Part shown: one piece after another, positions 1-64,000 of the stretch
Numbering within the stretch: the stretch's first letter is position 1
How the letters are laid out: the number at the start of each line of letters is the position of its first letter
Origin: Candidatus Binatus sp.
GTDB lineage: Bacteria; Acidobacteriota; Terriglobia; Terriglobales; Acidobacteriaceae
Assembly (NCBI GenBank): GCA_035482825.1
Contig: DATHQJ010000044.1
Location: 2,164 to 66,163, forward strand
Direction: 5' to 3'
Length of the DNA stretch: 64,000 nt
The notes under the pieces: model-generated
The model's input: only the letters and a program-made list of their open reading frames with translations
The model's database searches: none
Told to the model about the DNA's origin: nothing
Translations under genes and position numbers: made by a program

Positions 1-1905
1 GAGAACGGGAGCAACGGTCACTGGAGTTTTTCGGTCGCCAAGTACGGCGCACAATGCAAAACGGATCCGTTCAACAGCGACGCGGGTGACGGGTTGAAGA
101 CTGACTGTGCTACCCAGCTGACCGCCGATCCAACCGACGCTTATGTGCCGATCTATAACGACACCACCACCTCGTGCCCATCTGGCGTGGCATGCGTGTA
201 CCGCAGTGAATGGACCGCTGCTCTGGCCTCAGCTTTCGGAAGCGCTCCGCACTTCTACAACATGGACAACGAGATCGATATCTGGGGTGGCACGCATTTT
301 GATATTCATCCCCTGCAATCCGGTTACGGCGAGCTACGTGATACGTATTTGAACCAGGCCCGATTGTTGAAGACATGGGATCCGGCGGCAATCCGCCTGG
401 GGCCGGTGAGCTGCTGCTGGTACTTCTACTGGAATCTGAATTCCACCACCGACAACAAGTCCACGCACGCGGGAATCGATTTTCTGCCCTGGTGGCTGAA
501 TGACATCGCGTGGTCCGATGCAGTGGCGGGCACGAGGTCGCTGGATGTATTCGATATCCACGCCTATCCGGACGGGCCGGATACAACGAGCTTTACGCAG
601 GCGCAGAAGCAAGCTCTGGCGGCGCGCATCTACCGCGACTGGTGGGATCCCACGTACGAGAGCGAAGCCACGTACATCCAGAACAACGGCTTCAGTATTG
701 AACCGATCGAGCCGAACCCGTTCCGCATTCCGCGCATGCGCGCCCTGGTTAACCAGATTTATCCAGGGACGAAGTTCAGCATCACGGAATGGAGCGCGGC
801 GTTCGCCGGCGAATCCGATTTCTCCACTGCCCTCGGCGATGCTGACGGCTACGGAATCCTGGGGCGCGAACGGGCCTATCTTGCCTCGCGCTGGACCGCT
901 CCCACTCCCACCAATCCGAACTATCAGGCGCTGAAGCTCTACACCAATTACGACGGCTCGCACCACGGCTTCGGCACGACCTCGGTTTCGGCCATCAACA
1001 ACGGCAGTCCCAGTTTGTTCAGCGCCTACGCGGCGCTCAACTCTGCTGGCACCACGCTCACGATCATGGTGCTGAATAAAGATCCTGCGAATTCGGCTCA
1101 GGTGCAGTTCACGACCACGGGATTCTCGCCCAGCAGTGAGACGACATACACTTTGTCGCAGGCCTCGCCCACCAGCATCGTGGCCTCGTCGTCGCAGTCG
1201 TGGTCACCGACTCAAACATTTGCTCCGTACACCGCTACGCTGCTCGTCATCAGCGGAAACGTGACCACGCCTCCGACTTCCGAATGGGACCTGAATCCTG
1301 ACACCACCATGGTTGCCGCGAGTGGAACCGTCACACTGGCGCCGAAGATCACCAGCGGGACCACCAACGTCACACTCACTTCGGCGGCCTTCGACAGTTA
1401 TGAAGGAGCGTCTGCTTGCGCAGGGACGATCATGCTAACCACTCCGTCGCTGACTCCCAGTGTGCCGGGTGAGATCACAGTAACGGCAGGCAGCACGCCC
1501 GGCTTCTGCCACTTCACGGCGACGGGAACCGACGGCACCGCTTCCCAAACGCAAGGCGGATGGATTGTTGTGGGCAACCCGGCTGCGGCTCTGGCCAAGA
1601 CGAACGGCGATGCGCAGTCAGGAAGCCCGGGCAGCGTGTTGCCACAGGCACTCACCGTGACGTTGAGTCCGGGTGCTTCTGGTGGGACCAACGTCGGCGC
1701 CAGCATCCTTTTTACAACCAGCGCGGGTTCGCTTTCCAACGGGACCAGTAGCGGCGCGAAGGTGATCGCGGTGACCAATAGCTCAGGCGTAGCGTCGGTC
1801 ACCCTCACGCTTCCGCCGTCCGCGGGACTCGTGTCCGTGACTGCCGAAGGCCCGTACGGGCTCGGCCATCCGGTCGCGCCGGCGTTTACGGAGACGGCGA
1901 ACTAA
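1..1905 (+). CDS. Glycoside hydrolase family 44-like endoglucanase/xyloglucanase, 5'-truncated by window edge, with C-terminal Ig-like (Big_1-type) domains
   Basis: Frame 1 is open from nt 1 (ENGSNGHWSF...), so ORF 94..1905 continues upstream of the window. MDNEIDIWGGTHFDIHP and FSITEWS resemble the GH44 acid/base and nucleophile regions as I recall them. The C-terminal ~200 aa are Thr/Ser/Gly-rich beta-sandwich repeats (..LTVTLSPGASGG..ILFTTSAGSLSNG..). Confidence 0.75.
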   Translation, partial: ENGSNGHWSFSVAKYGAQCKTDPFNSDAGDGLKTDCATQLTADPTDAYVPIYNDTTTSCPSGVACVYRSEWTAALASAFGSAPHFYNMDNEIDIWGGTHFDIHPLQSGYGELRDTYLNQARLLKTWDPAAIRLGPVSCCWYFYWNLNSTTDNKSTHAGIDFLPWWLNDIAWSDAVAGTRSLDVFDIHAYPDGPDTTSFTQAQKQALAARIYRDWWDPTYESEATYIQNNGFSIEPIEPNPFRIPRMRALVNQIYPGTKFSITEWSAAFAGESDFSTALGDADGYGILGRERAYLASRWTAPTPTNPNYQALKLYTNYDGSHHGFGTTSVSAINNGSPSLFSAYAALNSAGTTLTIMVLNKDPANSAQVQFTTTGFSPSSETTYTLSQASPTSIVASSSQSWSPTQTFAPYTATLLVISGNVTTPPTSEWDLNPDTTMVAASGTVTLAPKITSGTTNVTLTSAAFDSYEGASACAGTIMLTTPSLTPSVPGEITVTAGSTPGFCHFTATGTDGTASQTQGGWIVVGNPAAALAKTNGDAQSGSPGSVLPQALTVTLSPGASGGTNVGASILFTTSAGSLSNGTSSGAKVIAVTNSSGVASVTLTLPPSAGLVSVTAEGPYGLGHPVAPAFTETAN

Positions 1906-2053
1906 TTCTCGAGCCGAACGCGGATCGCGGTTGAGAGTCACCCCGGCCGCGCTCACATTCGCATGCCAGGGACGTGGTATGCTTCGCGTGGCATTTTTAC
2001 GTAACCGTTTACGCAGCGCGTCCCGGTTGACGCGGAGACAAGAGGAGGCTGGG

Positions 2054-4369
2054 ATGCATCTTCGGCGGAATCCGCTTATTTTCTCTTTTCTCGGTTTATT
2101 GATTCCCTGCTGTTTCTCTCAGGATGCACCGCCCGCCTATCGTAATCCGAATCTTCCCGCCGAACTGCGGGCCGCGGATCTGGTGAAGCGGATGACGCTG
2201 GAAGAGAAAGTGGATCAGATTGCGGGGGGCCGGCGGCGTTCCATGGCCGCAGCCAGTCCTGAAGCCAAGGAAATTTTTGAAGGCCTCAGCAAACTCTATC
2301 GCGAAGATTCGCAAGTGAGCGCTCACGATGCCGCCGAGGCGCGCAATCGAGCGCAACATTTCCTGATGGAAAAAACGCGTCTGGGAATCCCCGCAGTTTT
2401 CCAGGGCGAAGCCTTGCACGGATTCATGGCCTACGGCAGTACCAGCTTTCCGCAGGTGCTGGGCCTGGCCAGCACGTGGGATCCGGAGCTGGTGCAGCAG
2501 GCATTCACGGCTGCAGGGGACGAAATGGCATCTGCAGGGGTCAATCAGGCGTTCTCACCGGTGTTGGACCTGGGGCGCGACCCGCGCTGGGGAAGAACCG
2601 AAGAAACCTACGGCGAAGATCCGTATCTCGTCGCGCACATGGGAGTCGCGGCCATCAACGGACTCCAGGGTACTACAGGGATGATCGACCGGCATCATGT
2701 GATGGCCACCATGAAACATTTTGCCGCGCACGGCCAACCGGAGAGCGGAACCAACACGGCTCCGGCGAATTTTTCTGAGAGAGATTTGCGCGAGACCTTC
2801 TTAGTTCCCTTTCGCGCCGCCGTGCAAGATGCGCACGTGGGCAGTGTGATGGCTTCTTACAACGAGATCGACGGCATTCCGTCGCATGTCAATCCCTGGC
2901 TGCTGGATCGCGTGCTGCGCCAGGAGTGGGGATTCCGCGGCTATGTTTCGTCGGACGGAAGTGGCCTGCAGATGCTGGTGCAAACTCACCACGTGGCCGC
3001 CGATTTCGCGGAAGCGGCGCGAAAGTCGCTCGCCGCCGGCGTGGACTTCGATCTGTCGGATGGCTCGGTGTTCGCCACGCTGGTCGATCAAGTACGCGAG
3101 GGCAAAGTTGCCGAGGCTGAACTGGACAAGGCTGTGGAGCGGGTGCTGGAGGCGAAATTCCGTCTCGGCCTGTTCGAGAATCCGTATGTAGACCCGGACT
3201 ACGCCCAGAAGATCACCAATAGCTCTGAGCATAAAGAACTCGCTCTCAAGGTGGCGCGGAAGGCAATTGTGCTACTCAAGAATGACAAGAATCTGCTGCC
3301 GCTGGATCCGAAGAAATTGAAGGCCATTGCTGTCATCGGTCCCAATGCTGCCGACGTACATCTGGGCGGCTACAGCCGCGACCCAGGGCCGGGGAACCAG
3401 ATCAGCATCCTCGACGGCATTCGCAAGCGCGCCGATGATGGCGTCAGAGTGCTGTACGCCGAGGGCTGCAAGATTACGACCGGCAAGCAGGGCTGGGCGG
3501 GATGGTACGAAAACAGAGTCGCGCAGCCGGATCCGAAAGCAGACGCCGAGAGCATTCGCGCCGCTGTTGCCGTCGCTCGTCAGGCAGATGTAGCCATCGT
3601 TGTGGTGGGAGAGAACGAAAGCACCAATCGCGAGGCCTGGTCTGAGCAACATCTTGGCGACCGCGATTCGCTGGATCTGCTCGGCTCGCAGGAAGCTTTG
3701 ATCCGAGCCATCGTCGAGACCGGCAAGCCGGTGGTCGTGTTCCTGATCAATGGGCGGCCGTTGTCGATCAACTGTGTCAAAGAAAATGTTCCGGCGATTC
3801 TGGAAGGATGGTACCTCGGCGAACAGGGCGGAACTGCCGCGGCCAACGTGTTGTTCGGCGACGTAAACCCTGGCGGCAAGCTGCCCATCAGTTTTCCGCG
3901 CAGCGTAGGACAGCTGCCTGATTTCTACAATCACAAGCCTTCGCGCAACCGCAGTTATCTGTTTGCCAGCCGCGAGCCTCTGTTTCCCTTCGGCTACGGC
4001 CTTAGCTATACGCAATTCCACTTTGATAACCTACGGGTCGAACCGAAAAGCATTCGCCCGGGCGGTTCGGCCAAGGTCTCCGTCGACATTACGAACTCTG
4101 GCGGTCGAGCAGGGGACGAGGTCGCCCAGCTTTATATTCACCAGCGCGTCGCCTCCATCACTCGTCCGGTGCTGCAGTTGCGCGGCTTCAAGCGCGTCAG
4201 CCTGGGACCGGGACAGAAGACGACGGTCGATTTCACATTGACTCCCGAAGATTTGTCGTTAATCGACGTTAATATGAATCGCGTGGTCGAGCCCGGCACG
4301 TTCGATTTAATGGTCGGGCCCAGTTCAGCAGAAACAACGAGCATTGCGCTCGAAGTTACTAACCCGTAG
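2054..4369 (+). CDS. bglX: Glycoside hydrolase family 3 beta-glucosidase (periplasmic BglX-like)
   Basis: ATG at 2054 is preceded by AGGAGG (2043-2048) and followed by a signal peptide (MHLRRNPLIFSFLGLLIPCCF). GH3 motifs: KHFAAHGQPESG, GYVSSDGSG (nucleophile Asp region), and a C-terminal fibronectin-like end (FPFGYGLSYTQF). The ORF-track start at 1931 (TTG) looks like an upstream extension. Confidence 0.9.
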   Translation: MHLRRNPLIFSFLGLLIPCCFSQDAPPAYRNPNLPAELRAADLVKRMTLEEKVDQIAGGRRRSMAAASPEAKEIFEGLSKLYREDSQVSAHDAAEARNRAQHFLMEKTRLGIPAVFQGEALHGFMAYGSTSFPQVLGLASTWDPELVQQAFTAAGDEMASAGVNQAFSPVLDLGRDPRWGRTEETYGEDPYLVAHMGVAAINGLQGTTGMIDRHHVMATMKHFAAHGQPESGTNTAPANFSERDLRETFLVPFRAAVQDAHVGSVMASYNEIDGIPSHVNPWLLDRVLRQEWGFRGYVSSDGSGLQMLVQTHHVAADFAEAARKSLAAGVDFDLSDGSVFATLVDQVREGKVAEAELDKAVERVLEAKFRLGLFENPYVDPDYAQKITNSSEHKELALKVARKAIVLLKNDKNLLPLDPKKLKAIAVIGPNAADVHLGGYSRDPGPGNQISILDGIRKRADDGVRVLYAEGCKITTGKQGWAGWYENRVAQPDPKADAESIRAAVAVARQADVAIVVVGENESTNREAWSEQHLGDRDSLDLLGSQEALIRAIVETGKPVVVFLINGRPLSINCVKENVPAILEGWYLGEQGGTAAANVLFGDVNPGGKLPISFPRSVGQLPDFYNHKPSRNRSYLFASREPLFPFGYGLSYTQFHFDNLRVEPKSIRPGGSAKVSVDITNSGGRAGDEVAQLYIHQRVASITRPVLQLRGFKRVSLGPGQKTTVDFTLTPEDLSLIDVNMNRVVEPGTFDLMVGPSSAETTSIALEVTNP

Positions 4370-4432
4370 TCATCAACCCGTAGCTGTGGACGCGTCCGCT
4401 GGCCCTGGCCCGGAAAGGCTGAGGTTAGCGGC

Positions 4433-6814
4433 ATGGAGATTCAGACATTCATGAATGATAGACAATCGCCGCAGTTGCTGGCTTCACTGCTGATCGCACT
4501 TTTCCTTTCGCTGTTCTGCGCCAGTGTGGCGCAGGCGCAGTGGATTGCCATGAATCCGGTCCGCAAGGTTCAGCAGGAGACGGATGGAGTTCTCTTCACC
4601 ATGGGAACCGGCACGTTAAGAGTACAAGTGTGCTCGGACTCAGTGATCCATGTGCTTTATTCGGCGACCGCCACGTTCCCGAAGCGAGCGGATTTTGTCG
4701 TTACGAAGGAGAGTTGGCCGGCGACGCAGTGGACGATGCAATCCAGCGACGACGCCGTCACCCTCACCACTGCCATGCTAAAGGTTACCGTCACACGAAA
4801 AGACGGAGCGATTGCCTACGCCGAGGTCAAAGGCGGATCGCTGGTTCAGGAGTCATCCCGCCGCCTCATCCCTGAAAAGGTCAACGGCGAAGAGACGTAC
4901 CGCGCCGAATCCATGGTCAACGTCTACGGTTCGCACGAAGGGCTTTATGGCTTGGGCCAGCATCAGGCCGGAGTGTGGAACTACCGCGGAGACTCGGTTG
5001 ACATCGCGCAGGAGAACAGCAACATCTCAGTGCCGTTGATGCTGTCGAGCAAGGGGTACGGAATTTTTTGGAATAACACTTCCCGCAGCCGCTTCAACAA
5101 CCGCTTCGCCAACATTCTTTACATCAGTTCCGAAGTTGCCGATGTGATCGATTACTACTTTCTCTACGGCCCCGATTTCGACAAGATCATCGCGGGCTAT
5201 CGCGATCTCACGGGACAGGCACCCATGTTCGGCAAGTGGGCGTACGGGTTCTGGCAATGCAAGAACCGCTACAAGTCGCAGGATGAAATCCTGGGCGTTG
5301 CCCGCAAGTATCGCGACCTGCACATTCCGGTGGACAACATCGTGCAGGACTGGTTCTGGTGGAATCGCAAGGGCGAATTTGTTTTCAACAAGAATTATCC
5401 CGATCCCAAAGCCATGGTGGACCAACTGCACAGCGAGAATTTCCACCTGATGATTTCGATCTGGCCATTCTTCGAACCCGGCTCCACGAATTACGATTAC
5501 ATGGAGAAAAAGGGATGGTTCGTCGACAAATTCAAGTACGCGAAGCCTCCTTACCATACCAACGCGATGGCGGTGTATGACGCTACCAGTCCAGAGGCGC
5601 GCAAGTACTACTGGGACGAGGTAAACAAGGGATTATTCAGCATTGGACTCGATGCCTGGTGGATGGATACGACCGAACCAGAAACCGAGGGGCAGGAAGA
5701 CAACATTCTATTGAATCATCAACTGGCGGCCGGAAATGGAAACCGCTACCTCAACGTTTTTCCACTGCTCGACACACAGGCGGTTTATCAGGGCCAGCGA
5801 AGCGCGTCCGACAGGAAGCGTGTGTTCATTCTGTCTCGCTCGGCGTTCGCTGGGTCGCAACGCAACGCCGTCACCGCGTGGTCGGGCGACATCAACTCGG
5901 ACTGGCTCAGCTTCCGACGGCAGGTTCCGGCGGGTCTGAATTTCGCGCTTTCCGGGATTCCTTATTGGACTACCGACATTGGCGGGTTTGTGTTCGGGAA
6001 CACCACCGATCCAGCTTTTCGCGAATTGTTTGTTCGCTGGTTTCAGTACGGCACGTTTAATCCGATTCTGAGGGTTCACGGCACCCGTCATCCCGATGAG
6101 AACGAGTTGTGGTCCTACGGCCCGGATGCGCAAGCGATTCTGGTGAACTTCGATCGCCTGCGCTACCGCATGCTGCCTTACATCTACTCGCTGGCGTGGA
6201 AGACAACCGGCGAAGCCTACACGACAATGCGGCCGCTGGTCATGGATTTCCGCAACGATGAGCGCGCCCAGAACATCGGAGATCAATTCATGTTTGGTCC
6301 GGCATTTCTGGTGAATCCGGTGACGGAACCAGCCGCCACAAAGCGCCCGGTCTACCTGCCCGGCGCCATGTGGTATGACTTCTGGACGGGATCTGTAATC
6401 GAAGGTGGGCGAACCATTAACGCCATCACTCCTTTGGAGCGTATGCCACTCTACGTCCGTGCGGGATCAATTCTTCCGCTGGGCCCGGACGAAGAGTGGT
6501 CCACTCAGAAGCGTGCCGACCCGCTCGAACTCCGTATTTATCGCGGAGCCAATGGAGACTTCACGGTCTACGAAGATGAGAACGATAACTACAACTACGA
6601 GAAGGGCGTCTACGCGACCATTCCAATGCACTGGGACGATGCGGGTCGCACCTTGACCATCGGCGATCGCAAAGGTCAGTTTCCGGGAATGCTGGAAAAC
6701 CGCACGTTCCGCATCGTCTTCGTAAGCGAGAATCACGGAGTGGGAGTGAATCCGGCAGATGAGGCTGACAAAGCCGTGAGCTATTCGGGAAAACAGATCA
6801 CGGTGACGCCGTAG
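4433..6814 (+). CDS. Glycoside hydrolase family 31 (alpha-xylosidase/alpha-glucosidase-like)
   Basis: ATG 4433 with GAGG 7 nt upstream and a signal peptide (..LFCASVAQAQ). GH31 core: KWAYGFWQCKNRYKSQDEIL..IPVDNIVQDWFWW, and DAWWMDTTEPE (nucleophile Asp region). Confidence 0.88.
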   Translation: MEIQTFMNDRQSPQLLASLLIALFLSLFCASVAQAQWIAMNPVRKVQQETDGVLFTMGTGTLRVQVCSDSVIHVLYSATATFPKRADFVVTKESWPATQWTMQSSDDAVTLTTAMLKVTVTRKDGAIAYAEVKGGSLVQESSRRLIPEKVNGEETYRAESMVNVYGSHEGLYGLGQHQAGVWNYRGDSVDIAQENSNISVPLMLSSKGYGIFWNNTSRSRFNNRFANILYISSEVADVIDYYFLYGPDFDKIIAGYRDLTGQAPMFGKWAYGFWQCKNRYKSQDEILGVARKYRDLHIPVDNIVQDWFWWNRKGEFVFNKNYPDPKAMVDQLHSENFHLMISIWPFFEPGSTNYDYMEKKGWFVDKFKYAKPPYHTNAMAVYDATSPEARKYYWDEVNKGLFSIGLDAWWMDTTEPETEGQEDNILLNHQLAAGNGNRYLNVFPLLDTQAVYQGQRSASDRKRVFILSRSAFAGSQRNAVTAWSGDINSDWLSFRRQVPAGLNFALSGIPYWTTDIGGFVFGNTTDPAFRELFVRWFQYGTFNPILRVHGTRHPDENELWSYGPDAQAILVNFDRLRYRMLPYIYSLAWKTTGEAYTTMRPLVMDFRNDERAQNIGDQFMFGPAFLVNPVTEPAATKRPVYLPGAMWYDFWTGSVIEGGRTINAITPLERMPLYVRAGSILPLGPDEEWSTQKRADPLELRIYRGANGDFTVYEDENDNYNYEKGVYATIPMHWDDAGRTLTIGDRKGQFPGMLENRTFRIVFVSENHGVGVNPADEADKAVSYSGKQITVTP

Positions 6815-6823
6815 GCAGACTTG

Positions 6824-7930
6824 CTATTTGCCGGGGCCTTGCGCCTGCTGTTTGGCGGTGATGGAATCCACAATCTGCCGCTCCTTCGCGCCGTCCTCGG
6901 GACGATGAAGGCGGTAGTAGAGCGTTGCCAGTTCTACATGTGGCTCGAGCCAGTCCGGATCGTCTTTCACCAGCGATTCCAATTCCCGAGCGGCGGTCTC
7001 GTAATCGCCCGAAGTGCTTTTCAGCATAGCCGATTCATAGCGAGCCATCGAGTCTGAGGGGTTGAGGCGCAACGCACGATCCAGATAGCCCTTGGCCTCT
7101 TCGACGTCGCGGCGTTTGTAGAGGATAGCTCCGAGATATAGGTTGGCCTGAAAGTCGTCCGGGTTGGTCTTGAGTGCTTCGCGAAATGCCGACTCCGCAG
7201 CTTTGACATCACCGGTGTTATCGCGAGCGGTGCCGACCAGCGTGTAGAGGCCGAGAAGCCGCGGATTCAGCCGGAGCGCCTCTTCGAGATCCTTGCGTGC
7301 CTGTTCGTATTCATTCAATTGCAGCAGGTTTGTCCCGGCGATCATGTAGGCGTTCGCGTCGGAACCAGCCTTTGCGACTTTTTCCATGCGGGTGACGCCT
7401 TCACGCCGGCTGCCTTTGGTGTTGATCAGCGCCGATCCCAGTACATATTCAAAATCCATGTTCTGCAAGTTCTTGCTCTCCAGGGGTTCCAGCAGACTGA
7501 GGGCAGCGTCCGATTTCCCGGTCTTCACGTCGCAGTCCCCCAAGAGAATTACAACCCCGACTTTGTCCGGCTGCGCATCATGCAGAATCGCGAACTGCTG
7601 GCGGGCGTTTTCGAAGTCTCCTTTCTCGTGATAGGCAAAAGCAAGGTCGAACAGAACCCCGTTCTTGTCCTTCAAGGAAGTCAATGCGGAGCGATATAAG
7701 GTAATGGCCTCGTCGAACTGTCGAACATGCACCAGAGCCACGCCGAGGTTCACTTTGGCCTCGACCTCACTCGGTCGTAGCTCGAGCACCTTGCGGTAGT
7801 CCCGGATCGCCGCGGAGAAATCGCCGCGCTGCTGCTCGTCAATGGCCTGCTTGAGCAGTTGGTCTGGATTCGCTTCCTGAGCCGCAACGACGCCCGGAAA
7901 CAGTACAAGGAATAATAACGCCGCCCGCAT
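6824..7930 (-). CDS. Exported tetratricopeptide (TPR) repeat protein
   Basis: Signal peptide MRAALLFLVLFPGVVAAQ. Repeated 34-aa A..Y....L...P motifs run throughout. The ORF-track start at 7936 is TTG, so I chose the ATG at 7930 two codons in. Confidence 0.85.
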   Translation of the reverse strand: MRAALLFLVLFPGVVAAQEANPDQLLKQAIDEQQRGDFSAAIRDYRKVLELRPSEVEAKVNLGVALVHVRQFDEAITLYRSALTSLKDKNGVLFDLAFAYHEKGDFENARQQFAILHDAQPDKVGVVILLGDCDVKTGKSDAALSLLEPLESKNLQNMDFEYVLGSALINTKGSRREGVTRMEKVAKAGSDANAYMIAGTNLLQLNEYEQARKDLEEALRLNPRLLGLYTLVGTARDNTGDVKAAESAFREALKTNPDDFQANLYLGAILYKRRDVEEAKGYLDRALRLNPSDSMARYESAMLKSTSGDYETAARELESLVKDDPDWLEPHVELATLYYRLHRPEDGAKERQIVDSITAKQQAQGPGK

Positions 7931-8022
7931 ATGCAATTAGGATAGCGCAGGACTCGCGCGCGCAGTCAGATTTCCAGAAGCCGCACGACTATCCCCGCCG
8001 TACAATGTCAGGATCAGGAACG

Positions 8023-9204
8023 ATGTCTGTGAGGTGTGCCGTGAAAATCGTGGAAATCAAGTGGCTTACGCTTAGGTCTTCATTCGGTTTGCTGTGGGTT
8101 CTTGCGGCCGCCGCATTCGCACAAAGTGGAGGGCAGGCCCACGTCCCTCCAGTAACGGCGGCGCCTCCCACCACCGTGACTCGGCCGGATTCAATCCAAG
8201 ACAGCGGACTCTACTATTACTGGGCGAACATGTCGGCGCAGGGTCGCGCCGGTGGAGTACTTCTGGGCAAACTCGCCCTGGAGGGTGAACCGCTCCCCTG
8301 GGAGCCGATGCTGGTGAATGTAGACTGCAAGGGCGCTGTTGTGAATTCGACACAGGCCGACCTTCAAGGCCGTTTTGTAATTACCTTCGTAGACACGCAC
8401 GGCGTGGAGCGCACACCGGCGGACGCTCAGCGCCAGATGGAAACTCATTATGAGGGTTGCCTGGTGCGGGCTTCGCTGGCCGGGTTCCACTCCAGCGCCC
8501 TGACGATTACGGTGCGGAATCTGCGCGATGAGCCCGACCTCGGGACCATTACGCTCTCCCCGGATGCACGCGGGGGCGGCACCGAACTCAGCCTCACCAC
8601 CAAGGCCGCGCCACCGAATGCGATGAAAGCATTTGAAAAGGCGAGGGCGGAATACCTCGACGGAAACGCCAATGCCGCGCAGCGCAACCTCACGAAGGCG
8701 GTCCAACTCTATCCTGGCTTCGCCGAGGCCTGGGTGCAACTGGGCAAGCTGCAGGAGGCTTCGGCTCCGCAGAGTGCGCGAGACTCGTTTTCCAAGGCCT
8801 TGGCCGCCGATCCGCAATTCGTTCTGCCCTACGAACGGCTGGCCGCACTGGCGGCTCACGCGGAAAAATGGCAGGAGACGCTGGACAACACAAACCAGGC
8901 GCTGCAGCTTGATCCCGGCGGCACGCCGCAACTCTGGTACTACGATGCATTGGGAAACTTTCAGCTGGGCAAGACGGACGAGGCCAGCGTGAGCGCTTCG
9001 AAGTCGCTGACGCTCGATCCGCGCCATACGGTGCTTGGCACGGAACAGCTGTTGGCTGTAATCCTGGCGCGGAAGGCCGATTACGCGGGCGCTCTGCAGC
9101 ATCTCCAAAACTGCCTGAAATACCTGCCGGCCGGTCCGCAGGCGGACTTGGTCAAGCAGCAGATCGCTCAGGTTGAGCCGAAGGTGCGCCCCACCGCGAA
9201 GTGA
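8023..9204 (+). CDS. Exported protein with an N-terminal beta-sandwich (carboxypeptidase-regulatory-like) region and a C-terminal TPR domain
   Basis: Hydrophobic signal ..LRSSFGLLWVLAAAAFAQ. GRFVITFVD..AGFHSSALTITV resembles CarboxypepD_reg strands. The C-terminal half carries TPR repeats (AVQLYPGFAEAWVQLGKL..). The start could be 8005 or 8023; 8023 has an AGGA upstream. Confidence 0.75.
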   Translation: MSVRCAVKIVEIKWLTLRSSFGLLWVLAAAAFAQSGGQAHVPPVTAAPPTTVTRPDSIQDSGLYYYWANMSAQGRAGGVLLGKLALEGEPLPWEPMLVNVDCKGAVVNSTQADLQGRFVITFVDTHGVERTPADAQRQMETHYEGCLVRASLAGFHSSALTITVRNLRDEPDLGTITLSPDARGGGTELSLTTKAAPPNAMKAFEKARAEYLDGNANAAQRNLTKAVQLYPGFAEAWVQLGKLQEASAPQSARDSFSKALAADPQFVLPYERLAALAAHAEKWQETLDNTNQALQLDPGGTPQLWYYDALGNFQLGKTDEASVSASKSLTLDPRHTVLGTEQLLAVILARKADYAGALQHLQNCLKYLPAGPQADLVKQQIAQVEPKVRPTAK

Positions 9205-9213
9205 GCAGAGAAG

Positions 9214-10911
9214 TTACCGTGTCGGCTCAGTCACTTTCAGTACTTGGTCCGCCGAAACGTTTTGCAGAGTTTGAACAATTCCCGAGGGCCAGTGAATTTC
9301 GACCAGTTCGGCACGAATATCCGGGCCCAGGCCGAAATGGACCGGGCCATCGCTCGACGACGCGTACCCGACGCTGGTGGTCATGTGGTTGTATTGAGCG
9401 CCGCTCTTGCTGACAAGCTTGATGCGAGCGCCAATGCCGTCGCGGTTGCTCTTGGTTCCATGCAGAGCGATGTCGAGCCAGTGGCCGGACTTCTGGCTGC
9501 GGTTCATCCAGATTTCGGCGTCCTGGCCGAGGGCAGTTACCACCACGTCGACGCGGCCGTCGCCGTCGAGATCGCCGAAGGCGCAGCCCCGATGGCGGGC
9601 TGGCGGAGCCGATTTGAATCCCGCTTCCTCGGTCAACAGCGCCCATTTTCCGCTCAAGCCAGAATTGAGAACACCAGGATTTCGAAAAACGGCATTCGGT
9701 TCATCGACTGCCTGTCCATTCAACTTGATCGACTGGACGTGGCCACCGCTCACAAATAGATCCTTCCATCCATCGTTATCGAAGTCATATAATCCGGCGC
9801 CAAACCCCGACATCTTAAGGCTGGCCTCGCGCATGCCACTCTCGCTCGTGACTTCCCGGAAATTCCCTTTGCCCGTGTTCTGGAATAGCGGGAAAGACTG
9901 ATTGACCAGGGCAACAAACGCTATATCGGGATAGCCATCGTTATTGAAGTCGCGAAAATCCAGTCCCATGCCCGAGATGAAGCCGCCGTCTTCAGTGAGA
10001 GCGACACCGGCCTCGAAGGCGACTTCCTCGAACTTGTTGCCCATGTTATGGAACAGCGAATTGTAGAGCGCGTCGTTAGTGACGAATAAGTCCGGTCGGC
10101 CGTCGAGATCGTAATCGGCCATGCCAACGCCCATCCCTTTGCCGACGTGGCTGCGCAGTCCCCACTCTTTCGAAACCTCGCGAAAAGTGCCGTCACCCTG
10201 GTTCAGAAACAGCTGGTTGGGTTGGCCCTTGTAGAACTTCGGACTACAGTAGTCGGCAACGCCCCCGACCGCGCACAGCGGCTGGTCCGAATACGTCCAT
10301 TGCACGTAATTGACGACGAAGAGATCGAGCAGACCGTCGTTGTTAACGTCGACCCAGGCTGCCGTGATCGCCCAGTAAGCGCCAAACTCAGGATCAGGAT
10401 GATTCACGCTGGCGTCCAGTCCGGACTTTACAGTCACGTCGGTGAAGGTGCCATCGCCATTGTTGTGGTAAAGCGTGCTGTGGTGCAGGCCGGCGACAAA
10501 CAGGTCAGGATGGCCGTCGTTATCGTAGTCCGCTACCGCAACGCCCATGTCGTAGCCGGAGCCGGCCAGGCCCGCCGCGTCGGTCACGTCGGTGAATTTC
10601 CCGTTGCCGTCATTGCGGAAGAGGCGGTTGCGGTACTTGGGGGAGTCTTTTTTCAGGGTGGCGATGTTGGCGCCGTTGGTGAAGAAGATGTCCGGACGAC
10701 CGTCCCCGTTGTAGTCGAAGACGGCCACGCCGCCGGGCAGCGTCTCCGGCGCATTCTTGGCCGGGGTTGGGTCGTTCTCCAGACGGAAGGGGATGGCGGT
10801 GAGTTCGAAACGGATGGGGCTTGGGGTGGAAGCACCTTGGAGCAGAACAACCGTAGCCAGGCTCAATGCCGAAGCAGCAGTGATTCGTCGAGCCAGCCCG
10901 TGAAGAAGCAT
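9214..10911 (-). CDS. CRTAC1-family protein (FG-GAP/VCBS beta-propeller repeats plus C-terminal ASPIC/UnbV domain), paralog 1
   Basis: Repeated FDYNGDGRPDIF, DYDNDGHPDLF, DVNNDGLLDLF, DYDLDGRPDLF, DFNNDGYPDI, DFDNDGWKDLF, DLDGDGRVDVV motifs. UnbV-like end HWLDIALHGTKSNRDGIGARIKL. The start is moved to ATG 10911 because the 10959 start would include the terminator hairpin at 10941-10964. Confidence 0.88.
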   Translation of the reverse strand: MLLHGLARRITAASALSLATVVLLQGASTPSPIRFELTAIPFRLENDPTPAKNAPETLPGGVAVFDYNGDGRPDIFFTNGANIATLKKDSPKYRNRLFRNDGNGKFTDVTDAAGLAGSGYDMGVAVADYDNDGHPDLFVAGLHHSTLYHNNGDGTFTDVTVKSGLDASVNHPDPEFGAYWAITAAWVDVNNDGLLDLFVVNYVQWTYSDQPLCAVGGVADYCSPKFYKGQPNQLFLNQGDGTFREVSKEWGLRSHVGKGMGVGMADYDLDGRPDLFVTNDALYNSLFHNMGNKFEEVAFEAGVALTEDGGFISGMGLDFRDFNNDGYPDIAFVALVNQSFPLFQNTGKGNFREVTSESGMREASLKMSGFGAGLYDFDNDGWKDLFVSGGHVQSIKLNGQAVDEPNAVFRNPGVLNSGLSGKWALLTEEAGFKSAPPARHRGCAFGDLDGDGRVDVVVTALGQDAEIWMNRSQKSGHWLDIALHGTKSNRDGIGARIKLVSKSGAQYNHMTTSVGYASSSDGPVHFGLGPDIRAELVEIHWPSGIVQTLQNVSADQVLKVTEPTR

Positions 10912-10930
10912 TCGCGTTCCTAAAACACTT

Positions 10931-10964
10931 CCACAAAAATAAGGGGTGGCTTGCGCCACCCCTT
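10931..10964 (-). terminator. Rho-independent terminator downstream of the TBDR-like gene
   Basis: Perfect 10-bp GC-rich stem AAGGGGTGGC/GCCACCCCTT (10941-10950 / 10955-10964) with a 4-nt loop. On the minus strand it is followed by ATTTTTGTGG. It lies 27 nt after the stop codon at 10992-10994. Confidence 0.8.
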
Positions 10965-10991
10965 GGATGATTCTACCTCACGAACTTCAGC

Positions 10992-13900
10992 CTAGAAGTA
11001 CCACTTCACGGCAAAGTTCAGGATACGGGCGCCCACCTTGAATGCCGGAACGCCTGTGGTGGTGGCATTCGTGTTCGTCGGCGCGATGCCCGTAACCTGC
11101 GGATTGCAAAACCCATTAACGACCGGGGAACCCAAGGCAGCGCACTCGTTGCCGTTGCTTCCGCTGGCAGACCCACTGATCGGCACGGTGTAGTTGTGCG
11201 CAAAACTGATCGACTCGTCGGAGGTGTTCGCTAATCCGAACTGACGCAACGGGTGATTCAGGAAGTTGACGGCCGATATGCGGAACTGCAGTTTCTGCCG
11301 TTCGGTGATCTGGAAATTCTTGAACAGGGCCAGATCGCTGTCAAAGTAGGCCGGACCCCTCATATAGGGCCATTCCTCGACACCTTGTTGTCCGTAAGCC
11401 GGCATACCGAAGCAGTTCGGGTTGAAATACGCACCTGAGGCATGTTGTCTGGGGTTGCAGACCAACGTGGGCAGGAGGTTGTTATAGGAGCTCGAGCCAA
11501 ACCATGTGGACGTGCTCACATTGGCCGAATGCAAACCATTTGCCATCACGATTGTGTTGTCGGGAAGATCCGGCGCCTGATTGGTCGGATAGCTCACGCC
11601 CGGATATTGGGCATTCAGGGTGAGAGCGTTGGCTTGCAGGTTCGCACCACTTTGGAACGTGGTGTAGCCCGAGAACTGCCATCCATTCACCGTTCCCCCC
11701 AGAATCGGGTTGCCGTGAACGAACTTGGGCATGTTCCACACATAGGACAGGTTCAGGATGTGGGTGTGGTCGTAGGCCAGCGGACCATAGTCATTGTGGA
11801 TGCTGAAGGGGTCACCTCCGACACCATTGCCCGGTCCGTTGTTGGTCTGTCCGTCCAGGATGCCCAGAACCTTGCCGAAGGTGTAATTCGCCAGGAAGGT
11901 AACCGGGCCGGACTGTTTCTGCCAGGTCACTTGCAGCGAATTATAGTTCGCATAGCTGCCGTGAAACAGCACGTCAACGTTCGAGTAGTTAAGCAGGGGC
12001 CGGTAATCGTTGGGTTGGAAATTCTGCGTATACGCGCCGGCGGGGGCGCTCGCGCAACCAACCCACTGACTATTGAAGGGAGTAGAAGACATACAGGCTG
12101 GTGCGTTCGGAGACACATTTATCCCGGTGACGTGGTCGGGAAGGAAAAAACTGCCAGGCAAGATGTTATTCACGTTCCCTAGATTGGTGCCAGATCCGTC
12201 GATCCATTCATTTTGACTCTTATTGGCCACGTACGATACTTCCAGGACCGAACGCCACGGAAGGGCCTCAGAGATCGTCACGTTCCAGTTCATGGTCAAC
12301 GGGGTCTTATTGTCTCCCTGGAGAATGGCATCGACGCTTGATCCATTCTGAAAGACGCCGGGGGGAGGTGTAAAGGCTGCGGTCCCACTGTTAATCTGCC
12401 CGTACCCGGTGCTGGTGCCGGTGCCCGTATTAAATACGAACGAACCCTGAGGCCCGCCGGACGCCTCGCCTCCCTGGTTTTGGGAGACTTGGTAGTGGAA
12501 TATGGCGAAGCCGCTACGCAGCACCGTCTTTCCGTTTCCGAAGACGTCATAGGCCAAGCCGACGCGCGGTTCGTAGTAGAACAGCGGAGATACGAAGCCG
12601 GACAGCGGTATCTTGCTGTCGATGGCATGCCACAACAGGCCAGTGTTGGGGCACGTCGTCACTCCGGTTGAATCTACGGGGCACGCTCCGCCGTTGGGCG
12701 CGAAAGCCGTCGCGGGGCCGCTGACATAGCTGCCTGGATCCCACACCTGATTTCCCTGCTTGGTGCCGTACCACTGGCCGACGTGATCGAAGCGCAATCC
12801 GTAATTCAACGTCAGTTGGCGATTCGCCTTGAACGAATCCTGGGCATAGAGAGACCACTGATGGAATTTGAAGTCGTTCACCGGGATCGAACTGGTCTGC
12901 CCGTAGCCCGAGGTGCGGCCGAGCTCGAAGTCGGCAATCACGTTCCCTGAGCTGTTGGGGCCCCAGCCGCCTACGTTGAAGGTGCCGTTGTCGCAAGGTC
13001 CAAGGCCGCCCGGAGAGCCATAGCCGCAGGTCGACTGAATATTCTCACTGGTATCCCAGTAGAAGCCGGCTTTCACGGTATGGTTGCCGATCACTTTTGT
13101 GAAGTTGTCGTAGAGCGCCGGATCGCGCTTGATAGCGCCATAACCGTTGTTACCCCCAAAGCCTCCGTCAAACGAGAACTCTGAGATGTTGGGGAGAGCT
13201 CCGCCCCAGGGACCCTCGAAGTTCGGGATCTGCTTGGTGGTATGGCCAAAGTATCCCTGGACCGTGACCCCAAACGTGGCACGACTGGCGGCATTGGGAT
13301 TGACGAGAGTGGCGGGGTTGATATAGCGCGCAAAGGTGAACACAAATTCGTTGGTGGTCGTGGGATTGAAGACGTGGGTCAGGTTCGACATGATCTCGTT
13401 CGAAGTAGTGGCCGCCGACACACTCGACGGATAGGGCAACGTCCACGCCGGAGTCCACCAGACACTGATGGGATGCTGATCGTTTTCGATTTGCCGGGTG
13501 TAGGAGACGGTCAGCTTGGTGTTGTCGCTGATGGCGTAATCCACCTTGCCCGTGGCTTCCCAGCGGTTCTGCGGAATGCTCTCGATTAATCCGTAGTTAC
13601 TCCAGCCGTTGGCCGGGGAGGGAGTTTCGTTGGCCTTCGGCATCCAGTTCAGAAGGCCGACGATGTTGGAGTCGAAATCGCTGGTTGGCATTGACGACCC
13701 GCCCCCTGGCAAATTGTAAACACCAGCGTAGGCTGCGGCGTACGCGCCAGACACACCTTTATAAAGCGCCGAAGGCTGTCCCGCGGTGATGCCGGGCTGG
13801 CCATTGATGGTGGCGTTGCTGAAGTCGCCCCCTCTTTGTTCGACCGTCGGCACGTTGAAGTTGAGCGGGCTCGCCGCCGGGTGCTGGTCCATGTATTCAT

Positions 13901-14894
13901 AACCAGCCCAGAAGAAGAGTTTCTTGCGACTCTTATTAAAGTCGAGACCTGGGATCAGGATCGGGCCGCCAATGTTTCCGCCACCGTAATAATAATGCTC
14001 GGCGGAGTTGGGTACACCCTGGCTGTGGGCGAATGCGTCGTCGGAGTTCAAAGCGCTGTTGCGAGCGTAGAGATAAGCTTCGCCGTGGAACTGATTGCCG
14101 CCGGTCTTGCTGAACGCCTGGAAAATCACCGGTCCCTTGGCGTATTCAGCGCTGTAGGACGACATGAGCACCTTAACTTCAGAGACCATGTCCTGGTTGA
14201 TGTTGGCGATCTGAGTGCCGGCGTTGCCGGGATCGACCAGGTTGGCACCGTCGAGCATGTACGCCATCGCGCCGTAGGGCTGGGTGCCATTGGAAGAGTA
14301 GGCTCCCACCGGGCCAGAGTTCGTGCCGACCACTTTGTCGTTAAACCCAGACCCCTGCGCCAAGCCGTTGGTCAGGGCCATTCCAGGCATGATCTTCAAC
14401 AACTCGCCCGCGTCGCGGCCGACGATCGGGATATCTTCGATTAATTCCTGATTGATGGTGGTGCTGACCTCGGAGTTGTCGGGGATGACAACATCGGACC
14501 CGGCCTTGATCTCGACGGTCTCGCTCACCTTGCCGACTTCAAGCTTGATGCTGGGGAGGGTTCTACTGTCGCCCTGGGAGAAGACAATTCCGCCCTGATC
14601 CCACGTCTTGAAGCCCGCAGCCTCGATCGACACCGAGTAAGTTCCAGGCTGAACGGCCGTAATCGTGAAGTAGCCCGAGCCGTTCGACACGGTGGTGCGC
14701 ACGTCGCCGGAAGCCTCGTTCTTCATGGTCACTTTCGCGTTGGGAACGACCGCTCCGGCTGAATCGGTAACCGTAGCACTCAGGGTGCCGGTTAGCTGCT
14801 GGGCGAAACCATTCGACGCCAGCAGGATGAGAACCAGCAGCAGAGCTGCCGCGCCCGCGATCTTCTTCAATGTTGAGAATTCAGTGGTGATCAT
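10992..14894 (-). CDS. Giant TonB-dependent-receptor-like outer-membrane protein with N-terminal carboxypeptidase-regulatory-like domain
   Basis: ATG 14894 is preceded by GGAGG, followed by signal peptide MITTEFSTLKKIAGAAALLLVLILLASNGFAQ. CarboxypepD_reg segment: GTLSATVTDSAGAVVPNAKVTMKNEASG..GYFTITAVQPGTYSVSIEAAGF. A long Gly/Asn/Tyr-rich beta-barrel follows, ending in aromatic ..AVKWYF. Confidence 0.88.
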   Translation of the reverse strand: MITTEFSTLKKIAGAAALLLVLILLASNGFAQQLTGTLSATVTDSAGAVVPNAKVTMKNEASGDVRTTVSNGSGYFTITAVQPGTYSVSIEAAGFKTWDQGGIVFSQGDSRTLPSIKLEVGKVSETVEIKAGSDVVIPDNSEVSTTINQELIEDIPIVGRDAGELLKIMPGMALTNGLAQGSGFNDKVVGTNSGPVGAYSSNGTQPYGAMAYMLDGANLVDPGNAGTQIANINQDMVSEVKVLMSSYSAEYAKGPVIFQAFSKTGGNQFHGEAYLYARNSALNSDDAFAHSQGVPNSAEHYYYGGGNIGGPILIPGLDFNKSRKKLFFWAGYEYMDQHPAASPLNFNVPTVEQRGGDFSNATINGQPGITAGQPSALYKGVSGAYAAAYAGVYNLPGGGSSMPTSDFDSNIVGLLNWMPKANETPSPANGWSNYGLIESIPQNRWEATGKVDYAISDNTKLTVSYTRQIENDQHPISVWWTPAWTLPYPSSVSAATTSNEIMSNLTHVFNPTTTNEFVFTFARYINPATLVNPNAASRATFGVTVQGYFGHTTKQIPNFEGPWGGALPNISEFSFDGGFGGNNGYGAIKRDPALYDNFTKVIGNHTVKAGFYWDTSENIQSTCGYGSPGGLGPCDNGTFNVGGWGPNSSGNVIADFELGRTSGYGQTSSIPVNDFKFHQWSLYAQDSFKANRQLTLNYGLRFDHVGQWYGTKQGNQVWDPGSYVSGPATAFAPNGGACPVDSTGVTTCPNTGLLWHAIDSKIPLSGFVSPLFYYEPRVGLAYDVFGNGKTVLRSGFAIFHYQVSQNQGGEASGGPQGSFVFNTGTGTSTGYGQINSGTAAFTPPPGVFQNGSSVDAILQGDNKTPLTMNWNVTISEALPWRSVLEVSYVANKSQNEWIDGSGTNLGNVNNILPGSFFLPDHVTGINVSPNAPACMSSTPFNSQWVGCASAPAGAYTQNFQPNDYRPLLNYSNVDVLFHGSYANYNSLQVTWQKQSGPVTFLANYTFGKVLGILDGQTNNGPGNGVGGDPFSIHNDYGPLAYDHTHILNLSYVWNMPKFVHGNPILGGTVNGWQFSGYTTFQSGANLQANALTLNAQYPGVSYPTNQAPDLPDNTIVMANGLHSANVSTSTWFGSSSYNNLLPTLVCNPRQHASGAYFNPNCFGMPAYGQQGVEEWPYMRGPAYFDSDLALFKNFQITERQKLQFRISAVNFLNHPLRQFGLANTSDESISFAHNYTVPISGSASGSNGNECAALGSPVVNGFCNPQVTGIAPTNTNATTTGVPAFKVGARILNFAVKWYF

Positions 14895-15194
14895 TGCCCC
14901 TCCCCGATTTTCGTGAAACCTTGCCCACAACCCCAGTGCCTTGACTCCAACTCCGTCCCCGGAGAACAGCTGGCACTTTTCAGAGGACCGTAAGCGATTA
15001 CATAGTGCTTTCCTACTATTCCACGAGACGACGCAACTTACCCCCTATGGATGTGCACTGTCAAGAGAAAAAACGATATTTCAAGGAAAGCGTGCATATT
15101 TGAACCAGCGAGGGTACACTGGCCGTCTGATCGGGCCAGAATCGTAGAAGAACCCCGCCCATCCGAACGGAAGGCGGGCTTGGTGAGGTGGTGT

Positions 15195-17426
15195 ATGACT
15201 GCTCGAATTCTTCTGGTATTTGCCTTGAACACGGTGATTGCCACCACTCCACTGCTCTGCCAAACCAGTTCCCCACCTGCGGCTGACACCGACCGCGCTG
15301 TCATTCACACCAGCACCCGGGAAGTGCTGCTCGATCTGGTGGCGCGCGACAAGCACCACCACCCGGTCACAGATCTGCGGCCCGAGGAAGTGGAAATCTA
15401 CGAGGATGGGGTTCGCCAGAACATTCGAGTGTTTCGCAACATTCAGGGCCGCGATGAACTGGCCAACGAACGTGACGATCCGGGAACCCAGAAGCCTGCC
15501 CTTCCGGCCAAGAGCGGCGAAACTCCGCATCCGTTGAATACGATGCGGCAAGTCAATTTCGTTTCGGTGGTGTTTGCGCAGGTCGCTCCTCTGAACCTGG
15601 AATTCGCGCGGCGCGCGCTGCAGGAATTTCTCAAGAGCGACAACCTACCGAACACGTACGTGACCATCTACCGGCTGGATCGCACTTTGCAACTACTGCA
15701 GCCCTATACTATCGACAAAGATGCGATGGCCAAGGCAGTGGATGTAGCCACCAAGGGCTTGAGAGGCGGAGGCCAGCTCGATGTCTCGTCAGAGGTGGCG
15801 AGCAGCGCGCTTGCAACGCTGAACGCAACAGCAGAGAACATTCTAGCGTCTCCGTCCACCGGACCAACCACGGCCGCCGCTGTCCAAAACCTTCTGCTGA
15901 ATCCGCTGCCGGCGATAGCCCACGATCCCCTGTTTGCAGCGAATGCCGCTTCGCAGGATGCGTCTGTCCAGCTCGGCAATGCCCTTCTCGTTCAAGCCGC
16001 CCTAGCCAAGGGATTGCGCTTCGCCACCAGTTTGTCGGACGGCATGGACGCCATGGACTCGCTGCATGAATTGGTGCGCAGCGAGGAACTCTTGCCCGGC
16101 AGAAAAGTCGTTCTGTACCTCGCGGATGGGCTGACGTTTCCCACTAACCGGCGCGACGCCGTGGACAATCTCATCAGTTATGCCAACCGCTCCGGGGTGT
16201 CGTTCTACACCATCGACACGCGCGGGCTAAACGTGGAAGACCCGATGATGCAGGCCTTGGCGGCCCAGCGCCGCACCGGGGCTGAGAGTGTGGCTCAAAA
16301 GGTCGACCCGATGAACGGACATCTCGAAGATGATGACGTGCAATTGACCGCAGTCGCCAGCGCTCAGCTCGCGATGCGGGAATTAGCCGAGTCGACGGGA
16401 GGTTTCGCAGTCACGAATACCAACGAAATATCCCTGCCCATGCAGCACATGATGGAAGACATCCGCAGCCACTACGAACTGGCGTACGCGCCGACCTCAA
16501 CGAATTACGATGGGCACTTCCGAAAAATCGATGTGAAGATCAGCCGGCCAAAAATTACGCTGCAGACGCGGAAGGGCTACTACGCCGTACCCGACCTGAA
16601 TGGAGAGCCGCTCCAACCTTTCGAACTGCTGGCCCTGAATGCGATGAACACACCGCACGCGGACCAGGGATTTCCCTACCAGGTTTCGGCCATGAAGTTC
16701 CGGCCGCAGGAGAATGCAGTCGAGTATGAACTCACGTTCGAGGTCCCGCTGTCAGGCATCAAGGCGATCACCGATAAGAAAACCGGGGACCTGAGTTTTC
16801 GAGCCGCGCTGGTCGCATTCATTCACGATTCCACGGGAGAGATCGTGAGAAAGGTGAGTCGCGAATTGGCTCGAAAAGTTTCCGCCGGGGATGTCGCTCA
16901 GATGCAGGCCGATCGCATTCTCTATGCCGAACCGGTGGACTTGCAGCCTGGTCATTATGTAATCGACACGGCCGTGACCGACGAGCAGACTGGCCGGACA
17001 TCGGCGAAGCGGGTCTCGGTTTTCGTCGATCCCGGGAAGAATCTCTCCTTAAGTTCTCTGGGATTGGTGCGCCGCTTCGAACCTCTGACGGGCCCACGCA
17101 ATCTCCTTAGTCCTTTTGATCTGGAAAATGGCCGGGTCACTCCCACCCTGGTCGATTCGGTCGCGTCGGGAAACCCGCTCAGTCTTTACTTCGTGGTCTA
17201 TCCGACGAAGGCTACGACCGCCGAGGAAACAAAACTTACGGTGCAATTGATGAGGGATGGACGAGAAATCGCCCGCAAGCCCTTGAGTTTGTCCCAACCC
17301 GGACCTGACGGTTCGATTCCCATGTTCGTGCAGCTCAGTCCTGGCCCGGGACAGTGCGATGTACTGGTCACCGCCAAGCAGGGAACTGCGGTTGCCGAAT
17401 CAAGCCTGTCCGTCAGGATCGAGTAA
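15195..17426 (+). CDS. VWA domain-containing protein (VWFA-related acidobacterial family), paralog 1
   Basis: ATG 15195 after GAGGTGG, with signal peptide MTARILLVFALNTVIATTPLLCQ. Family motifs are shared with the two paralogs: VLLDLVARD..V.DL..EEVEIYEDG, VSFYTIDTRG, ESTGGFA, YELAYAPTSTNYDGHFRKIDVKI..RKGYYA. Confidence 0.88.
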   Translation: MTARILLVFALNTVIATTPLLCQTSSPPAADTDRAVIHTSTREVLLDLVARDKHHHPVTDLRPEEVEIYEDGVRQNIRVFRNIQGRDELANERDDPGTQKPALPAKSGETPHPLNTMRQVNFVSVVFAQVAPLNLEFARRALQEFLKSDNLPNTYVTIYRLDRTLQLLQPYTIDKDAMAKAVDVATKGLRGGGQLDVSSEVASSALATLNATAENILASPSTGPTTAAAVQNLLLNPLPAIAHDPLFAANAASQDASVQLGNALLVQAALAKGLRFATSLSDGMDAMDSLHELVRSEELLPGRKVVLYLADGLTFPTNRRDAVDNLISYANRSGVSFYTIDTRGLNVEDPMMQALAAQRRTGAESVAQKVDPMNGHLEDDDVQLTAVASAQLAMRELAESTGGFAVTNTNEISLPMQHMMEDIRSHYELAYAPTSTNYDGHFRKIDVKISRPKITLQTRKGYYAVPDLNGEPLQPFELLALNAMNTPHADQGFPYQVSAMKFRPQENAVEYELTFEVPLSGIKAITDKKTGDLSFRAALVAFIHDSTGEIVRKVSRELARKVSAGDVAQMQADRILYAEPVDLQPGHYVIDTAVTDEQTGRTSAKRVSVFVDPGKNLSLSSLGLVRRFEPLTGPRNLLSPFDLENGRVTPTLVDSVASGNPLSLYFVVYPTKATTAEETKLTVQLMRDGREIARKPLSLSQPGPDGSIPMFVQLSPGPGQCDVLVTAKQGTAVAESSLSVRIE

Positions 17427-17464
17427 GCGAGGATTGAGGCGAGGATCGAAGCCAAGGATCGAAG
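17415..17464 (+). repeat. Four tandem copies of (C/G)(A/G)AGGAT(C/T)GA(A)G spaced 12-15 nt, straddling the VWA-1 stop codon
   Basis: AGGATCGAG 17415-17423, AGGATTGAG 17430-17438, AGGATCGAAG 17442-17451, AGGATCGAAG 17455-17464. The stop TAA is at 17424-17426. Confidence 0.7.
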
Positions 17465-17581
17465 CGAGAAGCCGGTCGGCCATTCGTGCCGCCCTCGATG
17501 CAAAACTGTTGACAATTGGCGAACCTACCTGGGGTAGAATCGTTCGGCTGAAACAAGTGGCCGGCAGCCCGGGATGTTCGC

Positions 17582-19414
17582 ATGGTTGCATCCGCATTGC
17601 TCCGAACCCGTCTTCTGGCAGTCGCTCTGTGTGTGGGCGCGGTGGGCGCCGCGCAGCGAGAGACGGTTTCCGCGCAAACATCAAACAGCCCCGATTCGCA
17701 GAAAAACAGTATCAGCGGTCTGACCATTCAGGGCAGCCCCGATTCGCAAAGACCCGACCCGAGCGAACTAATCATTCATCAGAACGTGCGGCGCGTCGTC
17801 CTTGATGTAGTCGTTTCTGACGCGGCGGGAAAGCCGGTTTCCGGCCTCACCGCCGGCGACTTCGCCATCGCGGAGGACGGAAAGCCGCAGCACGTTCGTT
17901 CCTTTGACGTTCACGATTTCGATTTCATCCCAGACTCTCTCCCGAAGCATCCCGCTTCCCTGCCGACGAATACGTTCGTAAACGTCCCCACCGGTCCGGA
18001 ACGAGGACCACTCTACGTTTTGTTTCTGGATATTCTCGACATGAGTGTCGACAACCAGCTTGTGGCCCGTCAGCAAGTGATGAAGTTCATCCGGAGCAAG
18101 CCGCTGGGAACCCGGTTCGCGATCTTTGTTTTGAGTGACGGCCTTTACCTGGTGCAGGGTTTTACCGAGGACCGCAACCTGCTTGCGGACGCGGTGAATC
18201 CCAAGAACCCCCGTTCCCATATGCCTCAGGTTTTTCTCTACGCCGATAATTTCCAGGCTTATTATTCGCCGACCCGAGCGCTGACTGGTATCGCGAAATT
18301 TCTGGCTAATTTCCCCGGACACAAGAATGTGATCTGGCTCTCGGCGTCGTTTCAATCTGCGGTCATGCCCAGTTCCGATGCATCCGTGGAAGGCCTGAGC
18401 GCCAGCGAAGAAATCAAAGAGACGAGCGATACCCTGGCCCGCGGACAAATCGCGGTCTATCCGGTGGACGTTCGTGGCTCGGTCGTGACTCACGCGAGCG
18501 CTCAACCGGGCAGTATGGGGCCGGGTGGCATGGGGATGGTGACAAGCTCCGACAGTACGGACCTGAATGCCAGCTACCTGACGGAGAGAGGAATTGCCGA
18601 TGCGACCGGAGGCCGCGCCTTCTATGGCACGGATGACGTAGCGGCTGCGCTCACGGAGGCCACGGAGGTCGGCGGCCACTACTACACCTTTACTTATTCT
18701 CCCAGCAATCAGAACTACAACGGTCACCTGCGTCACATTCGCGTAGAACTGGCGAAGCGCGGCTATCATCTGGCGTATCGTCGCTCGTACTATGGCAACC
18801 CCGATTCGACGCAGTCGGAACCGGCGAAGGAGCGGCGTCTCGCAGCGGAACTCGAACCTTTACAGGTGGCCCGGCCCGCGGATTCGTTGTCTCCCAACAT
18901 GCAGCACGGCGCGCCTCTGGCGCACCAGTTGTTGTTCACCGCCCACATCCATACCCTTGCGCCGCCGGCAAAAGCCACGGCACAACAGATGGCGAACTTG
19001 GCGGATCAGCCGGCTTATTTTCATGAGCGCCGTTCCAACCGTCCGGCGAAACCTCCGCGACCCATCCAACTGCAGACCTACGAAATCGATTACACGGTTG
19101 CGGCGCGATATCCGGCATTGGAACTGGCAGCCGCGGCGTTCGACGCCGACGGGAAAATGCTGAATGCCGTCGTCCAACGGGCCGACGATAGCAGCGCGGG
19201 ACCAAAGCGCGAAGCGATCTATCGACTCCAGCAACACTTCGATGTGCCCATCACTGCAGTGTCCGTCCGGCTCGCAGTCCGGGATGTGGCCACTGACAAC
19301 GTCGGCGCCCTCGAGATCAATCTGCCGCTTGCCCCCGAGGAGAAAACCGCGGATGCGGCGCTGCATCCTGCGAGTCCGTCCTCTGATTCTTCCGATCCGT
19401 CAAAACAGCGTTAG
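17582..19414 (+). CDS. VWA domain-containing protein (VWFA-related acidobacterial family), paralog 2
   Basis: Signal peptide MVASALLRTRLLAVALCVGAVGAAQ. Motifs VVLDVVVSDAAGKPVSGLTAGDFAIAEDG, IAVYPVDVRG, DATGGRAF, YTFTYSPSNQNYNGHLRHIRVEL..RRSYYG. Confidence 0.88.
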   Translation: MVASALLRTRLLAVALCVGAVGAAQRETVSAQTSNSPDSQKNSISGLTIQGSPDSQRPDPSELIIHQNVRRVVLDVVVSDAAGKPVSGLTAGDFAIAEDGKPQHVRSFDVHDFDFIPDSLPKHPASLPTNTFVNVPTGPERGPLYVLFLDILDMSVDNQLVARQQVMKFIRSKPLGTRFAIFVLSDGLYLVQGFTEDRNLLADAVNPKNPRSHMPQVFLYADNFQAYYSPTRALTGIAKFLANFPGHKNVIWLSASFQSAVMPSSDASVEGLSASEEIKETSDTLARGQIAVYPVDVRGSVVTHASAQPGSMGPGGMGMVTSSDSTDLNASYLTERGIADATGGRAFYGTDDVAAALTEATEVGGHYYTFTYSPSNQNYNGHLRHIRVELAKRGYHLAYRRSYYGNPDSTQSEPAKERRLAAELEPLQVARPADSLSPNMQHGAPLAHQLLFTAHIHTLAPPAKATAQQMANLADQPAYFHERRSNRPAKPPRPIQLQTYEIDYTVAARYPALELAAAAFDADGKMLNAVVQRADDSSAGPKREAIYRLQQHFDVPITAVSVRLAVRDVATDNVGALEINLPLAPEEKTADAALHPASPSSDSSDPSKQR

Positions 19415-19509
19415 AGCTTGCGGCGCCAGCTATCGGGCATCGAGTCGGTGGGGCTAGGCTGCGACGCACGCATGGTACGATGATGCTCTGAAAGCAGATT
19501 TCAGCCCCG

Positions 19510-20730
19510 ATGATGGGGTTAAAGCAACAGGCAGTGGGTGCGCGAACGGGAATGGGAGCGAATTGCAGGTTATTCCGTAGCAAGCATACAGAGCCAAGAT
19601 TCGCGCTCATCCGATTGCACCTCTCGCGATTGCCCATAGTGTTCTTGCTCCTCGCGCTTTTTCCTCGATTTTGTTCTGCCCAAGCCAACTCTGCCACGTT
19701 TTCCGATCTCGCCTCCAAGGCCGTCGCCGCCCGCGATGCGAACGACCAGCCCGGCGCGATCGCCCTCTACCAGCAGGCCCTGAAACTCAATTCAAAATGG
19801 CCCGACGGATGGTGGTTTCTGGGCTCGCTTCAGTATGGAGCCGGCGCGTATGCCGAGGCCCGCGATGCTCTCTCGCACTATCTTGAGCTCACTCCCAACG
19901 CCGCTCCGGCTCTGGCCATGCGGGGGCTCTGCGAATTTGAAACCGGCGACTATGAACCATCGCTGAAGGATATTCAGCGAGCCCTGGCGTTCGGTGCCGG
20001 AAACCAGCCCCGCAACGAAAAAATCCTTCGCTACCATGAAGCGCTTCTGCTCACCCGCACCGGCAGGTTCGAAGACGCCCTGCGAAATTACGCTTTTTTC
20101 GCCCATCAGGAGGATTTGAACCCCGAACTTCTGACCGCGATGGGGCTGGCTGGCCTGCGCACCCCGCTGCTTCCGCGAGAGCTAAAGACCGATCAGCAAG
20201 AGATCTACATCAGCGCCGGCCGCGCGGCCTTTGACTTCATGAAGAGGGACCTCGACGCCGCGAGCGTCGACTTTCAGCATCTCTTCGAGCGGGTTCCACC
20301 AGTGCCTAACGCGCACTATCTTTATGGCTACTTGCTGTATGCAACCGATCCGGATCATGCGGTGGTTGAATTGAAGAAAGAGCTAGAGGTCAGTTCGTCC
20401 AATGCGGTCGCCGAAGTTATGCTGGCGTGGATTCCGCTCATGCAGAACGACGGCGCGCAAGCTCTGCCCTACGCCCGCAAAGCGGTGGCCGACGACCCAT
20501 CCCTGCCCAGCGCTCACCTCGTCTTAGGCAGGGCGCTCACGGAAACTGGCGATGCCAAAGATGGCGTCGAGCATCTGGAAAAGGCAGTGCAATGGCAGCC
20601 TGATAACCTTGAAGTCCACCTGGCTCTGGCCAAGGCCTATTCGAAGGAAGGGCGTAAAGAAGATGCGCGGCGGGAGCGCCTGCTGTGCCTTGAAATGACC
20701 AAGAATGAACCTCCGGCCACACATCCTTAG
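19510..20730 (+). CDS. Exported TPR repeat protein
   Basis: Hydrophobic signal ..LPIVFLLLALFPRFCSAQA, then TPR repeats (AIALYQQALKLNSKWPDGWWFLG.., AVQWQPDNLEVHLALAKAYSKEG). The start is uncertain (ATG 19510/19513, or internal, e.g. TTG 19615). Its 3' end overlaps the cytochrome gene by 26 nt. Confidence 0.8.
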   Translation: MMGLKQQAVGARTGMGANCRLFRSKHTEPRFALIRLHLSRLPIVFLLLALFPRFCSAQANSATFSDLASKAVAARDANDQPGAIALYQQALKLNSKWPDGWWFLGSLQYGAGAYAEARDALSHYLELTPNAAPALAMRGLCEFETGDYEPSLKDIQRALAFGAGNQPRNEKILRYHEALLLTRTGRFEDALRNYAFFAHQEDLNPELLTAMGLAGLRTPLLPRELKTDQQEIYISAGRAAFDFMKRDLDAASVDFQHLFERVPPVPNAHYLYGYLLYATDPDHAVVELKKELEVSSSNAVAEVMLAWIPLMQNDGAQALPYARKAVADDPSLPSAHLVLGRALTETGDAKDGVEHLEKAVQWQPDNLEVHLALAKAYSKEGRKEDARRERLLCLEMTKNEPPATHP

Positions 20731-21814
20731 CCCGAGCTTGCTCACAGGCGCATTGGTTGCGATCGCTGCTCTGACTGCCCTCTCTCCGTGGGCAGTTGCA
20801 CAAGGCAAGACCGAAACCGCTTGTGTGTCTTGCCACAGCGCACGGTCTCAGTCCCAACCGCGAACTCCCATGGGACGAGCCCTCGCGTTCCCGGGCGCGA
20901 ATCCGGTGCTCAAGGAAAATCCGAAGCTGACGGTCCGCAAAGGCCCGTACACCTATACGGTCGAAACTCACGGAGACGAAAGCACCTATAGGGTGAGCGA
21001 TGGCGCGCGCACCATCTCGATTCCCATTCACTGGAACTTCGGCCAAGGCGCGCAAACCTGGGTTCTCGATCACGAGGGGCATCGCTATGAGAGCGCGGTG
21101 AGCTTCTATCCATCGATTCCGGGCCTCGATTTCACCACCGGGGACGAGGATCTTAAACCCCAGAATCTTGAACAGGCAATCGGACGCGAGATCGAACTCC
21201 GCGAAACCAAAGTCTGTTTCGGTTGTCACGCCAGCAACGCTGTGGCAAACGGCAAAATGACTTACGACACACTGCGGCCCGGCGTGACCTGCGAGCATTG
21301 CCACGCCGGCACTGCCACCCACCTCAGCGATGCTCTTAACGGCATTTTCGAGACCGCCCCCCCGGATCTGGGGAAAAAGTCTTCCGAGGACATCTCGAAT
21401 TTTTGCGGCCAGTGTCATCGCTCCTGGGAGACGGCGGTTCGGAATCACTGGCGCGGCGAACTGACGGTGCGCTTCCAGCCCTACCGCCTGGCAAACAGCC
21501 GGTGCTTCGACGGCACGGATCCGCGCATCAGCTGCATCGCCTGCCACGACCCTCATCAGGACCTCGTCCGCCAGGATTCTTCCTACGATGCCAAATGCCT
21601 GGCATGCCACTCGTCGGGGGCGGCTCCAACCGCCTCAAGTGCGGTGGCAACAAGTTCAGCAACCCAGGCTCAGACCCACGCCAAGATCTGTCCCACCGCC
21701 AAATCGGAGTGCGTCAGCTGTCATATGCCGAAGGTCAAGCTGCCCAACGGGCACATCACGTTTACCGATCACGAGATTCGGATCGTAAAACCCGGTGAAC
21801 CTTTTCCCAATTGA
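20705..21814 (+). CDS. Heptaheme c-type cytochrome, paralog A
   Basis: Signal peptide MNLRPHILSPSLLTGALVAIAALTALSPWAVAQ. Seven CXXCH motifs: CVSCH, CFGCH, CEHCH, CGQCH, CIACH, CLACH, CVSCH. Confidence 0.9.
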   Translation: MNLRPHILSPSLLTGALVAIAALTALSPWAVAQGKTETACVSCHSARSQSQPRTPMGRALAFPGANPVLKENPKLTVRKGPYTYTVETHGDESTYRVSDGARTISIPIHWNFGQGAQTWVLDHEGHRYESAVSFYPSIPGLDFTTGDEDLKPQNLEQAIGREIELRETKVCFGCHASNAVANGKMTYDTLRPGVTCEHCHAGTATHLSDALNGIFETAPPDLGKKSSEDISNFCGQCHRSWETAVRNHWRGELTVRFQPYRLANSRCFDGTDPRISCIACHDPHQDLVRQDSSYDAKCLACHSSGAAPTASSAVATSSATQAQTHAKICPTAKSECVSCHMPKVKLPNGHITFTDHEIRIVKPGEPFPN

Positions 21815-21991
21815 ACTGAAAGCCGAAAGAGCAGATAATCAGTCCCCCGCCACTGAAGCTTCAATCCCCTGATCTGGGCGCACGGAAGCGGTGTAGAATG
21901 GCGCGTACTTTTAAATCACAGAGGGCGTTCCGGCTGACTTGGTAAGCAGTAATTGAAGCCGGCAGTTCCTCCGCATCACAGGATTTGTTTT

Positions 21992-24900
21992 ATGGCTAAG
22001 ACAGGCATGGTTGCGGTCTTCACCTTCATGATGCTGCTCGTCCCGCGGGGCTCTGCTCAAACCGCGCCGGCACCGAACGGTGACGCACCGCCAGCGCAGA
22101 AGAGTGAGAGCCCATCGATTGTCACCAGCGCCGATGAAGTCACGCTTGACATGGTGGTCCACAACAAGAACAACGAAGCGGTGCTCGATCTCAAGCCGGG
22201 CGACATCGCGGTTACCGACAGCGGTTCGGCGGTAAAGCTTTCCGATCTTCGACTGGTGACCGGGCAGTCGGCGGCGCAGCACCAGATCACGCTGGTCTTC
22301 GGCCGCCTCGAACCCTCGGGCGCGAAAAACGCACGCGACATCGCCGCGAAGATCCTCAAGATGGTCCCGGCTAACCAGTTCTCGTTCTCGGTACTCAAGA
22401 TTGAGGGACGTCTCCGGCTGTATCAGGAATTCAGTTCGGACCAGGGCACAGTGAAGAAAGCGGTGGAGGCGGCAACCGAGATCCATGAGGGTAACAATAG
22501 TACAGAAGATGGCGCCGCAGTGCCGGAGAAGAACCTGATCGCAGCGGCCCAGACTGGAACAGATTCTTCTGGAACGCGTGTCAGTATGCAGGAACGCAAT
22601 TCGGCCCGCGTGATTCTGGCCGCGCTCGAAGAATCGCAAAAGATTGTGCAGGATCAGCACTGCCGGCCTTGGCTGGCGGGTCTGCTGGCCCTGGCGCGAA
22701 CTGAGCACAAGATCGCCGGCCGAAAAGTGGTGATCTTTTTCGAACAGTCGGCGCAGCTCGATTCCGACGCGAGAGACATGCTGCTGAACATTGCCGGTGA
22801 AGCGAACCGATCCGGCGTCAGCATTTATACCGTCGACACCAACGCAGTAGACGAACAAGCCGGTGAAGGCTTGTTGGCCGCCGTTGCCATCGGAGGCGTG
22901 ATGGCGACCAACCACATGAGTCCCTCTTCGACGACGAGTGGATCTGGTCCAGGAACGATAGGACTTCCCGCGCCTCCGCCGGGGTCGATCACCGCAGGGA
23001 ACGATTCGCTAACCCGGATTGAAACCGAGGGTCTGAGTGGCTACAAGAGTCCTCTGGCCGCGTTGGCGGAGAATACAGGTGGAGCTTATATCACCGCCTC
23101 GGACCGGCTGAAAAAGCCGCTCTTGCACATGATTGAAGACATGACCACGTACTACGAGGCTTCCTACGTTCCTCCGACCCGGGAATACGACGGGAAGTTT
23201 CGGCCGGTCGTCGTGAAGCCGTTGCGAAAACACCTGAAAATACACGCCAAGGCCGGTTATTTTGCGGTAGCGCCGGACTCCGGATTGGCGATTCGGCCCT
23301 TCGAAGCTCCCCTGCTGAAAATCCTGAGCGAATCTCAGCTGCCCACGGACCTGAAGTTCAGATCTTCCATCCTCCGGCTCGGAGATCTGCCGACCGGCAA
23401 CGAAAATGCTCTTGAGATCGAGGTTCCTTTAGACGCGCTGCAAACCCACGACGACCCCAATTCCAATCTCTATTCCCTTCACCTATCCATCGTGGCCCAG
23501 GTGAAGAATAGTGCCGGTGAAGTCGTCGAACATTTCAGTGAAGACATCCCGCGGCACGGTTCTCTGGACTCCAAGGGGACCGCACAATCGGAGCCGATCA
23601 GGTTGCAACGGCATTTCGCCGTCGACCCTGGGAAATATACTCTGGAGACGGCAGTCCTCGACCGCAACAACGAAAAAGCCGGAGCGCAACGTCAGGATTT
23701 CGAAATCTCCAACGACACGTCGGGCCCATCTCTCAGTGATGTGACCATGGTCCAGCGCGTGGATCCGCTGCCCTCGGAACTGGACTCCGCCGAACCCCTG
23801 CAGTACGGGAAAGGCAAGGTCGTGCCCAGCATATCCGGCCACGTCCCTCATGGCGCCAAAGAAATCTCTTTCTTTTTTGTGGTTCATCCTGATTCCGCTT
23901 CGGCAGAACAGCCCACCTTGGAGATGGAAGTTCTAAAGAGCCACGAGTCGATTGCTCAAATGCCATTGCATCTGATGAAGACGAGTGGGCCGGGTTCCAT
24001 TCCATACCTGGCGTCGATTCAGTCCACCTCTTTGCCCAGCGGAGACTATGAGGTCATTGAGAAACTTACTCAGTCCGGCAAAACCACCGAACGCGGGGTA
24101 GCGTTCAGAATTGACGGACCTGAGTTGGCGGCCGCGACCACGCCGGATGGCATAGCCCAGCCGCAAAGTGACGACGCAGCCCTGGCCGCGACTTCCGGCC
24201 CTCAGCCGCCAGAATCCGACGGACACAAGACCCGCCGACTCGTTATCACCACTCTGCCAACCGGCGCAGTACCTCCGCCCACCGCCGACCAACTGGAAGC
24301 AATCGTCGTCGGCGCCAGAAAACGCGCACTCGACTACAGCCAGGCTTTGCCCAATTTCGTTTGCGTCGAAGTCACCAGTCGGTCGGTGGACCTGGCAGGC
24401 AACGGCAACTGGAAACATCGGGACTCGATCGCGGAACTCCTGACCTATCACGACAAGCAGGAGAGCCGCAGCACGCTCGAAGTCAACGGCAAACGCAGCA
24501 GCCTCAAACGTGCGGAAATGAATTCCACCTGGCCCATGTCGATTGGAGAGTTTGGCGGCCTTCTGAATCTGGTCTTTGCGCCCACCTCAAAGACGGAGTT
24601 CGAGTGGAAGGAAGCCGGGACTCTGGGTGATGGATCGGGAGCTCTGCAGGTGCTTAGTTATCGCGTGGCTCACGAAAATGCGACGCTCAATCTGAACGCA
24701 GGAAACAGCGACACCGTCGGAGTTGGCTTTCATGGCCTGGTGTACATCGACGCCACAACCAGCGGCGTTCGGCGGATTACGGTGGAAGCAGATGGCTTGC
24801 CCCGCACCTTCTCTATGCATGCTGCGGCGATGTCGGTCGACTATGACTATGTCGCCATCTCTGGGCGCGACTACCTGTTGCCGGTGAGTTCGAGCGTGAG

Positions 24901-24997
24901 CCTGCAGAGACACCGCAAGCAGATCGAATTGAATGAGATCACGTTCCGGAATTACCGGCGCTTCGCGTCGAGAACGAAAATCAAGATGGTTCAGTGA
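21992..24997 (+). CDS. VWA domain-containing protein (VWFA-related acidobacterial family), paralog 3, with ~300-aa C-terminal extension
   Basis: ATG 21992 with signal peptide MAKTGMVAVFTFMMLLVPRGSAQ. Motifs VTLDMVVHNKNNEAVLDLKPGDIAVTDSG, VSIYTVDTNA, ENTGGAYI, YEASYVPPTREYDGKFRPVVVKP..KAGYFA. There is extra C-terminal sequence after about residue 700. Confidence 0.88.
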   Translation: MAKTGMVAVFTFMMLLVPRGSAQTAPAPNGDAPPAQKSESPSIVTSADEVTLDMVVHNKNNEAVLDLKPGDIAVTDSGSAVKLSDLRLVTGQSAAQHQITLVFGRLEPSGAKNARDIAAKILKMVPANQFSFSVLKIEGRLRLYQEFSSDQGTVKKAVEAATEIHEGNNSTEDGAAVPEKNLIAAAQTGTDSSGTRVSMQERNSARVILAALEESQKIVQDQHCRPWLAGLLALARTEHKIAGRKVVIFFEQSAQLDSDARDMLLNIAGEANRSGVSIYTVDTNAVDEQAGEGLLAAVAIGGVMATNHMSPSSTTSGSGPGTIGLPAPPPGSITAGNDSLTRIETEGLSGYKSPLAALAENTGGAYITASDRLKKPLLHMIEDMTTYYEASYVPPTREYDGKFRPVVVKPLRKHLKIHAKAGYFAVAPDSGLAIRPFEAPLLKILSESQLPTDLKFRSSILRLGDLPTGNENALEIEVPLDALQTHDDPNSNLYSLHLSIVAQVKNSAGEVVEHFSEDIPRHGSLDSKGTAQSEPIRLQRHFAVDPGKYTLETAVLDRNNEKAGAQRQDFEISNDTSGPSLSDVTMVQRVDPLPSELDSAEPLQYGKGKVVPSISGHVPHGAKEISFFFVVHPDSASAEQPTLEMEVLKSHESIAQMPLHLMKTSGPGSIPYLASIQSTSLPSGDYEVIEKLTQSGKTTERGVAFRIDGPELAAATTPDGIAQPQSDDAALAATSGPQPPESDGHKTRRLVITTLPTGAVPPPTADQLEAIVVGARKRALDYSQALPNFVCVEVTSRSVDLAGNGNWKHRDSIAELLTYHDKQESRSTLEVNGKRSSLKRAEMNSTWPMSIGEFGGLLNLVFAPTSKTEFEWKEAGTLGDGSGALQVLSYRVAHENATLNLNAGNSDTVGVGFHGLVYIDATTSGVRRITVEADGLPRTFSMHAAAMSVDYDYVAISGRDYLLPVSSSVSLQRHRKQIELNEITFRNYRRFASRTKIKMVQ

Positions 24998-26211
24998 ATG
25001 CTTTCGCCCGCATAAATACCAATCCGGTGACTGCGCACTTTCGGCGTCAGTTTCTTACCGTTGGTATTTGAAAACAGCACAACCGAATCCTGCAGTGGCA
25101 TGTGGCAATCGATGCAGTTGCGGGCGATCTGCTCGCCCATTTTGGCATACTGCCCGCATTGCCGAGGCTGGTGGCAGCTCAGACAGTGCGACGAAAATGC
25201 CGCCGGGTCCTCCTGCGGCGTGTGGACATCATGGCAAGTCGAACAGGTCAGAGTAGTCGTGGACTGGAAACATTTGCTTCTCCTCAACAGCTGCACTTGG
25301 TTTCCGTGTACGTCCACCGCCTCCTCCGGGTTGGTGTACGGAATATCGATGTAGTCATCGAGCACATCGCCGGGAAGAAACGACAGGGCGGGCTGGATTG
25401 GCGTCCCGTTACCGGAATGACACAAGCCACATATATCGATTTGCCTGTCCCGGCTCAGCAAAGCCGGGTTGGTGATCGCTTCTGACGTACCGGCAGGTAG
25501 CCCAGACTTCAGGTGACGGCGAGCGACATGCTCGCGGCCGGGGCCATGGCACTTCTCGCACGTGATGCCCAGCACCAGGCTGGTCTTGCGATATCGGTTG
25601 ACCGGTGGCGGGAGCCAGTCGAAATAACTGGCGTGACATTCGAGACAGCGCGGAATGATCACCTTGTCGAAATGGGGCGAGCCATCGGGATAACTCGGGC
25701 TGTTGACCCAACTGTCGGTTGCGGTCCAATAGGTCACCGGCAGTTGGAAAAGCTGCTCTCCTTTCCAGAACAGATAACTCTGCCCTTTCCGCGCGGAGCC
25801 CGCCACCACGTCGATGCGCTCGGTCCGCGAAAGTTTCTTGGTGGGGGAAAGCTCTTCCTCCGCGCTCTGAAAATAGCCGTCTCCGCTAACCGTCATCTTG
25901 AACGACAGATACGGATTTGAGGTCTTCAGAATATTGGAGTCTGGGGTGAAACTTCCTTTCATCGTACGCTGGCTGGGCCAACTGGTTGCGAGATGATGCG
26001 CCGTCTGAATGAATGTCTTGGCCTTCTCCTGATGACAGGAACCACACACGGAATCTCCAACGTAATCCACGCGGGCAGGCGGCTTCTTCTCCTCCGCGGA
26101 AAGAGAAGCCGGCATCAGCACAAGAAACAAAGCCAGGAAACAACCGGACGTGCTTCGATTCAAAGAAAGCGAATTCCCCCACACTCGTGCCAGCTCTCTT
26201 TTGCGAGTCAC
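24991..26211 (-). CDS. Heptaheme c-type cytochrome, paralog B
   Basis: Seven CXXCH motifs: CGSCH, CLECH, CEKCH, CGLCH, CSTCH, CLSCH, CIDCH. Signal peptide ..GCFLALFLVLMPASLSAEE. The start is GTG 26211, or alternatively TTG 26163. Confidence 0.88.
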   Translation of the reverse strand: MTRKRELARVWGNSLSLNRSTSGCFLALFLVLMPASLSAEEKKPPARVDYVGDSVCGSCHQEKAKTFIQTAHHLATSWPSQRTMKGSFTPDSNILKTSNPYLSFKMTVSGDGYFQSAEEELSPTKKLSRTERIDVVAGSARKGQSYLFWKGEQLFQLPVTYWTATDSWVNSPSYPDGSPHFDKVIIPRCLECHASYFDWLPPPVNRYRKTSLVLGITCEKCHGPGREHVARRHLKSGLPAGTSEAITNPALLSRDRQIDICGLCHSGNGTPIQPALSFLPGDVLDDYIDIPYTNPEEAVDVHGNQVQLLRRSKCFQSTTTLTCSTCHDVHTPQEDPAAFSSHCLSCHQPRQCGQYAKMGEQIARNCIDCHMPLQDSVVLFSNTNGKKLTPKVRSHRIGIYAGESIH

Positions 26212-26318
26212 CGTTTATCGTGAGATTCGCTTGCGGGTGGCCCGGTTGCTCAATTATGCTCAACTTCGAGGAAAGTCGTTATCTTGCGAGTTTCGCAGAG
26301 GCGATCATTGCCACATCA

Positions 26319-27923
26319 ATGCATCCGACGTTTGCGAAGGCAGTACTAGTTTTCGCGGCCATCCTGGCCGTAGTCCCCGGCATACATGCTTGCACCGGCC
26401 CCGCAGCACTCGAAGCGAAACTCCGCGTCCAGCCCGATGCCGACACTTATACCGAACTCGGGAATTGGTTCGGCGACCACAAGCAATACGACTGTGCCCT
26501 CGAGGCGTTTCAGAACGCTCTCAAGTTAGAACCAGGGTCGGCCAAGCTTTACTACCTGGTTGGCCTTACCCTTTACGCTTCCGGGCACACGCAAGAAGCG
26601 ATCAAGCCGCTTGGGCAATCGATTTTTCTCATGCCTGAGGTGCTAAAGCCGCACCTGCTTCTGGCGTCCGCGCTCGATCAACTGCAGCGTCACCAGGAAG
26701 CCATCTCCGAATGGCAATCCGCGTTGCGTATCGATCATCTCTCGATCGAAGCGCTCGACGGCATCAGCAACTCCCTGATGGCCGTGGGAGACTACCCCTC
26801 CGCGATCGAGGCTTTGCGCGACGCCCCGCGCAGCGAGACCCTGACCCTCGATCTAGCCCTGGCTTATGGCAAATCGAATATGCTCGACAAGTCTTCCGAG
26901 GTTCTCACCAAGGCTCTCCAGCGGAATCCAGCCTCGTTGCCGTTGACTGCTGCGTTGGTGACCGTCCTCGTGCAGCAAGTGCACTTCCAGGAGGCCGTCC
27001 ATCTCGCCGAAAAGTCGGCACGTCTTCATCCTGGGAATCTCGAAGCAGAACGGCTTTATCTGCACGTTCTCGTGCTCAATGGCGATTCCGCTCCCGCCCA
27101 GCCGTTAGCCCGCAAGCTGCTCGCCGCCCATCCTCATGATTTTGATTTCCTGTATCTCAGCGGCATCCTGGAGAATCAGTCCGGACAATATGCCGCTGGC
27201 CGGGGCTATTTGGAGAAGGCGGTCGCTCTCGATCCCAAACACTACAACGCGCGCTACAACCTAGGGGTCTCGCTGCTTGAACTCAAAGAATACACCGAGG
27301 CCCGCGAGCAATTGAGCAAGGCGTTAGAACTGGGTGGAACCGAACCGGAGATTCGCTTCAAATATGCGACGGCTCTGCGGAATCTGGGCGAGACCGAACT
27401 GGCGAAGCAACAACTCGAGCTTTACCAGAAACAATTGCAGGCCAACCAACGCCATGCGCTCGCCGCCAGCAAGACCGCGCAAGGCGACAAGGAATTCGCC
27501 ACCGGAGATGCGCAAAAAGCAGTGGCCGACTATCGCGAGGCCGTCGAGGCGAGTCCCGATGATCCTCGGCTCGCCTACAAGCTGGCGCTGGCGCTGGACC
27601 GCACCGGGGACGTCGAGTCCGAGCGCGCCGCGTTGGAGCAGGCGGTTAAGCTTGATCCTGGATTCGCTCTGGCGCAAGACCAACTTGGCTATCTGGCGTC
27701 GCGTGGCGGTGACTCGGCTTCCGCTGAAGAACACTTCCGTCTGGCAGTGCGCGCCGCGCCGGGCTACACCCAGGCCTGGATCAGCCTGGCGGCGACTCTT
27801 GGGATGGAGTCCCGCTTCCCCGAGGCGCAGGAGGCTCTGGCCAGCGCCCTCAAACTTGAGCCCGCCAATGCCGAAGCTCTGCAACTCCGCAAGGATCTGA
27901 CCGCCGCACAAGGACAGCGCTGA
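26319..27923 (+). CDS. Exported TPR repeat protein
   Basis: MHPTFAKAVLVFAAILAVVPGIHAC signal, then ~12 TPR units (e.g. YTELGNWFGDHKQYDCALEAFQNALKLEPGSAKLYYLVG). ORF-track start 26013 overlaps the divergent cytochrome gene, so the start is placed at ATG 26319 (alternative ATG 26256). Confidence 0.82.
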   Translation: MHPTFAKAVLVFAAILAVVPGIHACTGPAALEAKLRVQPDADTYTELGNWFGDHKQYDCALEAFQNALKLEPGSAKLYYLVGLTLYASGHTQEAIKPLGQSIFLMPEVLKPHLLLASALDQLQRHQEAISEWQSALRIDHLSIEALDGISNSLMAVGDYPSAIEALRDAPRSETLTLDLALAYGKSNMLDKSSEVLTKALQRNPASLPLTAALVTVLVQQVHFQEAVHLAEKSARLHPGNLEAERLYLHVLVLNGDSAPAQPLARKLLAAHPHDFDFLYLSGILENQSGQYAAGRGYLEKAVALDPKHYNARYNLGVSLLELKEYTEAREQLSKALELGGTEPEIRFKYATALRNLGETELAKQQLELYQKQLQANQRHALAASKTAQGDKEFATGDAQKAVADYREAVEASPDDPRLAYKLALALDRTGDVESERAALEQAVKLDPGFALAQDQLGYLASRGGDSASAEEHFRLAVRAAPGYTQAWISLAATLGMESRFPEAQEALASALKLEPANAEALQLRKDLTAAQGQR

Positions 27924-27968
27924 AGAACTACAATCCAACCGACCGTATATAAGGATGAAGTCGCAAGC

Positions 27969-29747
27969 ATGAAGACAGACCCAAAACCCGGTCCCTGGAC
28001 TAGGCGCCGCTTGCTGCAAACACTGCCGGCGATCTTGGCGCCCGCGCTGGTGCCCGCGGAGCTTCGTGCCGTGGTTAGCCCGACGAATGCTGGCCCCCCG
28101 AAGCCCGCCCCGTTCTCCCGCTTCGTCGACGTCAGCGAGCCCGCGGGTCTTACCCAGACAATGTTCTACGGTGATTCAAGCCACAACACCTACATCATCG
28201 AGGTCAACGGCGCGGGATGCGCATTCTTTGATTACGACAACGATGGCTGGATGGACGCCTTCATCCTCGGAGGCCGCCGCCTCGAAGGCATTCCGCCCGG
28301 AGCCAGCAACCGTCTCTACCACAACAACCGCGACGGCACGTTCACCGATGTCACCGCGAAAGCTGGCCTGACCGATGCCGGCTGGGCCTGCGGCGTATGC
28401 GTCGGCGACTACAACAACGACGGCTTTGAAGACCTCTACCTTACCTACTACGGGCAGAACCGTCTCTACCGCAATAACGGCGACGGCACCTTCACCGACG
28501 TGACCGAAAAAGCCGGGCTGCATGACTCTCGTACTCGCTTTGGCTCGGGCTGCACCTTTGTCGATTACAACCGCGACGGCTTGCTCGATCTGTTCGTTTC
28601 CAACTACGTCGAGATCGATCTTGCCACCGCCCCCAAGCCATCGATGCAGGTGCCCAACTGTAATTTCGAGGGCGTGGCTACGAATTGCGGCCCGGGCGGC
28701 CTCGCCATGCCCTACCACTCTCTCTACCGCAATAACGGTGACGGCACGTTTACCGATGTTTCCAGGGAGTCGGGGGTCGCCGCGCTCCGCACTTCCTACG
28801 GCTTTACCGCGGTCGCCCTTGACGTCGACGAGGACGGCTGGCAAGACATCTTCGTGGCCTGCGATGCCACGCCCAGTCTTCTTCTGATGAACAATCACGA
28901 TGGCACGTTTCGCGAGGAGGGATTGTTGCGCGGCGTCGCTCTCGGAAGCTCTGGCGAACCCTTGGGCGGTATGGGAGTGGGAGTCGGCGACTTTGATCTC
29001 GATGGTCACATCGATCTGGTCAAGACTCACTTCGTCAACCAGGCCAACGGACTCTACCGCAACAACGGCAAGGGAGAATTCGACGATCTCACGTTCCGCG
29101 CCGGTCTGGGCGGCGAACGCCGCTTCAGTTGTTGGGGCACAGGATTGGTCGACCTCGACAACGACGGCCATCCTGACATCTTCATGGTTGCCGGAACGGT
29201 CGCCCCGGAACTGGAACGCGTTTATAACAAGTATCCAGCGCGGAATCCACGCCTGGTTTTCCGCAACCAGGGGAACGGAACTTTCGTTGAACTGGGCGAC
29301 GAGGCCGGTCCCGCCATCGCATCGCGCCACGTGAGCCGCGGGTGCGCCTTCGGCGACTTCGACAACGACGGCGACCTCGACATCCTCATCATGAACCGGA
29401 ATGAACCTCCCACGCTGCTGCGCAACGACGCTCCCACCGGCAATCATTGGATCAAGCTTCGCCTGGAAGGAACCAAGAGCAATCGCAGCGCGATCGGCGC
29501 CCGTGTGCTGGTGCGTTACAGCGGAAAAGTGCAGGCTCAATCCCTGACCAGCCAGTCGAGTTTTATCTCGGCGAACGATCCGCGCCTGCACTTTGGCCTG
29601 GGCGCCGCATCGAAAGCCAGCATTGAAATTCACTGGCCCGCCGGCACGACCGAAACCTTCGCCGATCTCCCCGCCGATCAACTCGTGACGATTCGCGAAG
29701 GCCAAGGCATCATCAAAGGACGCCCATTCAGCAAAGAAAAACTGTGA
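27969..29747 (+). CDS. CRTAC1-family protein (FG-GAP/VCBS repeats plus ASPIC/UnbV domain), paralog 2, Tat-type signal
   Basis: Twin-arginine leader WTRRRLLQTLPAILAPALVPAELRA. Repeats FDYDNDGWMDAF, DYNNDGFEDLY, DYNRDGLLDLF, DVDEDGWQDIF, DFDLDGHIDLV, DLDNDGHPDIF, DFDNDGDLDIL. UnbV-like end HWIKLRLEGTKSNRSAIGARVLV. Confidence 0.9.
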   Translation: MKTDPKPGPWTRRRLLQTLPAILAPALVPAELRAVVSPTNAGPPKPAPFSRFVDVSEPAGLTQTMFYGDSSHNTYIIEVNGAGCAFFDYDNDGWMDAFILGGRRLEGIPPGASNRLYHNNRDGTFTDVTAKAGLTDAGWACGVCVGDYNNDGFEDLYLTYYGQNRLYRNNGDGTFTDVTEKAGLHDSRTRFGSGCTFVDYNRDGLLDLFVSNYVEIDLATAPKPSMQVPNCNFEGVATNCGPGGLAMPYHSLYRNNGDGTFTDVSRESGVAALRTSYGFTAVALDVDEDGWQDIFVACDATPSLLLMNNHDGTFREEGLLRGVALGSSGEPLGGMGVGVGDFDLDGHIDLVKTHFVNQANGLYRNNGKGEFDDLTFRAGLGGERRFSCWGTGLVDLDNDGHPDIFMVAGTVAPELERVYNKYPARNPRLVFRNQGNGTFVELGDEAGPAIASRHVSRGCAFGDFDNDGDLDILIMNRNEPPTLLRNDAPTGNHWIKLRLEGTKSNRSAIGARVLVRYSGKVQAQSLTSQSSFISANDPRLHFGLGAASKASIEIHWPAGTTETFADLPADQLVTIREGQGIIKGRPFSKEKL

Positions 29748-29754
29748 TCCGAAT

Positions 29755-29783
29755 TCCTTCGTGATCCTTCGTGTCCTTTGTGG
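29755..29783 (+). repeat. 10-nt tandem repeat TCCTTCGTGA / TCCTTCGTGT / CCTTTGTGG just after the CRTAC1-2 stop
   Basis: Read directly: 29755-29764, 29765-29774, and a degenerate third copy at 29775-29783. Confidence 0.7.
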
Positions 29784-29892
29784 CTGAAAGTTTCCGTACA
29801 CCTCGAGATCGCTCCGCAACTTTTCCCGCACGATGGCCGAGCATTTCATTTACAGTATCTTGTTCGATCAGCATGGCGGTTGGGAGCGGACA

Positions 29893-31428
29893 ATGATGAA
29901 AACGGGCTCAGTTTCGCGACGTAAATTCCTCGGGCAAAGCGCCGCAGCGGCGATTGGCTTTTCGATTGTTCCGCGCCGCGTGTTGGGCGGCGTGGGCTAT
30001 GTCCCGCCCAGCGACAAAGTCAATATCGCATTCATTGGCGTTGGGGCTCAGGGATTGCGCGTCATGCTCCATTTCCTGAAAGAGCCTGACGTTCAGGGCG
30101 TGGCCGTCTGCGACGTCAATAAAACCGGCGCGAATTATCCGCAGTGGAGCACGCATGAGTTCTGCAACTCTGTCCGCAAGTTGCTCGGCGTTAGCAGCGG
30201 ATGGGATTGGCTCAGTCCCGATCAGCCCATCCAGTTGAGCCATACTCTCGCTGTCACCAGCGGCGTAGCCGGACGCGAACCTTGCCAGAAAATTGTCGAC
30301 GGCTATTATGGCGTACAGCAGCGGTCCGGCAAGTACAGCGGCTGCGCGGCCTACAACGACTTCCGCGAATTGCTCGAGAAGCAGAAGGATCTTGACGCCG
30401 TAGTCGTGTGTACCACCGACAACCTGCATGCCGCCGTTTCCGCCGCGGCGATGAAGAAGCGCAAACATGTTTTTTGTCAGAAGCCTTTAACCCACACCAT
30501 CTATGAGGCGCGCCGCATCGCCGAAATCGCTCGTGAAACTGGGGTCGCCACGCAAATTGCTGTCGGCAACCAGGCTTCCGAATCCACGCGCCAACTCTGT
30601 GAATGGATTTGGGCTGGCGCGATTGGCCCGGTGCGCGAAGTCAAGAACTGGTCGAGCCGTCCCTTCTGGCCGCAAGGCGTCGAACGCCCGAAGGAAACTG
30701 AAACCGTGCCCGAAGGTTTGGATTGGGATCTCTGGCTCGGCCCCGCGCCGCAGCGGCCTTTCAATCGCGCATACTTGCCGTTTGTATGGCGCGGCTGGAG
30801 CGAATTCGGCTGCGGCGCCCTGGGCGACATGGGTTCCTACAGTTTCGACACCATTTTTCGCGTGCTGAAACTGGAGGCGCCCGTGAGTGTGGAGTCGAGT
30901 TCCAGCGACCGCTATGACGAAACCTATCCGCTGGCCTCGATCGTCCGCTACAGCTTTCCCGCGCGTGGCGACATGCCACCGGTAAAATTCACGTGGTACG
31001 ACGGCGGCCTGAAGCCAGAGCGTCCCGAGGAACTGGAAGAAAATCGCCCGTTCAAGAACGAACAAGAAGGAGAGGAGGGCGAAGGCATGCTCTTCATCGG
31101 CGATCGCGGAAAAATCCTCTGCACCTTCAATGGCGGCAATCCCCAAATCATTCCGCAATCAAAAATGGACGCCTACAAGCCGCCGCCAAAAACTCTGCCC
31201 CGCTCTCCCGGCAATGAGCGCGAATGGCTCGACGCCTGCAAGGGCGGCAAAGTAAAACCGGGCGGCAATTTCGAATTCGAAGGCTTAGTCACCGAAACGC
31301 TGCTGCTGGGAAACGTAGCCAGTCGCATGGGACAAAAGCTGACATGGGATCGCTCGAAACTCAGCGTGAATTCTGATGTCGCCCAGAAATTCGTCCAGCC
31401 GGAACGCCGAAGCGGCTGGGAACTCTAG
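29893..31428 (+). CDS. Tat-exported Gfo/Idh/MocA family oxidoreductase
   Basis: ATG 29893 after GGGAG. Tat leader SRRKFLGQSAAAAIGFSIV. Rossmann start VNIAFIGVGAQG. Typical Gfo/Idh/MocA core ..DAVVVCTTDNLHAAVSAAAMKKRKHVFCQKPL. Confidence 0.88.
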   Translation: MMKTGSVSRRKFLGQSAAAAIGFSIVPRRVLGGVGYVPPSDKVNIAFIGVGAQGLRVMLHFLKEPDVQGVAVCDVNKTGANYPQWSTHEFCNSVRKLLGVSSGWDWLSPDQPIQLSHTLAVTSGVAGREPCQKIVDGYYGVQQRSGKYSGCAAYNDFRELLEKQKDLDAVVVCTTDNLHAAVSAAAMKKRKHVFCQKPLTHTIYEARRIAEIARETGVATQIAVGNQASESTRQLCEWIWAGAIGPVREVKNWSSRPFWPQGVERPKETETVPEGLDWDLWLGPAPQRPFNRAYLPFVWRGWSEFGCGALGDMGSYSFDTIFRVLKLEAPVSVESSSSDRYDETYPLASIVRYSFPARGDMPPVKFTWYDGGLKPERPEELEENRPFKNEQEGEEGEGMLFIGDRGKILCTFNGGNPQIIPQSKMDAYKPPPKTLPRSPGNEREWLDACKGGKVKPGGNFEFEGLVTETLLLGNVASRMGQKLTWDRSKLSVNSDVAQKFVQPERRSGWEL

Positions 31429-31483
31429 CCGCAAATGAAACGAACATAACGATGCACTCCACACCCTGAGTTAAGGAGAAATA

Positions 31484-32347
31484 ATGGCTTCAATTTCAAG
31501 AAGAGAATTTCTGAAGAGTGCCGCGACTTACACGGCCGCGGCCGGCCTACTTTCCTCAGGCGCGCTCAAGCTTCGCGCCGATCCTCTCGGCATGCCCATT
31601 GGATGCCAGACCTGGCCCGTCCGCGAAATGATCGCCAAGGACTTTCCCGGAACCATGAAGCAGCTTGCCGCTGCCGGATTTCAGACCATCGAACTGTGCT
31701 CACCCGTGGGTTACTCCGATCTCGGCTTCGGCGGCCTCGCCAAATATAAGGGAGCCGAGCTGCGAAAAATTCTCGGCGATGCCGGCGTCAGTTGCATCAG
31801 TTCTCATTTCGGCATCGAGGAACTTCGCGACGGTCAGCAGCGAGCCATTGATTGGGCGAAAGATATCGGCCTCACTCAAATGCTGGTGCCGAGTCTCGAC
31901 GGCCCCGAGAAGCCAACCATGGACGACGTGAAGCGTGCAGCCGACGAATACAACAAAATGGGCGAGCTAGCGGCCAAAGCGGGCATCCAGCAGGGACTTC
32001 ACAATGAGGGCTTCGAACTCTCGATGGTGGACGGCAAACGAACCTACGACCTGTTGTTCGACCTCCTCGACCCGAAACTGGTCAAGTTCCAGTTCCAGGT
32101 TTCCACCATCAGCAAGGGTTACGATGCCGCGGAATACTTCACGAAGTATCCCGGCCGCTTCATTTCCATGCACGTGCAAGGCTGGTCCTCGGAAACCAAG
32201 AAGCTGATGCCGGTAGGGCAGGACTCGCTGGATTGGAAGAAGATTTTCGCAGCCGCGAAAACCGGCGGCATCAAGAATTATTTCGTCGAAATGAGCCTGG
32301 AAATGATGACTGCCAGCGTTCCCTATTTACATGGTCTTCAGGTCTGA
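31484..32347 (+). CDS. Tat-exported sugar phosphate isomerase/epimerase (xylose-isomerase-like TIM barrel)
   Basis: AAGGAG RBS upstream. Tat leader SRREFLKSAATYTAAAGLL. TIM-barrel (AP_endonuc_2-like) pattern ..AGFQTIEL.., ..GLHNEGFE.., ..ISMHVQGW. Confidence 0.82.
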   Translation: MASISRREFLKSAATYTAAAGLLSSGALKLRADPLGMPIGCQTWPVREMIAKDFPGTMKQLAAAGFQTIELCSPVGYSDLGFGGLAKYKGAELRKILGDAGVSCISSHFGIEELRDGQQRAIDWAKDIGLTQMLVPSLDGPEKPTMDDVKRAADEYNKMGELAAKAGIQQGLHNEGFELSMVDGKRTYDLLFDLLDPKLVKFQFQVSTISKGYDAAEYFTKYPGRFISMHVQGWSSETKKLMPVGQDSLDWKKIFAAAKTGGIKNYFVEMSLEMMTASVPYLHGLQV

Positions 32348-33769
32348 CGCGGCCGCCGCGACAGAGGATCGCGCCAACTTGCGCCACCGGTAGTAGAACG
32401 GAATGCCCGCGACGATCACGAGTAGCCCAAGCGAGGACCGCACCGGGCGGGCCATCCATAGATTCATGGTCAACGCGACCGCCGCGACTAAGAAGAGAAT
32501 CGGCGTCCAGGGATAACCCCAGGCCCGGTACGGCCTCATCAGGTCGGGCTCGGTTCGCCGCAATCGCAGCACGGCGATAGCAGTCAGCGCGAAAAAAATC
32601 CAGACTGCAAAAACAAAGAGCGAATAAAGCTCTTCAAACGTTCCGGTCAATGCCAGTAGCGTCGCGACGGCTCCAAGAAAAACCAACGCTCCACTGGGAG
32701 TGCGGTACGAGGGCTGAATCCGCGTGGCAAATCGGAAAAAGACGCCGTCCCGCGCCATCGCATACGGAATGCGCGCGCCCGTCATGACCACGACGTGCAG
32801 CGCTCCCAACGCTGAAATTGCCATCGCCACCGTAAGCCAGGCTGCCCCACGCGATCCCGCAAATGACCGAACCACATCGGACGCCACGTGCTCGGAGGAG
32901 GCGATCTGCGCGAACGTCAACGCGTGAAAGTAAACCACATTCGCCAGCAGGTAGAGCCCGCCGACCGTGAGCAATCCAAGAATGATCGCAATCGGAATAT
33001 TCTTTTGCGGCTGCACTATTTCTTCGCCCAGGTCGCCCAGATCGTTGAACCCGTTGTACGCCCACATGGCCGGAACCAGGGCGGTCAGCACAGCGCCGAT
33101 CGTTCCCCAGTTGATCATGTTCCAACTCAAGTGCGCAGCCGACGGGCCGACCTCGATCCCATGCGCCGTTCCGAACAAAACGCCGGCGACCACGATCACA
33201 AGGATCGTTCCCATCTTCAAACATGTCAGCAGCACTTGAATTGCTCCGCCCATCTCGACACTCAAATAGTTAATCGCGGTCACCGCCAGCACCACCGACG
33301 CCGCCAGTGGCTGCGCTGCGGTGAACGTGAAGACATAATTTCCCAGATGTCCGCGGAACAAAGGCGTGCCCACAACCGGGAAAAGAAATCCGGCGAATCG
33401 CAGAAGTCCCGCGGCCAGCGTTGCCATGGCCACCGGCCGCTCCAGAAACGAACTCATCCATCCGAAGAGAAATCCCCAGAGCGGGCCAAGACCGCGAGTA
33501 AGATAAACGTAAGGCCCGCCCGCCTTGGGAAAGGCCGCACCCAGTTCGGCGTAGCAGAATGCGCCGCACAGCACGATGAGCCCGCCGAGAATCCACGCCA
33601 CAAACACCAGACCCGCCGAACCAACCGCGCGGGCCATGTCGCTGGTGACCAGAAAAACTCCCGTGCCAATGGTGTCGCCGATCACGATGGCGGTCGCGGC
33701 CCACAAACCTAATCCACGAACCAAATCAGTTTGCCCGGTTTTCGTTTGACGCGCCAGATCCGACCCCAT
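32327..33769 (-). CDS. APC-superfamily amino acid permease
   Basis: About 12 hydrophobic segments. N-terminal motif LGLWAATAIVIGDTIGTGVFL is typical of the amino acid/polyamine/organocation family. Confidence 0.88.
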   Translation of the reverse strand: MGSDLARQTKTGQTDLVRGLGLWAATAIVIGDTIGTGVFLVTSDMARAVGSAGLVFVAWILGGLIVLCGAFCYAELGAAFPKAGGPYVYLTRGLGPLWGFLFGWMSSFLERPVAMATLAAGLLRFAGFLFPVVGTPLFRGHLGNYVFTFTAAQPLAASVVLAVTAINYLSVEMGGAIQVLLTCLKMGTILVIVVAGVLFGTAHGIEVGPSAAHLSWNMINWGTIGAVLTALVPAMWAYNGFNDLGDLGEEIVQPQKNIPIAIILGLLTVGGLYLLANVVYFHALTFAQIASSEHVASDVVRSFAGSRGAAWLTVAMAISALGALHVVVMTGARIPYAMARDGVFFRFATRIQPSYRTPSGALVFLGAVATLLALTGTFEELYSLFVFAVWIFFALTAIAVLRLRRTEPDLMRPYRAWGYPWTPILFLVAAVALTMNLWMARPVRSSLGLLVIVAGIPFYYRWRKLARSSVAAAASDLKTM

Positions 33770-33937
33770 TTCGCCTTCGAAGGTTCAGAGAGCCTACTCT
33801 CAGCGCTGTAGCGCGTCAACCAGCGCCCGTCTCGCCGATTCAGGATCAGGATGAAGCCCGGCCACGCTTTGGCCGGGCCGCAATTCCGCGTTATCATCCT
33901 AAGCACCGCGGTTCGAGGCCTGTGCAGAAGTCAGGAT

Positions 33938-33979
33938 TGAGCGAATCATTATGAGCGAATCGTGATGTCCGAATCATGC
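33938..33979 (+). repeat. Three tandem 14-nt units (TGAGCGAATCATTA / TGAGCGAATCGTGA / TGTCCGAATCATGC) overlapping the start codon of the D-TA-like gene
   Basis: Read directly. Units 1 and 2 match at 12/14 positions, units 1 and 3 at 10/14. ATGs at 33951, 33965 and 33976 fall in three different frames. Confidence 0.75.
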
Positions 33980-35163
33980 TGAACAAATTCAACTGGGATC
34001 AACGCTACCGAGTGTCCGTCATCGAAGACGTGCTGACTCCCGCGCTGGTTCTATATCCCGATCTCATTGCCGCGAACATTCAACAAACCCTGAATCTGCT
34101 GGAGGGTGACGCCGACCGCTGGCGCGCGCACATCAAGACCGCGAAGCTCGGACTCACTCTGCGAATGCTAGTAGAACGCGGCATCCGCAACTTCAAATGC
34201 GCGACTACGCTGGAATTGCTAGTGGCCTGCCGAAACGGCGCCACCGACGTGCTGCTGGCCTATCCCGTGATGGGCGCGAACGCGCGCCGCACACAGGATA
34301 TAGCGCGGCAGTTTCCCGAGGTTCGCATTTCCGTTCTTGCCGAAAACGAAGACCAGGTGCGGCAATGGCATGCCAGCCGCATGGGAATTTTTCTCGACAT
34401 CAATCCGGGCATGAATCGCACCGGAATCGATCAGAGGCAGACCGATAGAGTGGTCAGACTGGCCCGCGCGATTACCGATGCCGGCCTGGAGTTTCGCGGC
34501 CTGCACTACTATGACGGCCAATTCGGTGGCCTGATCGACGGCGAAGGAAATAGCGAACGGACGCAGGCGGCACACCGCGGCTATGATCGCCTGCTGGAAA
34601 TTGTGAACGAACTCAATCGCTCCGGCGTTAGTGTGTCCGAAGTGATCACGTCAGGCACGCCCACGTTCCCCAGTTCGCTCACCTACGAAGGTTTTCGCCG
34701 CGGCAATTTCCTCCATCGCATGTCGCCCGGAACCATCGTTTATTGCGACGCCAGCAGTCTCGATCAACTCCCGAGCAAATACGGCTATCAGCCGGCGGCG
34801 CTGGTGCTGACGCGCGTAGTGAGCCACCCGCATCCGGGGATCGTCACCTGCGACGCCGGCCACAAAACCGTCTCCGCCGATGCCGGCGTGCCGACGTGCG
34901 TGGTCCTCGGCCATCCCGAACTCACTCCGCTCTCGCCCAGCGAAGAGCATCTTCCTCTCAAAGTGGCGCAGGAGGCGACTGCTCCACAGGTTGGAGAAAT
35001 GTTGTACCTGCTACCGCGACATATTTGCCCAACGGTGAACAATTTCGATTGTGCGCTCCTGGCGAAAGATGGCAACATCGACGCGCTGGAGCATGTTTCG
35101 GCGCGGGGCCGCGAAGCGCCGTTGTTGAAGATGGTAGAACAAGGCGTCTCCGCTCAAAGCTAG
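33976..35163 (+). CDS. D-TA family PLP-dependent enzyme (D-threonine aldolase / D-serine dehydratase-like, alanine-racemase-N fold)
   Basis: TPALVLYPDLIAANIQ.. N-terminus, putative PLP-Lys context RAHIKTAKL, FKCATTLE, and a C-terminal D-serine-dehydratase-like segment ..CDAGHKTVSAD..EEHLPL. Confidence 0.8.
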   Translation: MLNKFNWDQRYRVSVIEDVLTPALVLYPDLIAANIQQTLNLLEGDADRWRAHIKTAKLGLTLRMLVERGIRNFKCATTLELLVACRNGATDVLLAYPVMGANARRTQDIARQFPEVRISVLAENEDQVRQWHASRMGIFLDINPGMNRTGIDQRQTDRVVRLARAITDAGLEFRGLHYYDGQFGGLIDGEGNSERTQAAHRGYDRLLEIVNELNRSGVSVSEVITSGTPTFPSSLTYEGFRRGNFLHRMSPGTIVYCDASSLDQLPSKYGYQPAALVLTRVVSHPHPGIVTCDAGHKTVSADAGVPTCVVLGHPELTPLSPSEEHLPLKVAQEATAPQVGEMLYLLPRHICPTVNNFDCALLAKDGNIDALEHVSARGREAPLLKMVEQGVSAQS

Positions 35164-35176
35164 CCGATGATGGGAG

Positions 35177-36562
35177 TTAGCGGCCGGCAGGTGGAACGTT
35201 CTGATTCAGCCGAAAGAAATTATTGGGATCATAGCGCGACTTAACCGCTACCATGCGTTCCCATCGCTGGTAGGCCTCAGGCACACGATCCTGCTCATCG
35301 CCGCTCATGAAATTGATGTACACACCCGGTTTCATCGCCGGACGAAGCTGATTGAAGAGGGCGCGAATCCAGGCAATGTTACCGGCATCCCCGGATGGAT
35401 CCGCCCAGTTCGCCAGCAAGTTCAGGATGAACGGAGCGCTGCGATCCCCGAATGCGGTCTCGTCCGCGCCGACTTGCGCCGCCGCGCCTCCAAGATAGGC
35501 CAGTTCAATCTGTGTTTCCGGCGACGGAATCGTGGCCACCGCGTCCACGAGGCGATCGATCGTGCCGTTGTCGAGATAAACGAAATATCCCGACTTGGTG
35601 TAATAGCGCCGGCCGTGCGGAAATTCCGAGTCGGCCATGGTTTGCAAGTTCATGAACGACACAATCTTGCTGCTCACAGAAGTTGAATGGCACAGGGAAA
35701 GCGCGCGATCCAGATACGGACGCCCGACGTCAGGGTCACCCGTCCAAATCAGCGAACTGCCAGCCACCGGCCGCCCGCGAAGTTCCGCCGGCACCTTCTT
35801 CGCCTGCGGCGCCAGGCGTAGATCAACGTTCCACTTCAGGTCGAGAGGCGCTTCAGCCATGAAGTCTCTCCACAGTTCCAGTAGCCGGCGAATTTCGGCT
35901 TCGCCTGACAGGCCCTGGGCAAGCACCACAGCGGTCAGCGGATGGAGTTTCACCTCAAACTCGGTGACCACTCCGAAGTTACCGCCGCCTCCGCGCAAGG
36001 CCCAGAACAAATCCGCGTTCTCGGTAGCGTTGGCACGCACGGCCGAACCATCCGCCGTGACCAGACTGAATCCTTCGACGTTATCGCATGACAATCCGAA
36101 GCGCCGGGTGAGCCATCCCGTTCCGCCGCCCAGGATCAGCCCAGACGCTCCCGTATGGGAAACAACTCCGGCAGGAAAAACCAGACCGGCTTTTTGCGTT
36201 GCGGTGTCGATCGACCCCAGCAGACAGCCTCCGGCAATTCTGGCGCGGCGCGCCTCGCCATCGACAGTGACCTGTCGCATTCTCGACAGGTCGATCACCA
36301 GGCCGCGATCGCACGTGCTAAAACCCGCTAGACTATGCCCTCCGCAACGGACGGCGGTGAGAATTCCAATCTCAGAGGCCGCGCGAACCGCGCTCTGCAC
36401 ATCACTGACATCTGCGCAACGTGCTATCAGACCGGGCGCACGATCCACCATGCCATTCCAAATGACGCGCGCGTCTTCATACCCATCGTGGCCGGGGCGA
36501 AGCAAATCACCTTTGAATCTGCGGTGAAGCGAAGAATAAACCTCTTCGCTGGCGTCAACCAT
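35177..36562 (-). CDS. FAD-linked oxidase with berberine-bridge-enzyme (BBE) C-terminal domain
   Basis: Starts MVDASEEVYSS (ATG 36562). FAD_binding_4 motif AVRCGGHSLAGFS and GASGLILGGGTGWL. BBE-type end RYDPNNFFRLNQNVPP. The upstream 311 codons of ORF 35177..37498 overlap the permease gene in another frame and are not coding. Confidence 0.88.
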   Translation of the reverse strand: MVDASEEVYSSLHRRFKGDLLRPGHDGYEDARVIWNGMVDRAPGLIARCADVSDVQSAVRAASEIGILTAVRCGGHSLAGFSTCDRGLVIDLSRMRQVTVDGEARRARIAGGCLLGSIDTATQKAGLVFPAGVVSHTGASGLILGGGTGWLTRRFGLSCDNVEGFSLVTADGSAVRANATENADLFWALRGGGGNFGVVTEFEVKLHPLTAVVLAQGLSGEAEIRRLLELWRDFMAEAPLDLKWNVDLRLAPQAKKVPAELRGRPVAGSSLIWTGDPDVGRPYLDRALSLCHSTSVSSKIVSFMNLQTMADSEFPHGRRYYTKSGYFVYLDNGTIDRLVDAVATIPSPETQIELAYLGGAAAQVGADETAFGDRSAPFILNLLANWADPSGDAGNIAWIRALFNQLRPAMKPGVYINFMSGDEQDRVPEAYQRWERMVAVKSRYDPNNFFRLNQNVPPAGR

Positions 36563-36588
36563 CTCGAGCTCCTTGCAGTCTTTAGTGC

Positions 36589-38004
36589 TTATGTTTCTCT
36601 CCGCCCTCGCCAATAAAACACTGAAATAATTCCCAGGAAAACGAAAAACGCCGGAACCGACCAGCGCAATCCGTCTACAAAAAATGTCGTTCCCGAGATC
36701 GCAAGCAGCAACCCAATCCCGACCACGGTAAACAATGGGTGCCCCCGCAGACGCATCGGCAAACTCACCAGCCGCTCGTTCGTTATGCCTTTGCGGAAAC
36801 GAAGGTGTGAGCTGAGAATCACCATCCACACGAAAAGCATTCCGGCAACAGCGGTTCCGTAGAGCATGAGAAAAGCATTCTTCGGGGCAAAGATAGCCAG
36901 CAGAATGGCTGCGATAATCCCCGCGGTGGAAGCCAGCAACGCGCGATGCGGCACTCCGTTGCCGCTCACCTTGCCCATCCAATCCGGGGCATAGCCCCCG
37001 TGGCCGAGTGAGAAAAGCATTCGCGTTGAGAGGTACAGATTCGTATTTACGCTGGAGAGCGCCGCCGTCAGCACCACGAAGTTCATGATCGCGGCGGCAA
37101 AGGGTATGTGCGCCGCAGCGAACGCCGTGACAAACGGACTCCCGGAAAGCCCGGACGAACCGCCCGTCTGGTTCCACGGAACCATCGTCACCATAATCGC
37201 GATCGCCAGCACGTAGAACAAAATCAGACGCCACACAATGTTCCGCATGGCGTGTGGAATCGTCACTTCCGGATGTTCGGCCTCCCCCGCGGTGACTGCG
37301 ATGATTTCCACTCCCATGTAACTGGTGACGGTTATTGTGAGTGAAAGCCAGACTCCTTTCCATCCCGTGGGCAGGAACCCTCCATGTTGGGTCAGATTGG
37401 CCAAGCCAATCGCGGCATGAGAACCAAAACCGAAGATCAACGATAATCCCGCGACGATGAACCCAACAATCGCCGCCACTTTGATCATGGCGAACCAATA
37501 TTCGAACTCACCCAGGCGGTTGACCTGCATGGAATTGAGCGCCACCAGAGCGGCTGAGACCAACACCACCCAAATCCATTGCGGAACATTCGGAAACCAG
37601 AAAGAGATGTAGATTCCCGCCGCTGTGACTTCCGCCCCGATGGCGATGATCTGCGCAACTCCGTAAGTGGCTCGAACCGAAAACCCCGCCCAGGGATTAA
37701 GATATTTTTCCGCGTAAACTCCGAATGCGCCCGCAACCGGATGCACCACGGCCATCTCTGCCAGCGCATAGGACATGATCAGCGCAATGCCCGCGCCCAG
37801 AAGATAGGAGAGGATGACCGCGGGTCCAGCCAGCCGAATGGTGACGCTGCTGCCCAAAAACAAACCGACACCAATCGCGCCCCCAATGGCCATCATAGTG
37901 AGCTGCCGTTGGCTCAACCGGCGCTGCAGACCGTCTCCACCGCGCATCGGAGGTGTCTCGCCGGCCGGTGTGACCCCAACCGCTGGACGTGGTTGATCAG
38001 TCAT
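36589..38004 (-). CDS. Amino acid permease (APC superfamily, AroP/LysP-like)
   Basis: Starts MTDQPRP.. (ATG 38004, overlapping the upstream stop in tATGACTGA). Signature LSQRQLTMMAIGGAIGVGLFLGS and 12 hydrophobic segments. Confidence 0.88.
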   Translation of the reverse strand: MTDQPRPAVGVTPAGETPPMRGGDGLQRRLSQRQLTMMAIGGAIGVGLFLGSSVTIRLAGPAVILSYLLGAGIALIMSYALAEMAVVHPVAGAFGVYAEKYLNPWAGFSVRATYGVAQIIAIGAEVTAAGIYISFWFPNVPQWIWVVLVSAALVALNSMQVNRLGEFEYWFAMIKVAAIVGFIVAGLSLIFGFGSHAAIGLANLTQHGGFLPTGWKGVWLSLTITVTSYMGVEIIAVTAGEAEHPEVTIPHAMRNIVWRLILFYVLAIAIMVTMVPWNQTGGSSGLSGSPFVTAFAAAHIPFAAAIMNFVVLTAALSSVNTNLYLSTRMLFSLGHGGYAPDWMGKVSGNGVPHRALLASTAGIIAAILLAIFAPKNAFLMLYGTAVAGMLFVWMVILSSHLRFRKGITNERLVSLPMRLRGHPLFTVVGIGLLLAISGTTFFVDGLRWSVPAFFVFLGIISVFYWRGRRET

Positions 38005-39166
38005 AGCTGCCGACGCTGGCAGGATCAAGGACCATGAGATCGATATTTTTCTTGAGAACCTCGACCACTGCCTGCACATCGTCCACGGTGTTGTACACGT
38101 GGAACGATATGCGCAAGCCGTCATGACGATTCGATGCCACGATATCGCTTGCGGCGAGCTTCTGCACCAGCAAGGTTGAATCTTTGCATTGCAGCACCAC
38201 CAGCGGCCCCCCGCTGTCAGCGGGCGTTTTGGCGCGAATGCCCAGATCGCGAGCGCTGCTCAAGAGCGATTGCGTGAGGGTCTTGATGTGAGCCGCGACA
38301 TTCTCGAGGCCGATCTCCCGCAACAGTTGGATTCCGGGCAGCGCCGCATACACATTGGGCACGGACGGGGAACCCGACTCGAACCTTCGCGCGGTTAGAG
38401 ACAGATCGAAATGTTGCGGGTCGTACGCGAACGGATTGGCTTGCCCAAACCATCCCGTGACAGTAGGAACCAGCGATGAAACGATTTCTTTGCGAACATA
38501 CATAAAAGCCAGACCGGGAGGACCGAGCAGATATTTGAGGGTTCCGGTCAAGTAAAAATCCAGATCGAGTGCTTTCACGTCAACCCGGCGGGTTCCGCAG
38601 TCCTGGTAATCATCGAGCATGACGAGGGCGCCGGCGCGATGGGCAATCTGCGTGATGGCGCCTACGTCGGACCGAAACCCGTTCTTGAAACAAACATGTG
38701 TAAGCGGCACGATGAGCGTGTTGCGGTCGACCATCTCTTCGTAATTCACCGCCGGAATGCAATTGCCCTCGGCGCATACAAACTGCACCTCGGCGCCTCG
38801 CCCCCGTTGTCCGAGCCACACATGGCCCATGGTAGGAAACTCGAACTCGCCCATTACAACTTTTTTCCGTTCCTGGAAACTCAGCGCGCTGGCGACCCCA
38901 TTCACGCCCGCCGAAACGCTGGTAACAATCGCAACCTCATTTGGGCTCGCATTGATGAATTGCGCAAAAGCCGTTCGTGCCGCCTCGTAACGCTCCACCC
39001 ACGATTCCCACGGAGAACCGTGTTCGTGCCAACTCGCCATGAAGTCTTCCAGCCCGGCCTGAACCGCATCTGATAACGGCCCCTGCGAGCAACTGTTGAG
39101 ATATATTTTGCGCTGGAAGATGCTGAAGCGGGAGCGGATCTTCTGAATTTCCTTGTCGGTCAGCAT
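37997..39166 (-). CDS. Class V-fold PLP-dependent enzyme, kynureninase-like
   Basis: [23 protein letters not shown].. N-terminus and PLP-Lys context [22 protein letters not shown] resemble the kynureninase pattern (..YLDGNSLG.. / ..YKYLNGGPG..) as I recall it. Confidence 0.7.
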
Positions 39167-40422
39167 GAGGTCTTTATTTCAGCCAAGGCGCTTCCGAATC
39201 GGCGCACCTCTTCGACCGTATTGTAGTGCACCAGTGATGCGCGGACTGCGCCACTCTCCATGGTGAGCCCGAGTCGCCGCATCAGCCGCGGTGAGTACAT
39301 GTGGCCGTCGCGTACGCCGATATTCTGTCTCGCGAGTTCTTCGGCGACCCTTGCCGCAGATACATTCAGCAAGTTGAAACACAACGTTGGCACTCGTTGA
39401 CCAATCCGCTCTGCTTCCTTCACGCCGTAGACGACGGCGCCGCACTCCTCGAGCACGCGCAGCATTTCGAGCGAAAGCGATTCTTCGTAGACCCGGATCG
39501 CCTCGAAGGCCCGTTGCAGGGCGGTTCTTCGCGATATCGATTCCGATTCCTTCGTTGCATACTTCCCCGCCACACTTCGCCCCAGAGTTTCCAGGTAGCG
39601 CACGGCGGCGCCCATCCCCGCCACATTTTCGTAAATAAACGTGCCGGCCTCGATTTTGCCCGGTGGCTCGTCGGAAATGAAGTCCTCGCGAAACGTCGGC
39701 AGTTTCTGCAGCAGCTCACGGCGTCCCCAAAGAAATCCCATGTGCGGAGCGAAAATCTTATACCCCGAGCACACCAGGTAATCGCAGTCGAAGGCCTGCA
39801 CGTCGATCGCTGCGTGAGGGCCGTAGTGGACGGAATCGAGGAAGATTTCAGCCCCGGCCGCGTGCGCCACCGCTGCCGCCGCCGCGACATCCACGATCGA
39901 ACCGATGGCGTTCGAAGCCAGCGTGCACGCCACCAGACGCGTCGTCGAGGACACTAGAGGAACGAGATCGTCAACGTGCAGGTTCCCGTCGTCCCTCATC
40001 TTCCACCATCGGATTCGCGCGCCGTTTCGCTCCAAAGCCAGCCAGGTGGCGATGTTCGCCTCATGGTCCATATCGCTGACGACAATCCCGGTCCGCTTAC
40101 CGAGCGTTTGCCCAATCGCCAAGCTGACCAATCGGATGAAGGATGTGGCGTTCATGCCGAAAGCGATTTCGCTTGGGTCGCGCGCGTTCACCAGATCGGC
40201 GACGCTCTGTCGCGCGCGCACAATCGTCTCGTCAACTTCACGGCTCTTGGCATAGCGCCCGCCGCGCTGCACATTGCACTCGAGCAGATGATGATTCACC
40301 GCGTCCAGCACCATCTGTGGGACCTGCGCGCCCGCCGCATTGTCGAAAAAGATGAATCCCGGAGTCTGAGTCAGCGCAGGAAAAGCTGCACGTACAGTTT
40401 CAATGGGAAAGTCAGTATTCAC
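39160..40422 (-). CDS. Class V aminotransferase / cysteine desulfurase-like PLP enzyme
   Basis: [25 protein letters not shown].. resembles a SufS/CsdA-like N-terminus. Lys context [18 protein letters not shown]. The start is uncertain (GTG 40422 or TTG 40551). TTG 40551 would leave only 25 nt to the divergent gene. Confidence 0.78.
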
Positions 40423-40576
40423 TCGGGACGAACCTTTGGGATTCAGAACGCTCTGGGATTTAGCTTCCAACCTGTGCTCCTGGTCAAAATCTGAAAAGTC
40501 AGCCCGGCCGTCTTGCAAAATGAGCAGCGCCAAACCTATACTCCGCTGCAATACTCGTCAACCTGAAAGCCCAAAG

Positions 40577-41089
40577 ATGCCCGTCTCCTCGACCAACTCC
40601 GAGCTCATCTACGACGCACTGAAGGAGTGCGACATCCGCCTGGTCTCGGCCCTGCCCGAAACCTGGCTGGTCCATCTCATCCGCTTGGCCGACGATGATC
40701 CTGCGATGATTCTAGTGCGACTGGCAAAAGAAGAGGAAGGCGTCGGCATCTCCGCCGGAGCGCACTTTGCCGGAGTCAAGTCGGCCATGCTGATGCAGAA
40801 CCACGGTTTCCTGGCATCCATCAACGGCATCGTTTCGTTCGCGCATCTCTACAGGATTCCTCTGTTGATGCTCATCAGCTACCGCGGCACGATTGGCGAA
40901 CGCGACCCCTGGCAAACCCAGGGCGGCAACGTCACTGAACCGCTCTTGCGTGCGCTGCGCATCCCTTACTTTTTCCTGGATTCGCTGGACACCGTGAAAA
41001 AGCGAATCCGCCAGGCGCAAACCCTCGCCGAAAGCAGTTTGCAGCCGGTTGCGCTTCTTCTAACGCGCGACCTGATGTGGGAGGAGTAA
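40577..41089 (+). CDS. ThDP-dependent decarboxylase alpha subunit (sulfopyruvate/phosphonopyruvate decarboxylase ComD-like, TPP_enzyme_N)
   Basis: MPVSSTNSELIYDALKECDIRLVSALPE.. with catalytic-Glu context KEEEGVGISAGAHFAG and ..IPLLMLISYRG. The ORF-track start 40403 overlaps the divergent gene, so ATG 40577 is chosen. Confidence 0.78.
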   Translation: MPVSSTNSELIYDALKECDIRLVSALPETWLVHLIRLADDDPAMILVRLAKEEEGVGISAGAHFAGVKSAMLMQNHGFLASINGIVSFAHLYRIPLLMLISYRGTIGERDPWQTQGGNVTEPLLRALRIPYFFLDSLDTVKKRIRQAQTLAESSLQPVALLLTRDLMWEE

Positions 41090-41095
41090 GGACGA

Positions 41096-41668
41096 ATGTT
41101 GCGCATTGATTGCCTTCGATCGGTCTATCCTGAACTGGAAGACTGCCTCGTCGTCACCATCATGGGCGCTGTCGCGGCTGAACTCCACTCGGTGGGACAC
41201 CGTCCGAATTTTTTCTACCTGCAACATGCGATGGGATTGGCGTCTTCGACGGGGTTGGGCCTGGCTCTGTGCCTGCCAGAGCAGAAAGTGATCGTCTTCG
41301 ACGGCGACGGCTCGCTTCTGATGAACCTTGGCAGCCTCACCACGATGGCACGTTATCGTCCCAAGAAATTGGTCCACGTTGTATTCGACAACGAAAGTTT
41401 GCTTTCGGTCGGCGGGTTCCCCACCGCGACCAGCACTGGCTCCGACCTGGAAGGGATCGCCCGTGCCGCCGGCATTCCCCGAGTGGTCACAGTGCGCAGC
41501 GTGGAGAGTTTCAAAGCCGCCGTCACCGATGCCATGCAAGCCGGCGACCTGACCACTATCATCGCCAAGGTCGAAGCCAAGGGCCCCGCCGCCTACGTCA
41601 CAGACCTGGCATTGCTGGAAAATCGATTTCAATTCCGCCGTCATATCCAATCGCTGAAAACGCGCTAA
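41096..41668 (+). CDS. ThDP-dependent decarboxylase beta subunit (ComE-like, TPP_enzyme_C)
   Basis: ThDP/Mg motif GDGSLLMNLGSLTTMARYRPKKLVHVVFDN. The gene starts 6 nt after the alpha-subunit stop. Confidence 0.8.
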   Translation: MLRIDCLRSVYPELEDCLVVTIMGAVAAELHSVGHRPNFFYLQHAMGLASSTGLGLALCLPEQKVIVFDGDGSLLMNLGSLTTMARYRPKKLVHVVFDNESLLSVGGFPTATSTGSDLEGIARAAGIPRVVTVRSVESFKAAVTDAMQAGDLTTIIAKVEAKGPAAYVTDLALLENRFQFRRHIQSLKTR

Positions 41669-41747
41669 CGGCGGCGACCGCAGCGCGCTCGCGTGAGCAC
41701 GGAGCGTCGCATGAATCTTAATCGGACGGACCTTAAGAGGAGTCCCA

Positions 41748-42524
41748 ATGTCTTCAGTCTTAGCCACACTGCTCGAGGAACTCGCCATCGGCCGGTTACG
41801 GGTCGTCGATCTGACCCAGCCCTTGAGTCCGCAGACACCTCTGCTGCCGCTGCCTGCACAGTGGAACAACACGCCCGCATTCAAAATCTGGGAACTGTCG
41901 CGCTACGACGAGCGCGGCCCCGCCTGGTACTGGAACGGCTTCGAGACCGGCGAACATACCGGCACACATTTTGATGCTCCCGTGCACTGGGTCTCCGGCA
42001 GAGACCTTCCGGAGAACACCGTCGATCGCATCCCGCCGAAGAAATTTATCGGTCCCGCGTGCGTGATTGACATCAGCGCCGACGTAGCGACGAACCCAGA
42101 CTTTTTACTGACGCCAGAACGAGTCCGCCAATGGGAAAAACAGCACGGTCAAATCCCGCAGGGAGCGTGGGTGCTCCTGCGAACCGACTGGTCGAAGCGG
42201 AAAGATCCAAAAGACTACATCAACCTGAAAGATAACGGACCCCACACTCCCGGATTGGCCAAGGAAACATCCGCTCTGCTCGCTCAGGAGCGCAATATCC
42301 TGGGTCTCGGCGTAGAAACGGTCGGGACCGATGCGGGTCAGGCCGCCACCTTCGATCCACCTTTCCCCAACCACTACCTCATGCACGGCAGCGGCAAATT
42401 TGGCCTCGCAAGTCTTTCGAACCTTGACCAACTTCCGCCCACCGGTGCCATCGTTATCGCCGCCCCACTGAAAATCGTAGGCGGATCTGGCAGTCCTCTG
42501 CGGGTCATCGCCGTAACCCCATGA
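41748..42524 (+). CDS. Cyclase-family protein (kynurenine formamidase/arylformamidase-like)
   Basis: AGGAG RBS 6 nt upstream. Hallmark metal motif HTGTHFDAPVHW. Confidence 0.85.
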   Translation: MSSVLATLLEELAIGRLRVVDLTQPLSPQTPLLPLPAQWNNTPAFKIWELSRYDERGPAWYWNGFETGEHTGTHFDAPVHWVSGRDLPENTVDRIPPKKFIGPACVIDISADVATNPDFLLTPERVRQWEKQHGQIPQGAWVLLRTDWSKRKDPKDYINLKDNGPHTPGLAKETSALLAQERNILGLGVETVGTDAGQAATFDPPFPNHYLMHGSGKFGLASLSNLDQLPPTGAIVIAAPLKIVGGSGSPLRVIAVTP

Positions 42525-42621
42525 AGCATGTTTGAATTGAAGAACGCGCGACGCATCGCCCAGCTAATCACAATCCATTCACTGGGTACGCAAATCCGCC
42601 CTTGCCTTGCCACCTAGCCAA

Positions 42622-44247
42622 TCATGTTGCCCACTGCATCGCCGTGTAGGAGCGCGCCGGCACTTCAAATTTTGTGCGCGCGCCGCTGCTTGAGACCTTT
42701 TCCGAAGATTGAGGCGCAACTCGCTGCGGCGCTTCGAAGGTGTTGAAGGCTTTCAGATCGCTCCCCGTGAGCACCCTGGAATTCAGCAACTTGCCCGGCA
42801 TCCGATCCTGCCAATTGATCTCAACCGTTTGCGCCTTCACCAAGTCCCGATTGAGGATGAACAGCGACAACTTTCCATCTTCCGGGCTCAGAGTTCCGGC
42901 AACATCGAGGTAAGGAACCTGACCCATTTCCGAGACTGCGTAAGTGGGCGATTCCACCAGCAACTGCAGTACGTTTCCGCGCGCCCACTGCAGTGCCCAG
43001 CTATATGGATAATAAATCGTTTGCTGGAGCAGTCCCTTGGCATTGGTGACGATCGGGGCGATCACGTTCACGAGTTGTGCGAGACATGCAATTTTGATGC
43101 GATCCGCGTTCCTTATCAGAGTGTTGAGGATTCCTCCCACGAGCAACGCGTCTTCCAGGTCATACACCTCCTCCAGGAGATGCGGCGCTTCGTGCTCGCG
43201 CCCGTTTGTGGCATCGCCGGTGCGGGCGCGATACCATACGTTCCATTCGTCAAACGACAGCCAGAGCTTCTTGGGCGACCGCTTGTGTCCGCGCACCAGA
43301 TCGCACACCGCAAGCGTTTCTGCGATCTGCTGCTCCATGCTCAAATTCATGGCCACAAACTTTGCGCTGTCTTCGCCGGTTTCTCCCTTGGTGTTGCCAA
43401 TGTATCGATGTAGAGACAGGGCATCGACATATTCGTAACACTGCTCCAGGACTTCGCGGTCCCATTCCAGATAGGTTGGCATACCCGGACCACTGGATCC
43501 GCATGCAATCAGTTTGAGAGAGGGATCGACAGCGTGCATCTGGCGGGCGGCGTCTTGTGCTTTCAAACCGTATTCGCCCGCCGTCATGTGCCCGATCTGC
43601 CAGGGGCCGTCCATCTCATTGCCCAGGCACCAGTGCTCCACTTTGTAGGGCTGTTCAATTCCGTGGCTGCGTCGCAGGTCGCTCCACTTGGTTCCCTTCT
43701 CGATGTTGCAGTATTCGACCAGCGCCGCCGCCCGCTCCGGCGTCCCTGTGCCGAGGTTCAGCCCCATCAACGGACGGGCCCCGACGATCTTGCTCCACGC
43801 CATAAACTCGTCGGTCCCGAACTGGTTGGTGTCGACCGTGTTCCAGGCCTTGTCGAGTATTCGCGGACGATCCTTCTTTGGTCCGACGCCGTCGAGCCAG
43901 TTGTATCCGGACACAAAATTGCCGCCAGGATAGCGGATGATCGGAACCCCCAGCTGGCGCACTTCCTCCATCACGTCCTTGCGAAACCCGTTGGCATCCG
44001 ACAGCGTCGATCCCGGATCATAAATGCCCTCATAGATCGCGCGCCCGAGATGCTCCAGGAACGAACCAAACAGATTGCGGTCCAAAGCCGCAATCGTGCG
44101 ACGGGAATCGATGTAGATGCGCGTGCCGCCCGCATCAGCCGTCGCCGTTTGACCCCATGCGAAACGGCTCCCGACCAGGTTCGCGGAGCAGGCAATGCCG
44201 GCAGCGGCTGATTGCTGAAGGAACTTTCGTCTTGTTTCGGAAAACAT
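42622..44247 (-). CDS. abfA: Alpha-L-arabinofuranosidase, GH51, Tat-type leader
   Basis: GGAGGG RBS and leader TRRKFLQQSAAAGIA. GH51 acid/base motif LGNEMDGPWQIGH and nucleophile motif LSFDEWNVW. Confidence 0.9.
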   Translation of the reverse strand: MFSETRRKFLQQSAAAGIACSANLVGSRFAWGQTATADAGGTRIYIDSRRTIAALDRNLFGSFLEHLGRAIYEGIYDPGSTLSDANGFRKDVMEEVRQLGVPIIRYPGGNFVSGYNWLDGVGPKKDRPRILDKAWNTVDTNQFGTDEFMAWSKIVGARPLMGLNLGTGTPERAAALVEYCNIEKGTKWSDLRRSHGIEQPYKVEHWCLGNEMDGPWQIGHMTAGEYGLKAQDAARQMHAVDPSLKLIACGSSGPGMPTYLEWDREVLEQCYEYVDALSLHRYIGNTKGETGEDSAKFVAMNLSMEQQIAETLAVCDLVRGHKRSPKKLWLSFDEWNVWYRARTGDATNGREHEAPHLLEEVYDLEDALLVGGILNTLIRNADRIKIACLAQLVNVIAPIVTNAKGLLQQTIYYPYSWALQWARGNVLQLLVESPTYAVSEMGQVPYLDVAGTLSPEDGKLSLFILNRDLVKAQTVEINWQDRMPGKLLNSRVLTGSDLKAFNTFEAPQRVAPQSSEKVSSSGARTKFEVPARSYTAMQWAT

Positions 44248-44316
44248 CTTTGCCCTCCGGTGTGTCCCACTGCGGCTTGCCTACCGATTCACACTGGCTC
44301 ACCAGGTTGGAAACTT

Positions 44317-45879
44317 TCAGCGCTTTGCGCCCCGGATCAAAGCCGGCAGCACTTGCCCGAACTCGCTGCTTCCCGGCTCTCCGAAGGCAAAATAGATCCT
44401 CCGATAGTGCTGATACAGATCCGCGTACACGCGCTGCGCCGATTCTTCCGGCTCATAAGTTTTGTACGGCGAGCAGATCTTGTCCTGCGCCTCTTCAACC
44501 GTCTGGAACGCCCCAGCCGCCAGAAAAGCGAAAATCGCCGAGCCGATCCCTGTCACTTTGCCGCTGGGCACCAGCACCGGTCTGCCCAAGACATTGGCAT
44601 ACACCTGATTGAGCACCGAGTTATTTTGCGGGATGCCGCCACCATTGATGACGCGCAGCGTGGGCGCTCCGTACTCACTCATGCGATCAAGAATCACGCG
44701 GGTGTGAAAAGCGGTTCCCTCGATGGCCGCGAAAAGTTCGTCCTGCGCCGTGTGCTGCAAATTCCATCCAATCGTGATTCCCCCGAGATTGGGATTGACC
44801 AGCACGGTCCGGTCGCCATTGTCCCAGGTCATGCGCAGCAGTCCAGTTTGCCCGGCGCGATAGGTCTCGAGACCTTTGCTCAGTTCCGCAACCGTCGTGT
44901 TGGCTCGCCCCGCGATGGCGCTGAAAATATCTCCCGTGGCCGAGAGGCCCGCTTCGACGCCGGTGAACTGCGGGTGCACGCTGCCCTTCACCACGCCGCA
45001 GACTCCGGGGATTAACTCCGCCTGCTTGGCATACGCAATGATGCAGGTCGAGGTGCCGACCACGTTCACCACATCGCCTTCTCGGGCTCCGGCGCCGATC
45101 GCGTCCCAATGCGCATCAAACGCTCCCACCGGAATGGGGATGCCCGCGCGCAGCCCCAGCTTTTCTGCCCACTGCGGCGACAACCTTCCGGCAATCCGAT
45201 CAGAAGTAGAGTATTCCCCATCCAATTTCGCCCGAACTCCTGCCAGCAACGGATCAACTTTGGCGAGAAAGCTTTCCGGGGGAAGCCCGCCCAGGGCCGC
45301 ATTCCACATCCACTTGTGACCCATGGCGCAAACGCTGCGCTTCACCCGCGACGGCGTTGCGATTCCGCAAAGCGTAGCCGCAACCATGTCGCAATGCTCG
45401 AAGGCGCTCGCGAACGCATTGCGCTTGCCGGGATTGTGCCGGAGCCAATGCAGCAACTTCGCGAACCCCCACTCGGAGGAGTACACGCCCCCGCACCACT
45501 GGATGGCCTCTAGCTTCTCGCGGTGTGCAAGCTCGGTAATTTCAGCCGCTTCCTGTTTTGCCCGGTGATCGCACCACAGGTAGTAGTCGTCGAGCGGAGT
45601 CATATCCGCGGCGACTGGAATCACGCTGGAGCCGGTGGTATCGAGAGCGATAGCCGCGATGGAATCGCCCGGAATTCCTGCCGCCTTTACTGCCTGCCGA
45701 GTGGCGGAAGCCAGGGCGCGCATCTGGTCGTCGTGCGACTGCGTGGCATAATCTGGATCCTCACGCTTGCGGTGGAGCGGATATTCGGCGATGGCCGAGC
45801 CGATCAGCCCGCGGTCGCTGTCGACCAACGAAACTCGCACACTCAGCGTCCCGAAATCGACTCCCGCAACAATGGTCAT
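44317..45879 (-). CDS. araB: Ribulokinase (FGGY carbohydrate kinase)
   Basis: N-terminus MTIVAGVDFGTLSVRVSLVD parallels AraB. It has an FGGY C-terminal domain, and the length (~520 aa) fits. Confidence 0.82.
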   Translation of the reverse strand: MTIVAGVDFGTLSVRVSLVDSDRGLIGSAIAEYPLHRKREDPDYATQSHDDQMRALASATRQAVKAAGIPGDSIAAIALDTTGSSVIPVAADMTPLDDYYLWCDHRAKQEAAEITELAHREKLEAIQWCGGVYSSEWGFAKLLHWLRHNPGKRNAFASAFEHCDMVAATLCGIATPSRVKRSVCAMGHKWMWNAALGGLPPESFLAKVDPLLAGVRAKLDGEYSTSDRIAGRLSPQWAEKLGLRAGIPIPVGAFDAHWDAIGAGAREGDVVNVVGTSTCIIAYAKQAELIPGVCGVVKGSVHPQFTGVEAGLSATGDIFSAIAGRANTTVAELSKGLETYRAGQTGLLRMTWDNGDRTVLVNPNLGGITIGWNLQHTAQDELFAAIEGTAFHTRVILDRMSEYGAPTLRVINGGGIPQNNSVLNQVYANVLGRPVLVPSGKVTGIGSAIFAFLAAGAFQTVEEAQDKICSPYKTYEPEESAQRVYADLYQHYRRIYFAFGEPGSSEFGQVLPALIRGAKR

Positions 45880-46047
45880 TGGCTCAAACTCCGAATGAGT
45901 GTAACAAAACGCAGATGCGCCGGGACTTCGGTTGCCGCAAGTCGCGTGGTAGCATCGGCAGCAGGTTTCCGCAACAAGTCCGGCGCGAAGTGCGCAGACG
46001 AGGTTTCATCTCTTGCGCGCGGAAATTGAGGGCACGAGAATACTCGT

Positions 46048-47756
46048 ATGAAGAAACTTCGCAGTCAGGAATGGTATGGCCGGCAGGACAAGATGGGATT
46101 CTTGTACCGCAGCTGGATGAAGAACCAGGGTTGGCCTCACGACCTGTTCGATGGCCGCCCGGTGATTGGTATCTGCAATACGTGGTCCGAGCTGACCCCG
46201 TGCAACGGTCACTTTCGCGAACTAGCCGAATTTGTAAAGCGCGGCGTGTGGGAAGCCGGCGGCTTTCCCCTGGAATTTCCCGTGATGTCTCTCGGCGAAA
46301 CCCAACTCCGGCCCACCGCCATGTTATTTCGCAATCTGGCCAGCATGGATGTCGAGGAGTCTATTCGCGGCAATCCTATCGACGGCGTCGTTCTGCTCAT
46401 GGGCTGCGATAAGACCACGCCGTCTCTTCTGATGGGCGCGGCATCGTGCGATCTTCCCACGATTGGCCTGTCCGGCGGGCCGATGCTTTCCGGAAAGTTT
46501 CGCGGCCGCGATCCGGCACAGGCGTGTGGCAGATGTTTGAGCAGATCAGTGCGGGCGAGATGAAGATCGAAGAAGCCTTCGAAGCCGAAAGCTGCATGCA
46601 CCGTTCCAAGGGCCATTGCATGACCATGGGAACCGCTTCGACCATGGCCAACATGGTCGAGGCCTTGGGCATGAGCCTGCCGGGAAATGCGGCCATCCCC
46701 GCCGTCGATGCCCGGCGCAACACGCTGGCCCAGATGACCGGCCGTCGCATCGTGGAAATGGTGCGCGAGGACCTGCGCATGTCGCGCATTCTGACGCGAG
46801 AAGCCTTCGAAAACGCAATCCGCGCCAACGCCGCCATCGGCGGGTCGACCAACGCAGTCATTCACTTAATCGCGATCGCGGGCCGCGTCGGAGTGCCCCT
46901 CGCTCTCGATGATTTCGATCAACTCGGTTCAGCCCTGCCCTGTCTTGTCAATCTTCAGCCGTCAGGAAAATATCTGATGGAGGACTTCTTTTACGCCGGA
47001 GGTCTGCCCGCCGTTCTACGCGAATTAGGAGGAGGCGGCGCGCTGCACCGTCACGCTCTCACCGTCAACGCAAAAACGATCTGGGAAAATGTCGCGGAAG
47101 CGCCCTGCTGGAATCGTGAAGTGATTCACCACTTCGCCGAACCGTTCAAGCAGAATGCCGGAATCACCGTGCTGCGCGGAAATCTCGCTGCCGATGGTGC
47201 GGTGATCAAGCTCTCCGCCGCCAGCCCGCACCTGCTGCAGCATCGCGGTCGAGCGGTGGTCTTCGATTCCATCGAAGATTTTCACGCGCGCATCAATGAC
47301 GAAGCGCTGGACATCGACGAAAACTGCGTCATGGTTCTCAAGAATTGCGGCCCGCGGGGATATCCGGGCATGGCAGAAGTCGGAAACATGCCGCTGCCCC
47401 CAAAACTCTTGCGCAACGGCGTGACCGACATGGTGCGCATCTCGGATGCACGCATGAGCGGAACCGCGTACGGCACTGTGGTCCTGCATATATCGCCAGA
47501 GGCTGCAGCCGGCGGTCTGCTGGCTCTGGTTCAATCCGGCGATACCATCGTTCTTGACGTGGCTCAACGGGTCATACAAGTCGAAATCGACGACGCCACT
47601 CTCGCCGCCCGCCGCGCTCAGTGGACTCCACCCTTTCTGCCCGCGCGCGGGTGGGAGCGACTGTATGTCGAGCACGTGCAGCAGGCACATCTGGGAGCAG
47701 ACCTCGATTTTCTGGTCGGCCACAGCGGAGCCAAAGTCGCCCGCGACTCCCACTGA
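46048..47756 (+). pseudogene. IlvD/Edd-family dehydratase (sugar-acid, e.g. L-arabonate, or dihydroxy-acid dehydratase) interrupted by a frameshift near 46510
   Basis: The N-terminal 155 codons sit in frame 1 (ORF 46048..46563: ..GCDKTTPSLLMGAAS..GPMLSGKFRGRD). Homology continues in frame 3 (ORF 46446..47756: SGTGVWQMFEQISAGEM..ESCMHRSKGHCMTMGTASTM..). The switch lies within cgcggccgcgatccggcacagg and is consistent with a 1-nt loss or a 2-nt gain. Confidence 0.8.
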
Positions 47757-47873
47757 TCAGAAGATTGAACGCAAAGACTCCGCGCGAAAAATCGCCTCAC
47801 CCAAGCAACGACGCCGCCCACAATCCTGCCTTGCGAGCCATGTCAGTTCATCGCCCGCGCTAAGCTCTTACTT

Positions 47874-50654
47874 TCAAGGGATTAGAAAACCTGGCGCCGG
47901 CCACGTTTTCTCGACCGTGATTTCGCTTGTCGAATGGCGATCGAGAGAAACGGGTCCAGTCCTGGCGCCGGTCATTTCTGTGCCGGCAATTGTCACGTCA
48001 TGAGACTGACTCACTACGATTGATCCCTCTGTGCTCGCCGTTCCCAGGAAGTAATGCTCAGCCTCCCGGTTGGAGTCTTCAACTTGAGTTCCGCTCACCG
48101 AGACCTTGCTCGCCGAACCTATGAAGACTGCCGGGCCGGGAACATCACGCACACTGTTTCCTGAAAGCACGATGTCTTGATTGACGGGAACGTCTGTGCT
48201 GCCACTTTCGTCAAAAAGCCCGTTATTGAGCCAGGTTCCAATCAGGATGGCTCCCGGCAAACCGGCCACCTCGCCCGGAATAAACGCACTGCCTGCCTTC
48301 GCCCCTGATTTGGAAATCTGGTTGTTCAGCACCTGCAAGTCTTGCACTCCCGGGGTTGCGGACGGGGGGACATCTTGCAGAATTCCGATGAAGATAGGGT
48401 AGTGGAACATATCGCTCATGACGTTGTCTTCGAGCAACCCGTACGGCGACTGGGGCAGAACAGCTCGGCCAAGACCGTTGTGGAAGACGTTGTTCCGAAT
48501 GATCCAGCGGGGAGCCATAAAGTTCAGATCCTCCTGCCAGCTATCGGTTGCAAGATGGGGAACTTCGTTACTCAACGTCACGTTCACCGATCCGTCGGCG
48601 TTCGTAGACACGGCCGTGGCGGTTGCGTAACCCAACAACCCCCAGGCTGAGTTCGAAAACATCAAGGGGTCGCCCACACTCACCGGAAACTCCGGCGAAG
48701 GAATCTTGATCTGCGTTCCAGCAACGTGCAAAGGCTGCACCATCGTCTCCGGTGCAAGGTTGATCGAGTCGTCTAATTCGTCGGAAAGCGTACTGTCCTC
48801 GATCAGGACGTCACCCTGTACATTTTCGAAGTGAATACCATCCGAGCCGCTGGAAGTAAGTTTGCCCGGAGAACGGCTGATTTCACATCTCGAAAACCGT
48901 ACGCCGCGAGCGCCGCTGATGAAGAACCCAAAGCCGGGCGCGGAATGAATGATGACATTCTCGAATGCAATGTCGCTGGCACCCGCAACCCCGATGCCGT
49001 TCGCCTCTCCGTGGTAGTAGTCAACCAGAAGCGATTGCCCGATGGGAAATGCGGAAAAATCTGGCGCGGAATAAATCGAGTTGCCTTGATAGACCGGCGG
49101 AGAACTTGCCGGCCCAGACCAAAACCTCTGAGTCGCGGTCTCTCTGCCGAAGATGTTGTCTTTCAGATTCCAATCGGTGATGGCATCGATGGTCTTGGTT
49201 GGGTCGAAGGGGAAGGCCGAACTCATCTGCAAGAGGTTTTGGCCAGGAGTAGAACCGGCAATGATGGTTCCAAGAGCCGAGATGGGAAGATCCGGCCAGT
49301 CGATGACGAAGTTCTTAAACCGTATCCTGGTAGGCTGGTTGACCAGTATGCTCCAGGTCGCCAGTGCACTGAATTGCAAGGTCGATCCCTGGCCGTCGAT
49401 GATGAGGTCAGTCGGATTGTTGATGGTCCAATTCGCACAAGTGCCCGTCGGACTGCAGTCTACCTGCGTGCCTTTGAACGCGTAGGTGCCGCGCGGAATC
49501 AGGATAGTGCCCGCGCCTTGGGTCATTGCCGCGGCAATCGCTGCCGGAAAATCGGTATCCGGATTACTGATTTTCGCTTCGTACACCTGGTCGCTCGGGG
49601 CCGGAGCCTGAATGGTGACAGTCACTTCCTTGCCAGTAACAGAGGCGAAATTCTCCACCGTATCGCCAGGCTTGGTCGTCAATCCGGCGGATGTGGGAAT
49701 CTTTGAGAGATAGGACTGGTCAATCGCAAACAGTCCTCTACGTCCTTCGCTTCGCCCGAATTGAACGTAGTGGCGAAGCAGGCCGAGATTACCCTGGGCA
49801 TCAAATACATTTTGCAGGTCAGGATACTGCGCCAGGTATTCCACCGCCGAGAACAGATTCGATCCTTTATCGCCCTTCGCGATGCCCACGCTGAGCCATG
49901 CGGCAGTCGCTTGATCTAGCGATTTAAGTCCTGCATGCCGGCTCATGTAATAAACCGGATCAAACACCCAGGGAGCGAGAGAAAAAATACCGATTCGGGG
50001 CGCGCCGCTCGGCGCCGGATTCGATCCCGTAAGCGCGAAGTCGTCGATGGCGGCGACGACTCCTGCGGGACCAAAGAGAAGCTCTTTGTCATGATTCAAG
50101 AACAGATAGTCTGGAGCGAAGAAACGCGGATGGGCATGCTGGTTCAGAGCTATGCCGTGCTCAATCCAAAAAGTCTCGGCGTCCACTGCGGAAAGTGATT
50201 GGACATCGGGATTCGTGGACGTGTAGAAAGAAAGATCGAAGACATTCGGCGTCAGTGCCAGAACTCCTTCGCGGCCCTCGCTGTGCCCCGTAGACACATA
50301 GTGCTCGATCGCGGCCGGATAATTCGTGGCGCCGAACGCCGCCCGCAGGTCCGCATAGAAAGCCAAATACTGCTTGCTCCAGAAAAGCGGGTGTGCTCTG
50401 AGTCCTTCGGCGGCGCCATGGTTGAGCCATTGGCTGGTTGCCTGCGCATCCGTCAGGTGTGCGAATGCAGGGTTTACTGATTTGAAGTACGAAACATCAA
50501 AAACCAGCGGGCTCAGGGCCGCATTAGCATCTACTGGCGATGCTGACAGATCCTGGGCTGCCAACAAAGCCCCACTGAACGCGCCTGCCAGCGCAAGATA
50601 AAAAGACGTGAGCGCAATGAATCTGACGATCTGATTCCGAAATATACGTACCAC
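47874..50654 (-). CDS. Secreted right-handed beta-helix protein with three N-terminal ~90-aa repeats
   Basis: GTG 50654 is preceded by GGAGG 6 nt upstream (alternative ATG 50708, without an RBS), with signal VRIFRNQIVRFIALTSFYLALAGAFSGALLAAQ. Three repeats follow (VFDVSYFKSVNP.., VFDLSFYTSTNP.., VFDPVYYMSRH.., each ending ..H(Y)V..G..EGR.G). C-terminal parallel beta-helix-like turns: IIRNNVFHNG, LEDNVMSD, LNNQISKSG, LSGNSVRD. Confidence 0.75.
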   Translation of the reverse strand: MVRIFRNQIVRFIALTSFYLALAGAFSGALLAAQDLSASPVDANAALSPLVFDVSYFKSVNPAFAHLTDAQATSQWLNHGAAEGLRAHPLFWSKQYLAFYADLRAAFGATNYPAAIEHYVSTGHSEGREGVLALTPNVFDLSFYTSTNPDVQSLSAVDAETFWIEHGIALNQHAHPRFFAPDYLFLNHDKELLFGPAGVVAAIDDFALTGSNPAPSGAPRIGIFSLAPWVFDPVYYMSRHAGLKSLDQATAAWLSVGIAKGDKGSNLFSAVEYLAQYPDLQNVFDAQGNLGLLRHYVQFGRSEGRRGLFAIDQSYLSKIPTSAGLTTKPGDTVENFASVTGKEVTVTIQAPAPSDQVYEAKISNPDTDFPAAIAAAMTQGAGTILIPRGTYAFKGTQVDCSPTGTCANWTINNPTDLIIDGQGSTLQFSALATWSILVNQPTRIRFKNFVIDWPDLPISALGTIIAGSTPGQNLLQMSSAFPFDPTKTIDAITDWNLKDNIFGRETATQRFWSGPASSPPVYQGNSIYSAPDFSAFPIGQSLLVDYYHGEANGIGVAGASDIAFENVIIHSAPGFGFFISGARGVRFSRCEISRSPGKLTSSGSDGIHFENVQGDVLIEDSTLSDELDDSINLAPETMVQPLHVAGTQIKIPSPEFPVSVGDPLMFSNSAWGLLGYATATAVSTNADGSVNVTLSNEVPHLATDSWQEDLNFMAPRWIIRNNVFHNGLGRAVLPQSPYGLLEDNVMSDMFHYPIFIGILQDVPPSATPGVQDLQVLNNQISKSGAKAGSAFIPGEVAGLPGAILIGTWLNNGLFDESGSTDVPVNQDIVLSGNSVRDVPGPAVFIGSASKVSVSGTQVEDSNREAEHYFLGTASTEGSIVVSQSHDVTIAGTEMTGARTGPVSLDRHSTSEITVEKTWPAPGFLIP

Positions 50655-50991
50655 CCCAACCCTCCGGTTTGATAGCCGCCTTCTCGCTCGGCGACATGTT
50701 GATTGCATCGGTTGACATATCTACTTCGTTGCTATTCCGCGAATCGGCTTTGATCGACCGGGCGCACATTCGGCCCCCGGTTAGTTCACCATCAAGGTGT
50801 GCCTGGCCGGAGGCTGGTGTGAGTTCTTCCGAGTTAACGAGAGACCGAGTCGCGCAGCTTATAGACGGCAGCCATTTTCTTCCACGACTCCATAGAGAAC
50901 AACTGCCACGGCACGAAATTATTCCTGCGAGACGCCAATATTTCTTCAAAAAAGTTTTGCCGGCCTCTGTGGCCGTGTTGTGCAGCGCGCT

Positions 50992-51237
50992 CTATGGGAC
51001 ACTCCAAAACGTGCGCCTCTTGAACCAGACGATTCTGTTGCCAACGTCCGTCATCGGCTGACCCTGGCCGTCGTCCTCCACGGAGTGAAGACCCGCCCGC
51101 TCGCTCACCGGCGCGTAGCCCAGAATCTTGCCGGTCCTGCGATCCAGCTTGACGACCCAGCCGGGAGATCCGGGAGGCTCATTCAGCGGTTGCATTCCCG
51201 TCCATAGCGTCCCATTCGCGCCCGGTAAGAAAGCATC
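50992..51237 (-). pseudogene. 3'-terminal remnant of an NHL/six-bladed beta-propeller gene
   Basis: Open frame DAFLPGANGTLWTGMQPLNEPPGSPGWVVKLDRRTGKILGYAPVSERAGLHSVEDDGQGQPMTDVGNRIVWFKRR.. has the look of the last NHL blades. It is preceded by an in-frame TAG at 51238-51240 and abuts the 3' end of the debranching-enzyme gene, leaving no room for the rest of the gene. Confidence 0.45.
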
Positions 51238-51265
51238 CTATTGAAATCCCCAGCGACATCGTGAG

Positions 51266-53311
51266 TCATGGGATGCCCAGGGCGACTGGCAGGTTCTTGC
51301 TTTGAACCGGGCGGCCACTTGGTCGCGGATTCGGACGCAGATCCCTCACATCTTCGAAGTAGACACGTAGAATCTCAGCCACGCTCCAAGCCTGAGCAAT
51401 ACATCCACATGGGCGATGAGGAGCGTCGCCCTCAAAGATCTCCGAGATATGACCTAACCCGGCCTCTGCAAGATGAGACTCCAAGCCGGACAACCAGGCA
51501 TGCGCTTGGCGCCTGGCCTCCTCGCTCCGTCCGTGCACCTTTATATAGGCAGTAATGAACGGCCCCAGCAACCACGCCCAAACCGCTCCCTGGTGGTACG
51601 CTCCATCGCGCTCCGCGGGGGCGCTAGTGTATCGTCCGTGGTATTGTGGGTCGCTCGGTGCGAGACTGCGGAGTCCGAAAGGGGTCAGCAGGTGTTCTTG
51701 AACTTTCTCCACCACGGTTCTGGCGCGGTCGCGTGCCAACATGCTGTGCGGCAAGCTCACCGCGAAGATCTGGTTGGGGCGGACAGATGAATCGGGCGGA
51801 CCGCCATTTACCACGTCGTACAAGCAACCGAGCTTTTCGTTCCAAAAGAGTCGGTTGAAGCTCCATTGCGCAACCGCGGCCATGTGGCGATAACGTTTTC
51901 GCGCAGCGTCGTCCCCGAACCTGCTGGCCAAATCCTCCATAATGCAGAGCGCGTTGTACCAGAGAGCCTGGACTTCAACAGGCTTGCCCCGGCGTGGCGT
52001 TACCACCCAGTCGCCCACCTTGGCGTCCATCCACGTGAGTTGGACTCCCAGTTCGCCGGAAGCCAGCAACCCGCTGGGATCCACTTTGATTCCGTAGCGC
52101 GTCCCGCGAGCGTGCCAAGAGATGATGTCAGCAAACTTGGGATAGAGTTCATCGCGGACGAATTCCAAATCGCTCGTGTACGCAAGGTACGCGCGAGCCG
52201 CTTCGAAAAACCAGAGAGCGGCGTCGACCGTGTTGTATTCCGGTGTTTCGCCCGCGTCAGGAAAACGGTTCGGCAACATACCCTGGTCCACGTGCTTGGC
52301 GAAGGTGCGCAGGACACTACGCGCGACATCATACTTGCCGGTCGGTAGCGTGAGGCCCGGCAGGGCGATCATGGTGTCGCGACCCCAGTCGCCGAACCAG
52401 TGGTAACCGGCGATGACGGTTTTCTCGTCTTCACGCGAAACCAGGTATTGGTCTGCTGCACCAGCGAGGCTTTGGGCAAAGCTATCCTCAATGGGAGATG
52501 CCACCATCGCTTTTCGGCGACGCGTGATCTCCACCTGCCGATATTCGACTGCTTGGGCAGCGTCGCGTTCCCCGGTGGAGGCGATGATTGACGCCTGCCG
52601 GCGCGACCGCAGATCGAAACACAGCACAAAGGGATTGAAGAGATCTTCAGAAAAATCGAGCCCGCGTTCGCGCTCGGCGTCATATTCAAAGTTGCGATAC
52701 CAGTCACCCGTTTTACATAACTCCATCGCGTTGTGGGCCAAGTGCAGGGTAGGCAACCCTTGGTAGGGAGTGACAGTTGCCAATCCAGAGCGTTCTTGCA
52801 CCGCCGAGTTGATGCCTCCGTTTTCGTGGGTCGTGCCGTGATAGTCGCGGAATGCAATCAATGGGCGAATTTCCAGACGCAGGTTCTTCGGTACCTCCGG
52901 ACGATTGTTCTTCCTCAGTTCATAATGAATCACCGCGCTGTTCTCGCCGTGAATCATGAACACGGACTTTTCCAGCTCGATGCCCTCTAGTTCGTACGTA
53001 AACACTGGAAACGGGTCGAGTCGAAACTGTTTGAGATAGTGGAATCCTTGCGGGTGAATAACCCCTGGATATCGGTTGGCCGACAGCTCGAAACCCCTCC
53101 CATCGATCCACAGCGTCTCTTCGAGCTTGGAGAGGAGGACCAAGCGGCCGACAGGCGGCTTGGTGGCGGCCACCAGAAGCCCGTGGTAGCGGCGGGAGTT
53201 CAAACCAACAATTGTTGACGAAGCAAAACCGCCTAGCCCATTGGTTTCCAGCCACTCCCGGCGAAGAGCTGCTTCCAGATCACTCCATGTCTCCCGTTCG
53301 AACTGAATCAT
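51266..53311 (-). CDS. Amylo-alpha-1,6-glucosidase / glycogen debranching enzyme (archaeal-type GDE)
   Basis: N-terminal GDE_N_bis-like [30 protein letters not shown] hallmark [22 protein letters not shown]. (alpha/alpha)6 end ..[14 protein letters not shown]. Confidence 0.88.
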
Positions 53312-53369
53312 AATTGGCCCTTACTTTCACCGGTGCTAACTGTGGAAATGCATCGGCGTTGGTGCCCAT

Positions 53370-56111
53370 CTATGTGAGTACGGAAGCTTCGTCTCGCGTC
53401 CTACTGCCACTCGCTGGCACCGTGGCAACCGCTGTTTCGGGGTTCTTGCGTTCACGGAATTCGCCGCTCTGCTGCATTAGCTTGGTGACCACGCCCGTCC
53501 ACCCGGTTTGATGACTGGCGCCCACGCCATACCCGGAGTCGCCGTGGAAGTACTCGTGAAAGAGAAGCAAGTCGCGCCAATGAGGATCCGTCTGAAACTT
53601 TTCCAAGTTGCCAAACACCGGCCGGTGGCCCTTTTCGTCGCGAAGAAAAATGTTTGTCATCCGGCGCGACAGTTCACCCGCCACGTCCCACAACGTCTTC
53701 ATGTTTCCCGATCCAGTCGGGAACTCGACTTTGAACTCGTTACCTAGATAGTGGTGGAATTTCTGCAAGGACTCGACCAGGAGAAAATTCAACGGGAACC
53801 AGATCGGGCCTCGCCAGTTCGAATTGCCCCCGAACACTCCGGTCGTCGATTCGCCCGGTTCATAGTCCACTCGGTGCTCGGTTCCGTTGACGTGGAGTAC
53901 GTAAGGATGTTCCCGATGGAATTTTGACAGCGAGCGGATCCCGCACGGTGATAGAAACTCGCCCTCGTCCAACATGTAGCTGAGAATGCGGCGAAGCTGA
54001 TCTTCATTTGCGATGGACAACAACCGGCGTTCGCCCATCCCCGTGCTGCGCATGCAGGCGAAGCTTTCCGTGAGATCGGGGCGGTTATCGATAAACCATT
54101 CCAGACGTCGCTTGAAGTCGGGTAGCCGATCGAGCACTTCCGGCTCCAGAGTTTCCACTGCAAACAGCGGAATCAATCCCACCATGGAGCGGATCTTCAT
54201 TGGAAATTGTGAGCCGTCCGGGAGCTTCAGCACATCGTAGAAGAAACCGTCTACTTCGTCCCAAAGTCCGATGCAGTTGCGGCCACGATGGCTCATGGCA
54301 TGCGCAATGTAGATAAAATGCTCCCAAAACTTGCTGGCCACGTCTTCATAGCAGGGCTCTTCTTTGGCCAGTTCCATTGCGATAGCCAGCAGATTCAAGG
54401 TGTACATGGCCATCCAGCTGGTTCCATCGGACTGTTCGAGATAGCCGCCGGTAGGCAGGGGAGCGCTGCGATCGAACACCCCGATGTTGTCTAGTCCGAG
54501 AAATCCGCCCTGGAAGATATTCATGCCCTCGGCATCCTTGCGGTTCACCCACCAGGTGAAGTTCAACATCAGCTTGTGGAAGATGCGCTTCAGAAATTCG
54601 CGGTCGCCTCGGCCTGTGCGCTTCTTGTCAATCTTGTACACGCGCCACGCGGCCCATGCATGCACCGGCGGATTAACGTCCCCCAAAGCCCATTCATAGG
54701 CGGGTATCTGCCCGTTGGGGTGCATGTACCACTCGCGGAGCATCAGCGTGAGCTGCTCTTTGGCGAAGTCAGGGTCGACCAGGGCCAGCGGAATGCAGTG
54801 GAACGCCAGGTCCCAAGCCGCATACCACGGATACTCCCACTTGTCCGGCATGGAAATTACGTCAGCGTTGTACAAGTGAGTCCATTGATGATTGCGGCCT
54901 TTGCTTCGCCCCTCGGGCGGACGTGGGTTGTCCTCATCGCCTCTCAGCCAATCCTTGACGACGTAGTGATAGAACTGCTTGGACCAGAGCATTCCCGCAA
55001 AGCTCTGGCGCATGACGTTCTGAGCGTCTGCGGAAAGGTCCCGAGGAATCACCCTTGCGTAAAATTCATCGGCCTCGCGTCGCCGGAGCGTCAACGTTTT
55101 GTCGAAGGCGTCAAACGCGTTCTTTCCTTTGAAGTTCGAGTCGGCAAGGCGCATCCGTATTACAACCGTCTCACCTGAACCGAGTGACAATTTGTAATGG
55201 GCGGCTGCTTTCGTGCCGACAAGTTCGGGATTGACCGCTTCCTTGGCGCCCTGCACGACAGTGTCGTTGATGCCGTCTTTGACGAAGGGAGAACAATTCT
55301 CGGTTCCAAATAGCCTTCGAGCGTTCGTCTCGTTCTCGGTAAAGAGAAGTTCTGGAGAGCCTTCGCAATGCAGCCAGAGGTTATTGGACTGACTTTGGTT
55401 CACTGGAGAGACGTTCAGTTCAATGACGGGATTGGGAGCGGGCCGCGCTTCGTGCAGTTTCGGGCGTCGGGCACGATTTCCCCACGACCAAGTATTGCGG
55501 AACCAAATTGTGGGCAAAACTCGAAGATTAGCAGCTTCCGGGCCACGATTTGTAACCGTGATCTTGATTAGCATGTCCTCGACATCGGCCTTGGCATATT
55601 CCACGAACACGTCGAAGTAGCGATCTTCGTCGAATACACCCGTATCGAGTAGTTCGAACTCTGGTTGGCTCTTGTCTCGCTTTCGGTTTTCCTCCACCAG
55701 CTTCGCGTAAGGAAACTCCGCTTGCGGGTATTTGTAGAGATACTTCAGGTAGGAGTGTGAAGGCGTGCTGTCGAGATAGAAATAGTATTCCTTCACGTCC
55801 TCGCCGTGGTTGCCTTCGTTTCCAGTTAAACCGAAGATCCGTTCTTTCAGAATCGGATCACGCTCATTCCATAGCGCGAGGGCAAAGCAAATCATCTGTC
55901 GGCGATCGCTGATCCCGGCCAATCCGTCTTCGTTCCAGCGATAGGCGCGTGAACGCGCATGGTCGTGTGGCAAATATTCCCACGCGTTCCCGTGCCGGCT
56001 GTAGTCTTCACGCACGGTGCCCCACGCACGTTCGCTAAGATAGGGCCCCCACCGCTTCCAATGCTTTTTGCGCGTGCGAGATTCGGCGAGTCGAATTTCC
56101 TCTTTTGTCAT
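53370..56111 (-). CDS. GH63-like (MGH1-like) glucosidase
   Basis: Conserved N-terminus [47 protein letters not shown] and a C-terminal (alpha/alpha)6 region ..[18 protein letters not shown]. Confidence 0.82.
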
Positions 56112-56141
56112 GAAGGTCTTCGTATTTCAAATCAGGCTTAA

Positions 56142-56315
56142 CTAAAAAGCAAACTCACCCGAAACCTGCAAATCGCCGTGCCCAGGGCCGAGTCCGGTAT
56201 CGTTCACCGGGTCGTCGATGTTTGGATCGTCCTGTAGATATTGGGTTGGCAAATCGTGGACAAGGTCAGGGTGCCAGTCATTTCTTGACAATGCGGCGTG
56301 GACGTTGCTACTCAC
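56142..56315 (-). CDS. Candidate 57-aa acidic small ORF upstream of the GH63-like gene
   Basis: GTG 56315 lies 4 nt after AGGAGG. Translation: VSSNVHAALSRNDWHPDLVHDLPTQYLQDDPNIDDPVNDTGLGPGHGDLQVSGEFAF. G or C at the third codon position is about 60% by my count. It is below the ORF-track length cutoff. Confidence 0.3.
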   Translation of the reverse strand: MSSNVHAALSRNDWHPDLVHDLPTQYLQDDPNIDDPVNDTGLGPGHGDLQVSGEFAF

Positions 56316-56404
56316 ATCTCCTCCTACTTCTCTTCGATTTCGATCGCGTGGCCATCACCGGGCGTAACCGGCTCCGTGGATCGACAGCACCCGTCAGAAA
56401 GAAA

Positions 56405-57580
56405 CTAGAAACTGGAAACTAAACTGGAATCTAGCCCCGTCGTCATATGCATAGCCAACGTCCCGTCATGCACCGACCCGAGAATCCACAAGTTGCCCGG
56501 TGATGGGGCAACTCCAGCCCACAACAGATCACAAGGAAATCCGCCCTTCGCTGGGCTAGGACTCGGCGCAATCGTCCAACTGATCCCGTCCCAGTGCAAG
56601 AGCAGGGTCATCTGGTGCCCCGATCCGTCGGCTGGGAAGTAGGAGCCAAACGCCCAGATGTCATTTGCCGAAGTCGCCGTCAATCCAAGCAAACGGTTCG
56701 ACTGATTCGCGCTATTCGGCCCAACATTCGGACTCGGTACCACCGTCCAGCTCGTACCGTCAAAGTGCTCGATCAACGTCAGAGTGGCAGCCTGCTCGGG
56801 AAGCGCAACTGGGGTGGAAAAGCCTACCGCCCACACATCGTTTGGCGCGAGCGCCAGCACGGCGTTCAACTTGTTTGTGCCCTCGCCTACGTTGGGAGTT
56901 GCCACACTCTTCCAGTTCGCACCATCCCAGTGCATGGCTGCGGTTTCGATGTTGTTCGAACCGTTGAATCCTACTGCCCAAGCATCATTCGTGGCGTCGG
57001 CGGATGCGCCAAACAAAAACTCATGGTTCGATTCCACAGTTGTCGCTGTCCATGACGTGCCGTTCCAGTGCTCGAAAAGCGGCGAGACCAGCCCCGTGCC
57101 GCGGTTCATCAGGCTGCCGATTGCCCAAACGTCATGCGCGGAGCTAGCGGTCATGGCGAAAACATCCGCTTGGTCTTTCTTGCCGAACTTGGGGCCCGGA
57201 AACAAGCTCCACCTGGTTCCATTCCACTGCTCGATCACTTGCCCCGGATGCGCGCCGTCCGTCACATTTCCCGCCGCCCAGGCCAAAGTCGGAGAAATAG
57301 CAACCACCCCCTGCAGGAAGCTGTTGTTGTCTCCTTTGATCATCGGAGCAGGAAACGCCGTCCACGTGGTGCCATCAAAGTGGATCGTGGACTGCCCTAC
57401 CGCCCAAATGTCGTTTGGAGAAGACGCCGAAGCCGCAAAGAGTTCGCTGTTGGGGTTCTCGTTCGGGGTTCGGACCACCTCAAAAGTCGAGCCTGTCGCC
57501 GTTTGTCCTTGTGCAGGCGAGTCTTGAAACAAGGCAACACTCAACCCGAAAAACGTTATCGCGCTAAGCGTAAGTCTCAC
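56405..57580 (-). CDS. Secreted seven-repeat beta-propeller-like protein (unassigned family)
   Basis: GTG 57580 after GAGGTG, with signal MRLTLSAITFFGLSVALFQDSPAQG. Seven copies of (S/A)xxD(I/V)WA(V/I)G (DIWAVG, LAWAAG, DVWAIG, DAWAVG, DVWAVG, DIWAFG, NLWILG) alternate with (W/F)(D/N)G(T)xW. Confidence 0.8.
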   Translation of the reverse strand: MRLTLSAITFFGLSVALFQDSPAQGQTATGSTFEVVRTPNENPNSELFAASASSPNDIWAVGQSTIHFDGTTWTAFPAPMIKGDNNSFLQGVVAISPTLAWAAGNVTDGAHPGQVIEQWNGTRWSLFPGPKFGKKDQADVFAMTASSAHDVWAIGSLMNRGTGLVSPLFEHWNGTSWTATTVESNHEFLFGASADATNDAWAVGFNGSNNIETAAMHWDGANWKSVATPNVGEGTNKLNAVLALAPNDVWAVGFSTPVALPEQAATLTLIEHFDGTSWTVVPSPNVGPNSANQSNRLLGLTATSANDIWAFGSYFPADGSGHQMTLLLHWDGISWTIAPSPSPAKGGFPCDLLWAGVAPSPGNLWILGSVHDGTLAMHMTTGLDSSLVSSF

Positions 57581-57787
57581 GATTACACCTCGATGGTGCT
57601 GACTTAAGAATGTGTCGGATTTTTCCCCTTCACAGGTTGATAACTAAACGCCGGTCGCTCTTATTCCATGCTCAGCATTACCTTTTCGAACGAACCCTCA
57701 GCACGAGTACAGGGTTCAGCCTCCCACAGTCGCACTGGTGCATTGAAAAATTCTGTAGGACGTTGGGATTTCGAGCGGAGAACCGAA

Positions 57788-59383
57788 CTAAGCCGACAGG
57801 ACAACCGTTCCTTCAGCCCGGCTCACACAAGGCAGTACATATCCAGCATTTTTTTGCTCAGCCGTCAGCCCAGTTTCCACGGCCATCTGAACGGTGCCGC
57901 TCAGAACCCGCGTAACACACGTACCACATTGGCCCTGGCGGCAGCCAAACGGAATCTGGACGCCGTTTCGCTCTGCCACATCTAGCAGCGTGCCTCCGGA
58001 GGAAGCCTGGCAGACCTTTTCCGAGTGAAGAAACACGACAGTCTCGACTGTACCGTCACCCAGTGGACGAGACTCTGTGGACGGTTTGCTCTCCCCGAAA
58101 CTTTCCTGAAGGATCCGGTCCTGCTTTACGCCGAGTTTCGACAGAATCTGGCGCGCGTTGTTCATGAATCCCTGGGGACCACAGAGAAAGAAAGTGGGTG
58201 AAGCGAGATCAATCAGGTACTGGGAGACAAATTCCTCGCTAAGACGGCCGCTGTGACCCTTCCAGGTGGCGTCTGCCCGTGACAGGCACACCTCGTAATT
58301 GAAGTTGGGTAGAGATCTTTCAAGTCTGACGAGTTCGTCTTGGAAAATGATGTCGGCAGCCGTGCGCACGCAATACAGGAGCATGAGCGGAGTCGACAGT
58401 TTAAGGTCGTCGATATGACGCAGCATCGACATCATGGGTGTGATGCCACTTCCTGCCGCGATGAGCACTATGCTTTTGTGGCATGTCTCGTCAAAATAAA
58501 ATTGGCCATACGGCCCGCGTGCTTCCACTGTGAGGCCGGGCTTGGCGAGGTCATTGAGAAAAACAGATACAAGTCCATTTTCCATCCGCTTAGGCGTGAT
58601 CTCCACATAGGTCTCATGGATCGGCGACGAGGAAATAGTGTAGGACCGCGACACTCGTTGGCCATCGATCGTCCACTGGAACGTCAGGAATTGCCCTGGC
58701 TTAGCACGAAACCGCCGTTCCCTGGGGACCTCAAAACGCAGCGTCTTCGTATCGTGCGTTTGCCGCTCGGTCTGTGACAGCAGAAGATGCATTGGGCTCT
58801 TCGCCTTCTCGTGATTGGTTAGTGGTGTCAGCTCCGCCGAAATCCCCGGGATGCCCGAGGACTCTACGGAAGCATGTGGCTGCTTCCTCTTCTTGAACAC
58901 CAAGGCGCACTGGGCAAGACACAATGCAACAACCGCACCAGTCGCGAGCTTTAGCCCCAGGCCTCCGGGGCTCGCCGAACGAAGAAGTTCTGACAGCGTG
59001 GGGATGGCCACAAGCACAAACGAAATCACGAACACGGTTATTCCTAATGCTTTCAGCGACGAATGGCTCTGCCGGTAGCGGCGTGCGATCAATATCTTCA
59101 GGAAGAGCAAAGGCACGAGGACGAGCACAAGCACAATATGCACAACCAGGTGCGTAGGCAGGTGACCGGTTATTCCCACACTTACAAGCCTCTGACTCAT
59201 GCTGTAGGCCATGATGCAGAGCAGAATCACAAACGAATAACCACCCACCTTGTGAAGAGCGATCAGCCGGGCTCTCGTCGTTCCGTTGCGCGCGGGCTGG
59301 GAAGCTTCCAGCATCACCACCACGTTGGCGGCGGCCAGTGAGACAAAGGCAACGCCGGCCACAATCGTGGAAATGTTTAACAT
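57788..59383 (-). CDS. Membrane-anchored ferredoxin-NAD(P) reductase-like flavoprotein fused to a C-terminal plant-type [2Fe-2S] ferredoxin
   Basis: N-terminal ~165 aa contain 5-6 hydrophobic helices. FAD motif RSYTISS, NAD(P) motif VLIAAGSGITPM, and a [2Fe-2S] Cys pattern CRQGQCGTCVTRV...LPCVS. Confidence 0.85.
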   Translation of the reverse strand: MLNISTIVAGVAFVSLAAANVVVMLEASQPARNGTTRARLIALHKVGGYSFVILLCIMAYSMSQRLVSVGITGHLPTHLVVHIVLVLVLVPLLFLKILIARRYRQSHSSLKALGITVFVISFVLVAIPTLSELLRSASPGGLGLKLATGAVVALCLAQCALVFKKRKQPHASVESSGIPGISAELTPLTNHEKAKSPMHLLLSQTERQTHDTKTLRFEVPRERRFRAKPGQFLTFQWTIDGQRVSRSYTISSSPIHETYVEITPKRMENGLVSVFLNDLAKPGLTVEARGPYGQFYFDETCHKSIVLIAAGSGITPMMSMLRHIDDLKLSTPLMLLYCVRTAADIIFQDELVRLERSLPNFNYEVCLSRADATWKGHSGRLSEEFVSQYLIDLASPTFFLCGPQGFMNNARQILSKLGVKQDRILQESFGESKPSTESRPLGDGTVETVVFLHSEKVCQASSGGTLLDVAERNGVQIPFGCRQGQCGTCVTRVLSGTVQMAVETGLTAEQKNAGYVLPCVSRAEGTVVLSA

Positions 59384-59535
59384 AAGCGTCCGTCCCTCTG
59401 TGCCGCAGTGGCGATGTTCTCTCTAGCCCGTGTGTTCTTTGATGTTGGCGGGCATTCGTACTCTGTTGGTATGAACAGCTTCCGACCACGATTTATTCCG
59501 GAACTCGCGACGGCGTTCAACACCAACGATGTACA

Positions 59536-59566
59536 AAAGGCCGCCCCAGTGATCAGGACGGCCTTT
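59536..59566 (-). terminator. Hairpin after the 40-aa micro-ORF (possible bidirectional terminator)
   Basis: AAAGGCCG (59536-59543) pairs with CGGCCTTT (59559-59566) around a 15-nt loop. It lies 23 nt downstream of the micro-ORF stop on the minus strand. The U-tract is short (TTTT, partly in the stem), and the plus-strand side is followed by a T-rich run. Confidence 0.4.
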
Positions 59567-59588
59567 CGTTTCTTTCAACTTTTTCTGC

Positions 59589-59711
59589 TTAGCTTCCACT
59601 GCTGACGGCTCGCAGGGCCGCAACAATCGAGCCAACGATACAAGAACCGATCAGCAAGGTCAGAGCGCTCAACAATAGACCGCCCAGCAATTCAACAACA
59701 CTTTGCAGCAT
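59589..59711 (-). CDS. Candidate 40-aa hydrophobic micro-protein
   Basis: ATG 59711 lies 9 nt after GGAGGG. Translation: MLQSVVELLGGLLLSALTLLIGSCIVGSIVAALRAVSSGS (one predicted TM helix). A hairpin follows. It is below the ORF-track cutoff. Confidence 0.5.
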   Translation of the reverse strand: MLQSVVELLGGLLLSALTLLIGSCIVGSIVAALRAVSSGS

Positions 59712-59758
59712 TCGCAGATCCCTCCGTCTCGATCGACCTCCAAATTGAGTTGCGGCAA

Positions 59759-60136
59759 CTACATACTCCCTAAGTCCTGCTCAAACACCAGCGACTGTCT
59801 TAGGTGACGGAAGTCGATCTCTTTGAGCGTTGACGTGCCCGCGCCTGCTGGCTCGATCACGATTGCGTTCTGTTTGACTCGATCGTCATTCGTCTTCAAA
59901 GTCCCTGGCGCCGTGGCCACAGTCTTCCCGTTCTGCAGGAAACTCACCTGTACCTCAGGGCCGGTCCCTTCCCACTCCACTTTGTAGTTGCCAGGTTTCA
60001 GTTCAGTACCGCCGATTTGGACGGCATCAGAAATCTCGACCGAATGAGCGTTCTTGCTTGCGGCGTAGGCGCTTCCGCCAAACCCGAGCAGGCAAGTCAG
60101 ACTAAGTACAGCCGCAAAATAGAATGTCTTCATCAT
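59759..60136 (-). CDS. Small secreted protein of unknown function
   Basis: Clear signal peptide MMKTFYFAAVLSLTCLLGFGGSAYA, then a beta-rich mature part (GNYKVEWEGTGPEVQVSFLQNGK). Confidence 0.75.
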   Translation of the reverse strand: MMKTFYFAAVLSLTCLLGFGGSAYAASKNAHSVEISDAVQIGGTELKPGNYKVEWEGTGPEVQVSFLQNGKTVATAPGTLKTNDDRVKQNAIVIEPAGAGTSTLKEIDFRHLRQSLVFEQDLGSM

Positions 60137-60250
60137 TTGTGCTTATTACAATATTTTGAGTGTCACTATTGATAACGTTGCTCGCGCGGTTTTTATTCCC
60201 GAGGAGTTTCTTGAGCCATGAAAATGCGGAAGGGACAGTGTGCGTCCAAT

Positions 60251-61069
60251 TTATTTTTGATTGTGAAATCCCCACAATCGGTGAGGCAAAAGGTAAGTGA
60301 AGCCCACAAACCCTTCCCACTGCGTCGAGGTAGAGGTGAGGCCATGATCGACTCCGGCATCCAGTACAAGATTTTTCCTCACCGGATATGAGAGGGCCCA
60401 CAAATTCCCGACGGCATTTCTGCTGCTGAGTGGCTGCGTGAAGTGCCAGAGTTCGCCCGCGACCGTCAGCCGTCCCAGTCGGTGCGAAATCGAGAGCGTC
60501 TGGCCGAATTGTCCTCGGCGTATTAGGCCTTTTGTCTGTTCGGAAAAAATGCCGTTGATGTCGAAGTGGAAACCTGCGAGGTCGTCACTTACCAGGATCA
60601 ATGCGCTATTCCTGAACGTACCGATGTCGATTTCCGGCGCGGGACTCGCATAGAGACGACGAATGTAGCTGAGGCTTACGGTAGGCTTGTGCCCCTCTCC
60701 GGGCAATACGACTGCCTGAAATCCGGCGAACACCTCGCCCGGACGACTGCCTGAAAGAGCATCGCCGGCAGCACCACTTGCTTGAGCGAGTGGCGCCGAT
60801 AGGGCCAGCAACTGAAGGCGGGATGCTACCGTGAGCTTGGTGACCTGGTTAATGTCAAATAGCGTCTTGAACTCAGGTGAGGTCTCGGCATAAAGTCCGC
60901 CGTTTTCAAATTGCAGGTAGCCCACCGGGGTCAACGTCGCCGGAGTTGAAACCGTCGGACGACCGGGATTCGCCTCCGGTGTTTCCGCGATAGACGACTG
61001 CGCTCCAATCCGGGCGACAAATAGAAGTGCAGCCGCCAACCCAAAGCCGCAGCGAAGCAGGCCTCTCAA
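60251..61069 (-). CDS. Outer-membrane beta-barrel channel (MetA-pathway/'transporter' family-like)
   Basis: TTG 61069 after GGAG, with signal MRGLLRCGFGLAAALLFVARIGAQ. N-terminal RPTVSTPATLTPVGYLQFENG is typical of that family as I recall it. Alternating beta-strand pattern throughout. Confidence 0.7.
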   Translation of the reverse strand: MRGLLRCGFGLAAALLFVARIGAQSSIAETPEANPGRPTVSTPATLTPVGYLQFENGGLYAETSPEFKTLFDINQVTKLTVASRLQLLALSAPLAQASGAAGDALSGSRPGEVFAGFQAVVLPGEGHKPTVSLSYIRRLYASPAPEIDIGTFRNSALILVSDDLAGFHFDINGIFSEQTKGLIRRGQFGQTLSISHRLGRLTVAGELWHFTQPLSSRNAVGNLWALSYPVRKNLVLDAGVDHGLTSTSTQWEGFVGFTYLLPHRLWGFHNQK

Positions 61070-61314
61070 AATGGCTCCAGAAAGAAGTGAGATCGCACTA
61101 GAAGCATTTCTTTTGCGATTCCGTTCCGGGCTACGCGCGTGGAGGAAGGAATAGCGGCGAGTAAGAGAGATCTGATAACCGTCGCACAGCTAAATGGAGT
61201 GAGCCCTTACTCACTTCACCGCGACTTGGCCGGTCATTTTCGGAGGGACCGAGCAGCAGTAGGGATGCGTTCCCGCCTTGGTAAACGTGTAAGAGAACTC
61301 TTCGATGAGGCGTG

Positions 61315-61695
61315 TCACTCCTCCACGACCAGTGTGCCTTTCATGCCTCTATGGCCTATGCCACAGACACTCGAGCAGCGAAATTGAAAAGTGCCAGCCT
61401 TGTCAGCGGTGAATTCGACGACAACCGTCGTTCCCTTAGGAATTTTCTGGTTGATGTCAAAGTCGTCTAGCTTGAATCCGTGATCGTGGTCCGCGGCGGT
61501 CATGACTAGCTTGACCCGCTCGCCTTTCCTGACGCGCAGCGAGCCGGGGTTAAATTCATACTTCTTGAGCGTCACCTGAATTTCATGTACCGCTTGCGCC
61601 CCCGTCCCCGCATCTTTCGCCACTTGCGCAACTGTCTTTGCCGATGCTGCGGATAAGATCGTGAGCCCTATTAGCACAATCTTCAGTCTGTTCAC
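61315..61695 (-). CDS. Stand-alone exported cupredoxin with a CuA-type ligand set
   Basis: GTG 61695 after GAAGGA, with signal MNRLKIVLIGLTILSAASAKTVAQ. Ligand pattern H-x34-C-x3-C-x3-H-x2-M (DHDHG...FRCSSVCGIGHRGM). Confidence 0.85.
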   Translation of the reverse strand: MNRLKIVLIGLTILSAASAKTVAQVAKDAGTGAQAVHEIQVTLKKYEFNPGSLRVRKGERVKLVMTAADHDHGFKLDDFDINQKIPKGTTVVVEFTADKAGTFQFRCSSVCGIGHRGMKGTLVVEE

Positions 61696-61991
61696 GTTGA
61701 ATTCCTTCGCTTGAAAATCGGGTTGCCGTTCACTAGTGATAACCGGAGTGTTGATCTTTTATTCCATACCGCTCGGGAGTGCGGATCATCAGGTTCGCTT
61801 TTGTTGGGGGAATTATGAGGTTATCGAGGCCGATCGGAATTCCTTCGGAGGCAGGCAACGCCCGTTCGCAGCGAATAGCCGCTCCGATAGCCCTCAATTT
61901 TGAAAGAATTGCGGCCATCTGAGGAATATCGGGAATATTTTCTTCGGTCCCGAGTTCTTAGTAACAGTGGTAGAACGTGGAGGGAAGCCCC

Positions 61992-62234
61992 ATGCTGGAC
62001 AACTGGGATGAGCGCGATGAGGTGGTTGCGGCGGCGTCGATTTGCCCAATCCCCGACTGCAGTGCATTAGTGGTTGCCTACAGGCCACCCGTCCGCGCGG
62101 AACGCGACAATGCCAGACCCTGGTGTGAGTTCTCGTGCCCGCGTTGCGGAACCGACTTCACTGTCCCTGAAGATGAACTGATTTTTCAGTCAGTGCCCAA
62201 GGAATGGCTATTGGCGAGAGTCCAAGCCGCATAG
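61992..62234 (+). CDS. Small Cys-pair (zinc-ribbon-like) protein
   Basis: ATG 61992 lies 6 nt after GGAGGG. Cys pairs CPIPDC ... CPRC. Third codon positions look GC-rich and gene-like by eye. Confidence 0.5.
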   Translation: MLDNWDERDEVVAAASICPIPDCSALVVAYRPPVRAERDNARPWCEFSCPRCGTDFTVPEDELIFQSVPKEWLLARVQAA

Positions 62235-62426
62235 TCGGGCAGCGTCAAGGATCGACTCGCGAACTGACTTCCGCGCCCCTGGCTACGGGGCATGGCTAAC
62301 TCTTCGAAGCCTGCAGAGGGTTGATCGTCCTGCGAGGACGAAGCCACAAATCGGACCACCCCTTGTGAGCCAAATCCAATACTCGTCATTTGCCTTCTCA
62401 CGAATCAGTTCGAACCCCTGGCCCGG

Positions 62427-62546
62427 CTAGGCTGATTTCTTTGTCTGCGAGCGAAACTCGATGACCTTTCCGCACTGCAGCCGAGGAGCCCACTTCAACG
62501 GTTTCCGGAAGTTCTTCGGTACGTAAAACTCAATCACCTTTGCCAT
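62427..62546 (-). CDS. 39-aa basic micro-protein
   Basis: ATG 62546 lies 6 nt after AAGGAG. Translation: MAKVIEFYVPKNFRKPLKWAPRLQCGKVIEFRSQTKKSA, with an internal KVIEF duplication. The longer ORF 62427..62654 has no RBS. Confidence 0.55.
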   Translation of the reverse strand: MAKVIEFYVPKNFRKPLKWAPRLQCGKVIEFRSQTKKSA

Positions 62547-62752
62547 CGCGATCTCCTTGATCCTGTGATCTCTGCCCAATCTGACGCGCCTGTCGTCCCG
62601 CGTCAATTCACCGAAGCTTTTCCCTCCATAACCGGTTCGCTGCTCGTCAAACAATTGATGGCGAATGAGTTAGCTCTGCGGATATCCTTGCCGGGGTCTG
62701 ACACTCTGTCTGTGAGAAGTGCTAGACTTCCGTGCGCAGCCCAAGTGCACTA

Positions 62753-64000
62753 ATGAAATCCCCGCCGCCCAGCTCCGTCGTGCGATTCGGAAACTATGAG
62801 GTGTCTTTCCAGTCTGGAGAGGTACGAAAAGCGGGTCTGAGAATCAGGGTGCAGCAGCAGCCGATGAAACTGCTGGAGATATTGCTGGAGCATCCGGCGG
62901 AAGTCGTCACCCGGGAGGAATTGCGCAGCCGAGTCTGGCCGAACGAAAGTTTTGGTGATTTCGATCAGGCTCTCAATATCGCAATCGGGAAGCTACGCAG
63001 TGCCTTGGAGGACTCGGCTGAGAATCCGCGATTCATCGAGACTCTTCCAAAACGTGGCTATCGTTTTATTGCCGACGTGTCGATCGTCGATGCAGACGCC
63101 CGTCCAAAAAGGCGCGAATCTGTAGCTGGAGATCTGTCTGGGTCACAAGAAAAGGAGACAGACCCTGGGCATAAGATTCAAGGTGCTGGGTTGGCGGTTG
63201 CGCCCAAACACCGGCTGTGGGTGACGCGTGGTGTAATCGGCGCCTTGGCGCTCATTCTGAGTTTGTCGATTCTCTCCGTCTGGCTATTTCGTTCGGGGGG
63301 ACCGGCTCCCACGGGCATCCGATCCATCGCAGTGCTTCCGCTGGAAAACCTTTCTGGCGACGCTTCCCAGAATTACTTCGCCGACGGCATGACCGATGAA
63401 TTGATCACCGACTTGGCACAGATCAGTGCTTTACGGGTAATCTCCCGCACCTCCGTAATGGTCTACAAAGGAGCGCGCAAGCCTCTACCGCAGATCGCTC
63501 GTGAGCTGAACGTGGACGCCGTGGTGGAAGGCACTGTGCTCCACTCCGGCGACCAGGTCCGCATCACGGCGCAGTTGATCGAGGCCTCTACCGACAAACA
63601 CTTATGGTCCCAGAGTTATGAGGGTCAGTTGCGGGATACTTTGGCGCTCCAGAACCGGGTGGCTAGTGCCATTGCAGATCAAATTCGGATCAACTTGACT
63701 CCGCGGGAGCAGGCTGCGCTAGGAAGCGCAAAGGCCGTTAATCCGGAAGCCTACCAGTCCTATCTCAAGGGGCGCTACTTCTGGAACAAACGAACGGCGG
63801 ATGGCTTGAAAGCCGCCCTGGCCTATTTCAACCAGGCAATCGATGAGGACCCACAATACGCCCAAGCTTACTCTGGCTTAGCCGACACTTACGCACTGTT
63901 GGGAGATTGGCAGTATGGGGCGATGAGCTTCAAGGAGGCGCTCCCTAAAGCGAAAGCCGCAGCCATCAAAGCTCTGGAACTGGACAGTTCGCTGAGTGAA
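62753..64000 (+). CDS. CadC/ToxR-like membrane regulator: OmpR/PhoB-type winged-helix DNA-binding domain, one TM helix, TolB-like and TPR periplasmic region. 3'-truncated by window edge
   Basis: Absent from the ORF track because no stop occurs before nt 64000. wHTH: ..VRFGNYEVSFQSGEVRKAGLRIRVQQQPMKLLEILLEHPAEVVTREELRSRVWP..ALNIAIGKLRSAL..FIETLPKRGYRFIA. TM helix: VTRGVIGALALILSLSILSVWLF. TolB-like: SIAVLPLENLSGD..YFADGMTDELITDLAQI. Confidence 0.85.
   Translation, partial: MKSPPPSSVVRFGNYEVSFQSGEVRKAGLRIRVQQQPMKLLEILLEHPAEVVTREELRSRVWPNESFGDFDQALNIAIGKLRSALEDSAENPRFIETLPKRGYRFIADVSIVDADARPKRRESVAGDLSGSQEKETDPGHKIQGAGLAVAPKHRLWVTRGVIGALALILSLSILSVWLFRSGGPAPTGIRSIAVLPLENLSGDASQNYFADGMTDELITDLAQISALRVISRTSVMVYKGARKPLPQIARELNVDAVVEGTVLHSGDQVRITAQLIEASTDKHLWSQSYEGQLRDTLALQNRVASAIADQIRINLTPREQAALGSAKAVNPEAYQSYLKGRYFWNKRTADGLKAALAYFNQAIDEDPQYAQAYSGLADTYALLGDWQYGAMSFKEALPKAKAAAIKALELDSSLSE

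Follow-up and report, generated by a model that had tools for sequence, protein, structure and literature searches.

A twelve-gene block with two heptaheme cytochromes in a Terriglobia acidobacterium: a possible PUL-like uptake locus carrying a periplasmic redox module

Genes of the block and their products

The window analysed here, a stretch of 64,000 nucleotides from a soil-type Terriglobia acidobacterium, carries at positions 6824-29747 (23 kb) twelve consecutive genes for exported proteins, namely four TPR proteins, two CRTAC1-type propellers, three acidobact_VWFA paralogs, two heptaheme cytochromes and one TonB-dependent transporter. All twelve genes, and the composition first claimed for them in the initial annotation, were found in place, and a signal-like N-terminal segment was seen in every product, export and localisation being called from N-termini inspected by eye. 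The block itself contains no CAZyme, SusD or regulator gene, and no paralog of any of the twelve was found elsewhere in the window, the remainder of which is devoted to sugar metabolism.

TPR1 (6824..7936, minus strand, 370 aa) consists entirely of TPR repeats (Pfam TPR_2/TPR_16, 1e-32) behind the signal-like N-terminus MRAALLFLVLFPGVVAAQ. TPR2 (8005..9204, plus strand) is likewise exported, with an N-terminal half of unknown type and a weak C-terminal TPR_2 match (Pfam, 9e-9) confined to residues 195-388. TPR3 (19510..20730, plus; Pfam TPR, 8e-20), also exported, is translationally coupled to the cytochrome gene CYT1, the two genes overlapping by 26 nt, an overlap kept in two related loci (L001 and L005). 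TPR4 (26319..27923, plus; Pfam TPR, 9e-37) has an open reading frame from 26013 and probably starts at 26319; it carries the signal MHPTFAKAVLVFAAILAVVPGIHA, its gene lies directly upstream of CRT2, and its orthologs measure 535-552 aa.

CRT1 (9214..10911 or 10959, minus; Pfam FG-GAP_3 9e-58, UnbV_ASPIC 6e-19) is a CRTAC1-type calcium propeller, 38% identical to the second propeller, CRT2 (27969..29747, plus; Pfam FG-GAP_3 1e-53, UnbV_ASPIC 1e-20). The start of CRT1 was put at 10911 because a terminator-like hairpin (10941..10964, minus; 10-bp stem, 7 of its pairs GC, with a T-rich tail) lies in the gap between the transporter gene and CRT1; since hairpins in the region are not more frequent than chance, it is suggestive only. 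CRT2 has a twin-arginine signal (WTRRRLLQ), and such a motif occurs in 10 of 36 cytochrome-linked CRTAC1 genes, all ten of them acidobacterial.

What had been described as a giant porin proved to be an ordinary CarboxypepD_reg-type TonB-dependent outer-membrane transporter (10992..14930, minus; Pfam OMP_b-brl_4 440 bits, CarboxypepD_reg 71 bits), with a weak Plug match (23.3 bits against a cut-off of 23.9). Its open reading frame of 1312 aa, or about 1300 aa from the probable start at Met13 (14894), is normal for the family, orthologs of 1319-1342 aa holding the equivalent position in L005 and L091. VWA1 (15051..17426, probable start 15195), VWA2 (17582..19414) and the long VWA3 (21953..24997, probable start 21992), all on the plus strand, score 213, 203 and 136 bits with NCBIfam TIGR03436 (cut-off 81 bits). 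VWA1 and VWA3 share 24% identity across 780 aa, and none of the three has a Pfam match or the DxSxS MIDAS motif.

The cytochromes CYT1 (20705..21814, plus) and CYT2 (24991..26211, minus; probable start 26184, divergent from TPR4-CRT2) have exactly seven CXXCH motifs each and show 21% full-length identity to one another (E 2e-6). The component duplication noted earlier stands as paralogy, the paralogs being ancient rather than recent copies. CYT1 exceeds the Pfam Cytochrome_C554 cut-off of 20.8 bits with a score of 30.8, and 3234 relatives were found; for CYT2 the figure is 5106 clusters at 50% identity. CYT2 (AF2 model, pLDDT 90) is a c554-like tetraheme, its hemes 1-4 aligning to cytochrome c554, joined to a triheme module and an OcwA/MccA-type beta-sheet domain, and Foldseek matched it to OcwA (6i5b, E 1.9e-8), 6qvm (1.8e-6) and MccA (1.3e-3). 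No structural match came from the poor model of CYT1 (pLDDT 71).

Conservation in relatives and across phyla

Co-conservation outside this genome, which the initial annotation had itself made a test of its reading, was found: the gene set recurs in seven further related Terriglobia genomes, sometimes shuffled and with other flanks. In L005/L006 (Ca. Sulfotelmatobacter, CYT1 75% identical) and L091 (CYT1 89% identical), ten genes from CRT1 and the transporter through CRT2 stand in unchanged order between different flanks, these loci stopping short of the TPR1/TPR2 position. Orthologs of TPR1, at the matching cluster end, and of TPR2 (461-470 bits) occur in L001, which covers TPR1 to VWA3 without CRT1 and the transporter, and in L008, where the set is rearranged; L009, L010 and L015 cover parts of it. 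Three Pyrinomonadaceae loci hold orthologs of both cytochrome types (39-42% and 48-50% identity) adjoining CRT-TPR-CRT-TPR-TBDT, so that the two-cytochrome pair is old. The block is a single conserved locus, and its expanded families have not come together by chance.

The placement of VWA3 differs among relatives (after CRT2 in L008, farther downstream in L001, not detected in L009 and L010), and the VWA genes are restricted to close relatives. The MIDAS-less trio, initially counted as part of the system, is a lineage-specific addition outside the widespread core. The flanking genes, assigned by Pfam and all on the plus strand, are also not conserved in the closest relatives. An exported GH3 (1931-4369) and an exported GH31 (4433-6814), a pair spanning 1931..6814 and abutting TPR1, serve here as context only; a GH39-like gene and a LacI regulator take their place in L001. 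Outside the other end of the conserved block, a GFO/IDH/MocA oxidoreductase (from 29833, probable start 29893) and a xylose-isomerase-like TIM barrel (31484-32347), both with Tat signals (SRRKFLG and SRREFLK), give way in L005 and L091 to a GerE response regulator.

A core of cytochrome and CRTAC1, with or without TPR and TonB-dependent transporter, was also found across Acidobacteriota, Verrucomicrobiota, Latescibacterota and Bacteroidota. In a cross-phylum sample of 78 loci, one genome per species, CRTAC1 adjoins the cytochrome in 15 (19% against 3.5% expected, p 7e-8) and lies within three genes of it in 25 (32% against 10%, p 1e-7). About 60% of these loci have no CRTAC1 gene within 10 kb, and the cytochrome can therefore work without the propeller. 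TPR adjacency to the cytochrome, taken by itself, is not significant (p 0.12), and transporters are not enriched (23% against an in-locus background of 22%, itself contaminated by the clusters), so the transporter link rests on operon-like runs and not on statistics. Runs of genes on one strand, spaced -14 to +170 nt apart, took the form TBDT>TPR>CRT>CYT in four loci, TPR>CRT>CYT in one locus of Verrucomicrobiota, and SusC>SusD>LamG>CYT>CRT or SusC>SusD>CRT>CYT in five. They look like operons of TBDT-TPR-CRTAC1-cytochrome in Acidobacteriota and Verrucomicrobiota, and of SusC-SusD-(LamG)-cytochrome-CRTAC1 in Bacteroidota PULs. Natural cytochrome-TPR fusions number at least 33 among the top 150 family representatives (10 of 10 long relatives tested first, with both domain orders, and 23 of 31 tested later). 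Judged by eye from the N-termini, acidobacterial cytochromes and TPR proteins carry Sec signals and CRTAC1 proteins Tat signals; in Bacteroidota, both cytochromes and CRTAC1 proteins have lipoprotein-type signals.

The wider family also has a nutrient-uptake context. One locus (L073) is a canonical PUL with ECF sigma, FecR, SusC, SusD, Laminin_G_3, cytochrome, CRTAC1 and two PF10091 glycoamylase-family genes. Other cytochrome paralogs adjoin GH20-like and GH3-like genes, named from sequence alone, and genes for esterase, heparinase-II-like, GtaA-like and tricorn protease products.

A possible role in uptake and the competing readings

Taken together, these observations lead us to favour, at a probability of roughly 0.4, an uptake locus that resembles a PUL and is equipped with a periplasmic redox module of cytochrome, TPR protein and propeller, the VWA-like proteins being lineage-specific additions. 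This nutrient-acquisition reading had not been considered in the initial interpretation, which is partly supported. In the widespread bacterial module, a CRTAC1-type propeller and a TPR adaptor would accompany a heptaheme cytochrome that is periplasmic and has the c554/OcwA/MccA fold, the three lying beside a TonB-dependent transporter. The module is present here in two ancient paralogous versions, TPR3-CYT1 and CYT2 with TPR4-CRT2, the additional propeller CRT1 being grouped with the transporter. The transporter would import a compound, which genomic context suggests to be biopolymer-derived; the Tat/Sec-exported propellers might bind that compound or a partner, and the TPR proteins might keep cytochrome and propeller together. 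The cytochromes, trading electrons with the respiratory chain through carriers whose genes lie elsewhere, would oxidise or reduce the substrate, or assist in this. In alignments, CYT1-type proteins have Met at CYT2 His37 and Arg at CYT2 His267; the CYT1-type may hold a reactive heme and the CYT2-type may serve as a wire. This reading presumes that the proteins form a physical complex, that they act in the periplasm on a substrate taken up from outside, and that a redox step exists and has a given direction.

Trans-envelope or extracellular electron transfer or metal handling, an earlier suggestion, would make the heptahemes OcwA-like terminal reductases, either of humic substances, Fe(III) or Mn(IV) or for reductive iron acquisition; in both cases the big barrel would be a conduit or would import metal. 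Structurally, the cytochrome is indeed closest to iron reductases of the cell surface, namely OcwA and the S-layer undecaheme of C. ferrireducens. The block holds 14 hemes, porin-cytochrome clusters are now being described from peat and soil Acidobacteriota, the source of the relatives, and iron chelates are the classical import of TonB-dependent transporters. However, the barrel is a plug-type CarboxypepD_reg transporter and not an MtrB-like porin, the DmsE/MtrA-family model reaches 38.6 bits (cut-off 192), and neither an MtrA-like periplasmic cytochrome nor a lipobox, a lipoprotein surface cytochrome or any other sign of surface export was seen here. As first claimed, quinol dehydrogenase, ccm gene and terminal reductase are all absent from the window, and a Fur-box search gave no match. 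The cytochrome family is moreover common inside canonical Bacteroidota SusCD PULs and beside glycoside hydrolases, esterases and proteases, and is present in cultured Pedobacter, Rubrolithibacter and Novipirellula isolates, which are aerobes. We consider such a role unlikely.

Similarly improbable in our view are stand-alone oxidoreductases comparable to NrfA or MccA, with nitrite, hydroxylamine, sulfite, polysulfide or peroxide as substrate, whose neighbours share regulation only and whose TPR proteins are dedicated maturation or escort factors, like NrfG for NrfA or CcmI for apocytochromes. This would suit the superfamily fold, in which the active site of c554, OcwA and MccA is heme 2, the match of the TPR proteins to the CcmH/CycH TPR model, and the many loci without a nearby CRTAC1. 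The seven hemes have at most five conserved distal His between them, a lone Cys, otherwise invariant, is exchanged for His in the CYT1-type proteins of Pyrinomonadaceae, and Arg replaces a CYT2-type His in the CYT1-type; heme ligation is here deduced from conservation. However, all heme motifs are standard CXXCH, so a special lyase is unnecessary, and a permanent fusion of cytochrome and TPR is easier to explain if the two are structural partners than if the TPR protein is a passing chaperone. Adjacency to CRTAC1 is far above background across phyla, and nitrogen- or sulfur-cycle genes lie near none of the inspected loci. As initially proposed, the cytochromes fall outside characterised enzyme families: their likeness to the c554/NrfA/OcwA/MccA superfamily is at fold level only, and the NCBIfam models (NrfA, NrfB, NrfH, HmcA, octaheme) all stay far under their cut-offs.

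A cell-surface assembly of TPR, VWA and calcium-propeller scaffolds for redox-linked adhesion or matrix formation, also proposed earlier, appears very unlikely. TPR or VWA-like interaction scaffolds do make up seven of the twelve proteins, and animal CRTAC1 is an extracellular matrix protein; the match of CRT2 to the human CRTAC1 structure 9etn (E 3e-22) shows homology only. The missing MIDAS motifs speak against it, as do the Sec and Tat signals of the TPR, CRTAC1 and cytochrome proteins, typical of periplasmic proteins and unaccompanied by a surface sorting signal, and the confinement of VWA genes to close relatives whereas the core travels with uptake loci. Chance juxtaposition of families massively expanded in Acidobacteriota (TPR, ASPIC/UnbV, VWFA and TonB-dependent transporters, all known paralog expansions there) would fit the unenriched transporters, but is hardly credible. 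It is already contradicted by the synteny, seven further genomes having kept the set although its order and its flanks have changed; against it stand also the conserved TPR3/CYT1 overlap, the cytochrome-CRTAC1 adjacency (p about 1e-7, four phyla) and the natural cytochrome-TPR fusions.

A literature search gave no publication on the cytochrome-TPR-propeller locus, in keeping with the earlier view that the system is undescribed. Nutrient-uptake loci from several phyla repeat the cytochrome-propeller pairing, for which no described function was found. The peat EET1 cluster, composed of a porin, an NHL protein and a 13-heme cytochrome, differs from this block. The beta-sheet insert between hemes 1 and 2 of the cytochrome resembles that of OcwA and MccA.

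Gene content and conservation of the block

The initial annotation had proposed an undescribed envelope system made of twelve consecutive genes at 6824-29747, all with export signals; an ORF listing combined with profile scans recovers the same twelve genes, and by eye a signal-like N-terminus is present on every product. From left to right they encode an all-TPR protein (TPR1, 6824-7936, minus strand), a protein with TPR confined to its C-terminal half (TPR2, 8005-9204, plus), a CRTAC1-type propeller with FG-GAP_3 and UnbV_ASPIC domains (CRT1, 9214-10911, minus), a TonB-dependent transporter with CarboxypepD_reg, a borderline Plug and OMP_b-brl_4 at 440 bits (TBDT, 10992-14930, minus), two acidobact_VWFA proteins (VWA1, 15051-17426 and VWA2, 17582-19414, both plus), a third TPR protein (TPR3, 19510-20730, plus) whose gene overlaps by 26 nt with that of the first heptaheme cytochrome (CYT1, 20705-21814, plus, 7 CXXCH), a third acidobact_VWFA protein (VWA3, 21953-24997, plus), the second cytochrome (CYT2, 24991-26211, minus, 7 CXXCH), a fourth TPR protein (TPR4, plus, ORF 26013-27923 with a probable start at 26319) and a second propeller of FG-GAP_3 and UnbV_ASPIC composition (CRT2, 27969-29747, plus). 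VWA3 and CYT2 are convergent and their stop-codon ends overlap by 7 nt (24991-24997), leaving no space for a terminator between the two.

Paralog comparison within the 64 kb finds the families of the block nowhere else in the window, and identities between paralogs are low (21% for CYT1/CYT2, 38% for CRT1/CRT2 and 24% for VWA1/VWA3), which indicates that they are old. The remaining window is given to sugar and amino-acid metabolism (GH3, GH31, GH51-like, GH63-like, debranching enzyme, FGGY kinase, permeases). Pfam scans of the 64-kb window detected no respiratory or heme-maturation genes, and the earlier remark that partners of the cytochromes are missing is therefore right for these 64 kb. 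Promoter and terminator scans gave counts at chance level, a hairpin at 10941-10964 being the sole outstanding site; no Fur-box-like site was found at up to 3 mismatches in a scan for iron regulation, and no Rfam family reached its gathering score in the window when a riboswitch or other RNA clue to the transporter substrate was sought. An ORF at 35177-37498 (minus strand) matches FAD_binding_4 and BBE, a domain pair forming the oligosaccharide-oxidase fold, from about residue 356 onwards and not before; its first ~350 codons look non-coding (Arg/Gly/Cys-rich), so that the true gene is probably cytoplasmic and ~420-430 aa long.

Both cytochromes have thousands of relatives each, the closest named ones being in Candidatus Sulfotelmatobacter/Terriglobales, and the gene neighbourhood is conserved outside this genome. 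Among the loci on other contigs or genomes with relatives of block genes (numbered L001 to L091), an identical ten-gene order, CRT1-TBDT / VWA-VWA-TPR-CYT1-VWA / CYT2 / TPR-CRT, occurs in L005/L006 (CYT1 75% identical to that of the window) and in L091 (89%), where a GerE response regulator follows the run at the place of the GFO gene of the window. The gene set of the block recurs in L008, where VWA3 and VWA1/TBDT are relocated, and portions of the set are covered by L009, L010 and L015. L001 lacks CRT1 and the transporter and is ordered TPR1-TPR2-VWA-VWA-TPR3-CYT1 / CYT2 / TPR4-CRT2, followed by a rotamase-CRTAC1 fusion, a SCO1/CusF gene and VWA3. Retention of the gene set despite rearrangement and changed flanks argues for functional linkage, and these related loci uphold the borders first placed at about 6824 and 29747.

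At 15866-19437 of L001, right after the CRT2 ortholog, are a rotamase (PPIase)-FG-GAP-UnbV fusion of 889 aa and a SCO1/SenC-CusF copper-chaperone-like gene. The fusion is seen again in a Latescibacterota locus (L056) and the SCO1 gene is not; an MccA-like copper link was accordingly rejected, as L001 is the one locus with the SCO1/SenC-CusF gene beside the cluster and the window lacks it.

The cytochromes and the other components

CYT1 and CYT2 score 30.8 and 35.3 bits against PF13435 (cut-off 20.8), and sequence searches gave only local matches, to cytochrome c554 and to OcwA (6i5b), the nonaheme surface reductase of Thermincola potens. Hemes 1-4 of CYT2 align with the four hemes of c554 (1bvb), and hemes 5-7 match c7/c3-type models. 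In the AF2 model of CYT2 (pLDDT 90, pTM 0.87) hemes 1 and 2 are separated by a beta-rich domain. With this model Foldseek retrieved OcwA (E 1.9e-8, TM 0.54), an S-layer undecaheme cytochrome from Carboxydothermus ferrireducens (1.8e-6) and MccA (1.3e-3), the octaheme copper sulfite reductase, at 13-16% sequence identity over the alignment. The CYT1 model is poor (pLDDT 71) and gave no Foldseek match below E 1, so CYT1 is assigned to the fold family by way of its alignment to CYT2.

No match to a characterised enzyme family, a possibility raised in the initial annotation, was found. Among NCBIfam models with any match, NrfA, NrfB, NrfH and HmcA for CYT1 and DmsE, GSU2203 and the octaheme family for CYT2 remained far below their cut-offs: the NrfA model TIGR03152 gave 15.9 bits for CYT1 against 692 and no match to CYT2 at E 0.01, while for CYT2 TIGR03508 gave 38.6 bits against 192 and NF041028 48.7 against 325, neither matching CYT1 at E 0.01. 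CXXCK and CX15CH motifs are absent from both proteins, all seven hemes having CXXCH. Judged by sequence and predicted structure, the cytochrome is a '4+3' member of the NrfA/c554 superfamily, outside every characterised enzyme family.

Both cytochrome families have an invariant lone Cys ('S.CF') after heme 4 and before heme 5; in CYT1-type proteins of Pyrinomonadaceae (L034, L038, L046) it is lost and the neighbouring position is a His instead ('NSRCF' to 'NSRGH'). By alignment conservation the CYT2 family keeps His37, His193, His267, His295, His360, Met336 and this lone Cys279, which corresponds to Cys267 of CYT1, and the CYT1 family has Met at the His37 position and, in 'VRFQP', Arg at the His267 position. 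The pattern hints that Cys279 may be a heme axial ligand and that CYT1-type proteins may have one open heme with a distal Arg; the lone Cys and the Met/Arg swaps together suggest putative His/Cys and His/Met hemes plus one open heme.

A close relation of cytochrome and TPR protein is evident from fusions. In the best 150 CYT2-family representatives (at 50% identity), 41 are at least 550 aa long; all ten of the long representatives tested first are cytochrome-TPR fusions, in either domain order, and among the remaining 31 a TPR domain is detected in 23, at an E-value no higher than 1e-5. The 26-nt TPR3/CYT1 overlap is conserved, and 4-nt overlaps of TPR and CRT genes are frequent in related loci. 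From the fusions and these overlaps we infer that the TPR protein is probably a fixed partner bridging cytochrome and propeller.

The transporter matches PF25183 OMP_b-brl_4, a 22-strand barrel domain, over residues 274-1236 at 440.5 bits (cut-off 30), carries a PF13620 CarboxypepD_reg N-terminal extension (71.4 bits) and reaches 23.3 bits for PF07715 Plug over residues 156-266 against a cut-off of 23.9. It had been described as giant, a term that does not hold with orthologs of 1319-1342 aa. CRT1 and CRT2 score 193 and 180 bits for FG-GAP_3 and 68 and 74 bits for UnbV_ASPIC, and CRT2 matches the human CRTAC1 structure 9etn (E 3e-22). D..DG calcium loops are the sole type of conserved site in the CRTAC1 proteins, a search for cofactor sites having found no Cys or His cluster. 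The three VWA-like proteins are recognised by TIGR03436 alone (213.5, 203 and 136 bits, cut-off 81.25); none of the three has the DxSxS motif of a MIDAS metal site or a Pfam match, and VWA1 has no sequence match in the PDB.

In Acidobacteriota the cytochromes and the TPR proteins carry signals of the Sec type and no lipobox, and CRT2 carries a twin-arginine motif, as do 10 of 36 cytochrome-linked CRTAC1 genes, all ten acidobacterial. Bacteroidota cytochromes and CRTAC1 proteins bear lipoprotein signals. For the organism of the window the simplest reading of these signals would be a periplasmic module behind an outer-membrane transporter. A SusD-like role for the TPR gene after the transporter was considered and rejected on its ordinary signal peptides, which lack lipoboxes.

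Genomic contexts across phyla and interpretation

With a profile from a 13-sequence cytochrome alignment and one genome per species, at least 563 species-representative genomes were found to contain a CYT2 relative, and the heptaheme family comprises 5106 clusters at 50% identity. Eighty loci were kept and 78 analysed, from Acidobacteriota, Verrucomicrobiota, Latescibacterota, Planctomycetota, Gemmatimonadota and Bacteroidota. Unbiased clustering of neighbour genes gave, in descending order, CRTAC1-like, TPR, TonB-dependent transporter, SusC and SusD as the commonest neighbours. Counted with profiles built from these clusters and compared with the in-locus background of the 78 loci, which are not phylogenetically independent, CRTAC1 genes directly adjoin the cytochrome in 15 (19% vs 3.5% expected, p 7e-8) and lie within three genes of it in 25 (32% vs 10%, p 1e-7), and TPR genes lie within three genes in 36% (21% expected, p 0.001). 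TBDT/SusC genes within three genes are not significantly enriched (23% vs 22%), against a background contaminated by distal parts of the same clusters.

Given this contamination and the non-independence of the loci, distinct operon-like architectures (gaps of -14 to +170 nt) are the more telling evidence. TBDT>TPR>CRT>CYT runs are found in Terriglobia (L017, L020, L021, L023), TPR>CRT>CYT in an Opitutaceae genome (L016) and CYT> <CYT<CRT<TPR<CRT<TPR<TBDT in Pyrinomonadaceae (L034, L038, L046, L050); in Latescibacterota L056 the cytochrome adjoins CRT-CRT-TPR-CRT. Chitinophagaceae/Sphingobacteriales (L059, L073, L074, L080, L082) have SusC>SusD>(Laminin_G_3)>CYT>CRT or SusC>SusD>CRT>CYT, L073 being a textbook polysaccharide utilisation locus (PUL) that also includes ECF sigma and FecR genes and a pair of genes of the PF10091 glycoamylase family. 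Both window cytochromes have orthologs in the Pyrinomonadaceae loci (39-42% and 48-50% identity), so the pairing of two cytochromes predates the Terriglobia/Blastocatellia split. VWA genes stand beside cytochromes only in close relatives. The TBDT-TPR-CRT-CYT operons of L017, L020 and L021 lack the long acidobact_VWFA genes; some 6-8 kb downstream of the cytochrome, these three loci have shorter VWA-like genes (377-402 aa) arranged in pairs that overlap by 17 nt.

Further contexts were noted. In L019, L027 and L090 a tricorn-type S41 peptidase gene (~1180-1200 aa) lies directly upstream of a cytochrome paralog on the same strand, with a gap of 35 nt in L090, a second recurrent context unrelated to CRTAC1. 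Nine Planctomycetota loci (L054, L057, L063, L064, L067, L069, L071, L072, L077) encode members with an extra ~100-aa N-terminal region before heme 1, as a tandem pair in L054 (1255-4025), and have no CRTAC1 gene within 10 kb. At 17873-19453 of L075 a 526-aa lipoprotein-like ORF combines a weak CRTAC1-profile match with a CQSCH heme-binding motif near the N-terminus; it may represent a propeller fused to a monoheme domain, encoded in the PUL region that also holds the heptaheme gene.

Downstream of CRT2 and on its strand, the window has at 29833-32347 a GFO/IDH/MocA oxidoreductase gene (RR signal SRRKFLG, probable start 29893) followed by a xylose-isomerase-like TIM barrel gene (RR signal SRREFLK). 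Such pairs of Tat-exported enzymes are typical of periplasmic 3-keto-glycoside pathways. GFO genes adjoin cytochrome paralogs in four phyla (L041, L052, L055, L074, L078), at 6.4% against 1.5% expected from the in-locus background of the 78 loci (p 0.007). The pair is missing from the closest syntenic loci, and the link to a 3-keto-glycoside pathway is therefore kept as a lead.

A nutrient-acquisition, PUL-like locus with an accessory periplasmic redox module fits these data best. That the cytochrome-TPR-CRTAC1 module is an unrecognised class of periplasmic redox machinery working with TonB-dependent import is a tentative reading, to which we would give about one chance in four. Such a module would, for example, reduce or oxidise organic substrates that are recalcitrant, bound to metals or humics, or otherwise redox-labile as they enter the periplasm; CYT1-type proteins would be new catalytic multiheme enzymes in which one heme is open, an Arg is distal and a further heme has His/Cys ligands, and the CRTAC1 propellers would be their substrate-presenting partners.

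In about 60% of the 78 loci CRTAC1 genes are absent within 10 kb, and the cytochrome is accompanied by other extracytoplasmic degradative genes (carboxylesterase, heparinase-II-like, DUF4838, GtaA-like and tricorn-type protease genes, as well as GH20- and GH3-like genes named by sequence only). For these loci a possible alternative is that the cytochrome is a stand-alone small-molecule reductase and the TPR proteins its NrfG/CcmI-like escort factors. An electron-transfer conduit or metal reductase is improbable: the barrel belongs to the TonB-dependent class, neither MtrA- or MtrC-type proteins nor a surface-export signal is present, and members of the family occur within SusCD PULs and among cultured isolates, namely Pedobacter aquatilis (L086), Rubrolithibacter danxiaensis (L059) and Novipirellula sp., all of which are aerobes. 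It keeps some probability from the solved structures that come closest, which are iron reductases of the cell surface. Adhesion or matrix formation, put forward in the initial annotation, finds little support, and chance juxtaposition of the gene families is contradicted by the synteny.

The heptaheme family is very large and is carried by abundant heterotrophs of soil, peat, freshwater and marine habitats, and the presence of cytochromes in otherwise textbook nutrient-uptake loci, tied to TPR adaptors and bacterial homologs of the human cartilage protein CRTAC1, is unexpected; current models of TonB-dependent and SusCD acquisition have no electron-transfer component. A new redox class, if real, would extend PUL biology by a redox arm in four phyla, Bacteroidota, Acidobacteriota, Verrucomicrobiota and Latescibacterota, and would provide a first function for bacterial CRTAC1 homologs. 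Redox chemistry on imports would bear on the turnover of recalcitrant organic matter by Acidobacteriota and Bacteroidota, on the many multiheme cytochromes of soil Acidobacteriota that lack obvious respiratory partners and on the role of bacterial CRTAC1/UnbV proteins. As cultured carriers exist, the role of the module is directly testable.

Comparison with known systems

Searchable literature, with most subscription journals outside it, holds no description of a cytochrome, TPR and CRTAC1 system with or without a TonB-dependent transporter, nor do the papers found in it on UnbV/CRTAC1, on FG-GAP with PULs or on OcwA with Acidobacteria. What comes nearest is a 2026 preprint on other porin-cytochrome clusters of Acidobacteriota, taken up below, and a 2025 paper (PMC12758564) on hydrazine-synthase-like clusters of non-anammox bacteria, where a CRTAC1-family FG-GAP gene lies between c-type heme-protein genes. 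As described there, these clusters differ in having HZS alpha and beta-gamma homologs and ABC-transporter binding proteins in place of a TonB-dependent transporter, and the relevant passage makes no mention of TPR; the analogy suggests that CRTAC1 propellers may pair repeatedly with periplasmic heme proteins.

Porin-cytochrome conduits (MtrCAB, PCC and the peat EET1-EET4) likewise place an outer-membrane barrel gene beside multiheme cytochromes in peat and soil Acidobacteriota; here, however, the barrel is a TonB-dependent transporter with a borderline Plug match, and the 7-heme cytochromes are far below the MtrA/DmsE and MtrC models and lack a lipobox. A 2026 peat preprint describes EET1-EET4 clusters in Acidobacteriota and Verrucomicrobiota, EET1 being porin, NHL protein and 13-heme cytochrome and EET2 MtrC-DmsE-porin, and the identity of the block with its acidobacterial 'porin-scaffold-cytochrome' EET1 was ruled out on that composition. 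A term search of that preprint and its supplements found no TPR, CRTAC1 or VWA proteins.

The NrfG-NrfA and CcmI-apocytochrome c pairs likewise join a TPR protein to a c-type cytochrome; in the block a TPR gene lies with, and is translationally coupled to, that of an NrfA-superfamily multiheme cytochrome, and the TPR proteins match the PF23914 CcmH/CycH TPR model at 39-75 bits, overlapping generic TPR matches. Unlike in those systems, the neighbourhood has no genes for NrfEF or CcmF heme lyases, the heme motifs are of the usual kind and call for no special lyase, and stable cytochrome-TPR fusions are common. The Bat (Bacteroides aerotolerance) operon, likened by description only, encodes several VWA-like and TPR proteins of the cell envelope, of unknown mechanism; Bat proteins are membrane-anchored, keep the MIDAS and are accompanied by MoxR and DUF58, and to our knowledge the operon has no cytochromes, propellers or transporter.

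OcwA, the OmhA-like undecaheme protein and MccA are the best fold matches and share a c554-like tetraheme N-terminus; CYT2 also has an extra beta-sheet domain common to OcwA and MccA only, and in this superfamily, as here, conserved distal ligands are fewer than hemes. The window cytochromes have 7 hemes, not 8 (MccA), 9 (OcwA) or 11, and a C-terminal triheme c7/c3-like module; an NrfA-type three-helix bundle is described for OcwA. MccA uses two copper-binding Cys, whereas they have one conserved lone Cys and no CX15CH, and their partners are TPR and CRTAC1 proteins.

PULs resemble the block in several ways. A CarboxypepD_reg TonB-dependent transporter is followed by same-strand exported accessory proteins, GH3 and GH31 flank the block, and in Bacteroidota the cytochrome-CRTAC1 pair is embedded in textbook PULs that comprise ECF sigma, FecR, SusC, SusD and genes of glycoside hydrolase families. 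Unlike in PULs, SusD is absent from the window and CAZymes and regulators from the block (Pfam), and the acidobacterial gene after the transporter encodes a soluble TPR protein, not a lipoprotein lid; the definition of a Bacteroidota PUL thus applies to L059, L073, L074, L080 and L082, which carry the cytochrome-CRTAC1 pair, and not to the window. Multiheme cytochromes are not known from PULs, and none are described there in the searchable literature. Set beside these systems, the block would be a locus for TonB-dependent utilisation whose multiheme/propeller accessory module has no precedent.

Follow-up and report, generated by a model that had tools for sequence, protein, structure and literature searches.

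The region at positions 32327–42524 of the window, the 64,000-nucleotide stretch of DNA analysed here, encodes amino-acid permeases together with an unusual combination of enzymes, which raises the question of whether these proteins constitute one pathway and which compound it would process. The initial annotation described a single island of ten genes in three transcription units around two divergent promoters.

Two adjoining modules

Pfam and NCBIfam searches identified nine genes (Table 1), and all the families assigned earlier were correct: kynureninase-like, SufS-like, BBE-type, ComD/ComE-like, and cyclase. The intergenic gaps are all shorter than 210 bp, and therefore there is no space for a tenth gene. 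The 773-residue open reading frame at 35177–37498 is the 461-residue BBE gene over-extended into the permease gene and not a real additional gene. The strand pattern (-, +, ----, +++) gives four blocks instead of three, and two intergenic regions are divergent, at 33770–33975 and 40471–40576. As had been noted, the island lacks a regulator gene: the Pfam search detected no HTH or other regulator domain in any of the nine proteins. The genes flanking the region are carbohydrate-related and have no relation to it.

Table 1 Features of the 32327–42524 region
Feature	Positions	Strand	Domains or matches
APC1, APC-family amino-acid permease, 480 aa	32327..33769	-	PF13520/PF00324
D-Thr-aldolase-like, fold-type III PLP enzyme, D-threonine aldolase/D-serine dehydratase (DSD1) family, 395 aa	33976..35163	+	PF01168 (Ala_racemase_N) + PF14031 (D-ser_dehydrat)
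EncM-like BBE/VAO-family flavoprotein, 461 aa, last gene of four-gene operon	35177..36562	-	PF01565 (FAD_binding_4) + PF08031 (BBE)
APC2, APC/AAT-family amino-acid permease	36589..38004	-	PF00324, 336 bits
KynL, divergent kynureninase-like class V PLP enzyme, 389 aa	37997..39166	-	PF00266 (Aminotran_5) + weak KYNU_C
VC1184-like class V PLP enzyme, TIGR01976, 436 aa, first gene of operon	39160..40470	-	Aminotran_5
Divergent control region, VC1184-like/ThDP-alpha	40471..40576	.	overlapping promoter-like hexamers, both strands
ThDP decarboxylase alpha (PYR-domain) subunit, 170 aa	40577..41089	+	PF02776
ThDP decarboxylase beta (PP-domain) subunit, 190 aa	41096..41668	+	PF02775
Predicted isatin hydrolase (IH), cyclase family, 258 aa	41748..42524	+	56% identity to LaIHA

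The genes and families of the proposed island are real; their co-conservation as one set is not, and the region consists of two unrelated modules side by side. The pair at 32327–35163 is an independent conserved module that merely adjoins the seven-gene cluster at 35177–42524. In 43 of the 52 metagenome loci with enough sequence, the APC1 and D-Thr-aldolase-like genes are divergent neighbours, and not one of the other seven genes occurs in the 37 loci that extend 3 kb or more downstream. Conversely, none of the 80 genome loci with the KynL gene as anchor contains APC1. Because APC1 belongs to a separate module, the argument from two importers does not apply to one pathway. The best solved relatives of the D-Thr-aldolase-like protein are D-threonine aldolases (82–95 bits), and its score against the BhcC model is 117 (cut-off 690).

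Conservation of the seven-gene cluster

The seven-gene cluster recurs in about 80 species of Terriglobia (Acidobacteriota). The conservation sample comprised 80 species-level genomes, all from this one class, and shared ancestry therefore contributes to the signal. The recurring set contains the genes of VC1184-like, KynL, APC2, and EncM-like proteins together with the divergent ThDP-alpha–ThDP-beta–IH operon, and the flanks are unconserved, since any flanking gene family is common to at most nine loci. KynL and APC2 form the invariant core and adjoin each other in 68 of 69 loci. The VC1184-like gene (about 60 of 67 loci), the EncM-like gene (61 of the 69 loci with room for it), and the three-gene operon usually accompany the core. 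Of 67 loci, 50 have the complete set of genes for both ThDP subunits and IH, and the other 17 have none of the three; with their shared operon, this joint presence and absence shows that they act as one unit. As loci variously lack ThDP/IH (a quarter), VC1184-like (approximately 10%), or EncM-like (a few), no single linear seven-step pathway is obligatory. The minimal loci L063 and L064 retain just KynL–APC2 and ThDP-alpha–ThDP-beta–IH, which ties KynL directly to the isatin branch.

The VC1184-like protein co-varies with the divergent operon. Its sequence identity is 74–88% in loci with ThDP/IH, whereas a subtype with 65–68% identity occurs only in loci without them; the other genes differ by only 2–4 points. 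The control region between the two operons contains promoter-like hexamers on both strands, TTGCAA-18-TATACT on the plus strand (40513–40542) and TTGACG (reverse complement of 40556–40561) with TATAGG on the minus strand. An alignment of 49 loci showed that the hexamers of both strands are conserved, as is the TTG start of the VC1184-like gene with the AGGAG preceding it. The control region has no match in Rfam.

Predicted functions of the cluster proteins

The cyclase-family protein is predicted from its sequence to be an isatin hydrolase. It matches crystallised LaIHA with an E-value of 1e-98 and Ralstonia IH with 324 bits, and retains the equivalents of the catalytic and metal-binding residues His69, His73, Asp75, His79, Asp193, and His207. 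The aromatic pocket is kept (Trp59, Trp61, Trp80, and Phe at the position of Tyr204), and the protein carries the GLAS motif of LaIHB and lacks the glutamate of KynB. Its score against the arylformamidase model is 31.8 (cut-off 223).

The two ThDP subunits have the PYR plus PP architecture of ComDE and phosphonopyruvate decarboxylase, and the beta subunit contains a GDG-X26-N ThDP motif. The closest named relatives of the enzyme are sulfopyruvate decarboxylases with about 40% identity (38–44% between the beta subunit and annotated ComE). However, both subunits score below the family cut-offs (alpha against ComD TIGR03845, 128.5 versus 147.95; beta against ComE TIGR03846, 134 versus 221.5, and against phosphonopyruvate decarboxylase, 120 versus 312.5), the enzyme is co-inherited with IH, and sulfonate or phosphonate genes are absent. 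We propose that it is an isatinate decarboxylase, an activity for which the searchable literature holds no description. Since the product of IH is an aryl 2-oxo acid, a ThDP 2-oxoacid enzyme is the expected next step. Among Proteobacteria, the IH gene of Novosphingobium is directly followed by the genes of an IOR-type alpha/beta enzyme, a ThDP 2-oxoacid enzyme unrelated to the one proposed here, and in Burkholderia and Caballeronia the IH gene shares a cluster with those of aryl-CoA hydroxylase and IOR alpha/beta. Other members of the split ThDP family are located in unrelated heterocycle or organic-acid clusters.

The best solved sequence match of KynL is Pseudomonas kynureninase, with which it has the motifs T.KYL.G.PG, GWFG, and LTHV..K.G in common. 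Nevertheless, KynL scores 75.7 against the kynureninase model (cut-off 246.4), and leucine replaces the tyrosine that precedes the PLP lysine of kynureninase. The AlphaFold2 model of KynL (pLDDT 96) did not enable a fold search to tell kynureninase and SufS apart; the catalytic cysteine of SufS is absent from KynL. In five KynL homologues (31–38% identity) the fusion partner is tryptophan 2,3-dioxygenase (TDO), in another an alpha/beta hydrolase, and in a further one an amidohydrolase; the surroundings of these fusions are TDO, KMO-like, cyclase, and methyltransferase clusters. These predicted partners link the family of KynL to the oxidation of tryptophan.

The VC1184-like protein scores 517 against TIGR01976 (cut-off 352). 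It also lacks the desulfurase cysteine, with GHMY in place of the GHHC of SufS, and its lysine motif GYK places a tyrosine ahead of the PLP lysine; it has both features in common with FGM3 and UstD. Among solved proteins, FGM3 is its closest relative (189 bits; UstD, 147 bits); FGM3 is a retro-aldolase that acts on 4-hydroxy-arginine, a gamma-hydroxy amino acid (PMC10055224). These scores are well short of orthology. In a cyanobacterium, the gene of a homologue directly adjoins that of a 2OG-Fe dioxygenase, and relatives of both PLP enzymes neighbour uptake ABC or amino-acid transporters and amidohydrolases.

The EncM-like protein is 48% identical to EncM, a flavin-N5-oxide oxygenase of enterocin biosynthesis, over its full length (439 bits). 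It retains His78, which binds FAD covalently, Gln353, Glu355, and Asn383, but Tyr249 is replaced by Asp, and its operon contains amino-acid permease and PLP enzyme genes instead of a type II PKS or ACP. The start of APC2 is uncertain (37893, 37947, or 38004), and every NCBIfam transporter equivalog scores far under its cut-off.

Possible route and its alternatives

Based on these assignments, we tentatively favour a role of the cluster in the catabolism or salvage of a tryptophan-derived (o-aminophenyl or oxindole) amino acid, from which alanine would be cut off while the ring is processed via isatin. The substrates of all the enzymes and the order of the steps are inferred. APC2 would import an amino acid formed by tryptophan oxidation, for example dioxindolylalanine or kynurenine. 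Without enzymes, tryptophan is oxidised mainly to oxindolylalanine, two diastereomers of dioxindolylalanine, kynurenine, and N-formylkynurenine (PMC8228365). KynL, and the VC1184-like enzyme where present, may then cleave the C-beta/C-gamma bond by the enamine chemistry common to kynureninase, UstD, and FGM3, yielding L-alanine and a ring fragment, which would be isatin from a gamma-hydroxy substrate (dioxindolylalanine) and anthranilate from kynurenine. PLP enzymes are known to join the C-beta of alanine to isatin, forming a gamma-hydroxy amino acid (PMC13397446). IH would open isatin to isatinate (2-aminophenylglyoxylate), which the two-subunit ThDP enzyme may decarboxylate to 2-aminobenzaldehyde. 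The EncM-like protein could either oxygenate oxindolylalanine or tryptophan at C3, thereby generating the gamma-hydroxy substrate, or oxidise 2-aminobenzaldehyde to anthranilate; the cluster contains no aldehyde dehydrogenase and, with the possible exception of the EncM-like protein, no tryptophan-oxidising enzyme.

The proposed route resembles the bacterial kynurenine pathway (KynA, KynB, KynU) in combining a cyclase-family metal amidohydrolase with a kynureninase-type class V PLP enzyme, and in releasing alanine from a tryptophan-derived amino acid. In contrast to that pathway, the window lacks TDO, the cyclase is of the IH type and not the KynB type, and the cluster additionally encodes a permease, a ThDP decarboxylase, and enzymes resembling FGM3/UstD and EncM. 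IH is orthologous (55–61% identity) to enzymes of the isatin branch of indole and IAA degradation (Labrenzia and Ralstonia IH; IadI of the iad pathway). Isatinate, 2-aminobenzaldehyde, and anthranilate, which we propose for the cluster, are reported iad intermediates; in Variovorax, formulae matching the first two were detected between the IadI product and anthranilate (PMC12633357). However, the cluster contains no Rieske or indole oxygenase, CoA ligase, thiolase, or MarR, and instead has an amino-acid permease, two PLP enzymes predicted to cleave C–C bonds, and a split ThDP decarboxylase beside IH. The logic of Fgm1–3, in which an oxygenase forms a gamma-hydroxy amino acid that a PLP enzyme splits into a carbonyl compound and alanine, would suit the EncM-like and VC1184-like pair. 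Nevertheless, Fgm1–3 (fusaoctaxin, guanidinoacetate route) and UstD are fungal, biosynthetic, and act on arginine or aspartate, and the oxygenase partner in the cluster is a flavoprotein instead of a P450 or 2OG enzyme. The searchable literature contains neither a precedent for a bacterial dioxindolylalanine pathway nor a description of this cluster.

It is less probable that two functions converge in the cluster, with KynL and APC2, with or without the VC1184-like enzyme, taking up and cleaving a kynurenine-type compound to anthranilate and alanine, and the ThDP/IH operon separately detoxifying isatin from indole or auxin oxidation, so that only the anthranilate pool or a common inducer would hold them together. 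The TDO fusions and TDO-containing clusters place the KynL family in the kynureninase slot, ThDP/IH is gained or lost en bloc independently of the four-gene operon, and IH orthologues elsewhere function in indole and IAA, not amino-acid, catabolism. However, both units use one overlapping conserved divergent promoter region, the VC1184-like subtype follows the presence of ThDP/IH, the minimal loci hold exactly these two units, and there is no indole or IAA oxygenase nearby.

Biosynthesis appears improbable. The UstD-like VC1184 enzyme would join a ThDP-made aldehyde to an aspartate-derived enamine, and the EncM-like protein and KynL would tailor the resulting gamma-hydroxy amino acid for export by the permease. 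UstD is a decarboxylative aldolase, EncM is a biosynthetic enzyme, and ThDP decarboxylases make aldehydes, but NRPS, PKS, ATP-grasp, and ligase genes are missing, the AAT family, of which the permease is a member, functions in uptake, loci without the VC1184-like gene retain the rest, the relatives of both PLP enzymes adjoin uptake transporters, and IH is degradative. The permease in the operon, the absence of thiotemplate and ATP-grasp genes, and the transporters beside the relatives thus make catabolism or salvage, as initially suggested, more likely than biosynthesis.

Processing of cysteate, cysteine sulfinate, or phosphonoalanine via sulfopyruvate or phosphonopyruvate to an aldehyde is very improbable: the ThDP subunits come closest to the named models ComD/ComE and phosphonopyruvate decarboxylase, and the class V enzymes match SufS/CsdA, but all these scores are under cut-off, neither class V enzyme has the catalytic cysteine, Xsc, sulfite exporter, PhnW/PhnX, and C–P lyase genes are absent from the window, and the gene inherited with those of the ThDP subunits, third in their operon, encodes IH with its aromatic pocket. 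Among the substrates suggested initially, aryl-substituted amino acids, namely tryptophan-derived ones, fit the seven-gene cluster, whereas D-, beta-hydroxy-, sulfonated, and phosphonated amino acids are unsupported for it.

The seven-gene cluster is typical of uncultured soil Terriglobia, in which it may release alanine from an imported tryptophan-derived amino acid and channel the ring through isatin, a route of which the searchable literature holds no account.

Composition of the region and its two modules

Nine genes lie between positions 32327 and 42524 of the window, and the family labels of the initial annotation agree with the Pfam and NCBIfam assignments for all of them. The annotation had counted ten genes in three transcription units; the 773-residue ORF is an over-extended ORF of the BBE-type flavoprotein, and the strand pattern gives four blocks. 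Domain searches of the island detected no regulator domain, as had been claimed, and searches that included the flanks identified no TDO within the window. Between 31000 and 44000, Rfam gave no RNA-element match at E <= 1. The flanking genes have no relation to the island; they serve sugar metabolism or encode proteins of the TPR and FG-GAP types, cytochromes, and an outer-membrane protein. The sequence of the window has a match in a metagenome contig from forest soil (JGI Ga0210407_10000110), and the genomes with close relatives of the window genes are without exception Terriglobia MAGs (Ca. Sulfotelmatobacter, Ca. Angelobacter, and Ca. Acidoferrum).

Genes of the region, with the names used in the text
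Product	Name	Positions	Strand	Assignment
APC permease	APC1	32327-33769	-	Pfam/NCBIfam
D-Thr-aldolase / D-Ser-dehydratase-family PLP enzyme		33976-35163	+	Pfam/NCBIfam
BBE-type flavoprotein	EncM-like	35177-36562	-	Pfam/NCBIfam
Second APC permease	APC2	36589 to about 38004	-	Pfam/NCBIfam
Class V PLP enzyme, kynureninase-like	KynL	37997-39166	-	Pfam/NCBIfam
Class V PLP enzyme, TIGR01976	VC1184-like	39160-40470	-	Pfam/NCBIfam
Split ThDP enzyme	ThDPa, ThDPb	40577-41089 and 41096-41668	+	Pfam/NCBIfam
Cyclase-family protein	IH	41748-42524	+	Pfam/NCBIfam

The genes had been proposed to form a single co-conserved set, and the conservation check separated them into two independent modules instead. A genome scan with one genome per species, anchored on KynL, provided the 80 closest loci, all from Terriglobia MAGs and at 74-89% identity. 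When all window proteins were compared to these loci by tblastn, APC1 and the D-Thr-aldolase-like gene were present in none of the 80. The single ten-gene island was rejected. The remaining seven window genes recur across the 80 loci. A metagenome scan anchored on the D-Thr-aldolase-like protein was limited to the 80 closest loci. Among the matches listed, APC1 is the divergent neighbor of the D-Thr-aldolase-like gene in 43 of the 52 loci with room for it, and of the 37 loci whose downstream sequence extends 3 kb or more, not one has any of the seven cluster genes. Since the APC1/D-Thr-aldolase-like pair and the seven genes never recur together in either scan, they are independent modules that merely abut in this genome. 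The composite nature of the island matters for any experiment built on the ten-gene assumption.

The left flank of the window, with a GFO-family oxidoreductase and a TIM-barrel protein, is common to several of the D-Thr-aldolase-like loci. The D-Thr-aldolase-like protein contains both the Ala_racemase_N and D-ser_dehydrat Pfam domains, the pair of the DSD1 family. It scores 117 with the BhcC model, against a cut-off of 690, and its top solved relatives reach just 63-95 bits.

Two further features of the window were observed. FG-GAP/UnbV_ASPIC, TPR, and multihaem cytochrome c-like proteins occur as repeated sets (9214-10959 and 27969-29747; 6824-9204, 19510-20730, and 26013-27923; 20705-21814 and 24991-26211), which look like paralogous modules. 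A gene for an IlvD/Edd-family (pentonate-type) dehydratase (46048-47756, plus strand) is interrupted by a frameshift near 46530-46560, which leaves 171 residues in an N-terminal ORF and about 407-436 in a C-terminal one. Two independent assemblies have the same split gene calls; a pseudogene, a site of recoding, or an assembly error common to both could each account for them.

Conservation and control of the seven-gene cluster

The minus-strand operon has the order VC1184-like, KynL, APC2, EncM-like, with junctions that overlap or nearly do so, and it diverges from the ThDPa-ThDPb-IH operon across a 106-bp region. Among the 67 KynL loci with enough upstream sequence, ThDPa, ThDPb, and IH are all present in 50 and all absent in 17, with zero partial cases. 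The VC1184-like gene is missing, with ThDP and IH retained, from six of these loci (L042, L059, L063, L064, L082, and L084, around position 9800-10000), where the absence is clean and ThDP-alpha stands about 200 bp from KynL. In a further locus, L040, only VC1184-like residues 1-62 and 329-432 are left (9480-9964); this remnant is an internal deletion caught in progress. The EncM-like gene is absent from a few of the 67 loci, and L063 and L064 are reduced to KynL-APC2 and ThDPab-IH. The invariant core of the cluster in the loci compared is KynL with APC2. The VC1184-like proteins are 74-88% identical to the window protein in loci with ThDP/IH and 65-68% identical in loci without, whereas KynL, APC2, and the EncM-like protein shift by just 2-4 points between the two groups; the subtype of the VC1184-like protein and the presence of the isatin branch therefore vary together.

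All-against-all clustering of ORFs from the 80 closest KynL loci identified no other gene family common to more than nine of them, and the cluster therefore occupies different neighborhoods in different species. A single class, Terriglobia, supplied all MAGs behind the conservation data, and it is within this class that the full set is seen to co-occur. The cluster was also found in two MAGs labeled Verrucomicrobiae and Binatia (L038 and L083), where its proteins are 77-83% identical to those of the Terriglobia window. Mis-binning is the likely cause of these labels, otherwise recent transfer.

The 106-bp divergent region retains promoter-like hexamers in both directions, which overlap each other (40513-40561). 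The plus strand reads TTGCAA-18-TATACT and the minus strand TTGACG...TATAGG, with a TATA core common to both, and the hexamers of both strands are conserved across 49 loci. An AGGAG followed by the TTG start of the VC1184-like gene is also conserved. The overlap of the hexamers suggests that binding of RNA polymerase to the two promoters may be mutually exclusive or jointly controlled. Neither an operator-like palindrome nor a regulator was found at the 40513-40561 region, and generic promoter and terminator scans gave background levels.

Enzymes of the cluster

IH aligns with isatin hydrolase A from Labrenzia with E = 1e-98 and 56% identity, and with the Ralstonia enzyme at 324 bits. All six residues that form the mononuclear Mn site and the catalytic residues of isatin hydrolase (PMC6117287) are identical in the alignment (His69, His73, Asp75, His79, Asp193, and His207, LaIHA numbering). 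The AWYW, HW, and PPF segments of IH align with the aromatic isatin pocket (Trp59, Trp61, Trp80, and Tyr204/Phe209). Isatin hydrolases have GLQC or GLAS at the position of Gln219, where KynB has a glutamate that builds a second Zn site (PMC6117287); IH reads KFGLASLSNL there, which is the GLAS type of LaIHB. With the KynB arylformamidase model TIGR03035, whose cut-off is 223, IH scores 31.8 bits. On sequence grounds, IH belongs to the isatin hydrolase subgroup of Cyclase PF04199, and a role as N-formylkynurenine formamidase was ruled out by the residues and motif of the isatin hydrolase type.

Since the isatin hydrolase product is an aryl 2-oxo acid, a decarboxylating ThDP enzyme is the expected next step. 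The split ThDP enzyme has the ComDE architecture and the ThDP motif, and shares about 40% identity with proteins annotated as ComE. Its scores are below the cut-offs of the sulfopyruvate decarboxylase (ComDE) models TIGR03845/TIGR03846 (alpha 128.5 against 147.95, beta 134.4 against 221.5) and of the phosphonopyruvate decarboxylase model TIGR03297 (74.6 and 120.1 bits against 312.5), and membership of either family was rejected. Other members of the split-ThDP family were found in unrelated catabolic clusters.

Gene neighborhoods in Proteobacteria lend independent support to a ThDP step after isatin hydrolase. In Novosphingobium (KACC 22771 plasmid, L183 21248-25597), IH is directly followed by the alpha and beta subunits of a ThDP 2-oxoacid:ferredoxin oxidoreductase of the IOR type, which resembles indolepyruvate:ferredoxin oxidoreductase. 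A KynL homologue is located 16 kb from this IH, and a single operon of the two was discarded. In Burkholderia SFA1 (L185 999-13701) and Caballeronia SBC1 (L186), IH belongs to a cluster under MarR control, whose other genes encode IOR alpha/beta, a thioesterase, a gentisate-type dioxygenase, and an aryl-CoA hydroxylase of the salicylyl/2-aminobenzoyl-CoA type. The IH-IOR clusters of Novosphingobium and Burkholderiaceae appear to encode an undescribed conversion of isatin to 2-aminobenzoyl-CoA. The ThDP enzyme of the window is not homologous to the Proteobacterial IOR and occupies the same slot beside IH.

The nearest solved sequence match of KynL is Pseudomonas kynureninase, with which it has motifs in common near the PLP lysine and beyond it. 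Opposite the kynureninase signatures T-Y-K-Y-L-N-G-G-P-G and S-G-W-F-G-H, KynL has [10 protein letters not shown] and TGWFGQ, and a leucine replaces the kynureninase tyrosine before the PLP lysine. KynL scores 75.7 bits with the kynureninase model TIGR01814 (cut-off 246.4) and 19.6 with Pfam KYNU_C (cut-off 27). Its AlphaFold2 model (pLDDT 96) matches kynureninase 1qz9 with a TM-score of 0.87 and an rmsd of 2.3; the fold search against the PDB did not separate SufS from kynureninase, both at TM about 0.85-0.87. Among the 150 best representatives at 50% identity, KynL homologues are fused to a TDO domain in five cases, to an alpha/beta hydrolase in one, and to an amidohydrolase in one. Two of the TDO fusions (L187 6294-13458 and L188 4704-10560) have a second TDO, a class IV aminotransferase, and a KMO-like flavoprotein as cluster neighbors, and L187 also encodes a cyclase-family protein and a methyltransferase. 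These clusters resemble a specialized (hydroxy)kynurenine pathway that uses a non-canonical kynureninase family. Non-fused homologues adjoin amino-acid transporters and amidases. Its motifs, TDO fusions and clusters, and transporter and amidase neighbors suggest that the KynL family fills the kynureninase slot despite failing the kynureninase HMM. The association with TDO and formamidase is a property of the wider family, seen in fusions and clusters, and the window has no TDO.

The VC1184-like protein scores 517.2 bits with TIGR01976, above the cut-off of 352.35 and over the full model. This VC1184 family is named 'cysteine desulfurase-like protein'. The VC1184-like protein has GHMY at the position of GHHC in the C-terminal loop of SufS, as do all 55 orthologues in which the motif was found, and KynL has a gap or no cysteine there. 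The SufS model, with its cut-off at 475, gives the two class V enzymes scores of 228 and 122. Cysteine desulfurase and selenocysteine lyase activities were excluded for both enzymes, which lack the catalytic cysteine. The nearest solved relatives of the VC1184-like protein are FGM3 (189 bits) and UstD (147 bits), which likewise lack the desulfurase cysteine and have Tyr-Lys at the PLP site. FGM3 is reported to be a retro-aldolase acting on 4-hydroxy-arginine, with Tyr225 as the proposed base (PMC10055224). By similarity only, the VC1184-like protein is a candidate C-beta/C-gamma lyase of the FGM3/UstD type. A cyanobacterial homologue adjoins a 2OG-Fe dioxygenase.

The flavoprotein is 48% identical to EncM, a flavin-N5-oxide oxygenase that binds FAD covalently through His78 and uses Tyr249, Gln353, Glu355, and Asn383 in its active site. 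Of these residues, the flavoprotein of the window keeps His78, Gln353, Glu355, and Asn383, and Tyr249 is replaced by aspartate. No PKS or ACP genes surround it in the window. On plasmids, EncM-like genes occur in a genuine type II PKS cluster (Pseudonocardia) and as a stand-alone gene (Sinorhizobium); these contexts were of no help with the function of the window protein.

For two further proteins looked up, P0122 and P0131, the contigs were too short to inform on gene context. Of the memberships tested, those of the isatin hydrolase subgroup and TIGR01976 alone were found; the proteins did not qualify as kynureninase, KynB, SufS, ComDE, or phosphonopyruvate decarboxylase.

Proposed route for a tryptophan-derived amino acid

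The seven-gene cluster may, we tentatively infer, handle a tryptophan-derived amino acid, and all substrates named here are inferred. APC2 would import the amino acid, and KynL, together with the VC1184-like enzyme where present, would cut its C-beta/C-gamma bond through an enamine and release alanine; IH and the ThDP enzyme would then yield isatinate and 2-aminobenzaldehyde. A more specific scheme, a TDO-independent route that degrades tryptophan or its oxidation products via dioxindolylalanine, with EncM-type oxygenation, to 2-aminobenzaldehyde, is unlikely to be correct as it stands. In the specific scheme, the EncM-type flavoenzyme would oxygenate the side chain, indole or oxindole, at C3 and so yield dioxindolylalanine. 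The enamine intermediate is common to kynureninase and UstD, and PLP enzymes catalyze the reverse reaction of alanine with isatin (PMC13397446). Retro-aldol splitting by KynL and the VC1184-like enzyme of dioxindolylalanine, the only amino acid found to give isatin in one such cleavage, would produce L-alanine and isatin, possibly with one PLP enzyme per diastereomer. When tryptophan is oxidized without an enzyme, the main products are dioxindolylalanine, as two diastereomers, oxindolylalanine, kynurenine, and N-formylkynurenine (PMC8228365). Of two cleaving enzymes, one could therefore serve gamma-keto and the other gamma-hydroxy substrates, or each could serve one of the diastereomers. IH would convert isatin to isatinate, the ComDE-like ThDP enzyme would convert isatinate to 2-aminobenzaldehyde, and the aldehyde would return through anthranilate to tryptophan synthesis. 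Between the IadI product and anthranilate, a preprint on the iad locus reports compounds whose formulae match those of isatinate and 2-aminobenzaldehyde (PMC12633357). The weakest assignment is that of the EncM-like protein, which may act as a C3 hydroxylase on oxindolylalanine or tryptophan, or else oxidize the aldehyde. A search for a dioxindolylalanine pathway returned nothing relevant in the searchable literature.

It is somewhat unlikely that the cluster instead joins a unit for kynurenine cleavage to an independent one that detoxifies isatin. Three features favor a functional link over mere co-location: the promoter region that the two operons share, the VC1184 subtype, which co-varies with ThDP/IH, and the loci reduced to KynL-APC2 and ThDPab-IH. 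A biosynthetic role through UstD-type coupling is improbable. The sulfonate and phosphonate substrates suggested by the initial annotation are very improbable, failing on model scores below the cut-offs, missing catalytic cysteines, missing accessory genes, and IH as the partner.

As a handler of a tryptophan-derived amino acid, the cluster would work like a hybrid of known systems. It shares an amidohydrolase and a C-beta/C-gamma-cleaving PLP enzyme with the kynurenine pathway, the isatin branch with auxin/indole catabolism, and a resemblance in hydroxylase/retro-aldolase logic with the Fgm system; the functions compared are proposed ones. Searches of the accessible literature returned no description of this gene combination, no named isatinate decarboxylase, and no enzyme assigned to the conversion of isatinate to 2-aminobenzaldehyde, a step seen in auxin catabolism. 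If the proposal is true, the cluster would supply the enzyme for this step, the first dedicated isatinate decarboxylase, and EncM-type flavin chemistry would gain a role beyond polyketide biosynthesis. Functions would be provided for three large unannotated families, namely the class V aminotransferase family that includes the TDO fusions, TIGR01976, and the non-sulfonate split ThDP decarboxylases. The cluster would then represent a new fate of tryptophan-derived amino acids in a highly abundant group of soil bacteria.
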